Sequence record: NC_042018.1
Direction: 5' to 3' (one strand)
DNA length: 64,000 nt
Made by a program: the position numbers and the translations under genes. Below are positions 1 through 64,000 of this stretch, piece after piece. Below the pieces are notes generated by a model. It made no database searches. It had not been told where the DNA came from and saw only the letters and a program-made list of their open reading frames with translations. Numbering within the stretch: position 1 is the stretch's first letter; each line of letters opens with the position of its first letter.

Positions 1-487
1 TAACTACGACGTCGGCGACGGCGACCTGATGACCATCATGCGTAACCTGAAGCAGTTTATCTGGTCGGGTTACAGTGATTACAACATCCGTTTGAATCCG
101 CTTATCATCACCGATATTCTGAAACAAACGCGTCTGTTGGTCGGTCAGGACTTCCGGGCATTCTTGATGGCGAACTACAACCGCGGTATCGGTTCCCAAG
201 CGGGTCTGGTGCGTGAAGTAGTGAACTATCTGTCAGGTCAGGTGGGTTATCGTTCGGTGAACACCGCGATTGTGATTGAAGAGAACAAAATCAAGTCCTA
301 CGACAAGTTCGAAAACTGGGGCGCGAAAACCATCTCGGCTAATCACATGGATACCGTAGGGTTGAGTCAGTTGGATAAAGTCAACGACTACGACTTCTAC
401 CGTCTCTGTGCAGGTCTGTCACCGGAACTGCTGGCCCGTATGTTTTTAGTTATCGGCGGGGAGAACATCGATGTCGGACGTAAATGA
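1..487 (+). CDS. 5'-truncated phage protein, probably a virion structural protein
   Basis: The reading frame is open from position 2 (aac tac gac gtc...) through the ATG at 29 to TAA at 485-487, so the gene probably starts upstream of the window. It overlaps the next virion gene. Confidence 0.55.
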   Translation, partial: NYDVGDGDLMTIMRNLKQFIWSGYSDYNIRLNPLIITDILKQTRLLVGQDFRAFLMANYNRGIGSQAGLVREVVNYLSGQVGYRSVNTAIVIEENKIKSYDKFENWGAKTISANHMDTVGLSQLDKVNDYDFYRLCAGLSPELLARMFLVIGGENIDVGRK

Positions 488-1766
488 TTTATCCGCGCAG
501 ATGGCCGCTATTAACGTTGTGGCCTCTACCGAGCTGGTAGAAAAGGTAAGCGACACGCACGACCTGGCCCGTCTTCAGAACAAACTGAACGAAAGCCGTA
601 ACCGTGCTGAAACCGTTCGTTCGCTGTTGGTGAACACCCAACCGCATGAGCTGACCGTTGAAACCGCGAACTACATCGACAACCAGCTCAGTTCTATTGG
701 GGCGTTACAGGTGGACGGTACTACCGTTCAGGGCGTGGAGTCACTGGGTTACACCCTGATGCCACGTCAGTTCCTGGAAACGCGTCTGGCGGGCTGTGAG
801 GGCTTCCTGTCTAGCTGGGGTGCTAAGACCACCTTTATTGCTAAGCAAATCGCGGCGGCATTTAAAGATGCCTGGGTTCTGCTGCGTGAAAGCAATGACA
901 GCCTGCTGAGCCGTTTGGATGCGCTGGACAAAGATATACAGCAAGCCGGGACTTTCCCGGAAGGAACCTCTGAGATTCTCATCGGGTTCCGTCTGTATAA
1001 CCTGTTCCAGATTAATCACGAAGTAAAGGAAGACTGGATTAACCAGTTAACCAAAGTCAGCAAAACCATCAACGGTTTGTCGTCTAACTACTACGTGATG
1101 TCCAAAAACAACCTCAACACCACGCTGAGCTATTTTGGCGGCTTCCCTAAGTTAGACGAAGCGAAAGCCACTGAACGCTACCTGATGCTGCCTGCGTCGA
1201 TTCCGAGCGTACGCTTTAAAGAGTGTACTATCGCTGACCGTACGTGGCCGCAGAAAGGTATTGCCGCGTTCCGCAGTGTGGAAATGATGGGCGGGCGTTT
1301 CTTTATGGATACCCGTACCCTGGACCGTGATCTGTCGCCGAAGATTCCGGAAGACGTTAACCAGTACCTGGTTGGGTATTTGGAAAACGACCGGACGTTC
1401 TTTAACAACAAGCCTGAGAAAGAGTATAACGATCTCAAAGAAACCGTGAAGACCTTGGGGTCTGAACAAATCAAACAGATCGTGAAGCTGGCCCGTACCC
1501 TGTTAAAAGACTGGGAAAAGGTGTACATCGACGGCGAGAAGCACAAGCTGGTTGATAAAGACTACGAAGGCATCATGAAAGAGTTGCTGGACGCAGAGTG
1601 GAATGACGACCTGCGTTACTACGTGTTCAACGCCTTTAACGGCCTGGTCACGAAGAACCAGCAGGAACTGATTGAGCTGCGGGCGAAGGTGAATACCTAC
1701 CTGGTGTTCTTAATCAACGGCATCATTGAGATCTGCTACACGTCGATTGAACTCAATCAGGAGTAA
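471..1766 (+). CDS. Internal head/virion protein with protease-cleaved propeptide
   Basis: 431 aa with G-X-E sites (QGVES, AGCEGF) followed by an amphipathic helix, as in the neighbouring paralogues. RBS ggag is upstream. Confidence 0.65.
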   Translation: MSDVNDLSAQMAAINVVASTELVEKVSDTHDLARLQNKLNESRNRAETVRSLLVNTQPHELTVETANYIDNQLSSIGALQVDGTTVQGVESLGYTLMPRQFLETRLAGCEGFLSSWGAKTTFIAKQIAAAFKDAWVLLRESNDSLLSRLDALDKDIQQAGTFPEGTSEILIGFRLYNLFQINHEVKEDWINQLTKVSKTINGLSSNYYVMSKNNLNTTLSYFGGFPKLDEAKATERYLMLPASIPSVRFKECTIADRTWPQKGIAAFRSVEMMGGRFFMDTRTLDRDLSPKIPEDVNQYLVGYLENDRTFFNNKPEKEYNDLKETVKTLGSEQIKQIVKLARTLLKDWEKVYIDGEKHKLVDKDYEGIMKELLDAEWNDDLRYYVFNAFNGLVTKNQQELIELRAKVNTYLVFLINGIIEICYTSIELNQE

Positions 1767-1769
1767 GTT

Positions 1770-2810
1770 ATGACGCCGTCTGTGTTGATGTCCTATCGGG
1801 CAGGATTAGAAGAACATATCTCGTTACGAGAAAGCCATCAACAACTGATTGAGCTGGGTAAAATCCTGGACATGGACTTAAGCGCTGTGTCCGGGAATGA
1901 GGAGTTTGCAGACGACGCCAAAGAAGCGTTAAAAAGCGGTTTCATCTCGTTAGGTCAAGGTGTGCTATCCGCTAGTAAGTGGGTTGGGGGTCAAGCACTC
2001 GACCTGTTTACGAAAAGCATCTCCTCTGCCGGTTCTCAGTTGATGAAGGTCTTTGAAAGCAACGAAGGTCTGATTCGGAAAATCCGAAACGCCGCGTCCG
2101 AACCGTCTTACTCGTTTAGTCTCTCCGTGGCACAGGTTGGGAACTTGACCTCAACCGGCCACTGGAAAGATTTCGAGCATGACATGGATACGCTGTTGGC
2201 TACTCTGGAATCCACGTGGAAACACAGCAAGGATGTAAACGAGTATCTCAATAAACAGTTGGTGTGTGCCCGTAAGCTGAAAGGTGCCAAAAGTAACGAC
2301 ACCTTATTAAAGGTGATGGATGAGTTCGACGACATCACCTATCCCAAATGGAACCTTCCGGAACGCAATGGAAATACTATGTTGCTTTCTGACGTCTTAC
2401 CGGAAGGTAAAGTCTTTAAATGTAATTACGACGCAAATGCCGGTAAAGTAGAATATTCTATGTCCGGTGATAAACCTGCGGGCGAAAGCAGTGATGTTGA
2501 ATTGTCTAAATCTGAACTGGGCACTATCCTCAGCAAACTGGACAAGGTCAATGCGTTGCATAAAGCCATGAAGCAAGCCTACGACAGTTATCTGAGCTTT
2601 ATCAAAGACTGGGGGTCTATGGTTAAATCCGTGGATTCAGGTCTCGGTGAAGCAGAGGGACTGAGTGGACATGTGGTTGGGGAAGCTGAAAAGCTGTTGG
2701 GTGGTGATGCCAAGGCATTATCATTCTATAGCGGGTTTTGCCCACGAGTGGTCAACTACACTGACAAGTACATTCATGGTGTGCTTGGTGTACTCGCTAA
2801 AGTAATTTAA
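1770..2810 (+). CDS. Internal head/virion protein with protease-cleaved propeptide
   Basis: 346 aa with AGLEE and SGNEEF sites in the first 45 aa. It lies within the head-protein array. Confidence 0.65.
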   Translation: MTPSVLMSYRAGLEEHISLRESHQQLIELGKILDMDLSAVSGNEEFADDAKEALKSGFISLGQGVLSASKWVGGQALDLFTKSISSAGSQLMKVFESNEGLIRKIRNAASEPSYSFSLSVAQVGNLTSTGHWKDFEHDMDTLLATLESTWKHSKDVNEYLNKQLVCARKLKGAKSNDTLLKVMDEFDDITYPKWNLPERNGNTMLLSDVLPEGKVFKCNYDANAGKVEYSMSGDKPAGESSDVELSKSELGTILSKLDKVNALHKAMKQAYDSYLSFIKDWGSMVKSVDSGLGEAEGLSGHVVGEAEKLLGGDAKALSFYSGFCPRVVNYTDKYIHGVLGVLAKVI

Positions 2811-2846
2811 TTAAATTCACTTTTGAAATTTCAAAGGAACAAGAAC

Positions 2847-4094
2847 ATGTCTTTAGATCTTCTGAATATGTACAAAGGCGCTGAAGAGCTGGACCTGGAA
2901 AACCAGGTTACTGAAACGGCTGAAGACGTTGCTGAAGAAGTGGCTCGCGCTGAAGTGGCTGAAGCGACTGTTGAGATCCAGGAGCAGGGTGAGCAAGTTG
3001 CCCAGCTGGTTGAAACTGTTCAAGACCTGGAAGAGCAGGTTGAAGAGCTGGAAGAAACCGTTGAAGGTCTGGAAGGCCTGCTGCGCTCTGGTAACTTCAA
3101 CGCCGGCGCATTCGCGAACATGTACAACCGTGCTGCAAAACTGTCTGCCAACCTCGGCGGCCGTGCAACTGCGCGTATGGGTGCAGAATCTTTCTCTGAC
3201 GCAGCGACCGCTCAGGTAATGGCGCGCGACGGCATGGAAGGCTTCATGGATAAAGTCAAGGGTTGGGGTAAAACCGCCATTGAATTCATCAAAAACATCT
3301 TCAACGCCGTGATCTCTTTCTTCGTTGGTATCTTCAACAAAGTTGAAGGCCTGCAGCGTCGCCACGATGCGCTGGTTAAGCGTGTTGATGCCGCTGAGAA
3401 AGTGAAAGACAAAATCAAGCTGGGCGGCTGGAACGTTTGGATCGACTACGAGAAAAACGGCGCGTCTGAATCTAAAGCTAACAAGCTGGGCGACGCAGTT
3501 TCCAAACTGAACTCCTACTGCGAAGTAGCTAAGAAAGTTGAAAGCGCTAACGTCGGTGCATTCAACACTGCGTACACCGGCCTGGTTAACGCGCTGAAAG
3601 CTGGCACTTCTGGCGGTAAAGAAGTGAAAGAAGGCAGCAAGAAGAAAGTGATGCAGGAAATCGGCGGTATCCGCGTTCTGTTCACTTACGAAGCTGAATC
3701 TGTTGATAAAGCAGAAGACGCTCCGAAAGCTGCTAAAGCGCTGAAACTGATGGTTGGCAAAGCGCCGGAAGCCAAGAAACTGACTACCGGTGAAGTTGCT
3801 GCTAAAGCTGACAAATCTGCGCTGAAAACCGCGCTGGGTGAAGTTGCTGGTTCTATCTCTGGTCTGCGTCAGGGCAAAGCCGATCGTGCATTCTCTGCTG
3901 CTGAGCGCGACCGCGTGATCGCTTCTCTGAACACCGTGAAAGCGGCTAACGACGAAGAAGCGAAAGAGCGTAAAGGTCAGGTTGCAATCGTGCGTGCCGT
4001 TTACTCTTCTGGCGCAAGCATCCTGAAAACTCTGGCTCAGGCCGAAACCAGCGCCGCTGATGCTCTGCTGAGCTGCGTAGCTGCACACGTGTAA
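2847..4094 (+). CDS. Abundant internal head (ejection) protein, phiKZ gp93 / SPN3US gp53-54-like family
   Basis: ATG at 2847 follows aagga. A very acidic propeptide carries several G-X-E sites (KGAEE, EGLEG, MGAES, DGMEG), followed by a Lys/Ala-rich mature part. Codon optimisation is extreme. Confidence 0.75.
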   Translation: MSLDLLNMYKGAEELDLENQVTETAEDVAEEVARAEVAEATVEIQEQGEQVAQLVETVQDLEEQVEELEETVEGLEGLLRSGNFNAGAFANMYNRAAKLSANLGGRATARMGAESFSDAATAQVMARDGMEGFMDKVKGWGKTAIEFIKNIFNAVISFFVGIFNKVEGLQRRHDALVKRVDAAEKVKDKIKLGGWNVWIDYEKNGASESKANKLGDAVSKLNSYCEVAKKVESANVGAFNTAYTGLVNALKAGTSGGKEVKEGSKKKVMQEIGGIRVLFTYEAESVDKAEDAPKAAKALKLMVGKAPEAKKLTTGEVAAKADKSALKTALGEVAGSISGLRQGKADRAFSAAERDRVIASLNTVKAANDEEAKERKGQVAIVRAVYSSGASILKTLAQAETSAADALLSCVAAHV

Positions 4095-4116
4095 GTAATC
4101 CCGCCGGGATTGTTAC

Positions 4117-4158
4117 TATAACAGGCCAGGTGAGCGAAAGCTCACCTGGCCTGTTATA
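4117..4158 (+). terminator. Perfect 19-bp hairpin with GAAA tetraloop after the abundant head gene
   Basis: TATAACAGGCCAGGTGAGC-GAAA-GCTCACCTGGCCTGTTATA, followed by a T-rich tract. Confidence 0.75.
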
Positions 4159-4183
4159 TGCCTATTTTTATTTCGAGGTTTTT

Positions 4184-5284
4184 ATGTATCCGACAGTGGT
4201 GGATGAAAAGCTTGTCCTTAGCCCAACCACAGCACAGTCCTATGAGAGTGCACCGGATGGCTATGATGCGATGTTGTCTGATGAAACCGAGACGGCGTTA
4301 CGTAAAGAGAAGGAAACCCGTAAGGATGACGTAGACGGGTCTGAGTCTCTCTATCACAGTTTATCACGCTTAGTGTTACCGAAACCTTCTCTGGAGACCG
4401 TCGAGGGCTCAGAGGGCGTTCTGGGGACAATTAAAGGTGGTCTGTCTCGTTTGTGGAAATGGCTTAAGGAATTCCTGGGCTGGTTACGCAACATGATCTT
4501 TGGTCGTAAGGCACGGGTCAATCGTCAAGTTGAGGATTTGGCACAGCTGATTAAAACCGGTACGCTGAAACCCAAAGCCGTGTACCCGCACTCTATTGTT
4601 CCGTTGTGCCCTATTCAACGGGGTAAGCTGGGGGAGGTCCCGGGCAACCTGGAATGGTTGAAAGCGGAACAGAAACGCGTTCACGATTTTGTGAATACCG
4701 CTAAGGTCATTGTGAAGACCGCGGCTAAACAACTCAAGGAATGGGAACCGCTCTTCCGTAAAGTAGCTGACGGTAAAGAGGTGGATCTGGCTGCGTTCAC
4801 GAAACCGGCGGTGTTAGGAGTCGCACTCTGGGGACCCCTTAAGTTACCGATTAAGCAACAGGACCCATACGACGAAATCCTGCATTACGAAGGTGCTATC
4901 TTTGGGTCGTATGAAGCCAATATCTCCGTCGTTGGGAATGCGATGGTATTTAGTGTCTCCAAGTATAACGGTTACACGGGTAAACAAGAGTTCTCTACTT
5001 CCCCCAGTACAGCAAAAGATATCTTCACGGAAAACGAAAACCTGGGTAGTGCACTGGACAGTTTAAGCAGTGAGTGTGAAGACACCCTGAAGTCGGCTAT
5101 CAAAGTGCTGGAGCGTGCTATTAACAGTATCCCCATGCAGTCCCGTGTTGGTCAGATAAAAGAAGCGACCCGTTTCATCAATTCTTATATTTCTGTGGTG
5201 AGTCGTTTCATGTCTTACTCAACGATTGATGTGCTGAAGATTCAAGAGTATATCAACCGTACCTTGTTGTCTGCTTATAAATAA
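4184..5284 (+). CDS. Internal head protein paralogue
   Basis: The likely ATG at 4184 follows gagg; the ORF-track start at 4130 lies inside the hairpin. DGSES and EGSEG sites are followed by GVLGTIKGGLSRLWKWLKEF. Confidence 0.7.
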   Translation: MYPTVVDEKLVLSPTTAQSYESAPDGYDAMLSDETETALRKEKETRKDDVDGSESLYHSLSRLVLPKPSLETVEGSEGVLGTIKGGLSRLWKWLKEFLGWLRNMIFGRKARVNRQVEDLAQLIKTGTLKPKAVYPHSIVPLCPIQRGKLGEVPGNLEWLKAEQKRVHDFVNTAKVIVKTAAKQLKEWEPLFRKVADGKEVDLAAFTKPAVLGVALWGPLKLPIKQQDPYDEILHYEGAIFGSYEANISVVGNAMVFSVSKYNGYTGKQEFSTSPSTAKDIFTENENLGSALDSLSSECEDTLKSAIKVLERAINSIPMQSRVGQIKEATRFINSYISVVSRFMSYSTIDVLKIQEYINRTLLSAYK

Positions 5285-5293
5285 GGAGGTCAC

Positions 5294-5788
5294 ATGCGTG
5301 TGGCTATCATGAATACCGCGGCAATCATCAATAACACGTTGAGCGCCGATAAACAGGAAGGGTTTAACCCCAACCTGTTATCACTGATGAACGTCAGTGA
5401 GAAGCTGTTCAAAATCGAATCGCCTTCTACTAATACCCATGCGCTGTTGGTAGAGAAGATTGACCTGGGGGAACTGTTCTGTAATACCCCTATCGATTTA
5501 CGGGGTCTGACTTTTACCGATTCCCCGGCAGTTGATTTGACGGGATGGACCCAGTCTCTGAACGTCGATATCTTCCAAAACCTGCCTAAGTTGGATAACG
5601 AAGAGTGGGAGTATATTGCGGATGAAGATGTGTTGGGTAAGCATTTCTTAAACGCAGTTCGTCTTACTGGTTTGGTGACTTTATCCCGCACTGAAGTATC
5701 GTTGTCTGTATTGGACAACGTCATGACGATTGAGGCCGACAACGCCATGCTGTACAAGGGAAAGGTAGACGTTCTGCTGCCTGAATAA
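5294..5788 (+). CDS. Hypothetical virion-associated protein
   Basis: 164 aa with a strong RBS (aaggaggt). The C-terminal beta-hairpin motif IEADNAMLYKGKVDV resembles those at 9296 and 32065. Confidence 0.6.
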   Translation: MRVAIMNTAAIINNTLSADKQEGFNPNLLSLMNVSEKLFKIESPSTNTHALLVEKIDLGELFCNTPIDLRGLTFTDSPAVDLTGWTQSLNVDIFQNLPKLDNEEWEYIADEDVLGKHFLNAVRLTGLVTLSRTEVSLSVLDNVMTIEADNAMLYKGKVDVLLPE

Positions 5789-5860
5789 TCTTATGTTTGT
5801 TGTATCCTTGGCCAAGGATATTTATCTTTTATCAACAATAAAAAACCACAGGAATTTAAG

Positions 5861-6778
5861 ATGGACGAGACCATTGACAATTTTGATGTAATCGAAGATG
5901 CACCCATTGAAGCAGAGTTCGCGGGCGAACACGCCGAAACACTGGTCGATGGAATCCTCGATACCATCCAGGGGAACGAATCTTTCCACGGCGGCCTGAC
6001 CCGCGCTCAGGAATACCTGAAAGCGGTAATGGAAGTTGACGGCGTAAGCTTCCACTCTGTTCATGGCACTGAAGGTGTGATGGACAAAATCAAATCCGGC
6101 GCACACAAAGCGTGGGAAGCGGTGAAGCGTGCGTTCAAGGCCATCTGGTCTTTCTTCTTTGATAAGAAGATTGAGCGCCAGGCTAAGTCTATCTTCGATA
6201 CGGCGAAAGAGTTTCGTCAGACTGCCGATCAAAAGATCAAAGGCTACAACGGCGAAGTTAATCAGGAATCCCTGAAGAAACGTTTCGCGATGATCGAGAA
6301 GGTCGAGAAAGAACTCGACGAGAAAGCAGATGCCGCGACCAAGAAAGCGCTGGACGAACTGCCGAAAAACTTCGAGCTCAATAAGCCGTACGTCAAAATG
6401 ATGAAAGAAGCGGCAGAAGAAATCCGTAAAACCTACGGGCTGATGGACATCATCAAAGCGATCCATAAGCCGGCCGACCTTTCAACTGCGGTAACTAAGC
6501 TGGAAGAAGTAACGAAGAAAATCGTTGCTCACCAGGATAAAGTCCGCGGCGTGAAAAGTAACCTGGACAGCACGCTGAAAGAGATCGAAGCCATCATGGC
6601 GGATCCGGTTCAGAAAGGTCTTATCGGTAATGAGCACGTTGAGATGAACCTGAAAGTCGTTAAAACGTGTGCAGCGATCTTCCAGGACTACATCACTGCT
6701 ATCCAGAAGAAGATGAACCTGGTCAGTAAGCTGATGAGCTCCATCGACCGTCTCTTTGCTAAACCTGCTCAAGCTTAA
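5861..6778 (+). CDS. Internal head protein paralogue
   Basis: Acidic propeptide with QGNES, then LTRAQEYLKAV and HGTEG|VMDKIK. The mature part is helical and Lys-rich. Confidence 0.75.
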   Translation: MDETIDNFDVIEDAPIEAEFAGEHAETLVDGILDTIQGNESFHGGLTRAQEYLKAVMEVDGVSFHSVHGTEGVMDKIKSGAHKAWEAVKRAFKAIWSFFFDKKIERQAKSIFDTAKEFRQTADQKIKGYNGEVNQESLKKRFAMIEKVEKELDEKADAATKKALDELPKNFELNKPYVKMMKEAAEEIRKTYGLMDIIKAIHKPADLSTAVTKLEEVTKKIVAHQDKVRGVKSNLDSTLKEIEAIMADPVQKGLIGNEHVEMNLKVVKTCAAIFQDYITAIQKKMNLVSKLMSSIDRLFAKPAQA

Positions 6779-6788
6779 GGAAAAGACA

Positions 6789-7862
6789 ATGTCTGAGATT
6801 GTAGTTGAAACGATTGAAGAAATCGAAGCGGCTCACCCCATGGTAGATGTCTCCCCGGAGCTGGAAGCGGTATCCGATCACGCTGAAACTGTTATTCAGG
6901 GTACACTGGATACCCTGGACGGCACCGAAGGTTACGGACTGACCGATGCTCAACGTTATCTGAACTCAGTGCTGTACGCAGCGGGTGAAGTTCCTGCTCA
7001 CGTTGCCGGCAACGAAGGCGTATTGTCTACCATTAAAGGTTGGGCGACTAAAGCTATCGACGCGATTAAGCGTGCGTTTAAAGCGATCTGGGATTACCTG
7101 TTCGGTAAGAAGAACGCAGAAGAAGAAGTTAAACTGCTGCGTAATGAAGTGAAGGCCACCGTTGAAAAGGTTAACACCTTTAAGCAGAAAGCCAAGTCAT
7201 CTTCTGAAGGTTCTTCCGGTAACGTCGTTATCGCGCTGGCCAACAACTACTCTCGCGCTGCGAGCGAAGTTAAAGCCACTGATCCGGCTTTGGCGAAGCA
7301 GTACGAAACCGCTGCCGAACAGCTGAAAGAAAACCCAGTCATCACCAGCATGTCTGACAAGCGTATTGTCCTGGACGAAAAGCTTTATAAGAAAATTAAA
7401 GCTATCGCCGCAGCTGCTGATGCCCATGTTAAGAAATGCGAAGATGATTTCCTGGACATGCGTAGTCAACTTCAAGACGAAGCTAACCTGCAAGAAATCA
7501 GCGTTTCTTTGTTTGGCCAATCGATGCATAAACTGCTGAAAGCAGTGGACAGCGTTCATGGTGTTGATGACATCACCAAAGCGCTGTCAGCGCTGGACGC
7601 TGAAATCTCTGGCTGGGGTCTCAGCAACACGCTGACGTCCATGAAACGTATTCGTAGCAAAGTCGAAGCAAAAATCAAACGCTTCGAAAGCGAGATGAGT
7701 TCCCAGGATGCACAGGAGCAGAAAGCCATGCGTAACGACATCAATGATTTCCAGGTGATTGTTCGTATGTGCAAAACTGTGATCAGCCGTATGGAAGCGC
7801 AACTCAACGCCGCTAAACGCCTCGCGAAAATGCTGCCGAAGTTACATCGTCTGCCTGCGTAA
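6789..7862 (+). CDS. Internal head protein paralogue
   Basis: ATG at 6789 follows aagga. DGTEG, LTDAQRYLNSV and AGNEG|VLSTIK align with the 5861 protein. Confidence 0.75.
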   Translation: MSEIVVETIEEIEAAHPMVDVSPELEAVSDHAETVIQGTLDTLDGTEGYGLTDAQRYLNSVLYAAGEVPAHVAGNEGVLSTIKGWATKAIDAIKRAFKAIWDYLFGKKNAEEEVKLLRNEVKATVEKVNTFKQKAKSSSEGSSGNVVIALANNYSRAASEVKATDPALAKQYETAAEQLKENPVITSMSDKRIVLDEKLYKKIKAIAAAADAHVKKCEDDFLDMRSQLQDEANLQEISVSLFGQSMHKLLKAVDSVHGVDDITKALSALDAEISGWGLSNTLTSMKRIRSKVEAKIKRFESEMSSQDAQEQKAMRNDINDFQVIVRMCKTVISRMEAQLNAAKRLAKMLPKLHRLPA

Positions 7863-7871
7863 GGAGGGGCA

Positions 7872-9299
7872 ATGTCCACCGCAAAAGACTTGCACCTGTT
7901 AAGTCTTCTGTATGGGGCTCCCGCCGAACAAATCGAAGAAATCCTCACAGGCTCTGGGTGCGTTGCGCTCAGAGCCGCTTTACAGGAACAAGACCTGTTA
8001 GATTTGTTAGCGGCTCCCCGTGAAGATTTGTGCAAAGCCATTCGTTCTATTCTCAAGCTTTATCTCCAGCGGTCACAAGACCACCGGTATGAGCAGATGA
8101 GTGTGAGCGAACCCGTGGGGGCGTTACTGGAAGAAATCCGTACCGCAACCAATAACGTTAACGACCCACCTTTACCGAGTCTGCAAACAGTTGCCCGTGG
8201 CCTCATCGGTCAAGGTAAGCTGCCTAATGATTCTGAAAGCACACGTCCGGTCGAAGAACTGATCGACGTACTGCAGAAATTCATTAACTGGGGATTAGAT
8301 ACCGTAAGTGATGAAGCCGTACAGAGTCCTTACCCGCTTCCTCGGTTAGTGCACGTTATTGTGTTTTTGGATGACGTCATGGTGATGTTGAACACCTATC
8401 TTACGTGTAAAGACAATCCTGATTATTCAGAAACCGAACTGATAAAAGAGAGTTTACCCATGAGTGAAACTATTCTGCTGGATCTGCCGGATGATGCATA
8501 CGGCAACGTAGAAGAACAACTCGACCACGCCACCACCATTGTGGACGGTATGGAAGGCTTCCTGTTAAACGACTCGCCACGCGACCTGAGCTATGCTCAG
8601 CAGTACGTACACGGCGTGCTATATGCCAACGGTGCTATTCCGCAAATGCGTGAAGGTAACGAAGGCAAGATCATGGACACCATCAAGAAATCTGCCCAGA
8701 AAGTATGGGACACCTTGATGAGCGCCCTGAAAGCCATCAAAGATTTCTTCTTCGGTAAAGCCGATAAAGAAACCCAACAGGCTGCCCTGGCCATCGCTGA
8801 TAAAAACAAAGCGACAATGGCTGCATCTGACGACAAAAGTGCCGAAATCAAAGACACCGCGAAAGCCGGTCTGTTGAAGCTGGCAGAAGCGTCTGATGAA
8901 AGCGGTGAGTTCAAGGCTGCAGCAGAAGGTCTGAACACCGTGTCTGATGCACCGTCTACGCTGGACAAGCTGAAGAACCTGATGAACAAACAGGTCTCTT
9001 CCGGCGGTAACCTGCGTAAGCTGTATGAAGCAGCAGAGAAAAAGGTGCAGGACCTGAAAGCCCTTATCTCTAAAGCTGACAGTGTGGCTGACGACGATAA
9101 AGAAGGCGCAGCAGCGGCGAAGCAAGAGCTGCAGGCTGGCATGAACGAAGCCAAAGAAGCGCTGACCGAAGCGAAGAAAGAAATGGGCCTCCACAAGAAG
9201 TTCATGAACGGTCTTCGCAAAGCCATGATCAACATCACCATGGCTATCTTCATGCACGGCAAGAACGTCGCTGAAGAAGTGAAAGAGGCCAACGCATGA
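7872..9299 (+). CDS. Internal head protein paralogue with ~196-aa N-terminal extension; probable second in-frame start at 8460
   Basis: The C-terminal 279 aa (MSETILL...DGMEG...LSYAQQYVHGV...EGNEG|KIMDTIK) align with the 5861 and 6789 proteins. Confidence 0.7.
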   Translation: MSTAKDLHLLSLLYGAPAEQIEEILTGSGCVALRAALQEQDLLDLLAAPREDLCKAIRSILKLYLQRSQDHRYEQMSVSEPVGALLEEIRTATNNVNDPPLPSLQTVARGLIGQGKLPNDSESTRPVEELIDVLQKFINWGLDTVSDEAVQSPYPLPRLVHVIVFLDDVMVMLNTYLTCKDNPDYSETELIKESLPMSETILLDLPDDAYGNVEEQLDHATTIVDGMEGFLLNDSPRDLSYAQQYVHGVLYANGAIPQMREGNEGKIMDTIKKSAQKVWDTLMSALKAIKDFFFGKADKETQQAALAIADKNKATMAASDDKSAEIKDTAKAGLLKLAEASDESGEFKAAAEGLNTVSDAPSTLDKLKNLMNKQVSSGGNLRKLYEAAEKKVQDLKALISKADSVADDDKEGAAAAKQELQAGMNEAKEALTEAKKEMGLHKKFMNGLRKAMINITMAIFMHGKNVAEEVKEANA

Positions 9300-10021
9300 A
9301 AAATATCCACCCCCGTGTCGTAGAGCTGTTGTCTAAGCAATTGCCAGCAACCGCACAAATTACGGGGGCAGTTTCGGTATCGGAAACTGAGTCAACTATC
9401 CTGGTGAAAAACAGTGGGGTAAAGAATCAGTTTAACTTACCGAAAACGGATATTGGAAATCGCTACCCGCATCGTGCCACTACCCTCACGGTTAGTCGGA
9501 CGTGTACCTATCGTGACGCTATTCAAAAGCTGAGCGATCGTGACCGTCTTTTCCTGCTTGGGGGTGTGGATTACGACAACGCTACCACACGTTTAGAGTT
9601 TGATGAAAACGGCAGGGGTGAAATTGCCCTGGCAATCTTGGACGACAGCATCATCTACACCGGAGCCATTAAGGTTAACCTGGTGTTAGCAGAGAAAGCG
9701 CTGACAACCAATGCCGAGCCGTTTACCTTACCATTAAGCTATGAGCGTGTAGCCCTGGCGTTAGTCCGTAAGGTGTTTACGGTAAAAGGCAATGTCTTTA
9801 CCGGTAATCAACTCACCAAAGCATTTTGTCAAGCAGTTGTGTCGCACCTGACCTCATTCGGCTTTCCTTTATACAAGGATGCGCTTGAACAGATGCAGCA
9901 GGGCGAAGTGCTTTCGGTTCACAACGACGGCGTTAGCGATATTCTCACGCTCCGTACTCTGAGTGGGATTTGTTACCTGATACGGTTCAAAACTCACGCT
10001 GAGGATGCTCCGGTATTGTAA
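9296..10021 (+). CDS. Hypothetical virion-associated protein
   Basis: 241 aa with an ATGA overlap with the previous stop. Contains the motif AILDDSIIYTGAIKV. Confidence 0.6.
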   Translation: MKNIHPRVVELLSKQLPATAQITGAVSVSETESTILVKNSGVKNQFNLPKTDIGNRYPHRATTLTVSRTCTYRDAIQKLSDRDRLFLLGGVDYDNATTRLEFDENGRGEIALAILDDSIIYTGAIKVNLVLAEKALTTNAEPFTLPLSYERVALALVRKVFTVKGNVFTGNQLTKAFCQAVVSHLTSFGFPLYKDALEQMQQGEVLSVHNDGVSDILTLRTLSGICYLIRFKTHAEDAPVL

Positions 10022-10027
10022 TCCTTC

Positions 10028-10066
10028 CCCTACTGCCTTTCGGGGCAGTAGGGTGGGAAATTTTAT
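10028..10066 (+). terminator. Rho-independent terminator with UUCG loop
   Basis: CCCTACTGCC-T-TTCG-G-GGCAGTAGGG followed by an A/T tract. Confidence 0.75.
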
Positions 10067-10093
10067 AGTTCGCACAACATAAGGGTTGCTATA

Positions 10094-11584
10094 ATGTTAA
10101 AAACATTTGTACAAGCCGGCGAGATTTACCGTAACAGTACCCGACCAGCTATCTACGATTCGCTGAAGAGTATGTTAAAGTTTTACGGTTTGGATTCAGC
10201 AGCCGAAGTCTTCTACAACGGGGAGAACGAAATTGCCAAGCTGGTAGGCAGTAACGCTACCGACAATTTACGTACCGATATCTACACAGATGGATTGTTC
10301 CGCAACAAAATCTTTATTGTTCCCACGGTGGAGCCCAGTCCGTTTAACAGCGGGTATGCCAACAGTCGTCGTGCCTTAACCGAACGTCCCGTTTGGCAGG
10401 ACGAAGACCTGGGGATTATGGTTGTTCCGTCCTTTGAGGGCCGTCGTATTACCGTTGAGGTGAATGCCCACTTCAATGACCGTAATAAAGCCCAGGAGTT
10501 TGTGAACACCATTAACTACCGTCAGGCTAATCAAATTGCGGACATGGCGTTCAGTGCGTATATTCACCTTCCAGTGAACACCGGCATTCTGGCCTTCCTG
10601 GAGCACGCTCACGACTTGCTGGTAAAGAATGACCCTACCGCCGAGCCTGATTGCCCTACGTGGTTTGGAGCACGTTGTAAGGCCCCTATGACCACTGCCA
10701 CCAACGCTGCAGGCAATAACGCGGAGATGTTGGTACCAATGCGTATTGATAACCTGGGGGTGCAGTTTGAAGAGCCACGTATCCGGCTTGCGCAGAAGGC
10801 GCAACTGGTGGGTAAATACGAAGTCGCGTTAACCTACTTCTTTTATTTCCAGGAGTTCATTGGTTGGGACGTTGAGTATCCGTTGAACATCTATCAGGAT
10901 GAGATTGACGCTCAGTACATCCCGGCTATCAATGAACAGTATGAACGTGGGTTCACTAACCGCAGCAACATTGAGCTGGCGTTTGCCAATCAACTGACGC
11001 CGTACAACCGGTCAGAACACTCACCGTATTTCCTGTGTCTGCCTAAACACGACCCGTTCCGGAAAGAATACCAGAACTGGATGGTGCCGGTATTCCAGGT
11101 GCGGTTAGCGGTAGCCAATGTTGAGCAACAGGAGCTGGCCGCGTTATCCGACATTCCGGATATTGAGTGGAACGACACGGTAATGAAATACATGCTGCGC
11201 CGTCATGCTAAAGCGTTCTCTCACCACGACACACCTTTCTTGTTCTCAGCGTACAGCGGTGACCTTCAGGTCTTGCCGGTTCAGTTAATGATGAACGAAA
11301 CCGGGTCCACGTTCCTGACACGTCCTCCTACCATGAAGAATACTTACCGACTGATGTTGGATGTCGACATGGCTATCCGTGACTACAGTCAGGACTTCTG
11401 GGATGACCTCATGAAACACCCGGAAGACTGGGGTATCCTGCCAGGTATCTTCCCGTGGTATGACTGGACGGACTGGGATAAGAAATTCCCTCAATGCATC
11501 GATGACATTAATATCGGTGGTGACTTTATTCCGAAATGGGACCGTCTGATGTCGTGGATGGGTCTTATTGCTTACCGAGGATAG
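10094..11584 (+). CDS. Virion structural protein (phiKZ-like conserved block)
   Basis: 496-aa ORF positioned between the head-protein array and the helicase/capsid, as in phiKZ-related phages. No catalytic motifs seen. Confidence 0.55.
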   Translation: MLKTFVQAGEIYRNSTRPAIYDSLKSMLKFYGLDSAAEVFYNGENEIAKLVGSNATDNLRTDIYTDGLFRNKIFIVPTVEPSPFNSGYANSRRALTERPVWQDEDLGIMVVPSFEGRRITVEVNAHFNDRNKAQEFVNTINYRQANQIADMAFSAYIHLPVNTGILAFLEHAHDLLVKNDPTAEPDCPTWFGARCKAPMTTATNAAGNNAEMLVPMRIDNLGVQFEEPRIRLAQKAQLVGKYEVALTYFFYFQEFIGWDVEYPLNIYQDEIDAQYIPAINEQYERGFTNRSNIELAFANQLTPYNRSEHSPYFLCLPKHDPFRKEYQNWMVPVFQVRLAVANVEQQELAALSDIPDIEWNDTVMKYMLRRHAKAFSHHDTPFLFSAYSGDLQVLPVQLMMNETGSTFLTRPPTMKNTYRLMLDVDMAIRDYSQDFWDDLMKHPEDWGILPGIFPWYDWTDWDKKFPQCIDDINIGGDFIPKWDRLMSWMGLIAYRG

Positions 11585-11588
11585 TGCT

Positions 11589-12875
11589 ATGCCATTAGCC
11601 ATTACTCCTGTAGGACAAATTAAGGACGTCCCTGCAGAAACCCCCAAGATTTACAACGAGCGTTATAAGCACTCTATCGTTGACTCTGCGTACCAACCTG
11701 AAACCAGTCTGTTGTCAATGGTGGACGGTGCACCACGTATGGTGGAGTTCTACCATCAGTTCCTGGGACAGACCGAAGAACCGTTACCGTTCCAACCGGA
11801 AGGCATGGCGCTCTACCAGTCCTACACCCGTATTAAACGGATGATCATCAAGCAGGAAGGTGACGGGGCTTATAACTACGACCCAGACACCGGGCAGTCA
11901 GCTAAAGAGTATAACGGTTACGTTATCTTTGACCTGACCCCTATCCGGGGTGATGTGTTTATTGCGGACATTGGTGACGGGAACGCCGGGCTCTTTGTGT
12001 TAACCGAACAGCCAGAGATTCGCAACTTCACCGCCAACAAAGTTTATTACATCACTTACAAGCTGATCAGCTTCTTGACTGAGCAGATGTTTGATGCGCT
12101 GAATAAACGCGTAGTAAAAGAACTGGTCTATTCCAAAGACTCGGCGATGAACGGCGGTAACGCGGTTATCTCGGAAGGGGCTTACGACGACCAGAAAAAC
12201 CTGGTGAAGTGGCTTATCACCATTACCGGTCACCTGTACCGTAACTTTTACTGGAACCCAGAGAAAACCTTTGCGTTGATTACCCAGGGTGAACAGAAAG
12301 TTTACGACCAGTATTTGGTGGAGTTCCTGTGTGCGGTAACCCCACCTGAACTACGGCAGGGATATCCGTTCATCAATCGCCTGTCAACGCAGTACGGTGG
12401 CCGTGAGGTGGGTTATCACGGGTCTCTGAGTATCTGGGACGTCTTGCTGCGTGGTGACTTCCATTTACTGGGTCAGTGCAGTAACCGTATCGGGATTGTG
12501 GACGTTAATCGTCTGTACGCCACCCGAGCCTACGGGACTATCCGCAACAGCAAGTTTGACCAGGTGCTGGTAACTGACCCCGAGAACTACGGCAACATGC
12601 AACCGTACTTCAACATGGATGGCTATCCGATTCTGACCTATGACGCTGACCGGTCCACGACCTACATGTTCACGGCAGAATTTTATAAAGGTCAAGCGAG
12701 CACGGAAATTGAACACCTGGTGTTGGACATTCTGCGCGACCGCGTGATTGACCGCAAACGACTGTTGAAGTATTGCGATACGTACTTCAACCTTACCCGT
12801 TGGGAACAGCTCTATTACGGAGCGATTCTCATCTTACTGATTCAGGCTACACGTAAAGTAGACGTCGGAGTGTAA
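11589..12875 (+). CDS. Virion structural protein
   Basis: The likely ATG is at 11589 after gagga. It is coupled to its neighbours. The PIRGDVFIADIG segment loosely recalls neck-protein beta-barrels. Confidence 0.55.
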   Translation: MPLAITPVGQIKDVPAETPKIYNERYKHSIVDSAYQPETSLLSMVDGAPRMVEFYHQFLGQTEEPLPFQPEGMALYQSYTRIKRMIIKQEGDGAYNYDPDTGQSAKEYNGYVIFDLTPIRGDVFIADIGDGNAGLFVLTEQPEIRNFTANKVYYITYKLISFLTEQMFDALNKRVVKELVYSKDSAMNGGNAVISEGAYDDQKNLVKWLITITGHLYRNFYWNPEKTFALITQGEQKVYDQYLVEFLCAVTPPELRQGYPFINRLSTQYGGREVGYHGSLSIWDVLLRGDFHLLGQCSNRIGIVDVNRLYATRAYGTIRNSKFDQVLVTDPENYGNMQPYFNMDGYPILTYDADRSTTYMFTAEFYKGQASTEIEHLVLDILRDRVIDRKRLLKYCDTYFNLTRWEQLYYGAILILLIQATRKVDVGV

Positions 12876-12876
12876 A

Positions 12877-13584
12877 ATGCTGATAGCTCGCTATAACCAC
12901 ATTCGTGGACGATTAACCGCGCTACACGATATGATTCAACACAAGCAGTTCTCGGTATGGGTTGCGCCTGTTATGTTCATGGATTTGGAAGAGCTACGGC
13001 ACCGTCCGACTTTCCAGCGTGAAGACCACGTCGCAGACCATCAGTTCTACGAAACCCCTCAGATGCGTTCCATGACCGTATCACAGCTGGTTGAGATTCT
13101 ACCAAACATGAACACCCCTAATGACATCGGGTACTGTCGTCCTAACGAAGACATCCCGCTGTTATATGAAGGGATTCAGGAATACATCATGCTGTGGTGT
13201 GAAATCATCAAGGACGTACCTGAGGTGCCGTTCCCGCCGTTAGACGAACTCTACCTGCTGGAGAGCTTTGCTTACACTCTGTTCCCAGCATACCGTTCGA
13301 TTAAGCCTTACCTGGACGACAGAGAACGTCAAGAGCAGAACGGCATCAATGCCCGTATGTCTGAAATGGGTCTGGCAAGCTTCATGGGGCTGTTCAAGCA
13401 AGAACGCTTCGGGGCCAAGATGGCAGACGGTCAGCTTAGCTTTGTCTCTTATCTTGACATGCTGAAGCAATCCATGAACTGGACGGAGTCAGCGGGACAG
13501 ACTGGGGTGAAATCTGCTACCGACAGTTTGCTGGCACAAGATAACAACGATACCGGGTTGTCTTCTTGGTTCATGATGAAATAA
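12877..13584 (+). CDS. Hypothetical protein (structural operon)
   Basis: 235-aa ORF starting 1 nt after the previous stop. Confidence 0.6.
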   Translation: MLIARYNHIRGRLTALHDMIQHKQFSVWVAPVMFMDLEELRHRPTFQREDHVADHQFYETPQMRSMTVSQLVEILPNMNTPNDIGYCRPNEDIPLLYEGIQEYIMLWCEIIKDVPEVPFPPLDELYLLESFAYTLFPAYRSIKPYLDDRERQEQNGINARMSEMGLASFMGLFKQERFGAKMADGQLSFVSYLDMLKQSMNWTESAGQTGVKSATDSLLAQDNNDTGLSSWFMMK

Positions 13585-13593
13585 GGATGATCC

Positions 13594-14928
13594 ATGCAAT
13601 TTCCTAAACCGATAAGAAACCTACTTGAGCAAGCCAAACGCACCAGTCAAGTGGGTCAGGTTCGGGTGGTGCGGTTAAAGGCTACACTGATTACCCCGAC
13701 ACAGCACATTGACTTGATTATCCCTACGGGGTTCTCCAAGTACAGTAACTTTGTGTCGGCTAACAGTGATGACGCTCGTATCAAAGGGCACCTGCAACCG
13801 GGGGCGTACTTTAATAACGTGTTGCCTCACAAAGACAATCTGTTGATTGAAGTGTTGGAACAGGAAGGATTGCGTCAGACAGCCACCACATACCGTTGTG
13901 TGCCGTTGGGAGATGGTAACCCCAGTCAAGCAGGTCAGCACAGCTCTATGGCCAATCTGGATGCGTTAAACAACCGTAACGTGATTGAGGTTGAGTTCCA
14001 GTTACTGGACCCCGGCTTTGATCTGTTAAAGAACGTGCCGGTTGACCGCATTCTGTTAATGGGGCGACTGGATGATACCCTGCACAGTTTGCTCACGGAG
14101 TTTGGTGAGAAGCTGGGACTGACAGGACCCAATGCGTTTCGTGGGGTGAACATTGAAAAGCCTATCGACAACGAACAGGTCATGTCGCAGATTGTCATTC
14201 CTCAGGGTACACGATTAATCAAGCTGGCCGAGTTCCTGCAAAACGACGACCAGTACGGCATCTATTCCAAAGGGATGGGAAGCTTCTACCGGAAGGGCAT
14301 GTGGTACATTTATACCTTGTATCGGTTAGGACGTTATAAGACCGCCTCCAAGGTACTGGACGTATACCGCTTGCCTCAGGACTCCATTCCAACGTTAGAC
14401 GTTACCTATTACCAGAACGACCGGGTGATTACGGTAATGTCTACAGGAGAAGGTTCTCAGGTCGACCGTCGCGATATCCGTCGTCAGAACAAAGGTACTG
14501 GTACCCGTGTGATTAACCCGGATGCCTTAGCAGGGGAAGCCGGTAATTACTACGGTAAAGGAGGCGCACTCACTACCCGTCAGGATAGCTTGTCAGAGTT
14601 CCGTACGTCACAGCGTGCTAACGACAATGACTTCGTGCCTCTTAACCCTACCCCGAGTTCTAACATCTGGAAGTACATGTCAGAGAACGCTCGTAACGAT
14701 GGCATGGTGGTTACGGTGGAATGGCATAACTCCAACACGGACTTAATCACGCCCGGTATGCCGTGTCGGTACTTCTACATGGAAGGGGATGTGGTGAAGT
14801 CGAAAGAGGGAACGGTCTTGGAGGTTCGTCGAGACATGATGGCAGATACCTCTAACACCCGAGCTACCTTCAGAGAACGAGGGCAGTTACACCTGTTCTT
14901 GTTAGACGATGATGAGATGATCCAATAA
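13594..14928 (+). CDS. Virion structural protein, possibly baseplate hub-like
   Basis: 444 aa. The C-terminal VTVEWHNSNTDLITPGMPC resembles the beta-barrel of gp27/gp44-type hubs; this is inference only. Confidence 0.45.
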   Translation: MQFPKPIRNLLEQAKRTSQVGQVRVVRLKATLITPTQHIDLIIPTGFSKYSNFVSANSDDARIKGHLQPGAYFNNVLPHKDNLLIEVLEQEGLRQTATTYRCVPLGDGNPSQAGQHSSMANLDALNNRNVIEVEFQLLDPGFDLLKNVPVDRILLMGRLDDTLHSLLTEFGEKLGLTGPNAFRGVNIEKPIDNEQVMSQIVIPQGTRLIKLAEFLQNDDQYGIYSKGMGSFYRKGMWYIYTLYRLGRYKTASKVLDVYRLPQDSIPTLDVTYYQNDRVITVMSTGEGSQVDRRDIRRQNKGTGTRVINPDALAGEAGNYYGKGGALTTRQDSLSEFRTSQRANDNDFVPLNPTPSSNIWKYMSENARNDGMVVTVEWHNSNTDLITPGMPCRYFYMEGDVVKSKEGTVLEVRRDMMADTSNTRATFRERGQLHLFLLDDDEMIQ

Positions 14929-15225
14929 GTTTTTATTTTAAAGCTATTATATTAACTTATACTTATTATCCTAGTCTATCGTCAGAGGGTTGACTAAATT
15001 AATAGTAATACGAAGTATTACATCCTTATAGGTAATAGCTCATAACAGCTATTACCGGTTGTCTTTACTTCCTTATTCTTTCCCTCCTCTCGTGAGAGAG
15101 TGAGGGGAGGTTATTATATTATAACAATTTTCGTCTCTACATTACTTAGGTGATCTGTGTAATAAACAAAACCTTTGTCAGACCGGCTTAGGTTATTTCT
15201 TTTTAAGGTTAAGAGGAAAGATACC
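14929..15225. other. AT-rich intergenic region with a cluster of hairpins
   Basis: Inverted repeats at 15005-15021 (GTAATAC-GAA-GTATTAC), 15031-15056 (GGTAATAGCT-CATAAC-AGCTATTACC) and 15082-15106 (terminator-like), plus a weaker one at 14972-14996. Confidence 0.6.
15135..15153 (+). promoter_or_regulatory. Putative phage promoter motif (CTAYATTAYTTAG class)
   Basis: CTCTACATTACTTAGGTGA. Related copies occur at 20704, 26210, 51975, 62483 and 63136, each upstream of a transcription unit. Confidence 0.5.
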
Positions 15226-15573
15226 ATGACGATTAGAAAATGGCTCTCAGTAGCGCTGATAGCGTTTATGACGATGTTTTGTATAAATGCGTCTGCTGAA
15301 CAAAACACTGCGCCTGTAGATGTCCGCTTTGGTCATCAAACCGATCCGATAAGCGGCATGCAATATACAGTCGCTTACGTCACTGCGGTTAGCGATGATG
15401 TCGTACTCACCGGCATTCGCGTTAACCGAGGTAACTGCCGAGAAAGCGTCGGCAATCCCGCTGTACCAGTGTCCATCTATTTTGGACAAACCGTCAAGTA
15501 CCTGTATATGAAGTGTAACCGCATCATAGAAGCCGAATTACGTACGAACCATGGCGACTGGGTATTTAAGTAA
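15226..15573 (+). CDS. Small secreted/periplasmic protein with signal peptide and a Cys pair
   Basis: ATG at 15226 follows gagg. MTIRKWLSVALIAFMTMFCINASA|E is a basic-hydrophobic-AxA signal peptide. The mature domain contains NRGNC...KC. Confidence 0.7.
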   Translation: MTIRKWLSVALIAFMTMFCINASAEQNTAPVDVRFGHQTDPISGMQYTVAYVTAVSDDVVLTGIRVNRGNCRESVGNPAVPVSIYFGQTVKYLYMKCNRIIEAELRTNHGDWVFK

Positions 15574-15595
15574 CACAATCAGTTAAGGAGACACA

Positions 15596-16114
15596 ATGGA
15601 GAACCAAGCGTTTTTAGACAAGTTCAATACTGTCGAAGATTTGCTGTCTACGGGTGATATGCTGCTTTACAAGTCTACGGACTGGGATTTAGCAGTAAAG
15701 ACCCTACACGCCGCTGTCGTTCAACGTGTGGCCGCAGAACCTGATTTTGAAGTATGGGTCCCGTTACGCTATTGGCAATACGCAAAAAGCAAAGACCGGG
15801 CCGCTGGGTTATACATTGAAGTGTTTGATGTGTACATCAGCAACAAGGGACGCGTTTATAACCTGAATGGTAACGACGGTAGTGAGCCGCATTTTGGTAC
15901 CGAAGATAGCAACGGGTATAAAACGTTCTCTGTAACGGTAGATGAGAAGTCGAAGAGTCTGATGGTGGAACGTGCGGTCGCCTGCTGTTTCCTACCGATA
16001 CCGGATGACTTAGCGACACACAAAATCATCGACCTGGAAGTGGGGCATCGTGATGAGGATCGTGCTAATAACGATGTCATGAACCTGTTCTGGAAATTAA
16101 CCAAAACCATGTAA
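15596..16114 (+). CDS. NUMOD4/HNH homing-endonuclease-like protein, apparently degenerate
   Basis: EVWVP...YISNKGRV...GY...VERAVACCF...VGHRDEDRANNDVMNLFW follows the I-HmuI-type pattern but stops 6 aa after NLFW. Confidence 0.7.
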   Translation: MENQAFLDKFNTVEDLLSTGDMLLYKSTDWDLAVKTLHAAVVQRVAAEPDFEVWVPLRYWQYAKSKDRAAGLYIEVFDVYISNKGRVYNLNGNDGSEPHFGTEDSNGYKTFSVTVDEKSKSLMVERAVACCFLPIPDDLATHKIIDLEVGHRDEDRANNDVMNLFWKLTKTM

Positions 16115-16120
16115 CCACTA

Positions 16121-16148
16121 CCCTACCTTCCCAATCGGGAAGGTAGGG
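16121..16148. terminator. Bidirectional terminator between convergent genes
   Basis: CCCTACCTTCCC-AATC-GGGAAGGTAGGG between the HNH gene (+) and the helicase (-). Confidence 0.75.
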
Positions 16149-16168
16149 ATTTCTCTTATGTTTATTTT

Positions 16169-17719
16169 TTATGCAGCTTCTCTGCTAAAATCATCCCAAT
16201 CCGGAATTGAATTGCCGTTTTCATCAAGTCGGTGTTTCAAGCTCTTACGGTACGCTGGCTTACCGTTTATGTCGTGCACCAATCCCTTCTCTGGATCCAA
16301 GTCGTAAATACCAAAGCGGTCTTTCGGATCACACCCTTCCCCACGCTGCTTCCCTATTGAGAATGTCCAATAGTTCTTCAAGTCCGTCTTCGCCACGTGT
16401 ATGGTGATTTCCACATCCACTTCGTTCGTTAACTTGGTTGAGGTTTCTGTCATGGACTTACCGGCCACTTCACGACCAAAGTACACTTCAGACTCATCAT
16501 CCGATTCACGCAGAATCTTCTTCGCTTCTGGACTCAACTGGTGAGGCGTCACGAAACAGATACCACGCGCCATGGTGAACGACCGCACCTTACGATAAAG
16601 CATCTGTAGCTTATCGCCTTTGGTGTCCCCGGTCATGCCTTCCAGTTCCATCATTGCCAGGTAGTCGTACGCCAGCAGAATGACTTCGTGACCTTTGAGT
16701 TCCAGCTTACGGATACGGTCACAGAACTTGTAGAAGTTATCTTTGTTGGGTTCAATCTGGTTGATGATTAAACACCAGCCGTTCTTCTTGAAGCCATTAA
16801 CGATGGTGTTAATGATTTCTTCGGCGGTACAGGTCATGAAGTCTTTCAACTCACCTGTCTCGGCCACACAGAACAGTTTAAACATACGAACAATGATGAG
16901 GTCGAGGCTATCCTCAGCAGAGTCCAATACCACCGTTGGGATTTTAGACTTATCACGCAACAGGGGTTTGTTGTACAGACCCACAGACGCTAACACATGA
17001 CCCAGGGTAAACGATTTACCACGGTTGGTCAGGGCGTTAAACAGATAGAACTTAGCACGACGTAAACCCCCGTCCGGTTCCAGTGCTTTGTTCAAGCCCT
17101 GCATACCTAACTTAAGGATACCGTCCAAACTGGCTTCGGACTTCGCCTGACTGATAACCGACTCAAAGCTTTTCGGATCATCAGAGGTGACTGTCCCCAC
17201 AACTTCGGTTTGTTTATCTTCGTTGAAGTTGTCGTTAATCTTTTCTTGAATCAGGTCCGACAGTTTAATCCAGTCTTCCTTCTTGAACTTCTTCACATCA
17301 CCAAAGTGAAACTCTTTGATGGTCTTCTTGAAGTTCTTGCTGAAACTGCTGTCGGTGGCATTACGACGAATTTCTTTGATGTGCTTATAGATAATCTGAC
17401 GGATACGTTCTTCGGACGCCACGTCTTCTAAGCCCAATTCAATCGATGTTTTCAATTCAGGTGCGTTGGCAGTGAAATCCATCACACGCTGCATTAACAT
17501 TGATTTTATGATTGGCTCATCATCGGGCTGTTCCAGAATCCAGTCTATCGTCGCACGGATATCTTCCTCGGTCTTTTTATCTTGTATAAAAACTTCTGAA
17601 CTGGAGATGGGTACGGTTTGTAAGAGATCCAACAGTTCATTTAACAGCGTCTTATCATTGATTCTTTTTACTTGGTAGATTGCTGTTAAGATTTTCACCA
17701 AGATGAGAAGATTACTCAT
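16169..17719 (-). CDS. dnaB: DnaB-like replicative helicase (phiKZ gp118-like)
   Basis: Walker A ALTNRGKS, Walker B LLAYDYL and the TPHQLS motif. It sits next to the capsid gene, as in phiKZ-like phages. Confidence 0.85.
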   Translation of the reverse strand: MSNLLILVKILTAIYQVKRINDKTLLNELLDLLQTVPISSSEVFIQDKKTEEDIRATIDWILEQPDDEPIIKSMLMQRVMDFTANAPELKTSIELGLEDVASEERIRQIIYKHIKEIRRNATDSSFSKNFKKTIKEFHFGDVKKFKKEDWIKLSDLIQEKINDNFNEDKQTEVVGTVTSDDPKSFESVISQAKSEASLDGILKLGMQGLNKALEPDGGLRRAKFYLFNALTNRGKSFTLGHVLASVGLYNKPLLRDKSKIPTVVLDSAEDSLDLIIVRMFKLFCVAETGELKDFMTCTAEEIINTIVNGFKKNGWCLIINQIEPNKDNFYKFCDRIRKLELKGHEVILLAYDYLAMMELEGMTGDTKGDKLQMLYRKVRSFTMARGICFVTPHQLSPEAKKILRESDDESEVYFGREVAGKSMTETSTKLTNEVDVEITIHVAKTDLKNYWTFSIGKQRGEGCDPKDRFGIYDLDPEKGLVHDINGKPAYRKSLKHRLDENGNSIPDWDDFSREAA

Positions 17720-17743
17720 TAGTTAACTCCAGGTGTAATAGAC

Positions 17744-18289
17744 ATGAAATTCGTTATTAGCCAGAACAATAAGAAGTCGGTATGGTTCTTGACCAAAGGT
17801 ATGGTCGATGCGCTGAAAAGTGTAAGTATAGAATTTGACCAGTTAGACCAACTTCCGAAATTTACGGAGCATCTCACTCCCAGTGAGATTGCCAACATCC
17901 TTAAGCTACAAGATATTATAGCTGGTAAGTTCGGCGTGCCCATTCTGCCGCCAGTGCTCGATAATGTGGACGCTGTCAACAAATTACTTATCGAGAGAGC
18001 ATTAAATACAGTGAGCAGTGAAGATTTACAACAACACTTCAGTGCACACAACAAATTCTATGTTCATACAACACAAAACGGTTTCGTGCTGTGCTTGGCG
18101 AACAAAGATGAAACTGGGAGTATGCCCGGCTGGGAACCATTGGCGGCCGATACACTGGTTCCTGCCCTGCTGGAAGGACTCTATAAGAAATTTGGCTACA
18201 ATGAGGTTCATTTCAAAGAAGTGACAAAAGCTTCAGTGAACGAGTTCTCATTAGCTAATATCTTTAATCTGATGGCTATTACTAACTAA
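17744..18289 (+). CDS. Hypothetical protein
   Basis: 181-aa ORF divergent from the helicase with only a 24-bp spacer. Confidence 0.65.
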   Translation: MKFVISQNNKKSVWFLTKGMVDALKSVSIEFDQLDQLPKFTEHLTPSEIANILKLQDIIAGKFGVPILPPVLDNVDAVNKLLIERALNTVSSEDLQQHFSAHNKFYVHTTQNGFVLCLANKDETGSMPGWEPLAADTLVPALLEGLYKKFGYNEVHFKEVTKASVNEFSLANIFNLMAITN

Positions 18290-18312
18290 GCCCGTTAGCA
18301 GTAGCGATATCA

Positions 18313-18320
18313 TTTTATGT
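18313..18320 (+). promoter_or_regulatory. Candidate late (nvRNAP) promoter TATG upstream of the capsid gene
   Basis: TTTTATGT lies about 45 nt upstream of the capsid ATG. phiKZ late promoters have a TATG core overlapping the start site. The motif is short, so evidence is weak. Confidence 0.35.
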
Positions 18321-18363
18321 GCGCAAGCGCGAACAAATATATTTGTTTAAAGGAATTTAAGAA

Positions 18364-20547
18364 ATGGCTAAACTTATTACCGGTAAAGTGAATGGCGGAG
18401 CTAACCTCTTCCACGCTATTCGCTCCTCTCTTTCTCAGGGAACTCTGGGCACCATCCAGGGCACTGAAGGTTACGGTAGCTTCGCTTCTGCACTGGATAT
18501 GGTTTCCGGTCAAGAAGGCGCCGCGCTGAAATCTCAACTGTCCCAACTGAACGCGTCTAACTTCGACGCTTTCGCAGGCGCACTGCGCCGTAAAGGTACT
18601 CCGGCGAGTACTGAAGTCGAATTCCGTGATGCAATCGCTAACTTTAGCGCGCTGGCCGGTAACGAAGGCTTCTCTCTGCAGAACGAAAAAGGTTCCGAGC
18701 AGGACATCAAAGCTGTCAACCTGACTCTGAACGCCCAATCTCACCGTCAGACTGCCGCCGCTGAAGCGCTGTTCAAAACCATCACCGTTAACTACGAAGA
18801 CGATGGCGCTGAGCTGGTTGTTCGTGCTGCTGGTCTGGGTAACTACGTTTACGGCGCGTCTGCATGGCAGTCCGCTTCTGAGCTGCGTCCGATCTTCGGT
18901 CTGCTGCGTACCGGCGAAATGTTCAAAGATGAAGTCCTGGCTCTGTATCCGGTCTACCCGACTGATGCCAACGACGACAACCGCGAGCTGTTCGCTGAAG
19001 CTTCCTTCACTCCGGTGAAAGACGCAACCTATCCGCAGGGTGATGCCTACGGCCGCCAGGGTCACAAAACCCAGCAGCTGAAAGTGCCGGTTGTGGTTCC
19101 TAACCTGCTGGGTCTGTGCCAGGCTCCGGGTCAGCGCGCGTGGACTTCCACCGACGAGATCGAATCTAACTCCATCACTGTACGTCAGGTTGGCGTGACT
19201 GCGAAAATCGGCGCTGCCGGTAGCACCACCGATGCTAACTTCTTCATCAACACCGGCTCCATGTCCAACAACACCTTCGGTCCGCTGTCCACTGGTCAGT
19301 CTTCCGACGATCGTGGTCTGAACGCTCACATCCGTGATCTGCCAGCCTTCTCTGTTGTTGACAAAGACGGTAACCCGGTTGGCGAAACTCTGTTCGCAGA
19401 CTGGAAAGCTGCTGGGTACGAGCCGATGCTGACTCTGACCCTGGGCGGTAACTTCCAGCGCCAGACCAACGAACTGCGTCTGAACCCGGGTTCTGTGACC
19501 ATCACCGCTCTGCGTGATATCCCGACCGGTAACGTCATCAGCATCGGTAAAGCCGACGCGACTACCAAGCCGCTGTTCAAACGTCTGACCGCGGGTGTTG
19601 TAGCTTCTGCACTCCTGACCTTCAACGTCAGCAACACCTCTAACGGCAACTTCGGTTACCGCATCGAAGTTTACGATGCGCGTAAACACCTGTCCGTTCG
19701 CCGTCGCTCTCCGGTATCTGTTAAGTACCCGGTCAGCAAAGATGACGTCAACTCTGAATCCCTGGATTACGCAATCCAGCAGATGTCTGTTGTCATCAAC
19801 AACCAGTGCTCCAAAGACGCGTTCGATGAAGCTGAAAAGCACCTCGAGTACATCACCAGCATCAACAACACGCCGGTCGTAGGTAACCACCAGGGTTCCA
19901 ACATCCTGCCTGGCCAGCATTTCGTCACTGCAACTGCCGTTAATCGTAAGCTGAAACTGGCTGACGTAGTTTCTGCTGTTGGCAACAACGAAATCTTCGA
20001 TGCGGTTTGTGCAGCTATCATCAACGAAGTGGCAGACATCACTGCTGCGCTGAACACCAAATCCGGCCTGGCAGCGATTTCCGAATACGGCAACGTTGAC
20101 AAACTGGACTGGACCGTGGTCACTCACCAGAACCTGGCTCGTTTCTTCATCCGTTCTGGCGACGCGCGCACCATCGGTGGTTGGGATTCCATCAAAGTTG
20201 AAGCGACTAACTTCGACTCCATGATCGGTAAAATCCTGATCGTTCCGCGTAACACCTCCAACGACGATTCCATCAACCCGCTCGGCGGCATTGGTGTGAA
20301 CATCTCTAAAGAGAACATCGTTGTTCAGGGTAACGTGACTCGTGACCAGCAGGACTTCGGCGTCGTGATGACCATGCCGACCTACCGCCACTGGCCAATC
20401 TGCCCGGTAATCGGTTCTCTGATTATCGAAGATGCCGATAAACTGCTGACCGACGAAGGTCTGATTTCTCAGCTGGCTAAACTGCGCGTGCAGGTTGCTA
20501 ACGCTGCTGACATCGGCACCGGTGCAGGTACTGACCCAAACGCTTAA
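18364..20547 (+). CDS. Major capsid protein (phiKZ gp120-like)
   Basis: 727 aa with extreme codon optimisation. The N-terminal propeptide has G-X-E sites (QGTEG, SGQEG, AGNEG). It lies between the helicase and the nvRNAP subunit. Confidence 0.85.
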   Translation: MAKLITGKVNGGANLFHAIRSSLSQGTLGTIQGTEGYGSFASALDMVSGQEGAALKSQLSQLNASNFDAFAGALRRKGTPASTEVEFRDAIANFSALAGNEGFSLQNEKGSEQDIKAVNLTLNAQSHRQTAAAEALFKTITVNYEDDGAELVVRAAGLGNYVYGASAWQSASELRPIFGLLRTGEMFKDEVLALYPVYPTDANDDNRELFAEASFTPVKDATYPQGDAYGRQGHKTQQLKVPVVVPNLLGLCQAPGQRAWTSTDEIESNSITVRQVGVTAKIGAAGSTTDANFFINTGSMSNNTFGPLSTGQSSDDRGLNAHIRDLPAFSVVDKDGNPVGETLFADWKAAGYEPMLTLTLGGNFQRQTNELRLNPGSVTITALRDIPTGNVISIGKADATTKPLFKRLTAGVVASALLTFNVSNTSNGNFGYRIEVYDARKHLSVRRRSPVSVKYPVSKDDVNSESLDYAIQQMSVVINNQCSKDAFDEAEKHLEYITSINNTPVVGNHQGSNILPGQHFVTATAVNRKLKLADVVSAVGNNEIFDAVCAAIINEVADITAALNTKSGLAAISEYGNVDKLDWTVVTHQNLARFFIRSGDARTIGGWDSIKVEATNFDSMIGKILIVPRNTSNDDSINPLGGIGVNISKENIVVQGNVTRDQQDFGVVMTMPTYRHWPICPVIGSLIIEDADKLLTDEGLISQLAKLRVQVANAADIGTGAGTDPNA

Positions 20548-20605
20548 TCCCTTCAACCAACTACGGTCGTCTGGGTTAAACTCAGGTTAGTACCGGTTGA
20601 AGGGA
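20548..20605 (+). other. Structured 3' UTR stem-loop after the capsid stop codon
   Basis: TCCCTTCAACC (20548-58) pairs with GGTTGAAGGGA (20595-605) and encloses CTGGGT-TAA-ACTCAG. Confidence 0.55.
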
Positions 20606-20629
20606 CTTCCCGCGTTTGATAAGTGATAT

Positions 20630-20672
20630 CCTCTACCCCCTCCCTTAACGGGGAGGTGGGTAGGGTTTATTA
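20630..20672 (+). terminator. Rho-independent terminator of the capsid transcript
   Basis: CCTCTACCCCCTCCC-TTAAC-GGGGAGGTGGGTAGGG-TTTATT. Confidence 0.7.
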
Positions 20673-20703
20673 CGCAACTTTACTTTCCACAATATATTTT
20701 TAA

Positions 20704-20720
20704 ACCTACATTATTAGAGA
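20704..20720 (+). promoter_or_regulatory. Putative phage promoter motif
   Basis: ACCTACATTATTAG is identical over 14 nt to 51975-51988. Confidence 0.55.
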
Positions 20721-20783
20721 GACTAACCCAATTATTGTTTAGCAATCAGTAGGCCACTGGTTGTTCTTTTGAGGTACCTCTCT

Positions 20784-21914
20784 ATGACATTAGATCATAA
20801 TGACCACACTAACCCTATTTTCAGTTGGGTGGTGGTAAACAAAACCAATGAAAGCTTGTCGGCAAAATCTCGGGGTGGGTTTGAATACATCATTCCGTCG
20901 ATTAACCGTGAGCGTGTAGTACACGATGGTGAAGTGAAGCTTATCGTGGAGTACAAGAATGTCTACATTGACCGGATAGCCTTCAACAAGTCTCAAGCAT
21001 GCACCAAGCTGGACAAAACGTTGATTGACTTACTGGAAGCTCGCCGTCAAGTCATGCTCAATAATGAGTACCTTAACCGCAGCATGGTACAAACCATCAG
21101 CGTTGGGGTTATCCTCAAGACGGACCATGTCGAAAACGACGACGGTGTACACAGTGACATCTTGGGTGTAAGCTTCTTCATGGACAACAACCTGTCTCGT
21201 CAAACCTCTGTGGGTATTCCGAAAGGCACCCCCACCTCCATCAACAACAAACTGATGTGGGAAGAGAATTACGAGGGTGTGTTGCCGGATGCATCTGAAT
21301 CAGTACGGGAACGCTGTATGACCGCAGAAACGCGTTTAACAGTGTTATATAACGACCCAACCAATATATTTAGTGGACTGTGGATGAACATACTGGGACA
21401 AGCCCGGTTAATCAATCGTACCCGTACCACAGACATCCAGCCAGGGCTGTATATCACCTACCGCTCTGGGTTAAGTAATAATGAACTGATTGAACGATAC
21501 TATAGTTTCGACCAGCTTAATGACAAAGCTTTGGAAGAAATGGGAATCTTTCTCAGCAAAGAAGAAGCACAGAAAGGGGGTAATACTGAACGGTATTTAC
21601 AAGCAGAAGCGACAATCAAATCGCTCAGTCAAAACATTGTTGGCTACCGTAAAGAAATCGCACAGCTTAATGATAAAAACAGCAATTTAACAAAAGACCT
21701 TAATAAAGAGGAAACCACCAACCTGAGATTAGCAGCTGAAATTGCTTTCCTGAAACAGGATTCTCGATTAAAGGACCGAGAACAGAAAATAGCGATAGAG
21801 ACTATCAAAGGAGCAAACAAGCCGAACAACACGGCGAGCTTTGTTGATATCTGTAAGGGAGTCGGCCTGTTAACCACAGCGGGGGTAACTGTTTATAAAG
21901 TATTCGCTACGTAA
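20784..21914 (+). CDS. Hypothetical protein with C-terminal coiled coil and hydrophobic tail
   Basis: ATG at 20784 follows gagg. A heptad-rich segment at aa ~280-340 is followed by VDICKGVGLLTTAGVTVYKVFAT. Confidence 0.65.
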   Translation: MTLDHNDHTNPIFSWVVVNKTNESLSAKSRGGFEYIIPSINRERVVHDGEVKLIVEYKNVYIDRIAFNKSQACTKLDKTLIDLLEARRQVMLNNEYLNRSMVQTISVGVILKTDHVENDDGVHSDILGVSFFMDNNLSRQTSVGIPKGTPTSINNKLMWEENYEGVLPDASESVRERCMTAETRLTVLYNDPTNIFSGLWMNILGQARLINRTRTTDIQPGLYITYRSGLSNNELIERYYSFDQLNDKALEEMGIFLSKEEAQKGGNTERYLQAEATIKSLSQNIVGYRKEIAQLNDKNSNLTKDLNKEETTNLRLAAEIAFLKQDSRLKDREQKIAIETIKGANKPNNTASFVDICKGVGLLTTAGVTVYKVFAT

Positions 21915-21932
21915 AAGTCGGAGATCCCATCG

Positions 21933-23588
21933 ATGGACCCAAAACTCTGGTCTCGTGTTGATACGAGCATGCCGCGATTTAATCCTGTAATCACGTCCGG
22001 GTTTCATCAGAAAGAGTGTGAGAATGGTGTGCACTTCTATGATTATTGCTTGCGTTTGATCTTTAAGAACATCGAACGTAAAGGGGTATTCTTTAAAGGG
22101 GTAACCCGTGTGCCACCAAAAGAGTTCGTGGAGTACCTGCAACGAACCAGTCACAAAGTCGCGGAAATTCATAAAGAGACACTGTATCCGGTGCGTCTCA
22201 ACTTTGAATATCGTGACAAAGCCGGTCGTATTGTTCCGCTGAACCCTGTGTACATGATGCTGCCTTATTGTGATATTTACGGGGATACATACCTGCGTAA
22301 CACACAGTACAGCTTCCAGGTGGTCTTAGCAGAACGCGGCCTGCCCGTTACTAAAGAAGAAGCTATCTTCGTGAAAGTGCTGGGTTTCAAATTCAAAATT
22401 GGAACTGAGTACTTCAAGTATGACCGCATCTTCAACGAAACGTCGAACAACATGGCAAGAACGCTGGACATCAACTTACCGTCCAACCGTTTCTACAGTC
22501 CGTCTGAAGCACGCAAGATCAAAGACAACAAAACTCCCATTCCTTTATTGGCATGGTACGTATTTGCTGAAATGGGCTTTTCCAAGGCCATGGAGCAGTA
22601 CGGTGAGTGTGAGTATGAGATCGGTGCACCAGAAGCCATTACGGATGAGTGTAAAGCTGATAGCCGCTGGGAAATTATTACGCGCAGTAGCAGTACTAAT
22701 ACCAAGCGTCTGGGCGAATTCATTCCGCATGACTTAGCCATCGGCGTTCGTAACAAGAATGAACGACGTAAAGAACTTTCCATTATGGGATTACAGTATG
22801 CCACCGCGCTGCTGTACGTCATTGACTGCTTGCCGTCGTATTTCGACATTGAGCGCATTGACGATCCTGATTATTGGAAGCTGATTATTGGCCGGTGTTC
22901 GGTAAAACCTGGAGACAGCAACGAGTACATCATGCGCTTGATGCATGAGCACTTTGACTCCATGGACGAATACCTCGACGAGGATTCCATTAAGAAGTTT
23001 GCTAGTCAGTCTATCGTGGTCTCTAACATGTTCGATTTGTTCAACTACATCATTGCTAACCGCAGTGAGATTGTTCAAACAACTGATAGAGCTTCAATGT
23101 TCCATAAGGAAATTGCGAGCCTGGAGTTCGTCCTTGATAAACTGATCACTGCAGCAAACCAATTCAGACACGACATCAAAAATAACTCCGAACTGAGCCT
23201 CAATAAGGTTAACCGCCTCCTGACATCCAACTTCCGTATTAAAGAGATCGACAACGCCCGTACAGCGAACTTGATCCAGGAAGCAACGCCGACCGACAAT
23301 CCATTTGTCGATTACATGTTGGGTTGTATGCCGCAACACAAGGTCTACACCAATGGCATGAAAGGGAAAGGTAATAAAGATTTTGATCCAAACGATTCAG
23401 CGACAATTACCCACGCATCACTCGCGTTTGTTAACAGCTTCCAACGTGTAACCAAACCCGGGCCGGATACGAGGGACTTCCTGAATCCGTGCGTGTTTTT
23501 GGTGAATGATCGCTTTACCGCTCTGAACCCTGAGCGCCGCGAGCTGTATGAAGCCACAGACAAGCGCCTTAAAAATAGAGAGAGTTAA
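21933..23588 (+). CDS. Non-virion RNA polymerase, split beta subunit N-terminal part (phiKZ gp123-like)
   Basis: 551 aa just downstream of the capsid gene, matching phiKZ/SPN3US synteny. It has MPRFN, YMMLPYC and FQVVLAERG segments recalled from this family. Confidence 0.7.
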   Translation: MDPKLWSRVDTSMPRFNPVITSGFHQKECENGVHFYDYCLRLIFKNIERKGVFFKGVTRVPPKEFVEYLQRTSHKVAEIHKETLYPVRLNFEYRDKAGRIVPLNPVYMMLPYCDIYGDTYLRNTQYSFQVVLAERGLPVTKEEAIFVKVLGFKFKIGTEYFKYDRIFNETSNNMARTLDINLPSNRFYSPSEARKIKDNKTPIPLLAWYVFAEMGFSKAMEQYGECEYEIGAPEAITDECKADSRWEIITRSSSTNTKRLGEFIPHDLAIGVRNKNERRKELSIMGLQYATALLYVIDCLPSYFDIERIDDPDYWKLIIGRCSVKPGDSNEYIMRLMHEHFDSMDEYLDEDSIKKFASQSIVVSNMFDLFNYIIANRSEIVQTTDRASMFHKEIASLEFVLDKLITAANQFRHDIKNNSELSLNKVNRLLTSNFRIKEIDNARTANLIQEATPTDNPFVDYMLGCMPQHKVYTNGMKGKGNKDFDPNDSATITHASLAFVNSFQRVTKPGPDTRDFLNPCVFLVNDRFTALNPERRELYEATDKRLKNRES

Positions 23589-23590
23589 TA

Positions 23591-26131
23591 ATGTCTTCTA
23601 TGATCACACCACGCAACGTCAGCGTACCCGGCGTGCAAGTTCCAGCCATGGATCCTAATGCCGGGGGACAGCGTATGTTGATGCCCGGTAGTCAGACCCA
23701 ACAACCTCAAGACCCTCTGTATGCGCTACGCAACATGTTCTCGAGTTCGTCGGGAGCTGGGGCGGTAACTGGTGTAGACTGGGGGCGTTATGACAGTCCG
23801 GGTTACGATGATCCCGCTCTCCGTGAAATCATCGCCAGCGGTAGCAGCATTGATGAGAACAGTACGCAGTATTACATCTCCCGTATAGCGCATGCGATGG
23901 GTGCATTCGTGCAGCAGGTTTCGATGCGCAACGGGCTGTTTTATCAGTGGTACATGCAAACCGTCGAAACGTTCAAGCTGGACGAGCAGGGCAACCGTTG
24001 TCCAATAGCTGAACAGTTCGTTGAGTTCTTCAAGAAGCGCCCAGAAATCACTGTAATCGTTGCTCGCAACGCCGCGGTTATGTTTGGGTACGAAGGTATC
24101 TCCCGCATGAAACAACGCAATGTCGATGCTCTGGATGCTCGTGAGTATGGTCAGTGTGTGGAAGTGGGGGTACGGTTTATCCTGTTCTTGGAAATGATCT
24201 CGTGGTTAACCAAAACGGCTCAGGGTCAGTCACTGGCTCAGAACCTACCACCTTCTTTCCGGGCCCGTGTTGATAAACTCGATCCGTATAAGGAGTTCGC
24301 GCAAACTGTTTTTATGCAGTTCAACTTGCCGTTCCCTTATGAAAACCTGATCTTCGAAGTTAAGACGCCGGTAGCATCAGGCTATCAGTTTGCTCAGGTT
24401 CCGGCCATGTATGAATCCGACTACGGGTTCACCACTGCTCCCGCTCCAGCGGCGCAAGTGCGTCAGATTAATGACGGGTACGGTAACAGCATTACCATGG
24501 AAGAAACGGCGCGTCTGCAGTCCCTGTGCTACAAACTGCATTTCCGTTCTCACCAGGAAGTCCTGAACTTCGAGAATCAAATCCAACGTCGTATCAACCC
24601 ACTGAACCCGCAAGACGTTCAGATGGCAATTGCGACCCGTAACCAACATTTATCTCAGGAGGACCAAGTAACGTCTCCGTACGCCTCTGCGCCTCAACGC
24701 GATGCATTTACCGACATGTATGCGATTCAGGACCTGCGCTCTGACTTTGCCAATATCACCGTTCAGAACCGTGATGCCTTTGACTGGCGAGCTCAGTTTG
24801 TCTTTACGGGACAACCTAATAAATACCTAATTAAGGATGAAGTTTGGCAACACATTAAGCGCGCGTTGCGCAAAGCTGACCCCAAAGAGATTGAAGAATC
24901 CATGTGGGGTGCGTACTGTTACCGAGTAGTTGTAGTCGATTTGCAGTATCCCGACAAAGATGGTTACCATTCGTATCTCGTCAGAGATAAGGCACGGAGG
25001 TTTACCCAGATGCAAACTTTCACCGACCCGGCGAAGTGCTTACCGGAACTTGAAGCAGATGACAACGGCAACGTTGTTGTAGCAAACACCGTCAAAGTAA
25101 ACGACATCATTCCGGAGAACGATCTGTCGTCGTTCATTATCCCGGCCAACGAAGTCAAAACCCTGGAAGGCACGGTACCGGTTATCGTGAACACCGATCC
25201 AGTGGCCAGTAATAATCACCACAGCATCAAGCAGACTATCGCAGCCATCAACGGCCGTCTGACCAATCCGCTTGAGCAACTCAACGCAACGTCTATGGAC
25301 GTCGCCGCGCTGGAAGAATTCCACTGCAGCAACGAATCCACCAAGGCCCGCCTGTTAGAGCTGTTGCCGTTCCTGTTTGACGACAACTACTTTGATCTGG
25401 TGGCGATGTCTTATGCAGAAGCTATCGAGTATATCGAGAAGACGCTGCGTTACGAAAACATCGAAGAAGAAGTTTCGCGCTTTATCCGTTTCAAGCTGAC
25501 CCAGGACTTCAACAACTTCCTGGTTAACGGCGTTGGGTTTAACCCGGTCCCGGGCGGAGAGAACCATCTCTCCAGTTCAGATATTCTTTCCGACATCCAT
25601 GAGGTGCTGGAACTGTTTGAGCGTAATGACAAATCGCTCTACGAGTATCTGACCAACAAGAAATACCGCTCGTCGCTGCTGCGCAAAATGTGCATGTTCA
25701 CAGTCGACGAAGTGGAGTACGAAGAAGTGGAAGTGATCGAAACCGATGAAGAGTCGGGCAAAGAAGTCAAAGTCATGAAGTCTATGCCGGTCAAACTTCC
25801 GCCGGTGGAACAGCTGAAGCTGGATACCACACTCAACGTGTGTAACCGCATTCACTTTACCACCATTAACCGTACGCCGAGCCCAATGTGGCAAGAGCAT
25901 GCAACGGTGACCATCAAGCGGTCGAACTTCCCGGAAATCTTTGCCATGGTAGAAGATGGCTTTAAGCAGACCTACGGAGACGACGCGGAGTTCCAGGAGC
26001 TGGATAAAGTTGTGCGCTTTGCTCACGACGACAACTACTGGTTGTTCACCACGTCGGTTTACGACAAGAACGTTGCACTGCTTCGCCACATGCCACAGGA
26101 CTCTGACCTGTTCATGCTGGAATTCAATTAA
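23591..26131 (+). CDS. Large conserved hypothetical protein
   Basis: 846-aa ORF coupled to the RNAP subunit gene. No recognisable catalytic motif. Confidence 0.65.
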   Translation: MSSMITPRNVSVPGVQVPAMDPNAGGQRMLMPGSQTQQPQDPLYALRNMFSSSSGAGAVTGVDWGRYDSPGYDDPALREIIASGSSIDENSTQYYISRIAHAMGAFVQQVSMRNGLFYQWYMQTVETFKLDEQGNRCPIAEQFVEFFKKRPEITVIVARNAAVMFGYEGISRMKQRNVDALDAREYGQCVEVGVRFILFLEMISWLTKTAQGQSLAQNLPPSFRARVDKLDPYKEFAQTVFMQFNLPFPYENLIFEVKTPVASGYQFAQVPAMYESDYGFTTAPAPAAQVRQINDGYGNSITMEETARLQSLCYKLHFRSHQEVLNFENQIQRRINPLNPQDVQMAIATRNQHLSQEDQVTSPYASAPQRDAFTDMYAIQDLRSDFANITVQNRDAFDWRAQFVFTGQPNKYLIKDEVWQHIKRALRKADPKEIEESMWGAYCYRVVVVDLQYPDKDGYHSYLVRDKARRFTQMQTFTDPAKCLPELEADDNGNVVVANTVKVNDIIPENDLSSFIIPANEVKTLEGTVPVIVNTDPVASNNHHSIKQTIAAINGRLTNPLEQLNATSMDVAALEEFHCSNESTKARLLELLPFLFDDNYFDLVAMSYAEAIEYIEKTLRYENIEEEVSRFIRFKLTQDFNNFLVNGVGFNPVPGGENHLSSSDILSDIHEVLELFERNDKSLYEYLTNKKYRSSLLRKMCMFTVDEVEYEEVEVIETDEESGKEVKVMKSMPVKLPPVEQLKLDTTLNVCNRIHFTTINRTPSPMWQEHATVTIKRSNFPEIFAMVEDGFKQTYGDDAEFQELDKVVRFAHDDNYWLFTTSVYDKNVALLRHMPQDSDLFMLEFN

Positions 26132-26142
26132 TTGAAAACCAT

Positions 26143-26190
26143 TACTCCTACCTCCTTAACGGGAGGTAGGAGTATATTACTTTATTTTTT
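26143..26190 (+). terminator. Rho-independent terminator
   Basis: TACTCCTACCTCC-TTAACG-GGAGGTAGGAGTA followed by a T tract. Confidence 0.8.
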
Positions 26191-26209
26191 AAGTTATAGT
26201 TCATTTCAA

Positions 26210-26232
26210 GTCTATATAACTTGGGTGAATAA
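26210..26232 (+). promoter_or_regulatory. Putative phage promoter
   Basis: GTCTATATAACTTGGGTGAATAA is identical at 20 of 23 positions to 63136-63158. TATATTAC, the phiKZ early-promoter core, is at 26173-26180. Confidence 0.6.
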
Positions 26233-26295
26233 ATGAATAAGAAATTCATTATTCTTAACCTAACATAACCACATTTAAATTAATGAGGAACTATC

Positions 26296-26667
26296 ATGAC
26301 TACTTCTAACAACAACAACTCTTACAACAACACTGCTGACCGTGACTTCATGAACAGCAACAATTCTGGCTATGCACGTATCGCTGGTTTCGGTGGCGTT
26401 GCTCTGGCAGCTGGCCTGGGCATCTATGGCGGTAAAGACGTGGCGAGCGTAGTGATTGGTGCTGGCGTTGGCGGTGCTTATGCTTACCTGGTAGGCGGCA
26501 TGGCTGATGGTATCGCACCATTTGCAGGTAAAGGCGGTCGCATCTGCCTGGCTACTTTAGTAGCTGCTGGCGGCTTCGCACTGACAGCTGACATGATTCG
26601 CATGTGCGAACAACTGACTACTGATGTAGCCGGTAACGAAGGCGTTGCTGCTGACCCGCTGTTCTAA
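26296..26667 (+). CDS. Small Gly/Ala-rich membrane protein with Asn-rich N-terminus
   Basis: MTTSNNNNSYNN followed by 2-3 hydrophobic GxxxG-rich segments. RBS gagga. It forms a standalone unit with its own promoter and terminator. Confidence 0.7.
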   Translation: MTTSNNNNSYNNTADRDFMNSNNSGYARIAGFGGVALAAGLGIYGGKDVASVVIGAGVGGAYAYLVGGMADGIAPFAGKGGRICLATLVAAGGFALTADMIRMCEQLTTDVAGNEGVAADPLF

Positions 26668-26673
26668 TACAGA

Positions 26674-26703
26674 ACTCCTGCTACCCTCATGGGTAGCAGG
26701 AGT
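26674..26703. terminator. Bidirectional terminator
   Basis: ACTCCTGCTACCC-TCAT-GGGTAGCAGGAGT between convergent genes. Confidence 0.75.
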
Positions 26704-26734
26704 AATCTGGTTAACTACTTATTTTTTTTTTCAC

Positions 26735-29734
26735 TTAGCCGAACGGGTTGTCTTTATTGTCAGAAGGTTTGTTCGCATCTGGGTCGTTATCAGTTGCGTT
26801 GAGATCAAGGTCTTCAGGTTTAACCTCATCATCTTCTGTCTCTTTAGGAACTTCATCCGGATCAGTAACCTCATCATCATCAACGTTCAGTGCACTGATA
26901 TCACCGGTTTCGTCAGCCCCTGGAGTAAACGGATCGTCATCCACTTCAGTGACTGTTTCGGTACCTGGCTCTGTCAGCGGAGTTTCTTCCTCCTCCTCCT
27001 CCACACCAAAGGCTTTGTTGATTTTCTCACCCATGGTCTTGTACTTCTTATCGGCCTTGGCTTGATCCATCATGAACAGAGACAGGAATTCTGCCACGTT
27101 ACCACGCATGAAGCTCACCGAGTTGACCAGAGAAGCAATACCGCCGTTCTTACCTTCACCCACAATCTCGTCAAACGGCATCGGCAGGTTATAGCGTTTG
27201 AAGGCTTCCATGTAGAACACGGATTTAACAATCGCTTTAATCTCGTCTTCATTGTACAATTCAGAATCGATACCCATAACCGCCAACAGGTTCTTCATGA
27301 TACCCAGGTGACCAGACATCTCTTCCCAACGTTCCACCAGGTCTTTCACAGCGTCCAGGCTGTCACGCAGCTTGTTGGTTGTTTCGGTGCTGGTAGGGCG
27401 TGGGAACTCACAGTAGACATTGTTAATGAAGTCCGTAAGGATAAGCTGAATCTTCTGCGCATCGTTAGAACCTGGAATGTCTTCCCCTGAATCAGGTTTC
27501 CAGAGTTTCTTGTTATCGGCAATGCCTTTGATTAAGCGCATCATTAACGGTTGGTTAACCTCAGCATGCTTACGCTGGAAGTCAATCAAGCCTTCTGCAA
27601 ACAGCTCCTGCCAGTTTACAACCTGATTAAGAATCATCTGGTGTTCAGCCAGTGCCTCAATCTGGAAGTTGTTCTGGTCATCACTGACGTCCAACCAGGA
27701 ACGGGGTAAAGAGAAGTAGTTTGCGATGTCGTTCATTACCTTCTGACGACTCTGGTCATCAACCGGTTTAAAGTTCCCTTTGTCCATCTGCGACATTTCA
27801 ATATCCGGTGCCGCGATGTTCGGGTTCTCGCCTGGGTTGATTTTCACCGTCAGGGATTGTTCACGCAAGGCATCAACAATCTGAGGAACAGACAACTGTG
27901 CTGTGGCCAGGATACCATGCAAACGTGGGTTAGCACGGAAGTAGGTTTGACGTGCCATGGCAATGTGAGACATCGGATCAGTATCTTCTTTCTCGACGTT
28001 CACGGTCATTAAGGTATGCGGTTGTGCACCCTCAATGTTGGCCAGGGCATCGGCCAAGTCATACGCTGCCAGACGAGCAATGTGCATCTTCGCCATCTGC
28101 GTCAGGGATTGACCAGTGCCTAAACGGTTGTTGGTCTTGAATGTCATGTAGGTCATGCATTCACCCGGAACATAGAGACAGCGCACAGCCTGACGACGGA
28201 ACATACGAGCCAGGAAGATTTTGTTGGTCTCTTCATCCAAACTGACGCTGATGCTGTCGGCCTTGCCTGAAATAGCAGCACCCAGGAAACGTTTGATGAT
28301 GCTAGAGCGTGCCATGTCGGCAAATTCACTCATGTCAAAATCACACGCTTTTCCTTCCTGAACTTTACGCAAGCTGGAAATGAGATGGTTATCACTACCA
28401 ATCTTGTTCTTGTCACCAATAGACCCACCTGATTTCGACGACTGGTAGTATTCGTAATCGTTGGTGTTCTTCAGGAAGTTCCCTTCATCGTCTAACAGTA
28501 CGATGTAGTCCAGGCGCTCTGCACTGTTACCGTTGTAGTGAATAGGAATCACTGCTTCACTCGGTACATGCCAGGTAATGCCTTGACCGTATGGGGCAAC
28601 GCTCAACTGGTCCGGAGTTTTGATGTGCTGAACTTGTTGATAAGCCGGGTTACGACGCGGGAAGATATCAGACTGCAATGCTTCTTCCTGGGCCATGGAC
28701 ATGTTCTGGGTCGTGGCTTTTGGATTGGCAGGTTCGCCTTTCTTCGGAGCCTTCTCCTTCTTGTCCTTTTTATCCTTCTTATCTTTCTCGTCCTTGTTAT
28801 CGTCCTCTTCGCCATCCTCGAGGTTGTCTTTACCACCCAGGGCGCTTTTGATTAAGGAGTCATACCCTTCGGCACCGGTAACCTCATTAATGTCACGCTG
28901 ACGATTGCTTTCGCTAATCTTCTGCAAGAACAGTACCGCTGGGTTATCCGTGATGGTGATCATGTCAAAGACTTTCTGATCATCAGCATTTTCAAACTGG
29001 AACAGCGGGAACTCTTCTTCATTAATAGTCACACCGCGAGAGAACAAACTCTCAATCCCTGTTACCGTTTGAGTGGTAGCTTTCGGGTTACGGATGTATT
29101 TACCCAGGTTACGAACCAGGTAACGGTTATCCTTCTTAACGAAGTGTTTACCGATTTCTGTCTGAAGGTTTGACATGAAATCTTCGTTACCGGCAACCGT
29201 CTTCATCTGGCTACCGTTAATCAAGTAATCCAGCGTCGGACGCGAAAGGTTAAGCAAAGCGTAACTTCCCGTATTCCACAGGATGTCGTTAAGCATTTTC
29301 CTTAACTGGCGCTCGATTTTATAGTCGTTGGTGAAATAACCATCCCAGATTTTGAGCAATTCTGAGTGAAGTTTATCGTTACGCAATTGGCTGTTTTGCG
29401 TGTTGTACGTTAGGATTTTGTCCTGCTGGCCATTTGGGTACAACATCAGCGTAGACCAGATAATCTCTGCTTTATCAATGTACGGGGTAATTTGACGCAG
29501 GTCAGTCACGGCATTGATATTGTTTGAAATGATGTTACTCAGTCTTTCTAATTTTTGAGTATTAATGACATTATCAGGATTGAGCTCATTTCGTTCTGGA
29601 CTGGTGCCGTTCTTAGGGACGGCATTACGCAAAGTGTTTGCAACCATCGGATTAACGTTGCTTAATTGACCACGAAGCTTGGTAAAATCAACTTCTTGAT
29701 TTCCCTTAGTGGTGGCCCTCGAAAATCTTGACAT
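26735..29734 (-). CDS. Portal protein (phiKZ gp129 / SPN3US gp81-like)
   Basis: 999 aa on the minus strand, divergent from a virion gene, matching the conserved position of the portal. It has N-terminal G-X-E sites (AGNED, TGIES, TGAEG) and an acidic C-terminal tail. Confidence 0.65.
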   Translation of the reverse strand: MSRFSRATTKGNQEVDFTKLRGQLSNVNPMVANTLRNAVPKNGTSPERNELNPDNVINTQKLERLSNIISNNINAVTDLRQITPYIDKAEIIWSTLMLYPNGQQDKILTYNTQNSQLRNDKLHSELLKIWDGYFTNDYKIERQLRKMLNDILWNTGSYALLNLSRPTLDYLINGSQMKTVAGNEDFMSNLQTEIGKHFVKKDNRYLVRNLGKYIRNPKATTQTVTGIESLFSRGVTINEEEFPLFQFENADDQKVFDMITITDNPAVLFLQKISESNRQRDINEVTGAEGYDSLIKSALGGKDNLEDGEEDDNKDEKDKKDKKDKKEKAPKKGEPANPKATTQNMSMAQEEALQSDIFPRRNPAYQQVQHIKTPDQLSVAPYGQGITWHVPSEAVIPIHYNGNSAERLDYIVLLDDEGNFLKNTNDYEYYQSSKSGGSIGDKNKIGSDNHLISSLRKVQEGKACDFDMSEFADMARSSIIKRFLGAAISGKADSISVSLDEETNKIFLARMFRRQAVRCLYVPGECMTYMTFKTNNRLGTGQSLTQMAKMHIARLAAYDLADALANIEGAQPHTLMTVNVEKEDTDPMSHIAMARQTYFRANPRLHGILATAQLSVPQIVDALREQSLTVKINPGENPNIAAPDIEMSQMDKGNFKPVDDQSRQKVMNDIANYFSLPRSWLDVSDDQNNFQIEALAEHQMILNQVVNWQELFAEGLIDFQRKHAEVNQPLMMRLIKGIADNKKLWKPDSGEDIPGSNDAQKIQLILTDFINNVYCEFPRPTSTETTNKLRDSLDAVKDLVERWEEMSGHLGIMKNLLAVMGIDSELYNEDEIKAIVKSVFYMEAFKRYNLPMPFDEIVGEGKNGGIASLVNSVSFMRGNVAEFLSLFMMDQAKADKKYKTMGEKINKAFGVEEEEEETPLTEPGTETVTEVDDDPFTPGADETGDISALNVDDDEVTDPDEVPKETEDDEVKPEDLDLNATDNDPDANKPSDNKDNPFG

Positions 29735-29754
29735 GTTAACCTCGTGAGAATAGC

Positions 29755-32049
29755 ATGGAAAATATTGAATTAAATGCCTATATAGCGAATGTGTTTCGTT
29801 TGGCGCGCACGATGGTCATTAAGATTGAGGCCATAGCTAAACGCGATAACAAACTGCTAAAAGCCGCCGGGTACGAGGTTCTCAATGATAAACGCACGTG
29901 GCGTTATTACATGAACCTTAACGGCGAGTATCATCCCACTGATGACCAAATGAAGGTAGTCAGTATTGATACCGGCGAAGAAATTGTCTTTAATAAAGCC
30001 AATTTAGAAATCCACATGGCGACGTACCGAGAGTATTCGCTGGGTGGTTATTGGTTTAACCGACTCACTGAGCGGTATCCCCACCAAACTGATTTGATTA
30101 AAGGCATTCTGTCCCCTATCCCCTATGAGGAGACGATAGCGGCAGACGACTATAAGATTCTGCGTTACAACAGCACCTTGGTGTCCTGGAACGAAGATCA
30201 GTTGATTCCTGCCCTGCAGCGCTGGATTGACAGCGAGGTAGCGCAGACCTTTAAGAACGATTACATGATTACGGATAACCTGATGTTACCAACTATGGTA
30301 ATGAACCTCTATGCAGGGGTGATTCAGGCTATTCACACTATTCGCTTTGAAGCCATTGGCACCCGTTATGCTCACGAGTTCTATATTTGGAGTCACATCG
30401 ATTCGTTCGGTAACTTCTCCAAGTACAAGGGTTCGTTGAATGCATTCCAAACCATGTGGCTTTACCGTAACATTGGTTGGATACAAAACAACGCCGGCCG
30501 GAAGTACACGTTCGATAAGCTGTTGCAAAACCTGTTAACCGAACGCAGTATCCCGTTGGCCAAGTATGACATGGTGCTCAACACCGCACAGCAGATTAAG
30601 GATGTCTCTCCTGATCCGCAGTACCGTCATCTGTATCTTAACCTGCACGATGATTACGGCTCAACCCCAACGTACATTACCACCGAGCAGCTTCTTGAAA
30701 AGGAACGTGGACTGGCCCGTGATAACGGCGACTTCATGGATACCTATTACGAAGACGCGGTAGATAAAGGTAAGTTCAGTCTCTATTCTGAGCTGCCGAC
30801 CAAAGTGTTAGAATCAGCCATGCGGGACTTTACCAACCGTCACGCAGACACCTTGATGACCGTGGTGTATAACCACTGGGTGTACCTGGCCGGTAACAAC
30901 ATCTTCAACGCTACTATTCTGCTCACGGACCCCAAGACCAGTAAACAATATCGTGTGTCTTCCGCTGAAGCTTATCAATTGTGGAACTACATGATTGCCA
31001 AAGCCAAAGGCAAGGAATTGGTTGAAGTGCCGCTGGTGTATTACCACCGCGTGGCCAAGCTCAACATTCCGTCACAGGATTTACTGTTGTCATTGGGAAG
31101 CGATCGGTACCTGGACAAAAAGCTGGTCAATGATATTCGACGGCTGGGTGTAACTTATAGTCGTATCGTGTCTTCCGAAGCGTTACTTAATATCTCGAAA
31201 GAGGTGTACTGGAAGATGTGGGAACACAAGAAACTGTATTCCCAGTTCTACGACTTGAACAAACGTGCGCGTGTTAAGAATGCTTGTGACACGATGTACG
31301 AAAGCGGTTACATCAAACTAACGAATTATACCAGTTACCGCACGCTGATGGAAAAGTATGAGCTGGACTTCTCCGAGTACAGTGAAGAAGAGCTGCGTAA
31401 CTTTGCCTGGGATATCTTCCAACGGGTAACAGGCTGGGATTTAAACTCGAACCCGTCCTTGCGTTTGATTCAAAGCGACCTGATTGACTTAATGATGGAC
31501 TTGTCCTCATACACCATTCAGATTGTGAAGACCATGGACGATGGGGCTGAGGTTATTGAACTCCCTAACGAACCGTTTATCGGAGACAGTCTTGGGGTGG
31601 GGTTAGGGAATAACTTGACACCTGATTTCTCGGGATGCATCTTAAACCCAGTGGCGGCTATCTTGCCACGTAACACCCTGACCGCTGAAATGGTGTTACA
31701 GGATAAAACTGTACCCAAGATAGCGATGTCCTCAAAGGGTCACATTGTTCTTGAACCAGAACAGCCGTTGAAACGGGTTGACACCGGAACTGATGTCAGT
31801 GAAGCGATTCGTCTCTTTACTCCGACATACATAACCCTGTTGCCTGATGAACATCCGCTGCCGGATCCGAATGCATTCCATATTCCGGACACCGACTACG
31901 GTTCCCTGTTCACCAACGGAACTAACCCTATCCCTGGCGACACCTCAGTGCTGAGAACCAAAGACCTGGGTGACATTACCAGCAAACAAACTCCATCGGA
32001 AATTGTTTTGAGTTCAGCTAACTTAGGGACTCTGCCTTCAACTGACTAG
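29755..32049 (+). CDS. Virion structural protein (phiKZ gp128-like; possibly baseplate)
   Basis: 764 aa with the WRYYMNLNGEYHPTD segment recalled from jumbo-phage virion proteins. It is divergent from the portal. Confidence 0.6.
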   Translation: MENIELNAYIANVFRLARTMVIKIEAIAKRDNKLLKAAGYEVLNDKRTWRYYMNLNGEYHPTDDQMKVVSIDTGEEIVFNKANLEIHMATYREYSLGGYWFNRLTERYPHQTDLIKGILSPIPYEETIAADDYKILRYNSTLVSWNEDQLIPALQRWIDSEVAQTFKNDYMITDNLMLPTMVMNLYAGVIQAIHTIRFEAIGTRYAHEFYIWSHIDSFGNFSKYKGSLNAFQTMWLYRNIGWIQNNAGRKYTFDKLLQNLLTERSIPLAKYDMVLNTAQQIKDVSPDPQYRHLYLNLHDDYGSTPTYITTEQLLEKERGLARDNGDFMDTYYEDAVDKGKFSLYSELPTKVLESAMRDFTNRHADTLMTVVYNHWVYLAGNNIFNATILLTDPKTSKQYRVSSAEAYQLWNYMIAKAKGKELVEVPLVYYHRVAKLNIPSQDLLLSLGSDRYLDKKLVNDIRRLGVTYSRIVSSEALLNISKEVYWKMWEHKKLYSQFYDLNKRARVKNACDTMYESGYIKLTNYTSYRTLMEKYELDFSEYSEEELRNFAWDIFQRVTGWDLNSNPSLRLIQSDLIDLMMDLSSYTIQIVKTMDDGAEVIELPNEPFIGDSLGVGLGNNLTPDFSGCILNPVAAILPRNTLTAEMVLQDKTVPKIAMSSKGHIVLEPEQPLKRVDTGTDVSEAIRLFTPTYITLLPDEHPLPDPNAFHIPDTDYGSLFTNGTNPIPGDTSVLRTKDLGDITSKQTPSEIVLSSANLGTLPSTD

Positions 32050-32064
32050 CATTTATATACAGGA

Positions 32065-32484
32065 ATGACGATGAACGGGAACTACATTTCTTTAGATGTT
32101 GCAAAGGAAGAATATTGCATGCATCATCAATTGGTTGATCGCCGTGAGATTGACCAAGTTTCTTTACGGTGTATTGGACGTAACGAAAACCATGAGTATG
32201 TCTTTTCCGTGAAGTCACCTTTTAAAGGCCGGTTAGTAGACAGCATCTGGAATTTAGAACGACACGACGGTACACGAGTAATGGGACTGCAAGAGCTTAC
32301 GCTGCCACGCAGTGAACGTCAGCCCACGAAGCATGCTGTGTGTTATCGCTTCCGTCAGGTCACCGGGTTACCCATGCAGGAAAGCGACATTGGGAAACTG
32401 GTAATAAAGGAAGACACCATTGAAGTCATCTTCCACCCGGATTCTATGACCTTTAAAAATTACTTAACCATTAAACGTATTTAA
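32065..32484 (+). CDS. Hypothetical virion-associated protein
   Basis: 139 aa with a C-terminal IFHPDSMTFKNYLTI motif like those at 5294 and 9296. Confidence 0.55.
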   Translation: MTMNGNYISLDVAKEEYCMHHQLVDRREIDQVSLRCIGRNENHEYVFSVKSPFKGRLVDSIWNLERHDGTRVMGLQELTLPRSERQPTKHAVCYRFRQVTGLPMQESDIGKLVIKEDTIEVIFHPDSMTFKNYLTIKRI

Positions 32485-32495
32485 GGAGATGTGTC

Positions 32496-33443
32496 GTGGC
32501 CTTATCGACAAGTCAACAACAAGACCAGGACCGTTCGGAAATCCCTACACAGACCACCACCAATACTCTGTTAGGTAACCTCATTAATAAAGCGTGCGTC
32601 ACCAATCAGAAGATCGATATACCGGAGTTCACCACGTTGAACGAAGTGTATAAGGTGCGTGCGTCTGAATCGATCGGGGAAAAGAACGGTCGTGATTTCG
32701 AACTGAAATACTTCACGCTCGGCGTGCGTGGTTCTGACACCATCGGTAAAGATGCCAATGGGGTAGACATCCGTCGGGTTCTGCAACACCAACCTATCGA
32801 TGGCAACGTATTCGTTCCTATCCCGCTGTGTGTGCGTCCGGTCTCTAACGACCTGGATAACTTGAAGCGTGCTAAGCTGCGCTGCCGTGAAGTGCGTACC
32901 ATCAACGGCGTACAGTATGCGATCTACTGGGCCGGTCTGATTAAGTTCGACCGCTACGATCCGCAGCTGCTGAAAATCTACAAAGACCCGGTGTCTGGGG
33001 CAGAAGATGTGAAGAAATACATCCCAAGCTCCGATAACCTGCGTCCGGTGCCGGTTGAACTGACCAGCTCTAACACAGTGCCTATCAGCAACACCTACGT
33101 GAACGGTTCGGCTATTCTGAACTGCACGCTGTCTGCTGACGAAATCGAAGAGGTGAAGAACGCCTGCCGTATCGTGTACAACGATGCCGGTTATGCTGCT
33201 CCTAACGAAATCGCCGTGGCTTACGGGATTGACAGCACCACCGACGGTGATATCGGCGGCGGTAAGTTCATTCGCTATACCGAAGCCCTGAGCCTGGTTA
33301 TCGGTCACTTCATTACCGAACGCTCGGCCCGTGAAGCAAACAACAACCGTGAAATCAGCCTGGTGTTTGATCACGGTGCATCTGAACCGATGCTGCTGCA
33401 CACGGTTGCGTCTACCACTGCTAATGCGAGCACGAACCCATGA
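32496..33443 (+). CDS. Virion structural protein
   Basis: GTG start after aaggag. 315 aa, strongly codon-optimised, within the structural operon. Confidence 0.6.
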   Translation: MALSTSQQQDQDRSEIPTQTTTNTLLGNLINKACVTNQKIDIPEFTTLNEVYKVRASESIGEKNGRDFELKYFTLGVRGSDTIGKDANGVDIRRVLQHQPIDGNVFVPIPLCVRPVSNDLDNLKRAKLRCREVRTINGVQYAIYWAGLIKFDRYDPQLLKIYKDPVSGAEDVKKYIPSSDNLRPVPVELTSSNTVPISNTYVNGSAILNCTLSADEIEEVKNACRIVYNDAGYAAPNEIAVAYGIDSTTDGDIGGGKFIRYTEALSLVIGHFITERSAREANNNREISLVFDHGASEPMLLHTVASTTANASTNP

Positions 33444-34102
33444 CAGAAAAATCAGTGAATCCTTTTTCAGGGTTATCTGACAATCTGCATGTGCCGTTAA
33501 CCATTGGCATGTCCATGGAAGACGCGGTGAAAATCTTTAGCGCGTTTTATCTCGTGAAGGTAGATACCTCGCGCTTTAAATCATCGCAGGCATTTGTCAG
33601 TTCGTCTGGGTACATCACCCTGGAACTGCTTGATAAAACCTCAGGGGAAGTGGTGTACACGTTTGTTAACCGCATGCAGGTTATCAAAGACGAGACGCCA
33701 GTTCCTGTTCATAATCCGGCCTTTGAATTTACTAATCCACTTGAGCTCTCGACGCCAGACGTAAACTGGTTGACAGGTCCGGTGACCATTACCCATCTGC
33801 AAGAGATGGATTTTCTAAAGGACGCACTCGTAAATCAACCACAGGCTATTGGCAATTTAACCAACCCATTGCCATTCCAGCTCTCGACCCTGTTAAACAA
33901 CTACGGGGTTGTAGGCCGTTGGGTAAGTGGTACGTTGGGCGAACTTTGCACAGGTGGTTTCACCTTGCTCTATTACGGAGCAGGCAAAGATGCACCCCCA
34001 GAGTACCTGGTTGGGGAGACGGTCGACACTGTGGTCCTGATTGCGATTAATCAGGGTAGTCGACAAGGTGTCTTATGTTTACAATACCTCAAGGCTCGGT
34101 AG
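33440..34102 (+). CDS. Hypothetical protein
   Basis: 220 aa with an ATGA overlap with the previous gene. Confidence 0.6.
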   Translation: MTEKSVNPFSGLSDNLHVPLTIGMSMEDAVKIFSAFYLVKVDTSRFKSSQAFVSSSGYITLELLDKTSGEVVYTFVNRMQVIKDETPVPVHNPAFEFTNPLELSTPDVNWLTGPVTITHLQEMDFLKDALVNQPQAIGNLTNPLPFQLSTLLNNYGVVGRWVSGTLGELCTGGFTLLYYGAGKDAPPEYLVGETVDTVVLIAINQGSRQGVLCLQYLKAR

Positions 34103-34701
34103 CGCCAAAAGGAGAAGGGGTTGTCCGGGTAATTGGGACGGACCCCTCTACTACCAACATGGGTGTGACGGTCATTGACATCAACGTCATGAAGCGTGAG
34201 AAGTTTACCTTACGCTACGTCAACACCATTTTCGGGGACAAGGTTCTGCACAGTATTCCGATGCAGTTTAACGACTTAGCGGATACCGGCGTGTTAGCAC
34301 GCAGCTACGGGCTCTCACGAGCCTTTAGAGAGCTTGTAGAACTGTATGAACCTGACACTGGCATCTGTGAAGATAACTTCTTAGGTGTCTCTGCAGGGAC
34401 CTTTAAACAGCTGATACAAGCTGTATCGCTTTACCGAGAAGCAGCGAACGGGCCTAACTTCCCTATCCACTTCTCGTACGTGTTGCCTAACCTCGCCAAA
34501 GCCATTGTCGGGGCTAACTTCCGGGGCACCAAAAAGGAAGACGTTATTGAAGGGATTCAAAAGTACGATTGGCTTGATGTCGGTGAGTGGGACTTGACGA
34601 AACTCGATGAGCACTCTGCGGACTCAATGGCCATCACGTTATATCGTTGCGAACAAATTGCAATGCATTTTGGGGTTTTTAAAGATGACACAGCAAAGTA
34701 A
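34075..34701 (+). CDS. ruvC: RuvC-like Holliday junction resolvase
   Basis: N-terminal VIGTDPSTTNMGVTVID (RuvC motif I), GICEDNF (Glu), K..V near LAKAIVG...TKKEDV, and HSADSMAI (C-terminal Asp pair region). Confidence 0.8.
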   Translation: MFTIPQGSVAPKGEGVVRVIGTDPSTTNMGVTVIDINVMKREKFTLRYVNTIFGDKVLHSIPMQFNDLADTGVLARSYGLSRAFRELVELYEPDTGICEDNFLGVSAGTFKQLIQAVSLYREAANGPNFPIHFSYVLPNLAKAIVGANFRGTKKEDVIEGIQKYDWLDVGEWDLTKLDEHSADSMAITLYRCEQIAMHFGVFKDDTAK

Positions 34702-35080
34702 TGGGAACGAGGGGAACACCTCACCTGTTACTGAGGAATCAGATGTGTTAAATCATGACCAGGGATTGGAGCGTAACCTATTTGGGAAATGGACCATCCG
34801 GTTACGCAATTTGGGTGGGATTGTCGCCACTATTACAGTGTGCGCCATGGCAGTGCTGAACGGTTATACAACTCATGTGTCTGTGAGCTCGAAAATCGGG
34901 TGGCCTAGTGAACTCACGATGTTTATCATGAACATCGGTCCGATTGTGGTGGCGTTTACGTTCATGAACGCGAACAAAACCATCTCGACCATCATGCAGT
35001 TTAAGTCTGTGGCTGAGAAGCTGCGCACGAAGGCAGCAGACGTGATTCGACCTACCAAAGATGATGCACCACCTCAGTAG
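34685..35080 (+). CDS. Putative holin (two transmembrane segments)
   Basis: The likely ATG at 34685 overlaps the RuvC stop. TM1 is LGGIVATITVCAMAVLNGY, TM2 is LTMFIMNIGPIVVAFTFM, and the C-terminus is charged. It is adjacent to the spanins. Confidence 0.5.
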   Translation: MTQQSNGNEGNTSPVTEESDVLNHDQGLERNLFGKWTIRLRNLGGIVATITVCAMAVLNGYTTHVSVSSKIGWPSELTMFIMNIGPIVVAFTFMNANKTISTIMQFKSVAEKLRTKAADVIRPTKDDAPPQ

Positions 35081-35095
35081 CAAAAAAAAGCATAA

Positions 35096-35131
35096 TAATA
35101 CGCTCTGGAGGGTTTCCTCCAGAGCGTATTA
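35096..35131. terminator. Bidirectional terminator
   Basis: TAATACGCTCTGGAGG-GTTT-CCTCCAGAGCGTATTA, flanked by A and T tracts. Confidence 0.8.
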
Positions 35132-35147
35132 GTTTATGGTGTTACAT

Positions 35148-35588
35148 TTATTTTAAGTCACCAATGCCTTGTACTACAGCATCAATATTGTCGATTAACC
35201 CATTGATAGTGACTTGTCCGGCGTAGATTTTATCGTTTGCCTCGTCCAGCATCTTGGATGTACCAATCAATCTTAGTCGGGTCAAATGATAACAATACTT
35301 GAAGTCCTCCGCCGTCATGCAATCGTTCTCCAAAAGAAACTTCGCCAACTCGGGCGACAAGCGCGTCGGTGCGACAGGATTGGGGTTCTTAAGAGGAGGG
35401 ATTACCTGAGTTAATCCTTCTTTGGCATGCAGCAAGCTGTCGCGATAACTATTTATCTTTACTTGCTGCGCCTGCGCCAGTAGGTACGTGTCGGCTTCCT
35501 TCATTGACGGTCTGTCGCTGCACGCCGACAGCAGCATCGCCAACAGTAGCGTTACCGTTGTACTTACCATATTTCTGTTCAAGAGCAT
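35148..35588 (-). CDS. Outer-membrane spanin (Rz1-like lipoprotein)
   Basis: The likely ATG at 35588 has ggag about 11 nt upstream. MLLNRNMVSTTVTLLLAMLLSA|C is a lipobox LSAC, and there is a Pro-rich segment. It overlaps the i-spanin 3' end in another frame. Confidence 0.75.
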   Translation of the reverse strand: MLLNRNMVSTTVTLLLAMLLSACSDRPSMKEADTYLLAQAQQVKINSYRDSLLHAKEGLTQVIPPLKNPNPVAPTRLSPELAKFLLENDCMTAEDFKYCYHLTRLRLIGTSKMLDEANDKIYAGQVTINGLIDNIDAVVQGIGDLK

Positions 35589-35865
35589 CGTAATCTTTCT
35601 CCCGACTGTCTTTCCGATCACTGAGTTGCTGTTCCAGGAGGGTGTTACGTTTCTCCTGGGCCAAACTTGCACGTTCGATGTTGTTACCTACACGTTCCAT
35701 TTGATTGGCTACGTTTTGGAGCGTATCCAACGTCTTCTCACTGACCGAACTCTGTTTCGGGAACATCCAGCTAAGCAGCACGATACACAATATGATCATG
35801 AGCAGAACCAGTGTAGTGACCCCTCTGAGTTTGTCAGAGAATAATGCGTCCTTGAATTCAGACAT
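35449..35865 (-). CDS. Inner-membrane spanin (Rz-like)
   Basis: A single N-terminal TM (GVTTLVLLMIILCIVLLSWMF) followed by a coiled-coil periplasmic domain. It overlaps the lipoprotein gene. Confidence 0.75.
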   Translation of the reverse strand: MSEFKDALFSDKLRGVTTLVLLMIILCIVLLSWMFPKQSSVSEKTLDTLQNVANQMERVGNNIERASLAQEKRNTLLEQQLSDRKDSREKDYDALEQKYGKYNGNATVGDAAVGVQRQTVNEGSRHVPTGAGAASKDK

Positions 35866-35868
35866 AAG

Positions 35869-37110
35869 CTATGCCTCTTGTATGATACTTCGGATTTTTA
35901 ACAAATACCCCCGGTGAAGAACACTGGGGCGCTTACGATTGGTAAAGCCATGGTACAGTTGAGCACCGTTGCCTTCACCCGTCGTTTTATTGAGATACAG
36001 CCGGTTGACACCGAGGTCTATATCTAATAAACGTCGATTAATAATCTTGCGTGTGTAGTATTTTGGTAATAATCCGTTAGACACCATCAGAGGCAAATTT
36101 TGAGTCTCATGGGTGTGGAACGTAAACGGAAAGCGATATGTTTCCAGCGGCACCACTTCAACAGAGAGGTTGGGGTTATCCAACACAATCAAGAAACTAC
36201 TCGGGTCAGTCAGCAGGGTAGTAAAGAACATTTCAGTGAAGAAGAAATCCTTACCCACAACCTGCCGTTCGAGATCGATCACCGATGACAAATCGATGTA
36301 GTTCTTGCTGTCGAAGATGCGGCTAAACCAATCCACATAATCGATACGTATGGCGATGGAGTTTGCGCCCGTGACCTCAATGACGTCACTCATGTAAAGG
36401 CGGCCTCCGATACTCATCCACACGGTCTTGTCCGTTAACGGAGTTTGGGTCTTTAAATGTAAGAACCCGTAAGTGTCGTGATCTTCAAACTCAACCTGTT
36501 CCTCTTTAATGGGATAAGTGTTGAGCGTACTTATAGTGTTAAAGTTCAAACAGGTAACGTGAATGTTGTCGTACACCCGGAAATGTTTCCCGGCGTTTAA
36601 CAGAAACAAATCATTGTCTCTGGCGATGGCACGACACAGGTGACCGTTCACGGTCCACAGAGCACGTTCCTGCAGCGCTTGATAGTCGACCAAGGTATTG
36701 TCGGTCTTGCGCACACGAATGTCATTAGCACTGCTTGTGGTCAACGTATCTTGACGGTCGTCGCTGATACGAATGTCGCCAGGCAGCAAGCTAAACCACC
36801 GGTATTGAATGTCTTCACAGGTAACATACCGGTATTCATTACCTGGAAGGGTATTACTGGTTTTCAGGGGGACGTTAGCTTTGGTGTCTAACCACGCCTG
36901 AATGGTAAGTTCATTACTAATCAGCTCGTTACGGTAATCGTTCAGCAAATCGATGCTGACCTGCTGATTGTAAACCCCATCCAGCACCACAATAATGAGT
37001 TGGCGGAAGTGAATGGGAATGTTCTTTAGTGCGATGCGACTGATGTCCAGTAGCTGTTGTCCCTCGGGACCAGTGGAGTAGACTCCGACTGCGCGCTGGT
37101 AAGTGTACAT
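35869..37110 (-). CDS. Virion structural protein
   Basis: 413 aa, beta-rich, co-transcribed with the spanins and divergent from the tail-fibre cluster. Confidence 0.55.
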   Translation of the reverse strand: MYTYQRAVGVYSTGPEGQQLLDISRIALKNIPIHFRQLIIVVLDGVYNQQVSIDLLNDYRNELISNELTIQAWLDTKANVPLKTSNTLPGNEYRYVTCEDIQYRWFSLLPGDIRISDDRQDTLTTSSANDIRVRKTDNTLVDYQALQERALWTVNGHLCRAIARDNDLFLLNAGKHFRVYDNIHVTCLNFNTISTLNTYPIKEEQVEFEDHDTYGFLHLKTQTPLTDKTVWMSIGGRLYMSDVIEVTGANSIAIRIDYVDWFSRIFDSKNYIDLSSVIDLERQVVGKDFFFTEMFFTTLLTDPSSFLIVLDNPNLSVEVVPLETYRFPFTFHTHETQNLPLMVSNGLLPKYYTRKIINRRLLDIDLGVNRLYLNKTTGEGNGAQLYHGFTNRKRPSVLHRGYLLKIRSIIQEA

Positions 37111-37206
37111 ACTAGACCCTCTGTTGAATTTTATAGAGTTCTAAACTCAAGCTATAACATCTCTGGCCAGAGCTGTTTTTCCACTTCAAAGATATAGGTA
37201 AATGCC

Positions 37207-37944
37207 ATGGCACAACCAGCCTATCCCTGGAACCCGTTTCAGGATTTGATCGATTCAAACATTGCCGGGGAAATTATCAAGCCCGCCACTGAAAATAACC
37301 GCATGGAATTTGTGCCTCGTGCGGCACCGTTCTTTGCCAAAGACTTTAAGCTCTACAAACAGGGCAGCAACACCCCGCTGGTGTTTGGGCAGGACTACGT
37401 GTTTGCTCATCCGTTTGACGCCTTCATTGATACCTACAAGCGCAACGTGTTTGGCTCGGTGGTCTTGCTGAAGAAAGTCACCGGGGCACTGTACGCCGAC
37501 TACGGCACCATCGGTACGCCGTTTGTGCTGGATGACGTGGCGTTTGCAACCCTGGTTGCCAACATCATGAACAGTCCGCGTCAGGTAGATTGGTCTAACC
37601 TGTCCAATGTCCCGACGGAATTCCCGTCTGACCCCCATCCCCATCCGATGATGCAAACCTACGATTACTACGACATGATGGTCATGCTGCGTAGCTTAAT
37701 CAATGCCATCTCCTACACCAGTAATGGCCAGACCATTCAGGGTCTGTTGGAAGAGCATATCGGTAAGCGCCTGATTGAAGCCCACAAGGCAGACAACAGC
37801 GATCTGGGTATGGACCTGGTAGAGAACGCCGGGTTAGCATCGTCGGCTGATCTTAATGGCAACAGTGCCAACAGCATCATGACCGTGGCGACCTTTAAAG
37901 AAGGGCTGCGTAAGTTCTCTGCGGGTCAGTTGAATATCGACTAA
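37207..37944 (+). CDS. Tail-associated protein homologous to the N-terminal attachment module of the fibre paralogues
   Basis: VPRAAPFF...LV.GQDY...DWSNLSNVPTEFPSDPHPH..YDY aligns with the N-termini of the 37957 and 41521 proteins. Confidence 0.65.
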   Translation: MAQPAYPWNPFQDLIDSNIAGEIIKPATENNRMEFVPRAAPFFAKDFKLYKQGSNTPLVFGQDYVFAHPFDAFIDTYKRNVFGSVVLLKKVTGALYADYGTIGTPFVLDDVAFATLVANIMNSPRQVDWSNLSNVPTEFPSDPHPHPMMQTYDYYDMMVMLRSLINAISYTSNGQTIQGLLEEHIGKRLIEAHKADNSDLGMDLVENAGLASSADLNGNSANSIMTVATFKEGLRKFSAGQLNID

Positions 37945-37956
37945 TAGAGGTTGACC

Positions 37957-40900
37957 ATGAATTTCCCCATTGTACAACAATATAAGTTTGATATTGATGG
38001 GACCAACCCTGAGAACAAAATCACTGACGAACCCATCAAAACCCCAGCCGGTATTTGGAACCGCATTATTGTTCCGGTAAACGGTCCGTTCTTTGTTGAC
38101 ACCCTGGTGCTGACACTGCCTAACGGTAAACCGCTGGTCGAAGAGGTTGATTATCGCATCTTCCGTATGATGGGGAAACTGTCGGAGTTCTGTGCCAGGG
38201 ATGTGGCCTGCATCATTGAACTGATTAAGCCGGAAATTACGGACGTCCTTGCTACCTACCATACCGTAGGGGAAACCACTCTGTTTGACCGCAGCATGCT
38301 GCTGTTGATTATGGACGCCGTCAATGACGACCGTCCGGTGTGGTGGGAGAACGTCCTGAACAAACCGGTGGCTTTCCCGCCGACTCTGCACGGTCACAGT
38401 TTGATTTATGAAATGGTGGCCTTCCAGGACATGGTGTCGATGATCGACGAGTTGTTGGATTTCCTCAACGACGGTCACCGCGATTTGCTGGAACTCAAAA
38501 TCGACCACCTGAGCACGCTGATTGATTGGTACATCAGTCTGTATACCCAAACCCTGACGAAGTATCTGGAGCGTCATGAGGCGTCGTACAACGCCCATGG
38601 GTTAACAGCCGCACAGGCCGGTGCCGATTTAATCGATAACTTCCCAACGGCGACCTTAACCCAGTCGTTGCAGGGTGAACGATCTGACCTGGTGATTAAG
38701 CCAGCGGGACTAAAAGCACTGATGCAGGAATACGGTTACAACAGTGACTTCTTCCTGGAAACCAACATCATTCCGCTTTCCCGTTACGGTGCGCGTAGCT
38801 TTATCCCACCTTCTATTGATGGTAACTTCGAAGGCCTGGGAGCAGAAGTTGAAACCACCGGTATCTGTATGGAATCCGACGGGTCGCTGAGTATTTTGAG
38901 CAACCACTGGGATGGACGTACCGAAGGCTTGTACTTCAGTACCTGTCCAAACTATCAGGTAAAGGTGGAACGTATCTTCACCGGCTTTAAATACACGCAC
39001 CAGAAAATCATTGCCAACGGTCAGGAAGTCACCCGCGTTATTGGTGGCACTAACCATGAAGTAATTATGGTGGGGCGTCCAGGTACACCGAACTGGTTTG
39101 TGGGGTTAAGTAAAGGCACGTTGAACCCGTCGAAACATATTCTCTCTAAAGTGAATATGAAGCCGATTAACGATGCCATCGGTAACCCCAACGGTCAGAA
39201 CTACAACAGCCACGATAAGCTGTCTGTGCACCTCATGGGGAACTGGGTTTACTTTATCCAGACCTACAGTGGTCCGTTAGGTGAAAACGGCAGCAAGCGG
39301 CTTTTCCGGGTTCCTCGTGCATCGGTAGAAGCAGGTCTTGATGTAACGCCTACATCGATTAAGATTACGTACAAGAACTGGGACGGTAAACAGTACAACA
39401 GCGTCGATGAGTTCATCTGGGGTTCTCCAACGTTCGACAGTAACAATGCCGCAACGCGTTACCTGTTTAACTTTAACCCGGCTGTTCCGACCGCCACTAC
39501 CGGTGGACTGTACCGTGCTGCAGTTACCCTTTCCTGTGCCATTCCGAACAAAGCCAACGCCTATGTGCTGAAGTTCATGAGTCACTTCTGGATTCCGTAC
39601 ATCGCTGGCAACGTCTCCACCGCCATCGATTGCTCTCCAGAGCTGGTATACGAATTTAACCCAGACACCGGGGTAATGACGTTAATCAGTAAGAGCGATG
39701 AACCCGGTGTTGTGGACATGACGAAAGGCAACGTTTCAGTTAACACCCTTAACGAAAACTCCAACGGGTTAATCGTTGCTAACTGGTCTCGTCAGGCTGC
39801 AGTGGTGTTGCCCAATGGTGATGTGGTGTTTGGGGGGAGTTCACTTTATTCGTACCCGCACTACCTCTACATTTACAAAACCGGCCAACGTACACCGTAT
39901 GAAACCATGAAGCTATGGTGGTCACGTCGTAACTTCCCGGCATCGGGATATGCAAGTGCGACTGAAATACCGGTGTCACCTATTGTGAGCGGCATTCAGC
40001 AGATTGGGGTGACGTACGACAATGAAGGTGAGTTCTACACAGCCTATCCGCAAAACGCATTGAATACCAAGTACCTGTACCACCGTACGGTTACCGGTGA
40101 CTATGCCAAACGCGAAGGGGTCAACAACCTGATCTATCCGAACTATTACTCTCGTCCAGTGGGTGGTGTGGTTAAACGGATCATGGCGATGTGTAACACT
40201 CCCCGTATCAATATCACTGGTACGGCTACCCAAATTTCCAAATACGGATTAAACCTGGGATGGACTGGATTTGGTATGGGTCCTGAGGAACGTTTCTGGC
40301 GCCGTACGCAGAACTCGAACTGGACACCGGGAACAAACGATAATGATATCATGCTGGTCACGGCACACAACAAGCGTGACAACGGCGACGGTACCATATC
40401 GTTGATTCCAACCAAACAGGTGCTCTGGCCTGCGGCCATTGTCAATCAGTTAAAGAACCTGATTCCTGCAGCGTACCGCAGCTCTCCGGATATCGCAGTC
40501 AGTATCATTGACTTCAGTGATGGTCCGGAAGGTAAGTTCGGCAGCTTCCCGGCAATCGTCCAGATTTATTATGTGGACGTTTCTCGTGCTATGGCACGTC
40601 AGATGTTCTTAACCGTTCGTCCGACGTACAGTGCGCCGTCAGGGATTCGCCGTACGGTAACAGGTTACACCATTCTGGGGTCATTGGACGTTGACGTCAT
40701 GGGCAGCCAAACCGACGTCTCAACGTGGCAACCGTATTTTGTGGGTGGGGTAAACGGTAGTGTAGCGAAAGCCGATATCTACCTGAATGATGACGGCACC
40801 ATGGAAGTGGACATTTGTTCAGGGGTCGCGTCACAGCATGCTGGTAACAACAGTATGGCGTGTGCACGTTTCACCATTAACAAGTCCACGGGTCAGTTGG

Positions 40901-41457
40901 TTGGCGGTATTCCGTATAACTATCAGGAAGCTATGCAGTCTGGTCGTCATGCGGTACCGAAGGTTGGGATTGGACAGAACGTGTTCTGGGGAACCGGCAG
41001 TGGCGGGTCTGCGTTGATTAACGGTGCAGGCGGTAACTACTACATGCTGGCATCATGTTATCCAGAATCCGGATGGGTGGTCTACTTCCAGAAAGCTCAG
41101 GAAGTGGTGTTTAACGGCACGTCGTATACTCTGCCGCAAGGTACCATTGACTTGCGTGATATTGAGCCGAGCCCTGGGAATAAAACTTTCTACCTTTACT
41201 GTGAGGTGAAAGAGAACAAGGCCGCGTATCAAATCAGTACGCAGAAGCTGGAAGACACACCGTTCCACATGTGGATTGGTATTATCCGTACCAACGAGAA
41301 ACAAATCCTCACCATTGATCGTTTCAACGTCTTTACCTTGAACGGTCAGCGTGTGTCGGAGACACGTCGTGGTTCTGCACTGCCAGCCTCTTCTGGTGCA
41401 ATTAACAGTCTGGGTCAGATTCCGTGGCTGAAACCTTCTGAGATTATTCAGGGTTAA
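37957..41457 (+). CDS. Tail fibre / receptor-binding-like virion protein (paralogue 1)
   Basis: About 1166 aa. The N-module VPVNGPFF, FIPPSIDGNFEGLG, and the C-terminal IDLRDIEPSPGNKTFYLY are shared with the 41521 protein. Confidence 0.7.
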   Translation: MNFPIVQQYKFDIDGTNPENKITDEPIKTPAGIWNRIIVPVNGPFFVDTLVLTLPNGKPLVEEVDYRIFRMMGKLSEFCARDVACIIELIKPEITDVLATYHTVGETTLFDRSMLLLIMDAVNDDRPVWWENVLNKPVAFPPTLHGHSLIYEMVAFQDMVSMIDELLDFLNDGHRDLLELKIDHLSTLIDWYISLYTQTLTKYLERHEASYNAHGLTAAQAGADLIDNFPTATLTQSLQGERSDLVIKPAGLKALMQEYGYNSDFFLETNIIPLSRYGARSFIPPSIDGNFEGLGAEVETTGICMESDGSLSILSNHWDGRTEGLYFSTCPNYQVKVERIFTGFKYTHQKIIANGQEVTRVIGGTNHEVIMVGRPGTPNWFVGLSKGTLNPSKHILSKVNMKPINDAIGNPNGQNYNSHDKLSVHLMGNWVYFIQTYSGPLGENGSKRLFRVPRASVEAGLDVTPTSIKITYKNWDGKQYNSVDEFIWGSPTFDSNNAATRYLFNFNPAVPTATTGGLYRAAVTLSCAIPNKANAYVLKFMSHFWIPYIAGNVSTAIDCSPELVYEFNPDTGVMTLISKSDEPGVVDMTKGNVSVNTLNENSNGLIVANWSRQAAVVLPNGDVVFGGSSLYSYPHYLYIYKTGQRTPYETMKLWWSRRNFPASGYASATEIPVSPIVSGIQQIGVTYDNEGEFYTAYPQNALNTKYLYHRTVTGDYAKREGVNNLIYPNYYSRPVGGVVKRIMAMCNTPRINITGTATQISKYGLNLGWTGFGMGPEERFWRRTQNSNWTPGTNDNDIMLVTAHNKRDNGDGTISLIPTKQVLWPAAIVNQLKNLIPAAYRSSPDIAVSIIDFSDGPEGKFGSFPAIVQIYYVDVSRAMARQMFLTVRPTYSAPSGIRRTVTGYTILGSLDVDVMGSQTDVSTWQPYFVGGVNGSVAKADIYLNDDGTMEVDICSGVASQHAGNNSMACARFTINKSTGQLVGGIPYNYQEAMQSGRHAVPKVGIGQNVFWGTGSGGSALINGAGGNYYMLASCYPESGWVVYFQKAQEVVFNGTSYTLPQGTIDLRDIEPSPGNKTFYLYCEVKENKAAYQISTQKLEDTPFHMWIGIIRTNEKQILTIDRFNVFTLNGQRVSETRRGSALPASSGAINSLGQIPWLKPSEIIQG

Positions 41458-41471
41458 TGTTCACTAATTAA

Positions 41472-41500
41472 AGTCCGGGGGAGGTCACCCTCCCCTGGCT
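41472..41500 (+). terminator. Hairpin/terminator between fibre genes
   Basis: AGTCCGGGGGAGG-TCAC-CCTCCCCTGGCT followed by TTCT. Confidence 0.55.
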
Positions 41501-41520
41501 TTCTAAAAGAGAATAAAGAG

Positions 41521-44500
41521 ATGGATGATTTACGTGTCCTCGATTTCGACGTTTTGGGAACGAATCCTAAAAACTATATCCGAGACGAGACGATACCGTT
41601 AACGGACAAAACCTGCCCTTGGGTAATTCCTAACGGTGCGCCGTTCTTCGGAACTGATGTAGAGCTGTATGACGAACGTGGTGCTTTGATCCCACCTCGT
41701 TTATACTCTTTTGTGGCTGACTTTATCCCGTTCTCTGAACTCACTGGCAAAGCCGTTTGGTCTTTTATTGAACTGGACGAATCGATTCGCGAGAAGAATG
41801 CCTTTATTACGGTAAACTACCGCAGCATCGGGGCGTACTTTGTTCCGCGTAACCAGTTGGAAGATTGGTTAGAGAAAATCAAAACGGGGATTATCCCGGT
41901 GGGTTGGGAGAAGGTCTACGGTCTGCCGTTAACCTATAACCCAAGCTGGCACATTCACAGCGCCATCACAGAAATCGGTGACTGGTATGAGCTGACCTGG
42001 TTCTTTGAAGCATTAACCAACATCCGGTTAACTCGTGACCCACAGCTGGACATCAACATCAATTCGGTGGTGGACACAGCGTATAAGGACATGTTGCGAA
42101 TCAAGGACGCACAGCTTCAACGGCTGGTTGACCACGATCACAATTACCATGACCCGCACGGTACCGATAAGTCACACCTGCAACTGGGTAACCGTGACAA
42201 CTATCGGGTGGCGACCGCAGCGGAAGAAGCCGAAGGTAAACGCAACGATGTGCTGAGTACCCCACGTGGTGCACGCCTCAAAATCCAATCATTGATTCCG
42301 GATACTGAGAAGCTGATGCAGAACGGGGTATTGCCTATCAGTCTGCTGGGTGGGGGTGACTTTATCCCTCCAACGATTGACGGGTCCTTTGAGGGCATCG
42401 GAAGTGACAGCGAGTCCACTGGGTTCTGTTTAGAGAACAACGGCCGTCTGATGTTGTTAACACGCCATTTCGATGGTCGTAACGCCGGACTGTTCTTCTC
42501 GTTCGTGGATAACTACAAAGCCAACCCTAACGCCAACACCATCATCTTTACCGGGTACAAATATGCTAACCAGTATATCTCGGCAGATGGTGTGGAAGCC
42601 GACTGCATTATTGCGGGAAGTAACCACAAGGTCTTGATGGTCGGTAAAAAGGGAACAGCGAACTGGTATCTGTGCTTAACCAATGGCACGTTTAACCCGG
42701 CATCGCATTCCTTTATTAAGGTTGACATGACCAACGTCAACCTGAAGGCGTTTAATTCCCCGAACAACCCGACTTATTATAACGATGCTTTGGCTAACGT
42801 TCACAGAATTGGGGATTGGATTTATCTGATTCAAAGCACAGGCATTAACGGGAACGGGCCGAGTGGGTCGCAGTACTTCTTCCGTATCCGTGTGTCGGAT
42901 GTATTGGCGGGTAACAATGCCAGCTGGGAACACGTTAAGCTCACCTACATTGATTATGACGGTGTGCAGCGTGTGAGCTTTGATTATTATCAGATGCTGA
43001 CTCAGCAAACCAACGCCCAGGGAAAAATTACCAAAGCCGGGTATTACTACAACCCACCCATGGACACGTACAGCGGGTTCTACCGTAAGTTTGTGTCCTA
43101 TAGTGGTGAACACCCCACGGACAAGAACCGCGCCAGTCTCCACATGATTGGCCACACCTACCTGACGGTGCGTCTGAATAACAATACCTACACCACGGGT
43201 CCGGATGTGGACATGGCGTATGACTTTAACCCGAATACCGGCAACATGGTACTTCAGGATAAAGCGCCGCTGTGCACCATTGACGAAAACAACGTGGTGC
43301 GTGACATGAACGGTAAGGTCATGGGAAGTCCGTGTCCTTTCGGTTCCGACATGACCTTCAGCTCCGGTAACTCTGCGTCTGTGGTATTGCCAAATGGTGA
43401 TTCACTGAACTCCAACGGTCCGGACTCGGCGAAAACGTACCCGCGTAACTTTGTGGTGATGACGTCGCCTACCCTTACCAATGAGTGGGAAATGACGCGG
43501 CGTTCGTTGTACGCAATTGGGAACTTGGCGGCGACCTTCCGTTATCGTCAGCATTCCGTTATTGCGGGTCCGTTAAAGAACAACGTTTACCCAGGCTGTA
43601 TTTGTTATGCTTCTGACGGTGAGGTCTTTACCGCCCTGAACCAGAACGATAACAGTCGTGGAATGTTCTTTAAGAAAGTCACGGGTCCGTATCAGCTGCG
43701 CGACGAAGTCAAGATGAAAAACTATCCGAACGCGGTTTCTCGTCCTCTGACCAACGAAGTGTATAAAGCAAACCTGCCGCCAATGCAGACCAACATCAAC
43801 ATGACCGGCACGGCTGCTCAACTCAGTTCTGCGGGACGTGAGATGGGTGACCATGGGATGAGCGTGGCGAAGTTCATTAACGTAACGTTGCCAGGGAATG
43901 ACGGGAAGTTTAACGGTAGCTTTGACGGCATTGAAATGTGTTGGCCGAAGACCTTTAGCCGTAAACTGAATCAGGACCTCACCGCAGATTATGCCGTGAC
44001 CCGCTATTACGGTATTCGTCCGGCAACCCTACAGTCGTTGTACAACAACAACACACCTGGGGCCATTGGTGACAAAGCGTGCAGTATCGCAATGTTCCCT
44101 GCCGAGAACGGTCCGATGTTTAATGGTATTGCCATTGGCATGATGGCGTTTGTGTACTACGTCGGTAACTCCACGCTTCGTGTTCGTTTGGTGACCTTTA
44201 AAGCCACCATTGAAGCTGCGAACGCTGCACATCCTAACGTTGACCTGATTACCAATTTCCAGGTACTGGCTACGCAGGACGGTATCGGTAAAGAGTCCGT
44301 TCTTGATAGCAGCTGGGGGATCGGTATCCAGTATGGTACCATGGTTCCTACGTTACAGTGTTATCGTAATGGTAACTCAATGGACTTCTACTGGTATATT
44401 GGTTTCCAGTTTCTGGTTGCAGGTAATACCAACATTGCATGTTGTTCAGGGACAGTTAACCTGACGTCGGGTGCTATCAGCAATTACGAGCCGGCTACCG

Positions 44501-45039
44501 CTAACTGGTTACCGGACGGCAGTACCCAACAGGCCGTACCAAACGTTGGATTGTGTTTAAACGTATTTGTAGGAAACGGCAGCAGCCCAAGCGCACAGGT
44601 AGCACAAACTGTGGATGGAAGTCGCACCTTCGTATTGGCCTCGACCTATCCGTCTCCGTTGTGGTCGGTGTTTTTTAAAGAAGGGACCCGCGCACTGATT
44701 AACGGCACGAAGTACATGTTGCCAATTGGGGTTGTGGACCTGCGAGACATTGACCCATCACCTGCCAACAAAACGTTCTACATTTATGTGGGGGTAGATG
44801 AGAACGGAGCGAAATACTTGATTACCAAAAACCGCCTACGCCACAACAACTTCTTGTTGCCGGCTGCTACCGTGGTGTGTGGTGAGAAACAGGTGATTCG
44901 TATTGATACCCGTCAGCCGTTCTTGATTGGGGATTACATCCTGACGTCAGACCGTGAAGGCGGAACCATTCCTGTGTCTACTGGTCTGCCAATGGATGAA
45001 GGTAGCTTCCGTTATATCTACAACTCGGACCTGATTTAA
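41521..45039 (+). CDS. Tail fibre / receptor-binding-like virion protein (paralogue 2)
   Basis: 1172 aa, collinear with the 37957 protein (IPNGAPFF, FIPPTIDGSFEGIG, VDLRDIDPSPANKTFYIY). Confidence 0.7.
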   Translation: MDDLRVLDFDVLGTNPKNYIRDETIPLTDKTCPWVIPNGAPFFGTDVELYDERGALIPPRLYSFVADFIPFSELTGKAVWSFIELDESIREKNAFITVNYRSIGAYFVPRNQLEDWLEKIKTGIIPVGWEKVYGLPLTYNPSWHIHSAITEIGDWYELTWFFEALTNIRLTRDPQLDININSVVDTAYKDMLRIKDAQLQRLVDHDHNYHDPHGTDKSHLQLGNRDNYRVATAAEEAEGKRNDVLSTPRGARLKIQSLIPDTEKLMQNGVLPISLLGGGDFIPPTIDGSFEGIGSDSESTGFCLENNGRLMLLTRHFDGRNAGLFFSFVDNYKANPNANTIIFTGYKYANQYISADGVEADCIIAGSNHKVLMVGKKGTANWYLCLTNGTFNPASHSFIKVDMTNVNLKAFNSPNNPTYYNDALANVHRIGDWIYLIQSTGINGNGPSGSQYFFRIRVSDVLAGNNASWEHVKLTYIDYDGVQRVSFDYYQMLTQQTNAQGKITKAGYYYNPPMDTYSGFYRKFVSYSGEHPTDKNRASLHMIGHTYLTVRLNNNTYTTGPDVDMAYDFNPNTGNMVLQDKAPLCTIDENNVVRDMNGKVMGSPCPFGSDMTFSSGNSASVVLPNGDSLNSNGPDSAKTYPRNFVVMTSPTLTNEWEMTRRSLYAIGNLAATFRYRQHSVIAGPLKNNVYPGCICYASDGEVFTALNQNDNSRGMFFKKVTGPYQLRDEVKMKNYPNAVSRPLTNEVYKANLPPMQTNINMTGTAAQLSSAGREMGDHGMSVAKFINVTLPGNDGKFNGSFDGIEMCWPKTFSRKLNQDLTADYAVTRYYGIRPATLQSLYNNNTPGAIGDKACSIAMFPAENGPMFNGIAIGMMAFVYYVGNSTLRVRLVTFKATIEAANAAHPNVDLITNFQVLATQDGIGKESVLDSSWGIGIQYGTMVPTLQCYRNGNSMDFYWYIGFQFLVAGNTNIACCSGTVNLTSGAISNYEPATANWLPDGSTQQAVPNVGLCLNVFVGNGSSPSAQVAQTVDGSRTFVLASTYPSPLWSVFFKEGTRALINGTKYMLPIGVVDLRDIDPSPANKTFYIYVGVDENGAKYLITKNRLRHNNFLLPAATVVCGEKQVIRIDTRQPFLIGDYILTSDREGGTIPVSTGLPMDEGSFRYIYNSDLI

Positions 45040-45046
45040 CTTTTAT

Positions 45047-45067
45047 GGCCCACGCAGTCAGTGGGCC
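45047..45067 (+). terminator. Short hairpin between fibre genes
   Basis: GGCCCAC-GCAGTCA-GTGGGCC followed by TGTTT, just upstream of the next RBS. Confidence 0.4.
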
Positions 45068-45087
45068 TGTTTCATGAGGAGTTACGC

Positions 45088-48000
45088 GTGATTATTATCG
45101 AGCGTTGGAAAGAACCTCCCGTTCTCGACACCCCCGAGCCGAAGTTTGGTGAGGTGATACGCAGCCTTAACGATTTGTTGTTTTTAGCCGAACAGCAAAC
45201 CCAACAGTTTAATGCCAGCACCACCGCTAAGCTCGACACCATTAAAACCAAACTGACCCGTTTCAGTGTGGACCTGCCTGCACGTATTGATGTTCACTTG
45301 AACGGTAAAGGTGCGATGCACGGTGAAACCAGAAACACCATCGGGTTAAGTAAAGTCGACAACTTCCGTACGGCGACGCTGACAGAACAACGTGACATGG
45401 TCGATGTGGATGCCCTGTGTACTCCAGCCGGTGTGCAGGCCGCTGTAGACAAGAACAACTCGTTCCGTCAAGAAGACTACCAAAAGAACGACCTGTTCCC
45501 ATTTGGCAGTATTCATACCCCTGACCTGTACCCGCGTGTTTCCACCAACTGGAAGAACGTACCTTACTTCCAAAACGATTACTGTACGTTGGGTTATCAA
45601 AACGACCGTGTCATTGTTTCCCCTAAACAAGACGCCAGCAAATACAGTGGGTTCACTGGCTTTGTATCGGACTCCTTGCAAGCAGCCTCGATGATGTTGC
45701 TGAACGAGCAGTCGGATATGGCGATGAGTTACCTGGGTGAAGGATGGGGGATGCGTGGAGCTCAGACGTCGGATAACAAGGTTGCTGTGTTTCGTCCGCT
45801 GGCTAACCTGAAAAAATTCAACTACCCCAGCCAGATGAACCTGCCGGGCAGTAAAGCCTACATCCTGTGGGATGAATACATCACCGATTTGGTGCAAGGC
45901 TTTGCGGTGAGTGTGGATGTGTCCGGTAGCACGATCTCTGTGTACCATGACGTGTTTAAAGCACTCAACCCTACCACTGACCCTACGTTAACTTCCGCGG
46001 TCTCCTTGGGGGTCTTAACGTCCTTAACGTGGATTGGTGGGTTGGACTTGGTGCCGGTACGCGGTAGCCACGCCTACAACCTGTACAACTTCATTGATGC
46101 GGACCCAGGTGTTACCATTGCGGTAAACCCAGCGGCACGTATTAAAGTCAGCCCGACCTTAATCTGGGCAGTGCAGGACAAAGAGATTTACGTCCATATT
46201 GCCGTGCCGGTTATTGTCGCAGCTAACGGTAAATCCAAAGAGTATGTTCTGCGGTTTACGGAAAGCTGGAACGTGGCAGGGATTAACAACGGGTCGCAAA
46301 TCTCGACTACACAGTTAGGGGTCTTAACCAAAGACTACGTTAACGCCAATCTGGAAATCCGTGACACGCCCAAATGGATGATGCCCTGCGACTGGACTGA
46401 CGCACTTAACCCTGTAGGGTTACCGGGTGTCTTCCTGAAGTCCGGGTACGTTATTCAGGCGCGTTCAACGAAGTACGGGATTAAGGTCAAGTACTCGACC
46501 ACGCCACTGAAATCCAGTCTGGAGTGGATTAACGGTTACAAGACCGCGAAGAAACCGTCGTCTGCAGTAACCCGTACCTTCTCTCCGGGTCGTTACCTGT
46601 CCTTTGGGGAAATCCCAGAACGTATCCTGCCAATGGATGTGTCTAACGGGGTTACTCGTTACCTGTCCTATCAGGACATTAACAAGAAGCATGGTTACGG
46701 TTGGACAGAACACACCTGGTTCAACGACAAGGTGATGAAAGCAGGCAGTCCGGTGAACACCCACAGTGCGTTGTCTCCGGATAACTCCATTGTGTACGAG
46801 TTCAGTAATGACTTCAACAAATCCCTGGTAATCAAAGCCGGTAAAAATGGCGGGATTGCGACCAGTGGCATGGCCTTTACCTTCGCCAATGATTTTGTTG
46901 GCAAAGACGGGTTCAGCTACCAGAGCGGGATTGTGAAACCAGGAGTTGACGTGGCATTGGGTAAACCCATTATCGCGGCAATGCAGACCCATGGCCTGAA
47001 GATACTGAAACGCGCTGCAGCGCAATACGGTACCGGTTACGATGCGCGTAAATCTGAGCTGACTAACCAGGTCTACTGTTTCGACAACAGCAAAATCCTC
47101 GTGATTATCAGCGACGGTCTTGCTTACGCCGAAGCCGGCCTCTTTACCTACCGTATTGAAAACGGGGTATTGAACGCAGAGATTCCATTAACGGATGACC
47201 AGTTCTTCCGTATTACCGACAGCACCAAGCGACCGAGTTTGTTAAGTCGTACCAGTGCTACCGGTGATGGGGTCAACCACCTGTTTGCGGACCTGCTCAT
47301 TTATCAGGAAGATGATGACACGTTCCATGTCGGTGTACCGCGTGCCTTCGGTCATGTGTTTGGTGACCTGACGTTCTCTATCACCAACTACCGTACCAAA
47401 CCGGCCTTCACACCTCGTATCACGAACCCAGCGCGTCTGTACAGCAATGATTCGCCGATTGATGTGGTGGAAGAGCTCTATCCTCAAGTACTGGCTACGA
47501 CCTTTGGTCTGTTTGCTTTCCAACCGAGCATCACGTCAGCAGTACAAACGCGTCTGCAGCAAGCGGGTGGGTCGTTTACTATGGATCCTTATCTGCCTCC
47601 AGATGCGTATTACTGTATCGTGCCGAGCGGGACCCGTTGTATCCTGGGGGGTCGTTCAGTCACTCTGGAACGCAGCTACTACCTGCCGTTTGATGGTACC
47701 GACAACACGCACTTCTATCTGACCCGTAACGGTGACGATGTGCTGTTGGAGAAATCCATTGGACTCATGGAACCGAGTAACAGTTCGGTGTTGTACGCTT
47801 ACTACCATCCTGGTGAGCTGACCATTGTACCGTCGTATATCGTGTTGGATGACCATGTGCTAAGTTATGCTCGTCGTGGTTCGGCTATCCCGGTAACGTT
47901 GGATACCGGCACGGCAATCGGTAGCAACGTGTTCTTCCGTCGTGGTGATGTTAACTACGTGGATGTCCCGGTTGCACAGTTCGAGCTGTTAGCGGACTAC

Positions 48001-48390
48001 CATTACCGAGGCGAAGTGTCGTTGTTGAACGGTAACATGACATTACGCTTGAGCTCAACGGTAGATAACGGTACGGGAACTGAGATTGATCTGATTACAG
48101 GTCAAACGTGGTCACCGGGTGTACGTTATACTGGACCGGGTGGTAGCGAAGCAGGATGGAACACACTGAATTCCTGGTCGAAGGTGATGCCTGGATTGGC
48201 TATTCCGAACATCCAGAACGCGAAGTCCGCAACGGTACGTGTAGTGCCTGTTCGTGGTCGTCAAGGTGACGTAGCAGTATTGCAGCAACCAACCGCAGCA
48301 AACAACTGGACGTTCATTACTGGCGGAACTGACTTACCGGGTGGAAGTGACAACTACATCTGGCAGGTTTATTTAACCGTTAACTGGTAA
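45088..48390 (+). CDS. Tail fibre-like virion protein (paralogue 3) with an extra C-terminal domain
   Basis: The likely GTG start at 45088 follows gagga. HGETRNTIGLSKVDNFRTATLTE matches the HxxT..LG..DNF..AT fibre motif. RGSAIPVT is followed by about 140 extra aa. Confidence 0.65.
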   Translation: MIIIERWKEPPVLDTPEPKFGEVIRSLNDLLFLAEQQTQQFNASTTAKLDTIKTKLTRFSVDLPARIDVHLNGKGAMHGETRNTIGLSKVDNFRTATLTEQRDMVDVDALCTPAGVQAAVDKNNSFRQEDYQKNDLFPFGSIHTPDLYPRVSTNWKNVPYFQNDYCTLGYQNDRVIVSPKQDASKYSGFTGFVSDSLQAASMMLLNEQSDMAMSYLGEGWGMRGAQTSDNKVAVFRPLANLKKFNYPSQMNLPGSKAYILWDEYITDLVQGFAVSVDVSGSTISVYHDVFKALNPTTDPTLTSAVSLGVLTSLTWIGGLDLVPVRGSHAYNLYNFIDADPGVTIAVNPAARIKVSPTLIWAVQDKEIYVHIAVPVIVAANGKSKEYVLRFTESWNVAGINNGSQISTTQLGVLTKDYVNANLEIRDTPKWMMPCDWTDALNPVGLPGVFLKSGYVIQARSTKYGIKVKYSTTPLKSSLEWINGYKTAKKPSSAVTRTFSPGRYLSFGEIPERILPMDVSNGVTRYLSYQDINKKHGYGWTEHTWFNDKVMKAGSPVNTHSALSPDNSIVYEFSNDFNKSLVIKAGKNGGIATSGMAFTFANDFVGKDGFSYQSGIVKPGVDVALGKPIIAAMQTHGLKILKRAAAQYGTGYDARKSELTNQVYCFDNSKILVIISDGLAYAEAGLFTYRIENGVLNAEIPLTDDQFFRITDSTKRPSLLSRTSATGDGVNHLFADLLIYQEDDDTFHVGVPRAFGHVFGDLTFSITNYRTKPAFTPRITNPARLYSNDSPIDVVEELYPQVLATTFGLFAFQPSITSAVQTRLQQAGGSFTMDPYLPPDAYYCIVPSGTRCILGGRSVTLERSYYLPFDGTDNTHFYLTRNGDDVLLEKSIGLMEPSNSSVLYAYYHPGELTIVPSYIVLDDHVLSYARRGSAIPVTLDTGTAIGSNVFFRRGDVNYVDVPVAQFELLADYHYRGEVSLLNGNMTLRLSSTVDNGTGTEIDLITGQTWSPGVRYTGPGGSEAGWNTLNSWSKVMPGLAIPNIQNAKSATVRVVPVRGRQGDVAVLQQPTAANNWTFITGGTDLPGGSDNYIWQVYLTVNW

Positions 48391-48396
48391 CAGACT

Positions 48397-48428
48397 CTAC
48401 TACTCTCTCCTTGCGGAGAGAGTAGTAG
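48397..48428. terminator. Bidirectional terminator
   Basis: CTACTACTCTCTCC-TTGC-GGAGAGAGTAGTAG. Confidence 0.8.
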
Positions 48429-48438
48429 TTTATTAACG

Positions 48439-49422
48439 TTATTGAGGTCCGGCAGTTTTGTCGCCACCTTTTTCCACACCGCCGTGAAGGTGTTTATTAA
48501 GGCTGACGTTAGAACGCACATCCGAAGCAGAGTAAATCTCTTCTGTGGATTTAATCCCGCCTTTCTGGTCAATATTGCCGGTTAAATCAATATCGCCTTT
48601 CCAGGTTGTTTTCGGACAGTCGACATTCCAGGAGCTGGAAATTTGGAACTGGGTGTTCTTAGCCTGCACCTGCCACGTATCACACTGGATGTTTAACTTC
48701 TTGGTCAACAGGTTAATCTCTTTATCAGCGTTGAGATTAATCTTGTCCTTAGTGTACGCAGTCAGTACTTGCTTGTTGATGTTGAACACACTGCCGTCGG
48801 CGTTGGTATACGTCAGGCTACGTTCAATGTCATCCAGCACCAGATAACTCTTCTCTTTACCCCCCACCATAATTTTCCCGGCCATGGCATCAATCATGAC
48901 TTCAAAGACGGTCTTCTCCTGGTTCTTCTGCGAGGTACGGAACGAGACCTTACCGGTGTGGGTAGAAATCATGAAGGTGTAGAAGTTATCAATGTTGAAA
49001 TCTTCTTTATCCGGATCAGTGATGTTCTCATCGGTTGCTGGACTGGCACTCCACCCGTACATAACCGTTTCCAGACGCATGGTCTTGGCGTTCATCCCCC
49101 AGGTGGTCCAGTAATACTTCTTCTGACCGGTTACCTGGTAGATGCTTACCTCAGAGCCCTCACGCACATCGGGAGATGACAGGCGGTTCGAGTCACCCAT
49201 GGACTTCCAGAAAGCCGGCACGGCGTTACTCATTAAAACTTTACTGTTAACTGTATTACCTTGAGCATCCAAACTTTGTTTTTCTTGTTGCTCTGCGGTG
49301 GCTTCAACTTTACCATCCGCCATCGGGAACTTGCTGGGCAGGTAGACCATGATTTGGTCAGTGTTGGTGTTTTTGTTAGCCGCCACTATACCTGTCCCTA
49401 AGAATTGAATCATACTGCTCAT
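48439..49422 (-). CDS. Baseplate central spike (gpV/gp138-type) with HxH metal-binding tip
   Basis: An N-terminal OB-fold-like region, beta-strand repeats, and a C-terminal VSLNKHLHGGVEKGGDKTAGPQ typical of P2 gpV-type spikes. Confidence 0.8.
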   Translation of the reverse strand: MSSMIQFLGTGIVAANKNTNTDQIMVYLPSKFPMADGKVEATAEQQEKQSLDAQGNTVNSKVLMSNAVPAFWKSMGDSNRLSSPDVREGSEVSIYQVTGQKKYYWTTWGMNAKTMRLETVMYGWSASPATDENITDPDKEDFNIDNFYTFMISTHTGKVSFRTSQKNQEKTVFEVMIDAMAGKIMVGGKEKSYLVLDDIERSLTYTNADGSVFNINKQVLTAYTKDKINLNADKEINLLTKKLNIQCDTWQVQAKNTQFQISSSWNVDCPKTTWKGDIDLTGNIDQKGGIKSTEEIYSASDVRSNVSLNKHLHGGVEKGGDKTAGPQ

Positions 49423-49500
49423 ACGAATATCCCTAGGAATAATAAAAATAAACTAGCAAGCCATCTTATCATGGGCCACTAAACTATAAGATTTCGTATC

Positions 49501-51960
49501 ATGATACTGAAACTCATCCTGGAAAACTACGTTCCATTAGCAACAAGCGGCATTAACAAAATCGAGCTTGACGTAAACCACATCGTCAACTTGTTAATCA
49601 GTGTCAACGGCTCCGGTAAAACCAGTATTCTCAAAGAGATGAATCCACTGCCTCCGGACAACGCCAACTACAAAACAGGCGGCCGTAAATACATCTCGAT
49701 AATGCACAACCAAAAACACTTTGTGCTGGATTCATATACCCACAAAGGTAACGGTCACAGCTTCAAGGTTGATAACAAAGAGATGAACGAAGGCGGCACG
49801 CTCACCGTTCAAAAGAACCTGGTGTTACAGTTCTTTAATCTCGACAACAACCTGAACAAAGTGTTGAGTGGGTTAAAAGTACCTGACCAACTCAGTGCCA
49901 TGTCAACGTTACGTCGTAAAGAAGTCTTTATGCGTATCTATCCCAACAACACGGACTATGCGGTTGGGGTGTACAACAAGTTAAAGGATGAACGCAACAG
50001 CTTAAAGGGTGCGATTAAGAATCAGGTTACCCGCTACGCCGAAGAGAACCGGAAACTGGAAACCCTGAGCGGGATGACCATCGGGGAACTCGAAGACCAG
50101 GTCAAGTACATCGAAGAAGAGCTCAAGCATGCGCTGCTGTTACGTGGTCAGTTAGAGAACGCTGAGATGGACCCGGAGATGCGTAGCAAGTATGACCAGT
50201 TCAGTCGCCTGGTTGATAGCTTAACGTTGAACGTGGCGAAAGCCACCTCCATGAGTCACGAAGAGCTGTTACGTGAAGCGGCTCGGTTAGAGAACATGTT
50301 GGACTTTAACCTCAAGCACGCTGAGAAGTACACCACGCTGATTAACGAGTATACCAAGAACTTGTCAGGGTTAAGTTTAGAAGAGCAAGACCCGAAGAAG
50401 TTCAAGGATCAGCTCGAAATCATCAGTGATGAATTGGTGCGGTTGAATGAGTCAGTTATTCAACACGGTGAGACGCTGAAAGCTTTCCCTATCTTTAATG
50501 ACGGGGAAATGTACGAAGAGTTGACGGTGATTGCCGAAGACTTTACCAGCTACCTACACCGTATCACGTTAGCCAGCTCGCCCGAGTTAACCAGCGGTCA
50601 GTATAAGCAGTGGTTAGCAGAAATCGAACAGATGAGTAACACCATTCGGTTACGTAAACAAGAACGTCAGCAGATTGCGCATCAGTTAAAGCACATGCAG
50701 CAGGCCGATGTGATTGAGTGCCCGGAGTGTACGCATAAGTTCAAACAAGGTATTACCCCGCAGGATATTGTTCGTGTAGAGCAGGGATTGATAGCCGCCG
50801 ATAAGTTCATCGAATCTCAGGAAGCCAAGTTAGTGAGTTTGCAAAAGCAGATTGACAACGACGCCGACTGGTATTACAGCATGAACCAACTCGCTAGCTT
50901 TGTGCGGGAAAACCAGCACGTTCGTGTACTGTCTACGTTGATGCGTGAATACAACCTGGGTAAAGATCCAACCGAACGGTTGATTAACGGCCTCAGGATG
51001 CATTGTAATCGCGTTAAACTTATCAAACGTAGAAACGCCTTGATGGAAGAGGAGAGCGTCTTAAAAGGGCGCATACAAATCCTCGAAAACAATAATATGA
51101 GTCAGGCGCTGGAACAAATCCGGTGGGCCGAAGGGCAATTAGCTGACTTTAATCAGGGTATTCTGTTATACAGAGGGAAGTTGAAGGACGTTAATCGCGA
51201 ACTTGAACTGATTCGTCGCCACGAAATTGATTTGGAAACGCTGCTGTTCTTACGGGAAGAACTCTACTCAGGTTTTGTTAACCGAGCACGGGCTGAACTC
51301 CGTAACACAGTAGACAACATCATTACCACGCTGGGTCCACGTAAAGACCGTCACCTGGCCGACATTATTCGCACACGTTCTTTGAGTTCTGTTGTGGCTT
51401 CTATTGATGAAGATATTCAACGCTTAAAGAAACGATTAGTTATCGTTGAAACAGCCATGGATGGGTTGTGTCCGAATAAAGGGTTAATTGGTAAACTGAT
51501 GTCCGATTTCATTCAGGCCGTCTGTGGTAACATGAACGCCATCATCAAAGACGTTTGGAACGAACGCCTGCTTATTAAACCTTGCACGAAGGAGAATGGA
51601 GATTTAACGTATAAGTTCCCGGTGATAAACGGTGAAGATTCGGTTAACTCGGACATTGTTGATTGTTCGGCTGGCGAAAGTGAAATCATTAACTTTGCTT
51701 TCCGCTACGTCATGTTGCAATATCACGCTGACTATCCAATGTTCATGGATGAAGTCGGGGTATACTTCGACGAAATTAACCGCGGCCGTTTCTTTAACTT
51801 CATCAAGAACTATGCGTTGAGTGGCGACTGCACACAGATGTTTATGATCTCCCACTACGTTAACCAGTACGGCATATTCAAAGACGCAAACATCATTGCG
51901 CTGAAGTACGACGGGTTGACGATTAATGGGGAAGTGAACAAGCATTCTGTCATACACTAA
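49501..51960 (+). CDS. sbcC: SbcC/Rad50-like SMC ATPase
   Basis: Walker A SVNGSGKT, a long coiled coil with central CPEC zinc hook, ABC signature CSAGE, Walker B FMDE and switch ISH. Confidence 0.88.
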   Translation: MILKLILENYVPLATSGINKIELDVNHIVNLLISVNGSGKTSILKEMNPLPPDNANYKTGGRKYISIMHNQKHFVLDSYTHKGNGHSFKVDNKEMNEGGTLTVQKNLVLQFFNLDNNLNKVLSGLKVPDQLSAMSTLRRKEVFMRIYPNNTDYAVGVYNKLKDERNSLKGAIKNQVTRYAEENRKLETLSGMTIGELEDQVKYIEEELKHALLLRGQLENAEMDPEMRSKYDQFSRLVDSLTLNVAKATSMSHEELLREAARLENMLDFNLKHAEKYTTLINEYTKNLSGLSLEEQDPKKFKDQLEIISDELVRLNESVIQHGETLKAFPIFNDGEMYEELTVIAEDFTSYLHRITLASSPELTSGQYKQWLAEIEQMSNTIRLRKQERQQIAHQLKHMQQADVIECPECTHKFKQGITPQDIVRVEQGLIAADKFIESQEAKLVSLQKQIDNDADWYYSMNQLASFVRENQHVRVLSTLMREYNLGKDPTERLINGLRMHCNRVKLIKRRNALMEEESVLKGRIQILENNNMSQALEQIRWAEGQLADFNQGILLYRGKLKDVNRELELIRRHEIDLETLLFLREELYSGFVNRARAELRNTVDNIITTLGPRKDRHLADIIRTRSLSSVVASIDEDIQRLKKRLVIVETAMDGLCPNKGLIGKLMSDFIQAVCGNMNAIIKDVWNERLLIKPCTKENGDLTYKFPVINGEDSVNSDIVDCSAGESEIINFAFRYVMLQYHADYPMFMDEVGVYFDEINRGRFFNFIKNYALSGDCTQMFMISHYVNQYGIFKDANIIALKYDGLTINGEVNKHSVIH

Positions 51961-51974
51961 CAATAGTTTTTCAG

Positions 51975-51992
51975 ACCTACATTATTAGGCTG
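51975..51992 (+). promoter_or_regulatory. Putative phage promoter motif
   Basis: ACCTACATTATTAGGCTG; 14 nt identical to 20704-20717. Confidence 0.55.
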
Positions 51993-52065
51993 ATAGAGGC
52001 AAGATTTAAGTGCAATATCCGAAGCAGTCTTGCCTCTAAAAACAAAATAGAGGAAACACCGTATC

Positions 52066-52764
52066 ATGTTCAAGTCAATTCTTATCACTTTAGGGGTCGT
52101 TTTCAGCTTGATGGGCGCGCCAGCACTGGCTAGCACAAGCACGGCACACCCAGCCGAAATTAAAGGGTTCAATAAACTCAAGGACTACATATTCGAGGCA
52201 GAACAAAAAACGGGGACGTCAGCCGAGTTGCTTACGGCCTTGTTAAGTGTCGAATCCACCATGGGACACAATACTGTTAACCGTCACAGCAGTGCGCGTG
52301 GGGTGATGCAGTATACCAGTAAAACCTGGCGGGCGGATTTAAAGAAGTACCATAAACAGTTGGGGTTATCAGCCAATGCCTCTGTCACTAATCCACGTGC
52401 CGCTATTCTGGTCACGGCAGCAGCATTAGCCGATAATAAAGTTTACCTACAACGTAAAACAGGCAGAACCATCTCTAACGGTGATTTATACATGACCCAT
52501 TTTGTTGGCCTAGGCGGTGCGGAGAAAATCCTACGAGGAGAATCTACCACTCGCGTGTCCAAACTGGTTACTGTACACAGTAAGAATGGAAAGCGTTACC
52601 ACGTCAAAGGTAAGGTTGCCACGGTCGCTCAATTCCGGGCAAAGATGAATACCTTAATTAAGAACGAGACACGTAAATACGCCGTGGCTCTGGATCAAAG
52701 TCGAATGGATAACTTGATGACTGCTTTGAGTAACAACAAATCTTACGCAGTGGCTTCACTGTAA
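52066..52764 (+). CDS. Lytic transglycosylase (SLT family) with N-terminal signal peptide; candidate endolysin
   Basis: MFKSILITLGVVFSLMGAPALA| signal peptide, catalytic LSVES, SSARGVMQY, and LYMTHFVGLGGA. Confidence 0.8.
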   Translation: MFKSILITLGVVFSLMGAPALASTSTAHPAEIKGFNKLKDYIFEAEQKTGTSAELLTALLSVESTMGHNTVNRHSSARGVMQYTSKTWRADLKKYHKQLGLSANASVTNPRAAILVTAAALADNKVYLQRKTGRTISNGDLYMTHFVGLGGAEKILRGESTTRVSKLVTVHSKNGKRYHVKGKVATVAQFRAKMNTLIKNETRKYAVALDQSRMDNLMTALSNNKSYAVASL

Positions 52765-52882
52765 TTTGTTACCACGCGGTTTCATAGTTATGAGGATAAT
52801 GTACTTGAAATAACTAACTGTAGTAGACGATAAAATCAGGGGTCGATTCTACATGAGTTGTTCTAGTCGAATGAGGTTAATT

Positions 52883-53140
52883 ATGACTAAGCAAATTGTT
52901 AAAGCAACTGTAGTGGATGACGTTCTGGTTCCCAACCCCAATGGTGAAACTGAAGTCATCGTAGATATTGAACAAAACGCCGGTGATTGCAAGACTGCTA
53001 CCCTGTCTTTCTGGGGTAACATCCAAGGGGTCGTCAGCTATGACGAAACCGGTGAACGTGTGGTTAGCCATATGGCACTGGGAATGGGCGACACTGCGAA
53101 TATTGCATCGTCCATTGAAAACATTGCCAATGTAATTTAA
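52883..53140 (+). CDS. Hypothetical protein
   Basis: ATG at 52883 after gagg; 85 aa. Confidence 0.6.
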   Translation: MTKQIVKATVVDDVLVPNPNGETEVIVDIEQNAGDCKTATLSFWGNIQGVVSYDETGERVVSHMALGMGDTANIASSIENIANVI

Positions 53141-53147
53141 TCACGTC

Positions 53148-53183
53148 AGGTACTCTCTAGGGCTTGTCCCTAGAGAGTAACCT
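53148..53183 (+). terminator. Rho-independent terminator
   Basis: TACTCTCTAGGG-CTTGT-CCCTAGAGAGTA followed by TTTATT. Confidence 0.75.
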
Positions 53184-53212
53184 TTATTATGCTTTTTTGA
53201 AGGATTGCTTTT

Positions 53213-53704
53213 ATGCTGTTACTTAAAGATATCCGCGAATTAGATGAAGTACGTTTCCCGTCGAGCATTAACCACTCGTATAAATGGTGTCTTTTACCTT
53301 ATCAAAGCGGTAACGACAGCAACGACCTGCTGTTGATGTTAATCCGTGAACCGATTCGTTTACCTTTGCCGCCGAAGTTTGGCTACTACAATAACTGGGA
53401 TATGCCAGAAGTTGAAACGGAAACCATTGAGTGTATCAGCCTCAGTCGTGCCGGTCAGCTCTGGAGTGCAGAAGTCGGGACCGACGGTACCAAGACCGTG
53501 GCGGACTTCGTGACCTGGATTATTGCCATCATGGTGGTGAAGATCAAGAACATGCTGTTGGAAGTCGATATCGAAGACGAGAAGGTTTATCCGTTTGCTC
53601 GAGGGTTTGTGGATGCGCATTCACAAGACCAGGGACTCCACGCTATTGCTAACGTGCTGACCAACAACTTTAGTCAGCTGTACTATTTTTCTAATACACA
53701 CTGA
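53213..53704 (+). CDS. Hypothetical protein
   Basis: 163-aa ORF with RBS aagga. Confidence 0.6.
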   Translation: MLLLKDIRELDEVRFPSSINHSYKWCLLPYQSGNDSNDLLLMLIREPIRLPLPPKFGYYNNWDMPEVETETIECISLSRAGQLWSAEVGTDGTKTVADFVTWIIAIMVVKIKNMLLEVDIEDEKVYPFARGFVDAHSQDQGLHAIANVLTNNFSQLYYFSNTH

Positions 53705-53714
53705 GATTACCGTA

Positions 53715-54392
53715 ATGAGCTTTGTATTAAACTTAGACATGGACGACGTTGTTACCGACACCAACACTTTAATGGTGAGCGACTTAATCACCATTCTCAA
53801 AGACTACGATCATCCTGCAGCGGAATACTTATTGCACCATTTAATTATTCACGACGACCTCCATACTCTAGCGTTTCAAGAAAGGTTGCGTAAGCACGCG
53901 CCAGAGTTGGGGACGTTGTTGGATACCGTTATCAAAACGGCTATCATGGACAAAGGGTGTTACATGACCCGTGTCAAACCCAACTACGCCGTGGTGGACT
54001 ACATCCGGACCACTTTAGCCAAAGCGGTAGAGAGTGGTCGCATTGAACTGGCGGTGACAACACACCGTGGGTTCCATGTGGATGCCACGGACCTGACCAA
54101 GGCGTGGTTACGGGAACAGAAGGTTGAACATCTGATTAACGATTTCAACGTCCTGGATTACCGCACCATTCCCAACAAGCTGGTTTACCTGCGCGAGCGC
54201 TACGGCGATAACTTCCTGCTGGTTGACGACAACCCTATCGCAGGAACAGAACTGCTGCCGCACCACAAAGAGTTGGTGATTTACACCAATGGGCGGAAAC
54301 ACCTCAGTCGGTACACCAATCAAGCCATTGTCAATAACGTTGCTGAACTCCATGCGCACCTTATTGAACTGGGTGTGATTGGTTACTATTAA
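53715..54392 (+). CDS. HAD-superfamily phosphatase (5'(3')-deoxyribonucleotidase-like)
   Basis: Motif I LDMDDVV, motif II VTTHRG, motif III K, motif IV LVDDNP. Confidence 0.7.
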   Translation: MSFVLNLDMDDVVTDTNTLMVSDLITILKDYDHPAAEYLLHHLIIHDDLHTLAFQERLRKHAPELGTLLDTVIKTAIMDKGCYMTRVKPNYAVVDYIRTTLAKAVESGRIELAVTTHRGFHVDATDLTKAWLREQKVEHLINDFNVLDYRTIPNKLVYLRERYGDNFLLVDDNPIAGTELLPHHKELVIYTNGRKHLSRYTNQAIVNNVAELHAHLIELGVIGYY

Positions 54393-54400
54393 GGAAACCC

Positions 54401-56332
54401 ATGAAAGCCATTAACCAAGACATACTCGAACAAATGCAAACGTTGCATGAGCAGATTGCTCATTATAACCACCTGCATTTCGTTGAGAACAAGTCCGAAA
54501 TCAGCGATGAAGAGTTTGATGCGTTAATGCGAGAACTCAACACCCTGAAGGCAACCAACCCCAAAGAAGCCCGGGAGCTGGAAAAGAAGTCGGCGGTGAT
54601 TCCGTTGTCCGGTGGCGGGACGGAATTAGAACTGGCACGGCTGGAAGAAAAGATGTTGTCACTCAATAAGGTGTATAACCAAGGTGAGTTAGACATCTTC
54701 ATGAAACAGCAGCCTGAAGGTGCAACGTTTAGCTACGAGTACAAGCTGGACGGCTTGGCATTGGAACTCAACTACGTGAACGGAGTGTTAAAGGAAATCC
54801 TGACGCGCTATGACGGTTCTAACGGTGAGTTGGTTACTCATGCGTTGCCGTTGTTCAACAACATCCCGCTGGAAGTACCAGAATGGCGTGATATCCCCAC
54901 CCGTCGGGTACGGGGAGAAGGATACATCACGTATGCCAACTTTGCCCGTTACAATGAAGTGTCAACGCTGCCGGCAAAGAATACCCGTAACTCGGTAGCC
55001 GGTTGGGTTCGTGCTTTACCACAGAACCAGAATCCCCTGGCAAAAGGATTGCTGAGCTTTAACACGTATTGGTGTGACGCTGACTTCGGTAAAACCACGT
55101 ACGATGAAGTCATGGACGAACTGGTTAAGCTGGGCTTTGAGCGTGCGCCAAAGATTACCGAACTCTACATTGAAAACAATGTACGTAGTACGGTTGTGCC
55201 GGTGGATGGAGTGGTCATCAAAGTCAATGAGTTAGCGCTGCAGAAGAAGCAAGGTAACCGAAGCAACAGTCCGCGTTGGGCCATTGCGTATAAGTTCCCT
55301 GCTGAAACCGCTGAAACCCGTTTGACCGATGTGGTATGGCAAGTGGGTCGTACCGGAGCCGTAACCCCGGTGATTCAATATTCACCAATCATGCTGATGG
55401 GGGCAGAGTGTTCACGTGCTACGATCCATAATTATCGCCGTTTTATTAACCACGGTCTGCGTATCGGTAGCCGTGTGCTTATCTCTCGCAATGGTGACGT
55501 GATTCCTCACTTAGCCAAGGTGATTGATAACGGCAACGGGAAAATCATCCATGCCCCTAAAGCCTGTCCGAGTTGCGGAGCCTTACTCTCTTACGAAGGA
55601 GAGAATGACGAAGCGATTCACCTGCGCTGTAATAACGTCGCCAGCTGTCCTGCACAGTTAGCCCAGCGTTGTTATAACCTGGTAGATAAGGATGGATTGG
55701 ATATCGATGGGATTGGCCTGGTAACGATCACCAAATGGATTGAAGAGGGGTTAGTGAAAAACCCGGCTGATATCTTCCGGTTACCGGAGTCCGCTACTAA
55801 CCCCGGTATCTATGCCCGTATCCATGCCGCCCGCCAGGTGCCGCTGAATAAGTTCATTAAAGCACTGAGTTTGCCGAGCGTGGGTGTAGTGACTGCAATG
55901 AACATTGCCAAGGCGGTAGGGGATTATGAATTACCCTACTTTCTGACGCAGGTCGAACTGTTAGCGGCTATCCCTGACATTGGTCCGGGTACGGCTATGG
56001 AAATCGCCAACGCTGCCCAAGACCCAGAGTTCGTGAAGCTGCTGACTCGGTTATTGGAAGAGGTGTCGCTGATTCCACCTAAGGTTGAAGTTTACACCTG
56101 TAAGGCTGCCATCAGTGGGTCAACGTCGATGCCGCGGTCTGAACTGGAGGATATCTTCCGGGAAAGCGGTATTGAGATTACCAACAAGGTAACCAAGGAT
56201 TGTAAGGTCATGTTGGTGGGACAACGACCCAGTAATCCGAAAGTTGCCAAAGCCAACAAGTTTGGTTTACCTGTTATCGATGTGGTATCGGTTCCTGATA
56301 TCCAGGCATTAATTGAGAGGATTTTAGCATGA
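54401..56332 (+). CDS. ligA: NAD+-dependent DNA ligase
   Basis: Domain Ia (ISDEEFD), KxDG (EYKLDG), VRGE, AYKF, OB-fold GRTG.TP, Cys4 zinc finger, HhH repeats and a C-terminal BRCT. Confidence 0.95.
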   Translation: MKAINQDILEQMQTLHEQIAHYNHLHFVENKSEISDEEFDALMRELNTLKATNPKEARELEKKSAVIPLSGGGTELELARLEEKMLSLNKVYNQGELDIFMKQQPEGATFSYEYKLDGLALELNYVNGVLKEILTRYDGSNGELVTHALPLFNNIPLEVPEWRDIPTRRVRGEGYITYANFARYNEVSTLPAKNTRNSVAGWVRALPQNQNPLAKGLLSFNTYWCDADFGKTTYDEVMDELVKLGFERAPKITELYIENNVRSTVVPVDGVVIKVNELALQKKQGNRSNSPRWAIAYKFPAETAETRLTDVVWQVGRTGAVTPVIQYSPIMLMGAECSRATIHNYRRFINHGLRIGSRVLISRNGDVIPHLAKVIDNGNGKIIHAPKACPSCGALLSYEGENDEAIHLRCNNVASCPAQLAQRCYNLVDKDGLDIDGIGLVTITKWIEEGLVKNPADIFRLPESATNPGIYARIHAARQVPLNKFIKALSLPSVGVVTAMNIAKAVGDYELPYFLTQVELLAAIPDIGPGTAMEIANAAQDPEFVKLLTRLLEEVSLIPPKVEVYTCKAAISGSTSMPRSELEDIFRESGIEITNKVTKDCKVMLVGQRPSNPKVAKANKFGLPVIDVVSVPDIQALIERILA

Positions 56333-56652
56333 TAATTCGCAATGGTTATATCGTTCACCTGATTAACCAAAAGGGCAGTGCTGCTGAGCTGGAAAAGGTG
56401 TTGCCGGACAATGTGAAGGTTAACGTAATAGAGATTGGGGAACGCCGCCTGCAGCTGATGATTCCGGATAGCACTACGTTTACTGAACAGTTGGGTAACA
56501 GTCTGGTGGCTACTGGTCCGTTCCTGGTGTCGCAGATGATCTCCGCAAAGGGTGAAATGTATGTCTACTACACCAAAGACGACTTCCGCAGTCAGGTGAA
56601 AGAAGATAACCAGCGTCTGGCCGGCGATCTGTTTAACCCTGGACGTCATTAA
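56329..56652 (+). CDS. Hypothetical protein
   Basis: 107 aa with an ATGA overlap with the ligA stop. Confidence 0.6.
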   Translation: MIIRNGYIVHLINQKGSAAELEKVLPDNVKVNVIEIGERRLQLMIPDSTTFTEQLGNSLVATGPFLVSQMISAKGEMYVYYTKDDFRSQVKEDNQRLAGDLFNPGRH

Positions 56653-56858
56653 TGGAAAAGACCAATGTGAAGCATGTTGCATTGGTCGGTCCTCCTTTGA
56701 CCACTACCCTCGTGAGTATGGCACTGGGAGGACAATCCAGTCCGGCGAATTTTGTCTATCAAGCACTGCCCGAAAACCCACCACGTTTTCAAGGGCGGGA
56801 AGTTATCATCTCAGCAAAGGGTAACCTGTACCCGGCCGCTAAAACTCGACGCAAATAA
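56652..56858 (+). CDS. Small hypothetical protein
   Basis: 68 aa with a TAATG coupled overlap. Confidence 0.45.
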   Translation: MEKTNVKHVALVGPPLTTTLVSMALGGQSSPANFVYQALPENPPRFQGREVIISAKGNLYPAAKTRRK

Positions 56859-56867
56859 GGATAGAAA

Positions 56868-58388
56868 ATGGCAGATAAGAAAAAGAAACTTGCTCCGGTC
56901 ACCAGTAATTTGAAAGAGGACGTGGATGCAGCAATCAATGAAGCTGCTGCAGAGATCGTCGCCGAGTCGATTACCCAGAAAGCCATCGCGGCGGTAATGG
57001 ACAAATCTGACAAAGTCATTGCCAACACCGTGACCGACGTACTTGAAATCGTGGAAGAAGATGAAACCACGGGTTCTGTTCGTGGGCGTCTTAAGAAAAA
57101 GTACAGTGAACCGAAAGGGCTGGCAAACGGTCGCCTGCAGTTAGACACCGGTTCAGGTGAACTCAGCGTGCAGCGCGACAAAGTAAAAGACGTGCTGGAA
57201 ACCTACCCGCTGGTATCTATCTACGGTATTGAGCTGAAACCGGTAGGCGAGAAGCTGTCGTTTGGTGAAGTCATTGGTTATGACTCTGTCCTCGGCAACT
57301 ATACTCGCAACCAGCATCGCATGGTGCGTTATCTCCCAGTAGGTAACGGAAGCGAGTTTCACCATTTCGCCTTTGTGCTGAACGGTACTACCACTCACCT
57401 GTTCATTACTGATGGTTCCTCCTACGTCGTTAATGACAAAAACAACACCTACTATTACGCCCGCAATAAGGGTACCATCGCGGCGGCCATCATCGTTAAC
57501 AGCAAACTCACCAACGTATTGCTGGAAGGCGGTAGCATGACCTACAACGCTATCATTGACGAAACCACACTGAACGACTCTATTGTGGTAACGCTCGATA
57601 AAGAAGAGATGGCCCGCAATCACGTGGCCGGCAACGATGGCATGTACCGCCGTGGACATCAGTATTTCGACATCCACGGCACCGACAATCAAATGACCAC
57701 GGTTGATGAGTGTCACCTGACGCGTACAGATGTGGTTAACTGCCAGATTACTAAGGTGAACGCCACTCAGACCAATATGGCCAACACGGTAATCCGCAAT
57801 AACAAGCAAACCTGCCTGATCGACACCACCATCGGTAACAGCGTAATTGACGGCGCGTTCTATTTTGAAGCACGTCGTTCGTCGCTGGCCGTTAGCATCA
57901 ACGCAACCCATCGCGTTGAACTCAGCAATGTGCGTCTCTACGGTGGTAACTTCCACCATATACCGTATGAAATACAGGTTGAGTCGCCGTTTGGTATCAC
58001 GAAGATCTCCTGGATGGACGATACCAAAGTTCGCATGTTGACCAGCAAAGACGGTGTCGTGCTGGAGATTCCACAGAACAACGTGGAGAGCTACGCCGAT
58101 CGCTTCCTGTTCATTCCTTACGACCAACCGGAACAACCTGCTATTCATTTACGTGGTTGGCAGCCACCGCATGTTGAGCAGATGATCACTGATCACATGC
58201 GCTTCTACCGTAACGGTAAACGTTTGCCGAAACCAGACCTGATTCAGCAAAGCTTCTTAACGTATCTGATCGATACCGTTAACAGTCGCCTTAAAGTGCT
58301 GAGCCTGCTGGAAGCGGTGAAACAAAACCGCCACACGGTTGCCCCAGGGTTAAACCGAGGTGACCACGACGACTATCTGCCGTTCTAA
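56868..58388 (+). CDS. Hypothetical protein with central beta-helix-like repeats
   Basis: 506 aa. Asn/Thr/Ile/Val periodic strands (VDECHLTRTDVVNCQITKVNATQTNMANTVIRN...IDTTIGNSVIDG). Strong codon bias. Confidence 0.6.
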   Translation: MADKKKKLAPVTSNLKEDVDAAINEAAAEIVAESITQKAIAAVMDKSDKVIANTVTDVLEIVEEDETTGSVRGRLKKKYSEPKGLANGRLQLDTGSGELSVQRDKVKDVLETYPLVSIYGIELKPVGEKLSFGEVIGYDSVLGNYTRNQHRMVRYLPVGNGSEFHHFAFVLNGTTTHLFITDGSSYVVNDKNNTYYYARNKGTIAAAIIVNSKLTNVLLEGGSMTYNAIIDETTLNDSIVVTLDKEEMARNHVAGNDGMYRRGHQYFDIHGTDNQMTTVDECHLTRTDVVNCQITKVNATQTNMANTVIRNNKQTCLIDTTIGNSVIDGAFYFEARRSSLAVSINATHRVELSNVRLYGGNFHHIPYEIQVESPFGITKISWMDDTKVRMLTSKDGVVLEIPQNNVESYADRFLFIPYDQPEQPAIHLRGWQPPHVEQMITDHMRFYRNGKRLPKPDLIQQSFLTYLIDTVNSRLKVLSLLEAVKQNRHTVAPGLNRGDHDDYLPF

Positions 58389-58399
58389 ACTGCGCTGAC

Positions 58400-58423
58400 C
58401 CAGTGGGGGTAATTCCCCACTGG
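58400..58423 (+). terminator. Hairpin/terminator
   Basis: CCAGTGGGG-GTAATT-CCCCACTGG. Confidence 0.55.
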
Positions 58424-58460
58424 TGAGGTTATCTTTATGATAACCAAGAAGGAATGATTC

Positions 58461-59009
58461 ATGACCTGGCATAAAGGTAAAAACAAGAAACACTGGCACA
58501 AGAAACGAAAGCCCTCTCCCAAGCCGGAGTACCCACCGCCTAAACCGGGCGAAGTGTGGTACAACGTACATACGGACGGCAGTTCGTTAGGTAACCCCGG
58601 GCCAGGCGGTTACGGTTGTGTTGTGCGACTGGGAGACACCAAGCTCACGTTATCCAAAGGTTACCACCTGACTACCAACAACCGCATGGAAATCATGGCC
58701 GTGATAGCAACGTTGGAAGAGTTCGGGCCTAATAAACGGTTTAATATCTTTCTCGATTCTCAATACACAATGGATGGTGCGACAGGGTGGATATTCGGCT
58801 GGAAGAAACGTAACTGGATGACTGGACAAGGTGAACCGGTTAAGAACAAGGACTTGTGGGAACAGCTGTATGACCTGCTCAAAGAGAACGAGGTCCGCTG
58901 GCACAAAGTCCCTGCTCACTCCGGGGTTCCTGATAACGAAGAAGCTGACCAATTGGCCAAAGCAGCTGCAGGCAGCGCGACGGATACCGATTACGGATAC
59001 TTAAAGTAA
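58461..59009 (+). CDS. rnhA: Ribonuclease HI with basic N-terminal extension
   Basis: HTDGSSLGNPGPGG, TNNRMEI, DSQY, VKNKDLW, VPAHSG..DNEEAD. Confidence 0.95.
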   Translation: MTWHKGKNKKHWHKKRKPSPKPEYPPPKPGEVWYNVHTDGSSLGNPGPGGYGCVVRLGDTKLTLSKGYHLTTNNRMEIMAVIATLEEFGPNKRFNIFLDSQYTMDGATGWIFGWKKRNWMTGQGEPVKNKDLWEQLYDLLKENEVRWHKVPAHSGVPDNEEADQLAKAAAGSATDTDYGYLK

Positions 59010-59102
59010 TCACCGTCGATACATTCTACAGGGGATATATTCCAATAAAGTCCCCTTTTATTTTTGATTGTACACTTCAATTGTTTTCACAAAGGAAATA
59101 CC

Positions 59103-59654
59103 ATGCAAACTCCTTCAATGTCTCTCGAGGGGAAAGAACTTGTTTTCAATTGGGAGCATGACGAGAAACCTGTGAGCTTCCGTGTCGAACAGGCTAAGTT
59201 CATTCAGCTCGTATGCAAAGCTTGCCGTACGCCGCTGCCGTTGGTGGATGTCTCTAAAGCGTATCAGTGCCAGTGTGGTGCTGAAATCCAACCGGACGGA
59301 TTGAATCACCGTGCTGAAGATTATGGCCGGTGGGTAAGCTACCTTGGGACATGGCGTTGTAAAGACAACTATCAGATTCTGCTGAAAGACGGACGGGTTA
59401 TTGACTACGTCTACCCTAACGGCGGAAGTTGGTACCCTAAAACCAAGGCAGCACAAATCGCGTCACAACCTGAAGGCCGTTACCTCGACGAAGACGTCCT
59501 GGCGGTTCGCCTGGTACTGGACAATGAACTCGAGTCGCGTTATGAGTTCACCGGTAAACAACGTCTTGAGCGTAATGTTGATTACTTCGGTGACGCATTC
59601 CCTACACAAGACCGGGTTATTAACCTGAATGGACAATACGGAATTTTAGTGTGA
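59103..59654 (+). CDS. Hypothetical protein with zinc-ribbon motif
   Basis: ATG at 59103 after aagga. CKAC...CQC. Confidence 0.6.
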   Translation: MQTPSMSLEGKELVFNWEHDEKPVSFRVEQAKFIQLVCKACRTPLPLVDVSKAYQCQCGAEIQPDGLNHRAEDYGRWVSYLGTWRCKDNYQILLKDGRVIDYVYPNGGSWYPKTKAAQIASQPEGRYLDEDVLAVRLVLDNELESRYEFTGKQRLERNVDYFGDAFPTQDRVINLNGQYGILV

Positions 59655-59833
59655 CGCTAGAGCTCGACGTACTCGTCTTTATCTGGGTGTACGGGTGCTT
59701 GGGTGCAGCATTGATTAAGAAAGTCAAATACGACCCGGGAACACCGTACTGGAAAATCTTTCTGATGTACGTGTCGTTACCGTTAACCTGCGTAGTGTGG
59801 GTTGGGGTACGATTGGTGCGTTGGATATTTTAA
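59651..59833 (+). CDS. Small membrane protein (two TM segments)
   Basis: GTGA overlap with the previous gene. Hydrophobic segments LVFIWVYGCLGAALI and IFLMYVSLPLTCVVWVGV. Confidence 0.55.
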   Translation: MTLELDVLVFIWVYGCLGAALIKKVKYDPGTPYWKIFLMYVSLPLTCVVWVGVRLVRWIF

Positions 59834-59842
59834 GAGGTAGCA

Positions 59843-60217
59843 GTGGAAAAGTATAAATACCTTTTGGGACAGACCTCGTCCCTGAATCAGGTGTTCGTGG
59901 TGTTGTCCTCAGCATCCACGTTCACGCACGCAGAACTGGCGTTTAAGTTGGGCATTACTGACATTGTGTCTCAGGGCGAGTTGCTCTCTACTGATCCAGC
60001 GTTTACGCTGCCGGCCAGTGAAGCAGCACACCAGGGCGCAGTTGACGCATTGCCGGACGATCGTTTCTTTACCGCGGATGTTCCTCATTTTAGTTTTGCT
60101 CACCACATCTATCTGAACGTGGCTGAAATCGACGAAGATGAGTTCCACTACCGTCTGAGAAACATGAGTTCGGCGACGCTTCCAGAATCTGGCTTTACCT
60201 TTGCTTCACCTCTGTAA
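59843..60217 (+). CDS. Hypothetical protein
   Basis: GTG start after gaggt; 124 aa. Confidence 0.55.
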   Translation: MEKYKYLLGQTSSLNQVFVVLSSASTFTHAELAFKLGITDIVSQGELLSTDPAFTLPASEAAHQGAVDALPDDRFFTADVPHFSFAHHIYLNVAEIDEDEFHYRLRNMSSATLPESGFTFASPL

Positions 60218-60220
60218 TCT

Positions 60221-60252
60221 ATTACCCTGCCTCCGTAAGGGGGTGGGGTAAT
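60221..60252 (+). terminator. Rho-independent terminator (GNRA loop)
   Basis: ATTACCCTGCCTCC-GTAA-GGGGGTGGGGTAAT. Confidence 0.7.
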
Positions 60253-60303
60253 GTAAAGTTTTACCTCCTTCTTTATATCTATGCGAAAAACAAGGAATAC
60301 ATC

Positions 60304-60570
60304 ATGAATAACGAAACCACCGCTGTAGACGTTCCTGCTCCATTAACCAAAGGTCAGCTGTTGGCTCGCCTTGACCGCTACGGACCGGAATACTCGTTCC
60401 ACAAAGACCTGGTCGCAATCGCCGATTTGGCTGACACGCTGTATACCCGCATGGCCATTAGCCGTAGTCGTCAGCACAACATTCAGATTCGTGCGGCGCT
60501 CTCAAAATTAAGCGTGGCTGTCGATTGGACAGTTACCGTGTTGAAACAAGATATCGTGAGCTACGAATAA
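60304..60570 (+). CDS. Hypothetical protein
   Basis: 88-aa helical ORF with RBS aagga. Confidence 0.6.
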   Translation: MNNETTAVDVPAPLTKGQLLARLDRYGPEYSFHKDLVAIADLADTLYTRMAISRSRQHNIQIRAALSKLSVAVDWTVTVLKQDIVSYE

Positions 60571-60579
60571 GGACACGTC

Positions 60580-61041
60580 ATGGAAAACGTATACTTGCCT
60601 GGATTACGTAATGCCCTGATGCTGGCATTCATTGAAGAAGCCCGCAGTACCGGTAACCAGGTCTACCTGACGTTAAACGCCCGTCGTTTAACTGACCCTG
60701 CATTAGCACAGTACATCAAAGACGGCGTCCTGACCATGAACGTGGCCATTCGTGCTACGCCGGGTTATGACGTTGAACCTGAATTCCTGATTCTGCATTC
60801 TTCCTTTAATGGAAAGAAAGCCCAGGTCTTTGCGTATTACGATGACGTGATGATGATTGTGGCCTATGATGAAACCCGTCAACCACGCGCCATGTTCCAC
60901 ATCACTGACCATCATCAGGTTTCTATCCAGATGGAGAACATCAACGCCGCAGCCTTTACGGAAACCAATCCGTTAGAAGCTGTAAACGAAGAAACTCCAC
61001 CGCCAGCTAAAGAGCGTCCCAAACTCTCTGTAGTTAAATAA
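60580..61041 (+). CDS. sspB: SspB-like ClpXP adaptor (stringent starvation protein B homologue)
   Basis: QYIKDGVLTMNVAIRA and SSFNGKKAQV match the SspB core (EYARDGQIVLNIAPRA; ARFGGIPRQV). An acidic linker leads to the C-terminal RPKLSVVK, which matches the E. coli ClpX-binding tail RPALRVVK. Confidence 0.8.
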   Translation: MENVYLPGLRNALMLAFIEEARSTGNQVYLTLNARRLTDPALAQYIKDGVLTMNVAIRATPGYDVEPEFLILHSSFNGKKAQVFAYYDDVMMIVAYDETRQPRAMFHITDHHQVSIQMENINAAAFTETNPLEAVNEETPPPAKERPKLSVVK

Positions 61042-61050
61042 GGGTGCCGT

Positions 61051-61395
61051 ATGCGTAAATGGTTTTCGGTATTAGGGCGCTACACGGTTGCCCTATGCCA
61101 GCTTGGGTTAAAACGTATTCTTCTTGGTCACCATACGCGTCGCCTCATTAAGAAAGAGGACCGTATCATTCAAGAGTTCGAAAGGGCACTGACGGCACAA
61201 GGCAAAGCTTTGCGTAACCGGGGGTATTTGTCCCGGCAAAGCCTGAAGCACCTTACACTCCATCTGGCAGACGAATTGCACATGCAGAAGTGTCAGATTC
61301 GGAAAGTGACAGTAGAACTCATTGACGGTGATTTCTTTATTGATTTAGAAATCACTACCCATAACCGGACCGTGACCCGTTTGGTCGTTGTGTGA
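61051..61395 (+). CDS. Hypothetical basic protein
   Basis: 114-aa Arg/Lys-rich ORF in the operon. Confidence 0.55.
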   Translation: MRKWFSVLGRYTVALCQLGLKRILLGHHTRRLIKKEDRIIQEFERALTAQGKALRNRGYLSRQSLKHLTLHLADELHMQKCQIRKVTVELIDGDFFIDLEITTHNRTVTRLVVV

Positions 61396-61402
61396 GGACA
61401 AC

Positions 61403-61981
61403 ATGAAAGTATCCATGATTCTGGCTATGGACCGCAACTGTTTAATCGGGAAAGGCGACCAACTTCCCTGGCGTCACCCGGAAGACCTGTTGTGGTTCAA
61501 ACAGCAAACCATCGACAAACCGATTCTCATGGGACGTACGACCTATGAAGGATTAGGGCGTCCATTACCAAACCGCCCCAACATCGTGCTGAGTCGTGCT
61601 GACACTAACTTAGTGGGTGATGTAGCACGGGTGCAGTCGTATGAAGACGCACACTACCTGGCTAAGCAGTTGGGTTATGATGAGCTGATGATTATCGGCG
61701 GCAAGCAGGTGTATGAGTCACTGATTGACCATGCTGACTGTATCTACGTCACGGTCATCGATCACGACTACAACGGTGACGTCCATATGACCCATCCGTT
61801 GTTCGAAGCATTGGCTGGTCGGGACCTCTCTGAGAAGAACCCGGCCTTTACCAATCTCGGCTTTGATCGGTTGTTTACTCGCGACGGTGACGTGAGACAT
61901 GTGTGGGATGTCGAGGTGTTGAACCGTGTCCTTAGCAATGATGTTATGCTCAATTTTGTGAAGCTAACACGTTGCCATTAA
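61403..61981 (+). CDS. folA: Dihydrofolate reductase
   Basis: ATG at 61403 after gagga. ILAMDRNCLIGKGDQLPWRHPEDLLWFK, MGRTTYE, RPLPNRPNIVLS, IIGGKQVY. Confidence 0.95.
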   Translation: MKVSMILAMDRNCLIGKGDQLPWRHPEDLLWFKQQTIDKPILMGRTTYEGLGRPLPNRPNIVLSRADTNLVGDVARVQSYEDAHYLAKQLGYDELMIIGGKQVYESLIDHADCIYVTVIDHDYNGDVHMTHPLFEALAGRDLSEKNPAFTNLGFDRLFTRDGDVRHVWDVEVLNRVLSNDVMLNFVKLTRCH

Positions 61982-61990
61982 GGAAAGGAT

Positions 61991-62425
61991 ATGGGTCTGG
62001 GTTACATCGACGTTAAGCTCGATTCCAAGCAAGAAGATGACTTGATTCGGGACTTAACAACTTTAGGGATTAAAGCTCTACCAAAAGGGAAGTACCACTG
62101 TACTGTCATTTATGACAAACGTGAGGAACTTGATAAGCCGCTGTGCGACATCGACCCTGAGCAAGTCTTTGAAGCACACGTCGTGGAGGTTAAACCACTC
62201 GGAGATGCCCTGGTCTTTACTATGACGTCTAAAGATATCTATGATGAATTTAGACGATTGCAGGAAGCCGGATATCAGCACAGTTTCCCTGAGCTGTTGG
62301 TTCACATGTCAATTTGCTACGACTTCAGTGCGTACGACAAGTTGAAGGTGGAACAGTTCATGGGCCGATGGATAGGCCGCAACATTCAGTTCTCTCGCGA
62401 ATCGTTACAACCCGTTAAGTATTGA
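61991..62425 (+). CDS. acb1: 2H phosphodiesterase, Acb1 (T4 57B)-like anti-CBASS candidate
   Basis: 144 aa with two HxT/S motifs: H36-C-T-V-I-Y and G.QH.F....H105-M-S-I-C-Y-D. The C-terminal RESLQP matches the T4 57B pattern (HSTICY; GATHDF..Y.PHITLSYN; REYKEP). Confidence 0.72.
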   Translation: MGLGYIDVKLDSKQEDDLIRDLTTLGIKALPKGKYHCTVIYDKREELDKPLCDIDPEQVFEAHVVEVKPLGDALVFTMTSKDIYDEFRRLQEAGYQHSFPELLVHMSICYDFSAYDKLKVEQFMGRWIGRNIQFSRESLQPVKY

Positions 62426-62429
62426 TGCT

Positions 62430-62462
62430 CCCCTGCCCTCGTCCTACGGGACGGGGGTGGGG
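62430..62462 (+). terminator. Rho-independent terminator (UNCG loop)
   Basis: CCCCTGCCCTCGTCC-TACG-GGACGGGGGTGGGG. Confidence 0.7.
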
Positions 62463-62482
62463 TTAATCTATAAGAAATTTCA

Positions 62483-62500
62483 TCTCTAAATTATTATCGT
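62483..62500 (+). promoter_or_regulatory. Putative phage promoter motif (degenerate copy)
   Basis: TCTCTAAATTATTATCGT lies directly after a terminator and about 50 nt before the next ATG. Confidence 0.35.
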
Positions 62501-62548
62501 GTATGTAGACCACCTATATACACTTATCCAATCAAGAGGACACAAGTA

Positions 62549-63118
62549 ATGAAAAAGAAAGCGACACATAAATTCTTCCCTAACGGTAAACAAGTGGGTG
62601 AAGCCGTTTCTGCGTGTTTAAACAACATGGTGTGGGTTGCCGGGAGTCACGGTGTATTACCGCCGAACATGAATGTCACTGTGCCGTTCATGCTTACCGC
62701 CACTGACCGCATGATGGTGAAGAACTCCGTGTGCAATATCTTGATCGACAATGAAGCCAGCTGGCAGTTAATTCTGGTGGCCGCTTTCGACAATGCCAAA
62801 TCCCGCTCTTACGTAACGGCGGATATCCATTTGAATCAATGGACCTTGGCTGAAGTTGGGCAGAAGATTATGGAAATCTGTGAAGTCACGGTTCGCAAGA
62901 TGGAAGAAGTGTTCTGTGGTGAAGGCGCAGTTAACCTAAACGATATTCACCACTACGGTTACATGCTGTCGCCTACGCAGGGTCTGAACACTGACGTAAT
63001 CGAAGAGCGGTTAATCGATGCCTTACAAACGGGTAGCTTCGATCACTACGACTGGCAGTCCCGTCCGGTTATTACTCCCAAAGACTTTATTGACTCTATC
63101 GCGGCTGTGAAGATTTAA
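62549..63118 (+). CDS. Hypothetical protein
   Basis: 189 aa with RBS gagga. Confidence 0.65.
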   Translation: MKKKATHKFFPNGKQVGEAVSACLNNMVWVAGSHGVLPPNMNVTVPFMLTATDRMMVKNSVCNILIDNEASWQLILVAAFDNAKSRSYVTADIHLNQWTLAEVGQKIMEICEVTVRKMEEVFCGEGAVNLNDIHHYGYMLSPTQGLNTDVIEERLIDALQTGSFDHYDWQSRPVITPKDFIDSIAAVKI

Positions 63119-63135
63119 GATATAGAAATGTTCAC

Positions 63136-63158
63136 GTCTATATAGTTAGGGTGAATAA
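63136..63158 (+). promoter_or_regulatory. Putative phage promoter
   Basis: GTCTATATAGTTAGGGTGAATAA is identical at 20 of 23 positions to 26210-26232. Both are followed by TTATTCTTA. Confidence 0.6.
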
Positions 63159-63219
63159 GTAATACATATTTATTCTTATAATAACGATATTGACAGTTAA
63201 TCTACTGGAGATAAAAATC

Positions 63220-64000
63220 ATGGCAAAACGTGATATTAATTACGCTGTAGAACGCATCACCAATTCCTTGTCGAATGCAATGAATGGCGGTACGTCGCAA
63301 GAACAACTTCTTGCTCTGTATAAGTCTCGACTGTTTGATGAAGAGCTGGTTGACAAAGATCGTCGCAATCAGGTTCTGATGGCAGTCAATAAAGAACTCG
63401 GCATGGACATCAAGATGCGTGATGTTAAGCAAGCCGACAACACCTTACTTGAACAAGTTCTGGCTAACAGCGGTGAAACCGGGCCTGAAATTGTACAAGA
63501 GCCAAATGACCTTCCTGCTCCTACAGCAGAGTTCATTCTGGCAAACCGGGAAGAGTTCAGTGTGGCTGAAGTTACCAAAGCCGGCATCGACCTCCACTCC
63601 CATCAGGGTACTCAAGTAGCAGACGCTACAGGCCCAGTTTCTGAAGTTAAATCCGCAAACACCGTAAACACTAATTCCACTGAGGATACCGACATGACTA
63701 CCAACGCTTCTAACTCTTACAACACCACTACCTCTACTTCTGCTCAGGCTGACAACAACCACACCGCAGAAGAAGCGCTGAACAAAGGCGCTGAAACCGT
63801 TGACGAAACGCTGAAAGCTGGCGCTGAACAGGCGAAAGAAAAAGCGCAGGAAACGGTTGAGAATCTGGCCGATGAGTCCTTCATGGATAAAGTCAATTCC
63901 ATCCGTCCTGAATACCTGGCTGCAGGCGCTGCTGTAATCGGTGCAGGGGCAACTATCCTGAACGCTGATGCAGTAAACGCTTACAACCTGGCCGGCGGCG
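63220..64000 (+). CDS. 3'-truncated protein missing from the ORF track; internal start at 63694; membrane-like C-terminal region
   Basis: ATG at 63220 follows ggag (MAKRDINYAVERITNSL...). The frame is open to the window end. An in-frame ATG at 63694 follows gagga (MTTNASNSYNTT...), then YLAAGAAVIGAGATIL. Confidence 0.75.
   Translation, partial: MAKRDINYAVERITNSLSNAMNGGTSQEQLLALYKSRLFDEELVDKDRRNQVLMAVNKELGMDIKMRDVKQADNTLLEQVLANSGETGPEIVQEPNDLPAPTAEFILANREEFSVAEVTKAGIDLHSHQGTQVADATGPVSEVKSANTVNTNSTEDTDMTTNASNSYNTTTSTSAQADNNHTAEEALNKGAETVDETLKAGAEQAKEKAQETVENLADESFMDKVNSIRPEYLAAGAAVIGAGATILNADAVNAYNLAGG

Follow-up and report, generated by a model that had tools for sequence, protein, structure and literature searches.

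Predicted early promoters of the phiKZ type in the Erwinia jumbo phage RisingSun

Six sites and the genes behind them

The window analysed is a stretch of 64,000 nucleotides, bases 62001-126000 of the genome of the Erwinia jumbo phage vB_EamM_RisingSun (NC_042018.1). It contains six copies of a promoter-like element, which are listed here with the hairpins and genes around them (window coordinates; promoter scores in bits are from the weight matrix described below).

15083..15110, + strand: terminator hairpin at the end of the upstream late structural operon (gp78), an 11-pair stem then TTATTATATT; -23.6 kcal/mol
15115..15156, + strand: predicted early promoter P(gp79), core CTACATTAC from 15137; 31.7 bits
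15226..16114, + strand: cassette gp79 + gp80 (annotation), closing terminator at 16121-16148
20630..20665, + strand: terminator hairpin after the major head protein gene gp83, tail TTTATTAC; -26.8 kcal/mol
20684..20725, + strand: predicted early promoter P(gp84-gp85-gp86), core from 20706; 36.2 bits
20784..26131, + strand: predicted core early operon gp84-gp85-gp86 (homology; PHROG matches)
26143..26174, + strand: terminator hairpin after gp86, a 14-pair stem with tail TATTACTT; -25.4 kcal/mol
26190..26231, + strand: predicted early promoter P(gp87), core from 26212; 41.9 bits
26296..26667, + strand: single-gene cassette gp87, with a strong hairpin after it at 26674-26703
51955..51996, + strand: predicted early promoter P(gp104-gp105), core from 51977; 38.3 bits
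52066..53179, + strand: cassette gp104 + gp105 (Pfam SLT), terminator at 53151-53179
62430..62462, + strand: terminator hairpin after gp120, tail TTAATCTA; -27.6 kcal/mol
62464..62505, + strand: predicted early promoter P(gp121), core CTAAATTAT from 62486; 39.6 bits
62549..63118, + strand: gp121, 189 aa, of unknown function and without a hydrophobic segment
63116..63157, + strand: predicted early promoter P(gp122), core from 63138; 40.9 bits
63220..64000, continuing beyond the window end, + strand: gp122, 344 aa

An earlier note on this DNA had described six such elements, and all were present, with the C of the CTA core (15137, 20706, 26212, 51977, 62486 and 63138) 2-3 nt further on than it had put them. 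The 14-nt identical run common to the copies at 20704 and 51975 was recovered, as were, by direct reading, the 20 of 23 positions shared by those at 26210 and 63136. A genome-wide matrix scan showed that these six are all the copies in the window, none having been overlooked. Strong G+C hairpins (-23.6 to -27.6 kcal/mol) do stand 23-40 nt upstream of four of them (15137, 20706, 26212 and 62486); when all six sites were examined, no such strong hairpin was seen close upstream of 51977 or 63138.

P(gp79) lies 26 nt past the terminator hairpin, and its predicted start, G 15152, would give a leader of 74 nt up to the ATG at 15226. The gp79 protein (115 aa) has a Sec-type signal peptide, judged from hydropathy and the N-terminus, with an ASA end before EQ. 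No homologue of it was found in phage EL, and its sole match is a PHROG family of unknown function. The second gene of the cassette, gp80, is annotated as an HNH endonuclease.

P(gp84-gp85-gp86) has its predicted start at G 20721. The gp84 protein combines a coiled-coil region with a C-terminal tail that is weakly hydrophobic. A GAGG ribosome site serves the ATG at 20784, while RefSeq takes the TTG at 20769. The gene at 21933, gp85, was found by tblastn to align with phiKZ 122215-123789 (PHIKZ123), bearing out its identification as a non-virion polymerase beta-like subunit, and gp86 encodes 846 aa of unknown function. In a relative about 98% identical, known from sequencing runs, the differences listed include 20630, 20647 and 20687, the next being 20819. 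In the terminator region after gp86 (26143..26174) a hairpin is called on the - strand too.

P(gp87), with its predicted start at G 26227, belongs to a near-identical sub-family of four promoters with P(gp122), P(gp32) and P(gp149). The gp87 protein (123 aa), for which EL has no homologue, has an Asn-rich N-terminus and two hydrophobic Gly/Ala-rich segments. P(gp104-gp105) has no terminator upstream and its distal part overlaps the gp103 stop codon; from its predicted start, G 51992, runs a 74-nt leader containing a stable hairpin (-19.4 kcal/mol, z = -4.1). The predicted start of P(gp121) is G 62501, giving a 48-nt leader that opens with a hairpin (z = -4.0), and P(gp122), which begins at the gp121 stop codon, has its predicted start at G 63153. 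By eye, the C-terminal part of gp122 resembles gp87 in its Asn-rich stretch, Gly/Ala-rich hydrophobic segments and PLF end, but this is low-complexity sequence and BLAST did not find the two to be paralogues.

A family of 27 sites and its anatomy

The weight matrix was seeded with the six window sites only and then iterated over the RisingSun genome. Before iteration it already retrieved about 20 extra sites outside the window. After iteration it gave 27 sites scoring at least 27.6 bits, the next-best site in the genome scoring 13.2 bits; in 20 first-order Markov genomes a mean of 0.2 sites exceeded 14 bits. All 27 are on the + strand. An IUPAC pattern search of the genome gave 20 forward and 0 reverse matches, and a reversed control pattern gave none in either direction. 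An unseeded ranking of 7-mers in intergenic DNA placed CTACATT and TACATTA next after words from terminator stems. In Joad all 20 pattern matches are retained, and the only two changes fall at positions where the family varies between C and T, in one case the Y of CTAYATT.

Every site has the same orientation as the gene downstream and stands 36-118 nt before its start codon, which has a ribosome site. The earlier note had considered an equal frequency of the motif in coding regions, and this is not what was found: the cores are intergenic at 25 of the 27 sites, intergenic DNA making up 5.6% of the genome (binomial P ~1e-29), and none of the 27 lies deep within a gene. The sites at genome 29616 and 128086, which have the lowest scores, fall inside the last 30-55 nt of the upstream genes and may be weak or inactive; in phage AR9 one consensus-like site proved silent (PMC5312081). 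The matrix scan found no copy in the large structural-gene blocks at genome 37-77, 89-113 and 166-187 kb.

The consensus of the 27 sites is TTTTCA - 3 nt - CTAYATTAYTA - 3 nt - GTGAAT, with most of the information held in the AT-rich core CTAYATTAYTA at every site. In phiKZ and phiR1-37 transcription is reported to start 6 nt after the core, and the AR9 promoter has the form ATATTAT-(6N)-G (PMC5312081). The RisingSun start was placed 6 nt beyond the core following these three phages, and transcription is thus predicted to begin at an invariant G (27 of 27 sites), 15 nt past the C of CTA and the second G of GTGAAT, which spans the start. Numbered from this G as +1, the core occupies -15 to -5, the T-tract TTTTCA -24 to -19 and a weak distal element, TAA..TA.AG, about -37 to -28. 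The position of the T-tract agrees with the 'T-rich motif upstream of -19' described for phiKZ (PMC8244752). The predicted leaders have a median length of 48 nt. RNA-library data for RisingSun consist of assembled contigs, which may be DNA carry-over; they run across promoters and terminators and are therefore uninformative on transcript starts.

Related phages and the polymerase that would read the sites

Applied to EL, the RisingSun matrix gave 21 sites; in phiKZ it gave 33 once iterated, among them the TATATTAC sites of that phage. In both genomes every site is on the + strand. Published counts of phiKZ early promoters are 28 and 32 (PMC8244752, PMC13282480). The motif matches the published early-promoter consensus of EL, WTTTYAAACCTACATTATY, and of phiKZ, TATATTAC (PMC7058600). 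Early promoters of phiKZ are transcript-mapped, whereas those of EL, OBP, N1M2 and RisingSun are predicted.

Blocks and spacing are equal in RisingSun and phiKZ (T-tract, 3-4 nt, (C/T)TATATTAC, 5-6 nt, TG), and in both there are about 30 sites per genome on a single strand, often directly behind conserved terminator hairpins whose tail is of the TTAT type. Placement is shared as well. A site precedes the nuclear-shell gene, gp54 in phiKZ, in all three phages (RisingSun 21779, EL 26014, phiKZ 45567), and another precedes the gp123-type polymerase operon, the post-capsid gp121-gp123 operon of phiKZ (RisingSun genome 82706, EL 90610, phiKZ 120656), adjoining the 3' side of the capsid gene in RisingSun and phiKZ. 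RisingSun differs from phiKZ in favouring CTAYATTAYTA, with C and T alternating at two positions, in its T-tract (TTTTCA against TTTRAGAT) and in a stronger GTGAAT near the predicted start.

EL is the nearest characterised relative, its shell protein being 48% identical. Six or seven of its 21 sites precede orthologues of RisingSun early first genes, including those of PhuZ, gp39, gp224 and gp237, even though protein identities are only 26-54%. EL has a fixed AAAC between T-tract and core, where RisingSun is degenerate. The accessory cassettes also differ, since 16 of the 27 RisingSun first genes are without an EL homologue. In more distant genera, OBP and N1M2 share TTTCA, the ATATTAT core and GTG with RisingSun, but have GATATTATC where it has CTAYATTAY. 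For the Klebsiella phage N1M2, 31 early promoters have been predicted (TBYAWWWWWTTTCARRYAKATATTATYWAAGTGWA), and its authors place polymerase subunit and lytic transglycosylase genes behind them (PMC7058600). The AR9 early promoter, AAATATATATTAT-(6N)-G(+1), resembles that of RisingSun in its ATATTAT-type core, 6-nt spacing and G start, and is read by a multisubunit virion polymerase (PMC5312081). Unlike RisingSun, AR9 has a uracil-containing genome and no phage nucleus, and upstream of the core it has a longer AT run in place of a distinct T-tract.

The phiKZ homologues of the polymerase genes were placed by tblastn, and the roles of the phiKZ subunits are described in PMC8287921. The proteins gp29, gp43, gp44 and gp85 are homologues of the phiKZ non-virion subunits gp55, gp71-73, gp74 and gp123, and all four of these beta/beta' genes lie downstream of a same-strand site, the sites standing upstream of gp28-gp29, gp43-gp44 and gp84-gp85. 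A hairpin stands between gp28 and gp29. The genes gp220, gp229 and gp230 match phiKZ regions said to encode gp149, gp180 and gp178 and so are putative virion polymerase subunits; no member of the 27-site set lies upstream of them, and the available part of the published RisingSun mass-spectrometry text does not list them.

Since a polymerase cannot make itself, the enzyme that reads the sites must already be there at injection, and it is most likely the injected virion RNA polymerase, as the motif, its orthologous placement and the pattern of polymerase genes all suggest. The consensus, the matching placements, the non-virion genes behind sites and the lack of sites before the putative virion polymerase genes together indicate that the six sites are very probably six of 27 phiKZ-type early promoters of RisingSun, a nucleus-forming jumbo phage.

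It seems improbable that the sites are instead later-class promoters or operators at which the non-virion polymerase or a phage-made regulator acts. Early timing is deduced, and some phiKZ genes, that of the shell among them, have both early and middle promoters (PMC8244752). However, the non-virion polymerase genes themselves stand behind sites, and that polymerase therefore cannot be the first to read them; the motif is missing from the structural-gene blocks and differs from both later motifs of phiKZ, the middle one, in which an A-rich run is followed by TACT at about -22, and the late one, which has TATG at the start (PMC7598289, PMC8244752).

Recognition by the sigma-70 RNA polymerase of the host, the usual case among phages, with TATATT of the core as the -10 box, is very unlikely. 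TAYATT agrees with TATAAT at up to five of six positions and the DNA upstream is AT-rich, but it lacks an acceptable -35 hexamer at 16-18 nt, and a scan for the TTGACA and TATAAT consensus at that spacing picks out none of the six sites. Sigma-70-like matches in the window are in no excess over shuffles (11 against 14.4 and 12 against 15.0). The best-conserved positions (the C of CTA, TTAY, TG at -1/+1 and the T-tract at -24 to -19) have no counterpart in sigma-70 promoters, and the homologous phiKZ motif works independently of host polymerase and protein synthesis (PMC7598289, PMC13282480).

A non-promoter repeat (a homing-endonuclease target, a recombination or replication signal, or an N4-like hairpin element) might be suggested by the site before the HNH cassette of gp80 and by the mobile look of several cassettes, in view of the 16 first genes that EL lacks, but this is scarcely credible given the uniform orientation and distance to start codons, the conserved placement ahead of core genes in both EL and phiKZ, and the absence of site-specific inverted repeats flanking the core in RisingSun, EL and phiKZ when matched and mismatched flanks were compared (arm pairs in RisingSun 4.00 matched against 3.97 mismatched, permutation p = 0.46).

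If the sites are early promoters of the phiKZ type, a multisubunit virion RNA polymerase would enter with the injected DNA and initiate at the 27 sites without host polymerase or new protein synthesis. The first transcripts would be those for the nuclear-shell protein, PhuZ tubulin, the four beta/beta' pieces of the non-virion polymerase and GroEL, together with many small lineage-specific single-gene cassettes. The strong hairpin terminators just before many promoters would insulate these early units from late-operon read-through. Such signals have been described before in phages of the phiKZ type, to which RisingSun adds another example.

Envelope genes and the transglycosylase cassette

The earlier note had read the elements as early virion-polymerase promoters, a view that stands as argued above, and their genes as a regulon enriched in envelope-targeted proteins, a view that does not. 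In the window, four of the six first genes encode a signal peptide or hydrophobic segments. Over the whole genome the figures are 7/26 against 35/213 for first genes (p = 0.18) and 10/52 against 32/187 for predicted early transcription units (p = 0.69), and pooling RisingSun, EL and phiKZ gives an odds ratio of 1.36 (p = 0.31). The excess in the window is a small-sample effect; the regulon is headed by genes for the nuclear-shell protein, PhuZ tubulin, polymerase subunits and GroEL, those of PhuZ and GroEL also lying behind motif sites in RisingSun. The proposed superinfection exclusion found no support, a neighbouring gene labelled 'Cor' having matched nothing in Pfam at E <= 0.01.

Early action on the envelope is possible for the transglycosylase gene, gp104, as distinct from a genome-wide enrichment, because its cassette recurs in five other jumbo phages. 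The gp104 protein (232 aa) has a signal peptide, with an ALA end before ST, and an SLT lytic transglycosylase domain (Pfam SLT, E = 1.5e-8). It has full-length homologues in many jumbo phages; those in N1M2, Miami, AH04, pEt-SU and AhC3_1 have an early-type promoter core in front of them, so that a signal-peptide transglycosylase stands behind an early-type promoter in six of the eight phages checked, RisingSun included. In the cassette the promoter is followed by the signal-peptide SLT enzyme, then the small protein and lastly the terminator. The small protein of RisingSun, gp105 (95 aa), is homologous to the product of the small gene after the Miami transglycosylase, the comparison having been made with Miami only.

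It may tentatively be suggested, at rather less than even chances, that nucleus-forming jumbo phages express a Sec-exported transglycosylase and a conserved partner of 85-95 aa from an early virion-polymerase promoter. If so, these phages would work on the cell wall of the host from its periplasmic side within the first minutes of infection, and the purpose might be to allow bulging of the cell around the phage nucleus, to block later phages or to pre-load a lysis enzyme.

The motif family

The window is 100% identical to bases 62001-126000 (+ strand) of Erwinia phage vB_EamM_RisingSun (NC_042018.1 / MF459646.1, 235,108 bp), a phiKZ-related jumbo phage that encodes a nuclear-shell protein, a PhuZ tubulin and, in several split genes, RNA polymerase beta/beta'. 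The six promoter-like elements described in an earlier note were confirmed at the positions given there. The CTA common to them has its C at 15137, 20706, 26212, 51977, 62486 and 63138. The note's counts of shared nucleotides (a 14-nt identical run and 20/23) were correct, as was its observation that four of the six sites follow strong hairpins (-23.6 to -27.6 kcal/mol).

A weight matrix made from these six sites only recovered about 20 further copies elsewhere in the genome. The iterated matrix gave 27 sites, all on the + strand and scoring 27.6-49.4 bits, with nothing from 27.6 down to 13.2 bits; simulated genomes contained 0.2 sites above 14 bits. Independently, an IUPAC pattern search returned 20 hits on the forward strand and no reverse-strand hit; the reversed pattern, used as a control, gave no hit at all. 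Exactly six sites of the family are in the window and the earlier note had overlooked none. Intergenic DNA makes up 5.6% of the genome but contains 25 of the 27 cores (P ~1e-29), the remaining two being inside the last 30-55 nt of the upstream gene. When 7-mers in intergenic DNA were counted without any seed, the core words ranked directly below those of the terminator stems, which were the most over-represented of all.

The consensus is TTTTCA, 3 nt, CTAYATTAYTA, approximately 3 nt and GTGAAT, with a weaker TAA..TA.AG farther upstream. Each site is 36-118 nt upstream of a start codon that has a ribosome-binding site. In the closely related phage Joad (99% identical overall) all 20 pattern hits are retained with only two changes. 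Both are at positions that are C/T-variable in the family, and one affects the Y of CTAYATT.

Early promoters of other jumbo phages and the probable reading polymerase

The sequence upstream of the shell gene is visibly the same in RisingSun, EL and phiKZ. The RisingSun matrix found 21 sites in EL and, once iterated, 33 in phiKZ. All of them are on the + strand, and in either phage the scores were clearly two-peaked, as in RisingSun. The phiKZ figure agrees with the 28 (PMC8244752) and 32 (PMC13282480) early promoters in the literature. Published early-promoter consensus sequences are WTTTYAAACCTACATTATY for EL and TATATTAC for phiKZ, with longer versions for OBP, 201phi2-1 and N1M2 in the same table (PMC7058600). 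Judged by its sequence, the RisingSun motif plainly belongs to this series. According to reviews, such a motif can be found computationally in every polymerase-encoding jumbo phage and, wherever transcripts have been mapped, it is the early promoter (PMC7598289).

Gene context is shared too. In EL a site lies no more than 130 nt upstream of the orthologues (26-54% protein identity) of PhuZ, the shell protein, gp39, gp84, gp224 and gp237. In phiKZ, sites precede phiKZ gp54, the phiKZ gp71 region and phiKZ gp121-gp122-gp123 directly behind the capsid gene, the last being the arrangement seen around the window promoter of gp84. A tblastn search aimed, for example, at the fifth polymerase subunit (phiKZ gp68) gave no phiKZ homologues of gp39, gp40, gp41, gp84 or gp86 (E <= 1), a result that is weakly informative at such evolutionary distance.

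Using tblastn and published subunit lists (PMC8287921), gp29, gp43, gp44 and gp85 were matched to phiKZ gp55, gp71-73, gp74 and gp123 of the non-virion polymerase, and gp220, gp229 and gp230 to the phiKZ regions for the virion enzyme, the multisubunit polymerase that is injected. All the non-virion subunit genes have a motif site upstream on the same strand, gp29 being parted from gp28 by a hairpin, whereas none of the predicted virion subunit genes has one. This placement implies that the sites would need a reader that is already there when synthesis of phage proteins begins. A sigma-70 scan flagged none of the six window sites, and host-type promoters were not in excess. From the subunit-gene placement, the sigma-70 scan and the phiKZ precedent we infer that the injected virion polymerase is very probably the best candidate reader; the earlier note's reading of the sites as early promoters is well supported by homology.

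Contigs from RNA libraries, derived from a relative approximately 98% identical, run unbroken over the capsid gene, terminator, promoter and operon. They were rejected as evidence for start sites because they cross terminators and promoters alike and may be DNA. The relative was seen in four metatranscriptome runs of one study, labelled 'food fermentation metagenome', and in several unlabelled runs (window 20600-26500). The food-fermentation matches indicate that relatives of RisingSun exist beyond fire-blight samples.

Predicted starts, terminators and gene annotation

For phiKZ and phiR1-37, transcription is reported to begin 6 nt past the conserved core, and AR9 early promoters have the form ATATTAT-(6N)-G(+1) (PMC5312081). 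Start points in RisingSun were predicted by this 6-nt rule. At the predicted +1 each of the 27 sites has a G, and this position carries the most information in the matrix; the predicted leaders are 21-103 nt long (median 48).

Predicted transcription starts (+1) in the window
15152, + strand
20721, + strand
26227, + strand
51992, + strand
62501, + strand
63153, + strand

Four promoters, those of gp87, gp122, gp32 and gp149, form a near-identical sub-family, GTCTATATAGTTARGGTGAATAA. A hairpin can be folded from +1 in the leaders of gp87, gp122 and gp32, and a weaker one in that of gp149. By eye, the protein gp87 looks like the C-terminal region of gp122 (an Asn-rich stretch, Gly/Ala-rich segments and a PLF end), which suggests duplication of the cassette, the promoter-gene-terminator unit.

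Regions of the promoter sub-family
window 26190-26300
window 63116-63225
genome 26564-26670
genome 142664-142762

Three other candidate elements were discarded: a second leader motif, ATTTAA, which reflected only the general AT-richness upstream of genes; an N4-like hairpin promoter, rejected after a test for pairing between the core flanks; and a possible late-promoter word, TATAATAG, ahead of gp27 in RisingSun and EL, which had only 6 copies and inconsistent placement.

The terminator hairpins are themselves a sequence family, in the window and genome-wide, with a 5' arm rich in pyrimidines (e.g. TACTCCTACC), a loop of 4 nt, a 3' arm rich in purines and, in place of a long T run, a TTAT/TATT tail. 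The family is similar to the conserved terminator motif of phiKZ (PMC10914365).

Terminators of the family in the window
15083-15110
16121-16148
20630-20665
26143-26174
53151-53179
62430-62462

An AT-rich element of approximately 45 nt with a perfect TATAAT, ATAAGTTAATATAATAG ... AAAATAAAAACTT, occurs twice, one copy being antisense into the end of gp78 and the other 80 nt ahead of gp163.

Copies of the AT-rich element
window 14930-14975, - strand
genome 149785-149830, + strand

The RefSeq starts of gp14 (genome 12337) and gp32 (26604) are GTG codons that belong to the promoter itself (GGTGAAT) and coincide with the predicted start of transcription; ATG 12379 for gp14 and ATG 26649 or 26667 for gp32 are likelier. 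A 33-aa ORF, gp9 (genome 9028-9129), spans a promoter. In gp84, a GAGG ribosome site goes with the ATG at window 20784, not with the annotated TTG at 20769.

Content and meaning of the predicted early regulon

The conserved core of the regulon comprises the shell protein, PhuZ, the second polymerase, gp39-41, GroEL, gp224 and gp237. The shell protein gp28 and polymerase subunit gp29 have one common early promoter, and the hairpin between their genes (-19.3 kcal/mol, genome 23880-23915) could set a high ratio of shell to polymerase transcript. Sixteen first genes (those directly behind a site) are lineage-specific, mostly in single-gene cassettes. Of the six cassettes in the window, only gp84-86 has an EL homologue; the other five are lineage-specific units of promoter, gene and terminator, similar to the single-gene units in the phiKZ literature.

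The earlier note had also proposed a regulon enriched in envelope-targeted proteins. Signal peptides or hydrophobic segments do occur in four of the six window first genes: the signal peptide of gp79 is classical, gp87 has two Gly/Ala-rich segments, gp104 combines a signal peptide with a Pfam SLT domain, and gp122 has a gp87-like C-terminal part. Enrichment was assessed by hydrophobicity (Kyte-Doolittle, 19-residue window, threshold 1.6), a crude measure that also flags GroEL, for first genes, predicted transcription units, EL and phiKZ. No significant excess was found for first genes genome-wide (7/26 vs 35/213, p = 0.18), for their N-terminal hydrophobic segments (3/26 vs 10/213, p = 0.16), for predicted early units (10/52 vs 32/187, p = 0.69) or for RisingSun, EL and phiKZ pooled (odds ratio 1.36, p = 0.31). 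The recognisable members, namely the shell protein, PhuZ, polymerase, GroEL and a phosphohydrolase, are cytoplasmic. RisingSun gp123 (genome 126344-126745, just past the window end), named 'Cor superinfection exclusion protein' in RefSeq, had no Pfam match (E <= 0.01). A -17 kcal/mol hairpin parts gp122 from gp123.

Regulon-wide enrichment was therefore not supported, but one part of the envelope proposal, the cassette of the transglycosylase gp104, recurs in other phages.

Transglycosylase cassette
window 52066-53179: gp104-gp105, conserved in several jumbo phages

Many jumbo phages have full-length homologues of gp104, and a Sec-type signal peptide is present in each of the eight gp104-type enzymes inspected. 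Of seven other phages, five (N1M2, Miami, AH04, pEt-SU and AhC3_1) have an early-type promoter core 60-90 nt ahead of the homologue, and two (KpLz-2_45 and SPLA10) lack it there; the N1M2 authors name the transglycosylase gene as one of those that follow their predicted promoter (PMC7058600). The partner of approximately 90 aa, gp105, was compared only with the small gene behind the Miami enzyme, to which it is homologous (29% identity, E = 4e-7). A cassette terminator is annotated only in Miami and RisingSun. The gp104 leader contains a stable hairpin (-19.4 kcal/mol, z = -4.1). The cassette may provide an early wall-remodelling function, or a lysis enzyme made early.

The motif search in the RisingSun genome paper reported only another motif, within structural genes, and the early-promoter motif of RisingSun and Joad was found neither there nor elsewhere by full-text literature search. 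The kind of signal is already known, RisingSun and Joad being newly added cases, and the map leaves existing knowledge of how nucleus-forming jumbo phages work unchanged. It is the first early-regulon map for RisingSun and the near-identical Joad, giving 27 promoters with predicted starts and correcting several gene starts. The lineage-specific first genes are natural places to search for host-takeover and anti-defence functions, and the conserved promoter plan, which phiKZ, EL and an enterobacterial phage have in common, aids the prediction of early genes in newly sequenced nucleus-forming phages.

Follow-up and report, generated by a model that had tools for sequence, protein, structure and literature searches.

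Protein gp117 of Erwinia phage vB_EamM_RisingSun is a real but very diverged homolog of the bacterial adaptor SspB. It ends in a strongly constrained counterpart of the tail with which SspB docks on ClpX, and most of the residues that characterize the folded domain of bacterial SspB have been replaced. By analogy with the bacterial protein, we give an even chance to the reading that gp117 is a retargeting ClpXP adaptor of the SspB family with altered cargo specificity. The hijacking of ClpXP by the phage, as proposed earlier from the DNA sequence alone (the sequence-only reading), is plausible. If phage SspB-like proteins do redirect ClpXP, this would amount to natural targeted protein degradation by a virus against its bacterial host, and such proteins would form a class of factors for host takeover or counter-defence that act in the cytoplasm when nucleus-forming phages infect a cell.

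The existence of gp117 and its SspB-like label are not new, contrary to what the sequence-only reading had assumed. The protein is a correctly annotated, diverged family member: it is a “hypothetical protein” in GenBank, but “stringent starvation protein Sspb-like” in RefSeq and SspB-like in PHROG 8945, and its ortholog in the sister phage Joad is named SspB in UniProt. SspB-fold proteins from the jumbo phages Noxifer, Rebecca, PhiEaH1, 201phi2-1, PhiPA3, PA7, Psa21, and Phabio are present in BFVD. The paper describing RisingSun itself makes no mention of gp117, and in the literature searched we found no phage SspB homolog with a demonstrated function. The present analysis adds that the docking tail is strongly constrained, that the cargo surface no longer carries the bacterial signature, and that the gene neighbourhood is conserved.

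The DNA analyzed is a stretch of 64,000 nucleotides (the window), in which positions 59800–62500 are 100% identical to RisingSun (NC_042018.1, MF459646.1) and 96.8% identical to the same region of Joad. Window coordinates are converted to those of the record by adding 62000, and the gp117 reading frame corresponds to positions 122580–123041 of NC_042018.1 with a 100% match. RisingSun is a 235-kb jumbo phage for which the RefSeq annotation lists a nuclear shell protein (gp28) and the tubulin PhuZ (gp17), and it is therefore considered a nucleus-forming phage. The gp117 protein ends in ...ERPKLSVVK, directly followed by a TAA stop codon. It differs from its Joad ortholog by 18 synonymous and 2 nonsynonymous changes (pN/pS 0.03), indicating that the gene is under strong purifying selection. 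The features of the locus are listed in Table 1.

Table 1. Features of the gp117 locus, in window coordinates.
Feature	Position	Strand	Description
gp116	60304..60570	+	88-aa helical protein; constant upstream neighbour of gp117
Shine-Dalgarno-like AAGGA	60569..60573	+	6 nt before the gp117 ATG; overlaps the gp116 stop codon; read from the sequence
gp117, SspB-like gene (YP_009612861.1)	60580..61041	+	ATG-started ORF, 153 aa plus stop
N-terminal helix, residues 6–24	60595..60651	+	AlphaFold helix, pLDDT >90
Beta-rich SspB core, residues 25–118	60652..60933	+	hhalign, Foldseek, AlphaFold strands
Flexible, mildly acidic, proline-containing linker, residues 119–145	60934..61014	+	pLDDT 52–66, composition
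C-terminal tail RPKLSVVK, residues 146–153	61015..61038	+	ClpX-binding (XB)-type motif; alignment to E. coli SspB
gp120	61991..62425	+	Acb1-family match

Assignment of gp117 to the SspB family is supported by several lines of evidence. The Pfam SspB profile (PF04386) matches the protein with 27.0 bits, marginally at its gathering cutoff of 27 (E 5.2e-6), and the alignment covers residues 13–153 and profile positions 6–156 of 156, reaching the very end of the model. PHROG 8945 (“stringent starvation protein SspB-like”) aligns residues 1–153 to profile positions 3–149 of 149 (E 3.2e-64). As a single sequence, gp117 shows weak similarity to the solved SspB structures (H. influenzae 1ou9, E 0.017). 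A profile built from alignment A4, which comprises eight members of the phage clade only, matches nothing but SspB chains in the PDB (10 out of 10), with the E. coli chain 8et3_Y as the best match (E 4.8e-14). Comparison with nine bacterial-type SspBs in hhalign gave a probability of 99.2% (E 1.3e-19) over residues 14–101.

The AlphaFold model of gp117 has a mean pLDDT of 82, with values above 90 in the core. When this model was used in a Foldseek search of the PDB, the top 17 matches were all SspB (best match 1ox8_A, E 4e-5, target-normalized TM 0.72), noting that the AlphaFold input alignment contained bacterial SspBs and may pull the model toward their fold. The SspB-like core seen in the sequence-only reading is therefore borne out by the agreement of the Pfam match to the profile end, the phage-only profile, hhalign, and the structural search, and a profile search does recover the SspB fold. 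In addition, the model predicts a clade-specific extra hairpin at about residues 102–118. The NCBIfam equivalog models for “ClpXP protease specificity-enhancing factor” (NF008762–NF008770) all score far below their cutoffs (best 30.9 bits versus 135), and gp117 is not an equivalog of bacterial SspB.

Among 1.84 billion representative proteins, an exhaustive HMMER search returned only 15 matches at E <1e-3, and the proteins therefore form a small, isolated subfamily. A word-based protein search with gp117 alone gave only two matches, tblastn of 50,697 phage records at E 1e-5 retrieved only RisingSun (two records) and Joad, and a viral-contig profile scan with a two-sequence alignment had RisingSun itself as the sole match. 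At E 10, tblastn also gave weak matches to phages pEa_SNUABM_54 and FLC4-3B, both of which are to real SspB-like proteins.

Several candidates were discarded. A further tblastn match at E 10, in Kosakonia phage Kc263, spans two unrelated genes and was taken as chance. Classification of the pEa_SNUABM_54 protein as being of the type found in phage RAY was dropped, as tblastn shows this protein to stand alone among phage records. Protein P0006 (3,500 aa) contains 20 stretches that match the linker region, which we consider a low-complexity artefact. Mentions of SspB in two papers referred to a different SspB, involved in phosphorothioation, or to host SspB in a pull-down list.

The terminal RPKLSVVK, interpreted in the sequence-only reading as a retained ClpX-docking tail, is located at the extreme C-terminus. 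The phage-clade profile aligns it to the end of the E. coli SspB chain 8et3_Y, which reads RPALRVVK and is identical at R, P, L, V, V, and K. We compared the tail with those of full-length SspBs from 80 gammaproteobacterial genomes (Table 2), a set of gammaproteobacteria other than the Erwinia host, the nearest of which is Acerihabitans (Enterobacterales), with an SspB ending in RPSLRVVK. The C-terminal ClpX-binding pattern is present in 79 of the 80 bacterial proteins, and RPKLSVVK fits it. Agreement with the bacterial pattern extends to six of the eight positions; the exceptions are position -6, which is variable in bacteria, and position -4. As serine at -4 is absent from all 80 bacterial tails, the affinity of gp117 for ClpX may differ from that of the bacterial protein.

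Table 2. Residues in the C-terminal tail of 80 gammaproteobacterial SspBs and of RisingSun gp117, numbered from the C-terminus.
Position	Bacterial SspBs (n = 80)	RisingSun
-8	R or K 68	R
-7	P 66	P
-6	variable, K 0	K
-5	L 80	L
-4	K or R 72, T 7, S 0	S
-3	V 71, I 7, L 2	V
-2	V 56, I 24	V
-1	K 79	K

Within the phage clade, the tail is by far the most conserved segment, with a mean pairwise identity of 0.75, compared to 0.38 for the N-terminal helix, 0.26 for the core, and 0.17 for the linker. Four of its residues (P147, L149, V152, and K153) are invariant. In one clade member (P0004), the motif is followed by six further residues, and it is absent from the looser relatives P0012, P0015, and P0016. 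In approximately 228 kb of RisingSun, a C-terminal L-x-[V/I]-[V/I]-K occurs in one of 2,349 stop-to-stop segments of at least 40 aa, and this one is gp117. A literature search for the letters of the tail together with SspB gave no match.

Most phage-borne SspB-like proteins end in P-K-L-S/T-[V/I]-V-K (P0001–P0011, L006:3959-4402, and L102), whereas K at -6 and S at -4 are both absent from the 80 bacterial SspBs. This variant is found in the RisingSun clade, in pEa_SNUABM_54 (RPKLTIVK), and in P0011, encoded on a phage-like contig; these sequences are not independent, and L102 (RPKLTVVK) was found using a pattern that required the variant. The letters RPKLSVVK also end a protein of approximately 193–213 aa that is not SspB (L106:4722-5303 and L107, on IMG/VR contigs of approximately 5.4 kb). 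Its assignment to the RepL family is based on a Pfam score of 26.5 bits (cutoff 20.3). Around five chance matches are expected in that scan by a rough estimate, and the occurrence may be a coincidence.

The segment that connects the tail to the folded domain, described in the sequence-only reading as an acidic flexible linker, answers to that description in a mild form. Residues 119–145 contain six Glu, one Lys, and four Pro and have pLDDT values of 52–66 in the AlphaFold model, and the linker is therefore considered flexible and mildly acidic. Across the phage clade it varies in length and sequence and contains indels.

In contrast to the tail, the folded domain has lost most of the bacterial signature. 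In SspB, only the dimer interface and the groove that binds the ssrA tag are highly conserved (PMC9963277); our interpretation of the cargo surface follows this general statement on conserved surfaces rather than residue-level ssrA contacts. Among the 80 bacterial SspBs, 42 alignment columns have a residue shared by at least 85% of the sequences. RisingSun keeps 11 of these, mostly in the buried core (for instance N54, A59, F76, and G78) and at L, V, and K of the tail, and the other 31 are replaced. In all eight clade members, the replaced positions include the strongly conserved bacterial residues of the N-terminal helix, without exception, and those of a conserved stretch near residues 94–104. 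Conservation at positions 20–28 is inflated, as a peptide pattern spanning them served to retrieve the 80 bacterial sequences; an independently gathered set (A5) has the same invariant residues.

The N-terminal helix had been singled out in the sequence-only reading as diverged, and this is indeed the case: when the profile is aligned locally to solved SspBs, the aligned part starts no earlier than gp117 residue 29–42 and excludes the helix. The altered substrate specificity that was proposed on this basis is consistent with the loss of most bacteria-conserved residues from the substrate-binding domain. With 11 of the 42 conserved positions kept, recognition of the ssrA tag by gp117 has probably been changed or lost. 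Within the phage clade, only the tail is more conserved than the helix, which suggests a re-coded rather than a lost surface. A complete loss of cargo binding would, however, also fit the loss of signature residues.

These observations bear on whether gp117 could act as a conventional SspB, that is, whether it still recognizes ssrA-tagged and/or RseA-like substrates and boosts the clearance of stalled-translation products by the host during infection. Family membership and the intact tail are in line with such a role, and the very divergent Caulobacter SspB orthologs are among the structural matches of gp117 (2qas and 2qaz), showing that low identity alone is compatible with ssrA binding. However, the replacement of 31 of 42 conserved positions, including all those in the N-terminal helix and the A-R-E-N-G stretch, and the wide margin by which all NCBIfam equivalog models miss their cutoffs argue against it, as does the absence of a tmRNA: no tRNA or tmRNA was found within the window. 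Given the lost signature residues, we consider a conventional adaptor improbable.

The retargeting adaptor that we prefer would work as follows. The protein would be synthesized outside the phage nucleus, in the cytoplasm of the host, and RPKLSVVK would dock on the N-terminal zinc-binding domain of host ClpX, as the tail of bacterial SspB does. The flexible linker of approximately 27 residues would leash the folded domain to the protease, and the re-coded domain would bind some cargo in place of the standard ssrA tag, or bind the tag in a different manner. Cargo thus tethered to ClpXP would then be degraded. We infer from the comparison with bacterial SspB that gp117 would dock on ClpX and dimerize, that a cargo of some identity would exist, and that its delivery would benefit the phage.

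The bacterial system provides the basis for this proposal. SspB binds to the N domain of ClpX through a short segment at its C-terminus, SspB lacking this tail has a very low affinity for ClpX, and the binding of SspB to ClpX is stabilized mainly by tethering to the N domain and by the ssrA tag bridging both proteins (PMC9963277). An XB peptide joined to a bait peptide is enough for the degradation of an untagged protein by ClpXP, as demonstrated with the synthetic degraders named CLIPPERs (EMBO Rep 2025, PMC12373786). These work by the same principle as proposed for gp117; being engineered peptides and not a natural protein, they bear on the mechanism of gp117 and not on its family.

No Clp, Lon, or HslU ATPase is named in the whole RefSeq annotation of RisingSun, and the ClpX partner would therefore be that of the host. 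The annotation does name a head maturation protease and GroEL. Approximately 60% of the RisingSun genes are labelled “hypothetical,” and a divergent phage-encoded partner is possible.

The main rival to a retargeting adaptor is a decoy, or competitive inhibitor, in which the tail docks on the ClpX N domains but delivers nothing, and thereby displaces host SspB and other N-domain clients. As a consequence, phage or host proteins otherwise removed by ClpXP would be stabilized, and SspB-dependent responses, such as the delivery of the anti-sigma factor RseA, would be dampened. In line with such a role, the tail is the most constrained part of gp117, and the bacterial signature residues of the ssrA groove and dimer interface are largely gone. 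Competitive inhibition was proposed by the authors of the pf16 study for their phage SspB (PMC5587285), and docking of substrate-free SspB has been discussed as a potential competitor for access to ClpX (PMC9963277). For a decoy, however, the tail alone or the tail on any dimeric scaffold would suffice, yet the SspB fold has been kept. Moreover, the whole gene is under strong purifying selection, and the conservation of the N-terminal helix above that of the core suggests a working surface. We regard a decoy as a serious contender that is nonetheless unlikely.

The gene neighbourhood of gp117 is conserved. Five of the other clade members (P0002, P0003, P0005, P0007, and P0009) were traced to contigs, and their SspB-like proteins are 25–69% identical to that of RisingSun. 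All five, including one on a 234,968-bp metagenome contig, share a block with the order DNA ligase, RNase H, small ORFs, an ORF of 86–91 aa, the SspB-like gene, usually an ORF of 114–137 aa, DHFR, and an Acb1-family gene. A 232,793-bp contig, found via its gp116 homolog, has the same block with an SspB-like ORF of 150 aa. Sharing of the block at 25–69% identity indicates that the gene is old and has been vertically inherited in the phage lineage. Its location in a phage gene block differs from that of bacterial sspB, which adjoins sspA.

In all relatives examined, the gene for gp116 immediately precedes the SspB-like gene, and in L002, L091, and L092 it overlaps the start of the latter. Of the two proteins, gp116 is by far the better conserved: in the same phages, its identity to the RisingSun protein is 84, 56, 60, 39, and 61%, versus 69, 39, 28, 30, and 25% for the SspB-like protein. 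The gp116 model consists of three helices (pLDDT 74). We found no Pfam match and no structural match for gp116 (best E 0.73), and its PHROG family is labelled as being of unknown function. It is a possible partner or cargo of gp117, an association that we infer.

The constant proximity of gp116, sometimes overlapping the start of the gp117-type gene, could also point to a role for gp117 that is unrelated to ClpX, for instance binding of a phage protein such as gp116. Against this, the residues that do not vary in the bacterial ClpX-binding pattern are shared by the tail of gp117, and like tails are found on unrelated phage SspB-like proteins (RPKLTIVK in pEa_SNUABM_54, FLSVVK in FLC4-3B, and RPKLTVVK in L102). 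A drifting remnant is excluded by the purifying selection and the deep synteny. Together, we consider a ClpX-unrelated role or a remnant highly improbable.

A more specific form of the retargeting adaptor can be envisaged, in which gp117 is a natural ClpXP retargeting module. Its re-coded SspB body, possibly together with gp116, would seize a host defence or regulatory protein in the cytoplasm and tether it to ClpXP for degradation, and the phage-typical P-K-L-S/T tail (P-x-L-K/R in bacteria) would be tuned to compete with host SspB for the ClpX N domains. We offer this version as a speculation and think it rather doubtful.

Two genes downstream of gp117 lies gp120, and the block may therefore be a host-takeover or counter-defence neighbourhood. 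The gp120 protein is labelled “RNA ligase” in RefSeq and “putative structural protein” in the GenBank record of Joad. It matches the Pfam family Acb1 (PF23474), an anti-CBASS cyclic-nucleotide phosphodiesterase, with 50.5 bits (cutoff 27, E 2.4e-13), and the same family call is obtained for the gp120 orthologs in every related contig. On the 34.8-kb ENA contig of a distant relative, a gene of 337 aa (L091:14609-15622) has a precomputed Pfam match to the AcrVA2-like family (PF26125), and is located a few kilobases downstream of the SspB-like gene.

Compared with E. coli SspB (PDB 1ox8, 1ox9, 1yfn, and 8et3), gp117 has the same fold and the same three-part layout of a folded domain, a disordered linker, and a tail at the extreme C-terminus, at about 20% identity. 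The linker of gp117 is approximately half as long and less acidic, and the protein further differs in the predicted C-terminal hairpin and in the replaced bacterial positions.

Phage-encoded SspB homologs have been reported before, and the idea of a phage ClpXP adaptor was already in print. [quoted passage not shown] A GFP fusion of gp039 stays cytoplasmic, outside the phage nucleus, and the authors suggested that the SspB homolog could help to overcome host defences (Cell Rep 2023, PMC10299810). RAY belongs to a different phage lineage from RisingSun, and gp039 was not retrieved by searches from gp117, so that the two proteins are at best very distantly related. The SspB homolog gp18 of Pseudomonas phage pf16 was discussed as a modulator of host SspB function (PLoS One 2017, PMC5587285). 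This protein closely resembles the SspB of its host (“high levels of homology”), has a deletion in its acidic region, and seems to have been captured recently, unlike the RisingSun clade, which is old, has been inherited vertically, and stands at a large distance from all bacterial SspBs.

In Ralstonia jumbo phage FLC4-3B, gp94 (L007:2971-3378) is labelled “hypothetical” but is a typical bacterial-type SspB (Pfam 115 bits) that ends in FLSVVK; here, a jumbo phage appears to have acquired sspB independently and more recently. RisingSun also encodes a GroEL-type chaperonin, gp190, outside the window (L096:36839-38518, positions 165839–167518 of the RisingSun record), making gp190 and gp117 two RisingSun proteins that would touch host protein quality control. 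Finally, a near-complete RisingSun-like genome (L097, the 232,793-bp Logan contig assembled from run SRR19636044, and L098) has a gp116 that is 83% and an SspB-like protein that is approximately 67% identical to those of RisingSun. Its gp116 homolog is named at NCBI as a Salmonella enterica protein, and relatives of RisingSun therefore seem to occur in cultures or samples of Salmonella.

Follow-up and report, generated by a model that had tools for sequence, protein, structure and literature searches.

The Acb1 proteins of phage T4 and Erwinia phage FBB1 are among the closest known relatives of the gene considered here. The catalytic tetrad of Acb1 is formed by H44, T46, H113 and T115, the bases of the ligand stack on Y12, W74, F107 and W147, E141 contacts the adenine N6, and residues 145–152 constitute a lid that closes over the ligand (Hobbs et al. 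2022, PMC9117128). The residue numbers printed in that study agree with the sequence of T4 gp57B (NP_049750.1), which was taken here from phage T4T (HM137666.1, L003:487-942). A second solved enzyme, 2H PDE-9 of Burkholderia phage BCSR5 (QRE00328.1), carries a functional lid at its N-terminus (residues 1–15), and cuts 3'3'-cGAMP well and 2'3'-c-di-AMP poorly; cleavage of 3'3'-cGAMP over an hour is still seen after deletion of this lid, and in lid swaps the preference for substrate stayed with the core (10.1101/2025.08.21.671373). The same study (Doherty et al.) reports that the substrate range of 2H enzymes differs both between and within structural groups and is determined by the core, that some viral 2H groups are inactive on an 18-compound panel, and that deletion of the lid of T4 Acb1 abolished the in vivo effect tested, the triggering of Panoptes. 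Cleavage of 3'3'-cGAMP is common to all of the closest solved relatives (PMC9117128; 10.1101/2025.08.21.671373).

In phages that form a nucleus the DNA is protected against restriction and DNA-targeting CRISPR, yet these phages are exposed to signalling and abortive-infection defences, and type III CRISPR with NucC acts on them (PMC13282480). According to the same 2026 review, Tad1 is the sole anti-defence protein described so far in jumbo phages. Tad1 of phiKZ, itself a jumbo phage with a nucleus, counters defences that signal through nucleotides and is thereby a functional analogue of the role considered below; it is, however, an unrelated protein, a sponge that sequesters cyclic nucleotides instead of cleaving them, and the likeness is one of function only (PMC13282480). 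In a 2026 survey of 227 Erwinia phage genomes, acb1 was the commonest anti-defence gene (61 genomes) and was positively correlated with CBASS type I in the survey's data, which implies that CBASS type I was detected among E. amylovora genomes.

The window, that is, the whole stretch of 64,000 nucleotides that was analysed, belongs to the genome of Erwinia phage vB_EamM_RisingSun (NC_042018.1 / MF459646.1; 235,108 bp), and its position 1 is record position 62001. RisingSun is distantly related to the phiKZ-like jumbo phages; it has a tubulin-like protein, and its internal head proteins are of the phiKZ type (PMC6034870). Its close relatives fall within the chimallin-encoding Chimalliviridae clade, and nucleus formation has been seen in these relatives (10.1101/2024.10.29.620934). 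These proteins and relatives justify the description of the source as a phiKZ-type jumbo phage in the initial annotation, which had been made from the letters alone. Window positions 61000–63200 are identical to record positions 123000–125200, and the sibling phage Joad shows 97.7% identity over this segment, with a copy of gp120 that is fully identical at the DNA level. The gene and its immediate features are as follows:

61991..62425, + strand: coding sequence of gp120, Acb1-family 2H phosphodiesterase (ORF list, annotation, Pfam PF23474, AlphaFold2 model, Foldseek)
61980..61988, + strand: Shine-Dalgarno-like purine-rich run 5' of the ATG, just after the DHFR stop (sequence reading)
62096..62104, + strand: first catalytic motif, H36-C37-T38, equivalent to H44-x-T46 of T4 (sequence, alignment)
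62303..62311, + strand: second catalytic motif, H105-M106-S107, equivalent to H113-x-T115 of T4 (sequence, alignment)
62399..62425, + strand: C-terminal end with E137, Q140, P141-V142-K143-Y144 and the stop (alignment with T4, tails of the relatives, PMC9117128)
62430..62462, + strand: GC-rich hairpin 5 nt 3' of the gp120 stop, with no U-tract (RNA fold)

The reading frame runs from an ATG at 61991 to a TGA at 62423–62425 and encodes 144 amino acids that are identical to annotated gp120 in both records. The TAA stop codon of the preceding DHFR gene (61979–61981) is in frame with gp120 and three codons ahead of its ATG, and a longer N-terminus of gp120 is therefore excluded. Three product names are in circulation for this protein, and they are at odds: 'RNA ligase' in RefSeq, 'putative structural protein' in GenBank and 'Anti-CBASS protein Acb1' in UniProt (A0A223LHU1). 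The first of them is also attached to homologues in EL, pTD1, Miami, VP4B and others, and its source is likely the PHROGs family to which gp120 is assigned, phrog_755, which is labelled 'RNA ligase'.

The sole Pfam match of gp120 is PF23474, Acb1 (residues 5–142; E 2.4e-13; 50.5 bits, the gathering score being 27). The models for LigT and 2'-5' RNA ligases (PF13563 and relatives) gave no match even at E values up to 10, NCBIfam returned none, and the only PADLOC match was at chance level (E 0.029). When the single sequence was searched against the PDB, the meaningful matches were 9Q2G (E 0.0025) and 9Q2Y (E 0.044), both deposited as Acb1, the latter being a His-to-Ala mutant of the former. A pairwise BLASTP comparison with T4 gp57B found nothing meaningful (E 8.5), and the relation between these two proteins hence rests on profiles and fold.

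A word-indexed protein search retrieved six close relatives, whereas 89 were obtained at E values up to 1e-3 when all of 1.84 billion representatives were searched exhaustively. Two proteins with long, multi-stretch matches (P0051 and P0084) proved to be F5/8-type-C repeat or other proteins lacking an Acb1 domain and were discarded. The working alignment comprises gp120 and 73 single-domain relatives; all 74 sequences match Pfam Acb1, and 16 also touch Pfam 2_5_RNA_ligase2 weakly. Compared with the PDB, the profile of this alignment hits FBB1 Acb1 (7T26/7T27) with an E value of 9.5e-19 and the BCSR5 phosphodiesterase (9Q2G) with 2.1e-16.

An AlphaFold2 model was computed from the 74-sequence alignment (mean pLDDT 96.8, pTM 0.89), and adopts the compact 2H phosphoesterase fold. 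A search of structural homologues with Foldseek placed the BCSR5 phosphodiesterase (9Q2Y/9Q2G) first in the PDB, with an E value of about 1.6e-8 and TM scores of 0.79–0.82, followed by FBB1 Acb1 (7T26/7T27; 1.7e-7 to 1e-6). Generic 2H enzymes ranked lower, namely 1VDX (1.7e-4), a plant CPDase (1.5e-3) and E. coli LigT (4e-3), the LigT-type matches being at least four orders of magnitude worse in E value than the Acb1-type ones, with poorer TM scores and rmsd. Among the predicted viral structures of BFVD the best match was gp120 itself (A0A223LHU1), and the other top matches are phage proteins likewise named Acb1. BCSR5 PDE-9, the best structural match (rmsd 2.7–2.9 Å), has the same tetrad as gp120, but differs from it in having its own N-terminal lid and shows only about 20% identity. 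The LigT, 2'-5' RNA ligase and cyclic nucleotide phosphodiesterase types (1VDX, 1JH6, 5LDM) share the 2H fold and the two HxT/S motifs with gp120; by contrast, they are larger, act on other substrates and have far weaker fold scores.

Pfam, profile and Foldseek rankings thus agree with the Acb1-like identity that the initial annotation had proposed. Had LigT or RNA-repair 2H enzymes matched better, this would have spoken against that proposal; the comparison was made, and both profiles and predicted fold favour Acb1. On this basis, gp120 is solidly a member of the Acb1 family as Pfam broadly defines it. This had been recognised before, since UniProt already names the protein Acb1 and the Pfam threshold is passed. 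The RefSeq and GenBank names look wrong, support for either of the functions that they denote being essentially nil, and the correction of two misleading public names is one outcome of this analysis. In practical terms this is a modest advance: family, fold and mechanism were known beforehand, and the correct label is already in the databases. In our assessment gp120 is an ordinary Acb1 member, notable only for a missing lid and for its setting in a nucleus-forming jumbo phage.

The two HxT/S motifs on which the initial annotation had relied are present, and the complete tetrad (H36, T38, H105 and S107) is found in gp120. The two His are separated by 69 residues, exactly as H44 and H113 in T4 gp57B, in line with the T4-like spacing that had been claimed. 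Both His are invariant in all 74 aligned sequences and Thr38 is kept in 73 of them, which argues against a chance occurrence of the motifs; position 107 is Ser in 60 sequences and Thr in 14. The residue-by-residue correspondence with T4 gp57B (alignment A2) is as follows:

T4 Y12: gp120 Y5
T4 H44 and T46: gp120 H36 and T38
T4 W74: gp120 L70
T4 H105: gp120 H97
T4 F107: gp120 F99
T4 H113 and T115: gp120 H105 and S107
T4 E138: gp120 E137
T4 E141: gp120 Q140
T4 P142-L143-K144-L145: gp120 P141-V142-K143-Y144
T4 146–152, including W147: no counterpart in gp120

The C-terminal register is secure, as the alignment is gapless there and is anchored by Arg-Glu before and by Pro-x-Lys after the positions of interest. 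Like T4 Acb1 and FBB1 Acb1 (7T26/7T27), gp120 shows the Pfam family, the compact 2H fold, the tetrad and the His–His distance, and the T4 residues Y12, F107, H105 and E138 are kept; it differs in lacking the C-terminal lid, W74 and E141 of T4 Acb1, and in having a helix (residues 114–126 in model and alignment) that T4 gp57B lacks. Two of the four base-stacking aromatics are retained (Y5 and F99), whereas W74 is replaced by Leu70 and W147 is absent. Leu occupies the W74 column in 57 of the 74 sequences. The C-terminal Glu highlighted by the initial annotation, E137, does exist, but it is not the base-reading Glu of the T4/FBB1 type, because it aligns with T4 E138 and the E141 column holds Gln140. 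The E137 column is Glu in 49 of the 74 sequences, and the residue is best read from the alignment as a conserved structural Glu. At the E141 column, Glu is found in 30 of 74, and the position varies even among the close relatives.

The absence of the Trp-containing lid, also noted at the outset, is real. The protein stops at the position of T4 L145, seven residues past E137, and no Trp is found beyond the last strand, so that nothing equivalent to the T4/FBB1 lid (145–152, with the stacking Trp147) is present. Truncation is not the cause, because all close relatives of gp120 measure 142–145 amino acids and have equally short tails. The terminal Tyr144 was considered as a substitute for Trp147, which is unlikely: the close relatives end in Asp, Pro, Phe, Gln or Lys at this position or do not reach it. 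A lid of the PDE-9 type, of about 15 N-terminal residues, is likewise missing; four residues precede the conserved Tyr in gp120 versus about 18 in PDE-9. As judged from these sequence features, gp120 is not of the T4/FBB1 subtype, since lid, W74 and E141 are all lacking, nor of the PDE-9 subtype with the N-terminal lid.

When N-terminal extensions of at least 11 residues were counted as such, 45 of the 74 aligned sequences had neither lid type, 23 had the N-terminal extension only, three a T4-like tail only, and three had both. By this count, the lid-less form is the commonest in this gp120-centred sample and no oddity, and yet no lid-less enzyme has been characterised in the literature. The protein accordingly bears on the question of how lid and core contribute to the choice of substrate. 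The 75 viral 2H enzymes considered by Doherty et al. include YP_009599317.1 of pTD1 and WEM33190.1 of EJP2, neither of which was purified (10.1101/2025.08.21.671373); they are 31% and 37% identical to gp120, respectively. A literature search on gp120 and its clade retrieved no report of enzyme activity, and the supplements of Hobbs et al. hold no mention of RisingSun, Joad, EL or pTD1.

From homology, we infer that gp120 is probably a small, cytoplasmic and metal-independent Acb1-family phosphodiesterase that linearises cyclic-oligonucleotide alarm signals. By analogy with T4 Acb1, FBB1 Acb1 and the BCSR5 enzyme, H36 and H105 would serve as general acid and base, T38 and S107 would grip the scissile phosphate, and Y5 and F99 would provide the stacking surface for the bases. 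No metal would be needed for the attack of the neighbouring 2'-OH on the 3'-5' phosphodiester; the 2',3'-cyclic phosphate formed as an intermediate would be opened in a second step. In this way, cyclic di- and trinucleotide signals would be linearised before cell-killing effectors are switched on, with gp120 acting in the cytoplasm, in the putative counter-defence role that the initial annotation had also proposed, while the phage nucleus shields the phage DNA. The absence of both lids, the Leu in place of W74 and the Gln in place of the adenine-reading Glu suggest that the pocket is more open than that of T4 Acb1 and that base preference probably differs.

Several observations count against this mechanism. 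The protein keeps only two of the four stacking aromatics and does not have the Glu that reads N6, and its gene belongs to a block for replication and nucleotide metabolism (DNA ligase, RNase H, DHFR), not to an obvious anti-defence island. Furthermore, loss of the lid abolished the in vivo effect tested for T4 Acb1, and some viral 2H groups are inactive on the 18-compound panel (10.1101/2025.08.21.671373). A more specific proposal, which we regard as possible but doubtful, is that gp120 stands for an Acb1 lineage that lacks a lid by nature and has been inherited at one fixed locus in the EL/RisingSun/pTD1 branch of nucleus-forming phages, and that its open pocket and its Leu and Gln replacements would shift or narrow the range of substrates; in one variant, 2'3'-c-di-AMP might be spared so that Panoptes is not tripped.

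The missing lid and the same replacements, together with the variability of position 140 among close relatives, would also fit an Acb1-family enzyme whose natural substrate lies outside the classic CBASS set, be it an activity narrowed to cA3, one that spares 2'3'-c-di-AMP, or one directed at another nucleotide messenger. The core-determined differences in range reported by Doherty et al. between and within 2H groups (10.1101/2025.08.21.671373) are in keeping with such a shift, as is the use of cA3 by NucC-coupled CBASS and by type III CRISPR, which restrict nucleus-forming phages (PMC13282480). However, no feature of the sequence indicates a specific alternative and the closest solved relatives all cut 3'3'-cGAMP, which makes a non-classical substrate unlikely. 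The position of the gene beside ligase, RNase H and DHFR lends itself to a different reading, namely a LigT or cyclic-phosphodiesterase-type enzyme that processes nucleic-acid ends in RNA repair or replication together with the neighbouring ligase and RNase H. The phrog_755 and RefSeq labels, the weak contacts of 16 of the 74 aligned sequences with Pfam 2_5_RNA_ligase2, and a fold that is common to LigT and CPDase agree with it. We consider end-processing distinctly improbable, given that gp120 itself has no match to the LigT or 2'-5' ligase models, that its model scores far better against Acb1-type than against LigT-type structures (1.6e-8 versus 4e-3, with better TM and rmsd), and that 144 amino acids fit the compact Acb1 type and not the LigT type of some 175–185.

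That gp120 is a virion structural protein, as in its GenBank annotation, is very hard to credit. In some distant relatives an Acb1 domain is indeed joined to a portal or DarA-like virion protein, but gp120 is a free-standing 144-residue enzyme domain with no extra module, and it is never mentioned in the mass-spectrometry report on the RisingSun lysate (PMC6034870). The preferred reading of gp120 is that of a signal-linearising Acb1-family phosphodiesterase.

Comparison of gp120 with a relative on a metagenome contig (75% identity) gave a dN of 0.17 with saturated synonymous sites, which indicates that the gene is under constraint. It stands at the end of a block of genes in the same orientation, which includes gp108 (NAD-dependent DNA ligase), gp112 (RNase H), gp117 (SspB-like) and gp119 (DHFR). 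The order ligase, RNase H, Acb1-like gene is common to Pseudomonas phage EL and Vibrio phage pTD1; in EL the gene directly 5' of the Acb1-like one codes for a DHH phosphoesterase. Three RisingSun-like contigs from metagenomes have DHFR in this position, and two of the three (L007 and L008) have RNase H further 5' within the retrieved locus. Since the position of the gene is kept in EL, pTD1 and the RisingSun-like contigs, the fixed locus points to vertical inheritance in that nucleus-forming branch and not to a recent pick-up. That several nucleus-forming lineages share a conserved, syntenic gene of the Acb1 family suggests degradation of signals as a long-standing part of their strategy.

A tblastn search found relatives of gp120 in 95 phage records, of which the 60 listed are genomes of 184–366 kb. 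Among these 60 are EL-like, pTD1-like, Miami-like, Serratia BF-like and Aeromonas phages, as well as genomes of 337–366 kb from phages of Escherichia, Salmonella, Klebsiella and Erwinia (EJP2, Munch, Hallingskeid and similar); phiKZ is absent from the 60 of 95 records listed. Genomes of the T4 type were reached only when a more T4-like family member was used as the query. A near-identical relative, P0001 (94% identical to gp120), is entered at NCBI under Salmonella enterica on a contig of 232,793 bp that looks like the genome of a RisingSun-like jumbo phage inside a bacterial assembly.

The gp120 stop is followed by a spacer of 123 nt (62426–62548) before gp121, which includes the GC-rich hairpin at 62430–62462. 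The predicted folding energy of this hairpin is −31.6 kcal/mol (z = −4.7), and it is likely, judging by its fold, a transcript-end or stability element. A look-alike GC-rich hairpin occurs right after the gp115 stop (near 60218–60250), again with no U-tract; both share GGGGGTGGGGT, followed by T(T)AAT. With at most one mismatch, the 11-mer of the hairpins occurs four times on the + strand against 0.75 expected. A scan of 59500–63300 for sigma-70 promoters and intrinsic terminators performed no better than on shuffled sequences and missed the hairpin behind gp120. Possible roles of the two hairpins are to terminate transcription by the phage's own polymerases or to stabilise the RNA that these make.

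Within the block, gp117 (window 60580–61041) resembles SspB, a ClpXP adaptor, with a Pfam score of 27 bits that is exactly at the cut-off and a PHROG match of 3.2e-64, and is from its sequence a candidate for an unusual host-takeover factor in a jumbo phage. The DHH-family phosphoesterase of EL is gp125 (L004:2000-3238), and DHFR occupies its place in RisingSun; a nanoRNase-type enzyme of this family beside the Acb1-like gene could finish the linear products. About 3.7 kb 3' of the Acb1-like gene, two of the RisingSun-like contigs (L007:8142-8435 and L008:8142-8435) have a gene whose product contains an AcrVA2-like domain (Pfam) and which stands after the genes of an Rv2179c-like exonuclease and an acetyltransferase. 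The equivalent in RisingSun is gp126 (record 128143–129144, beyond the window), named 'putative mycothiosynthase' in RefSeq.

The Acb1 domain is also found in larger proteins, such as a 771-residue fusion with a phage portal (P0069) and a 912-residue fusion with DarA_N (P0058), and residues 482–596 of the portal structure of cyanophage Pam3 (PDB 8hds) match the Acb1 profile. As far as their domain content goes, these fusions suggest delivery of the enzyme together with the virion in some phages.
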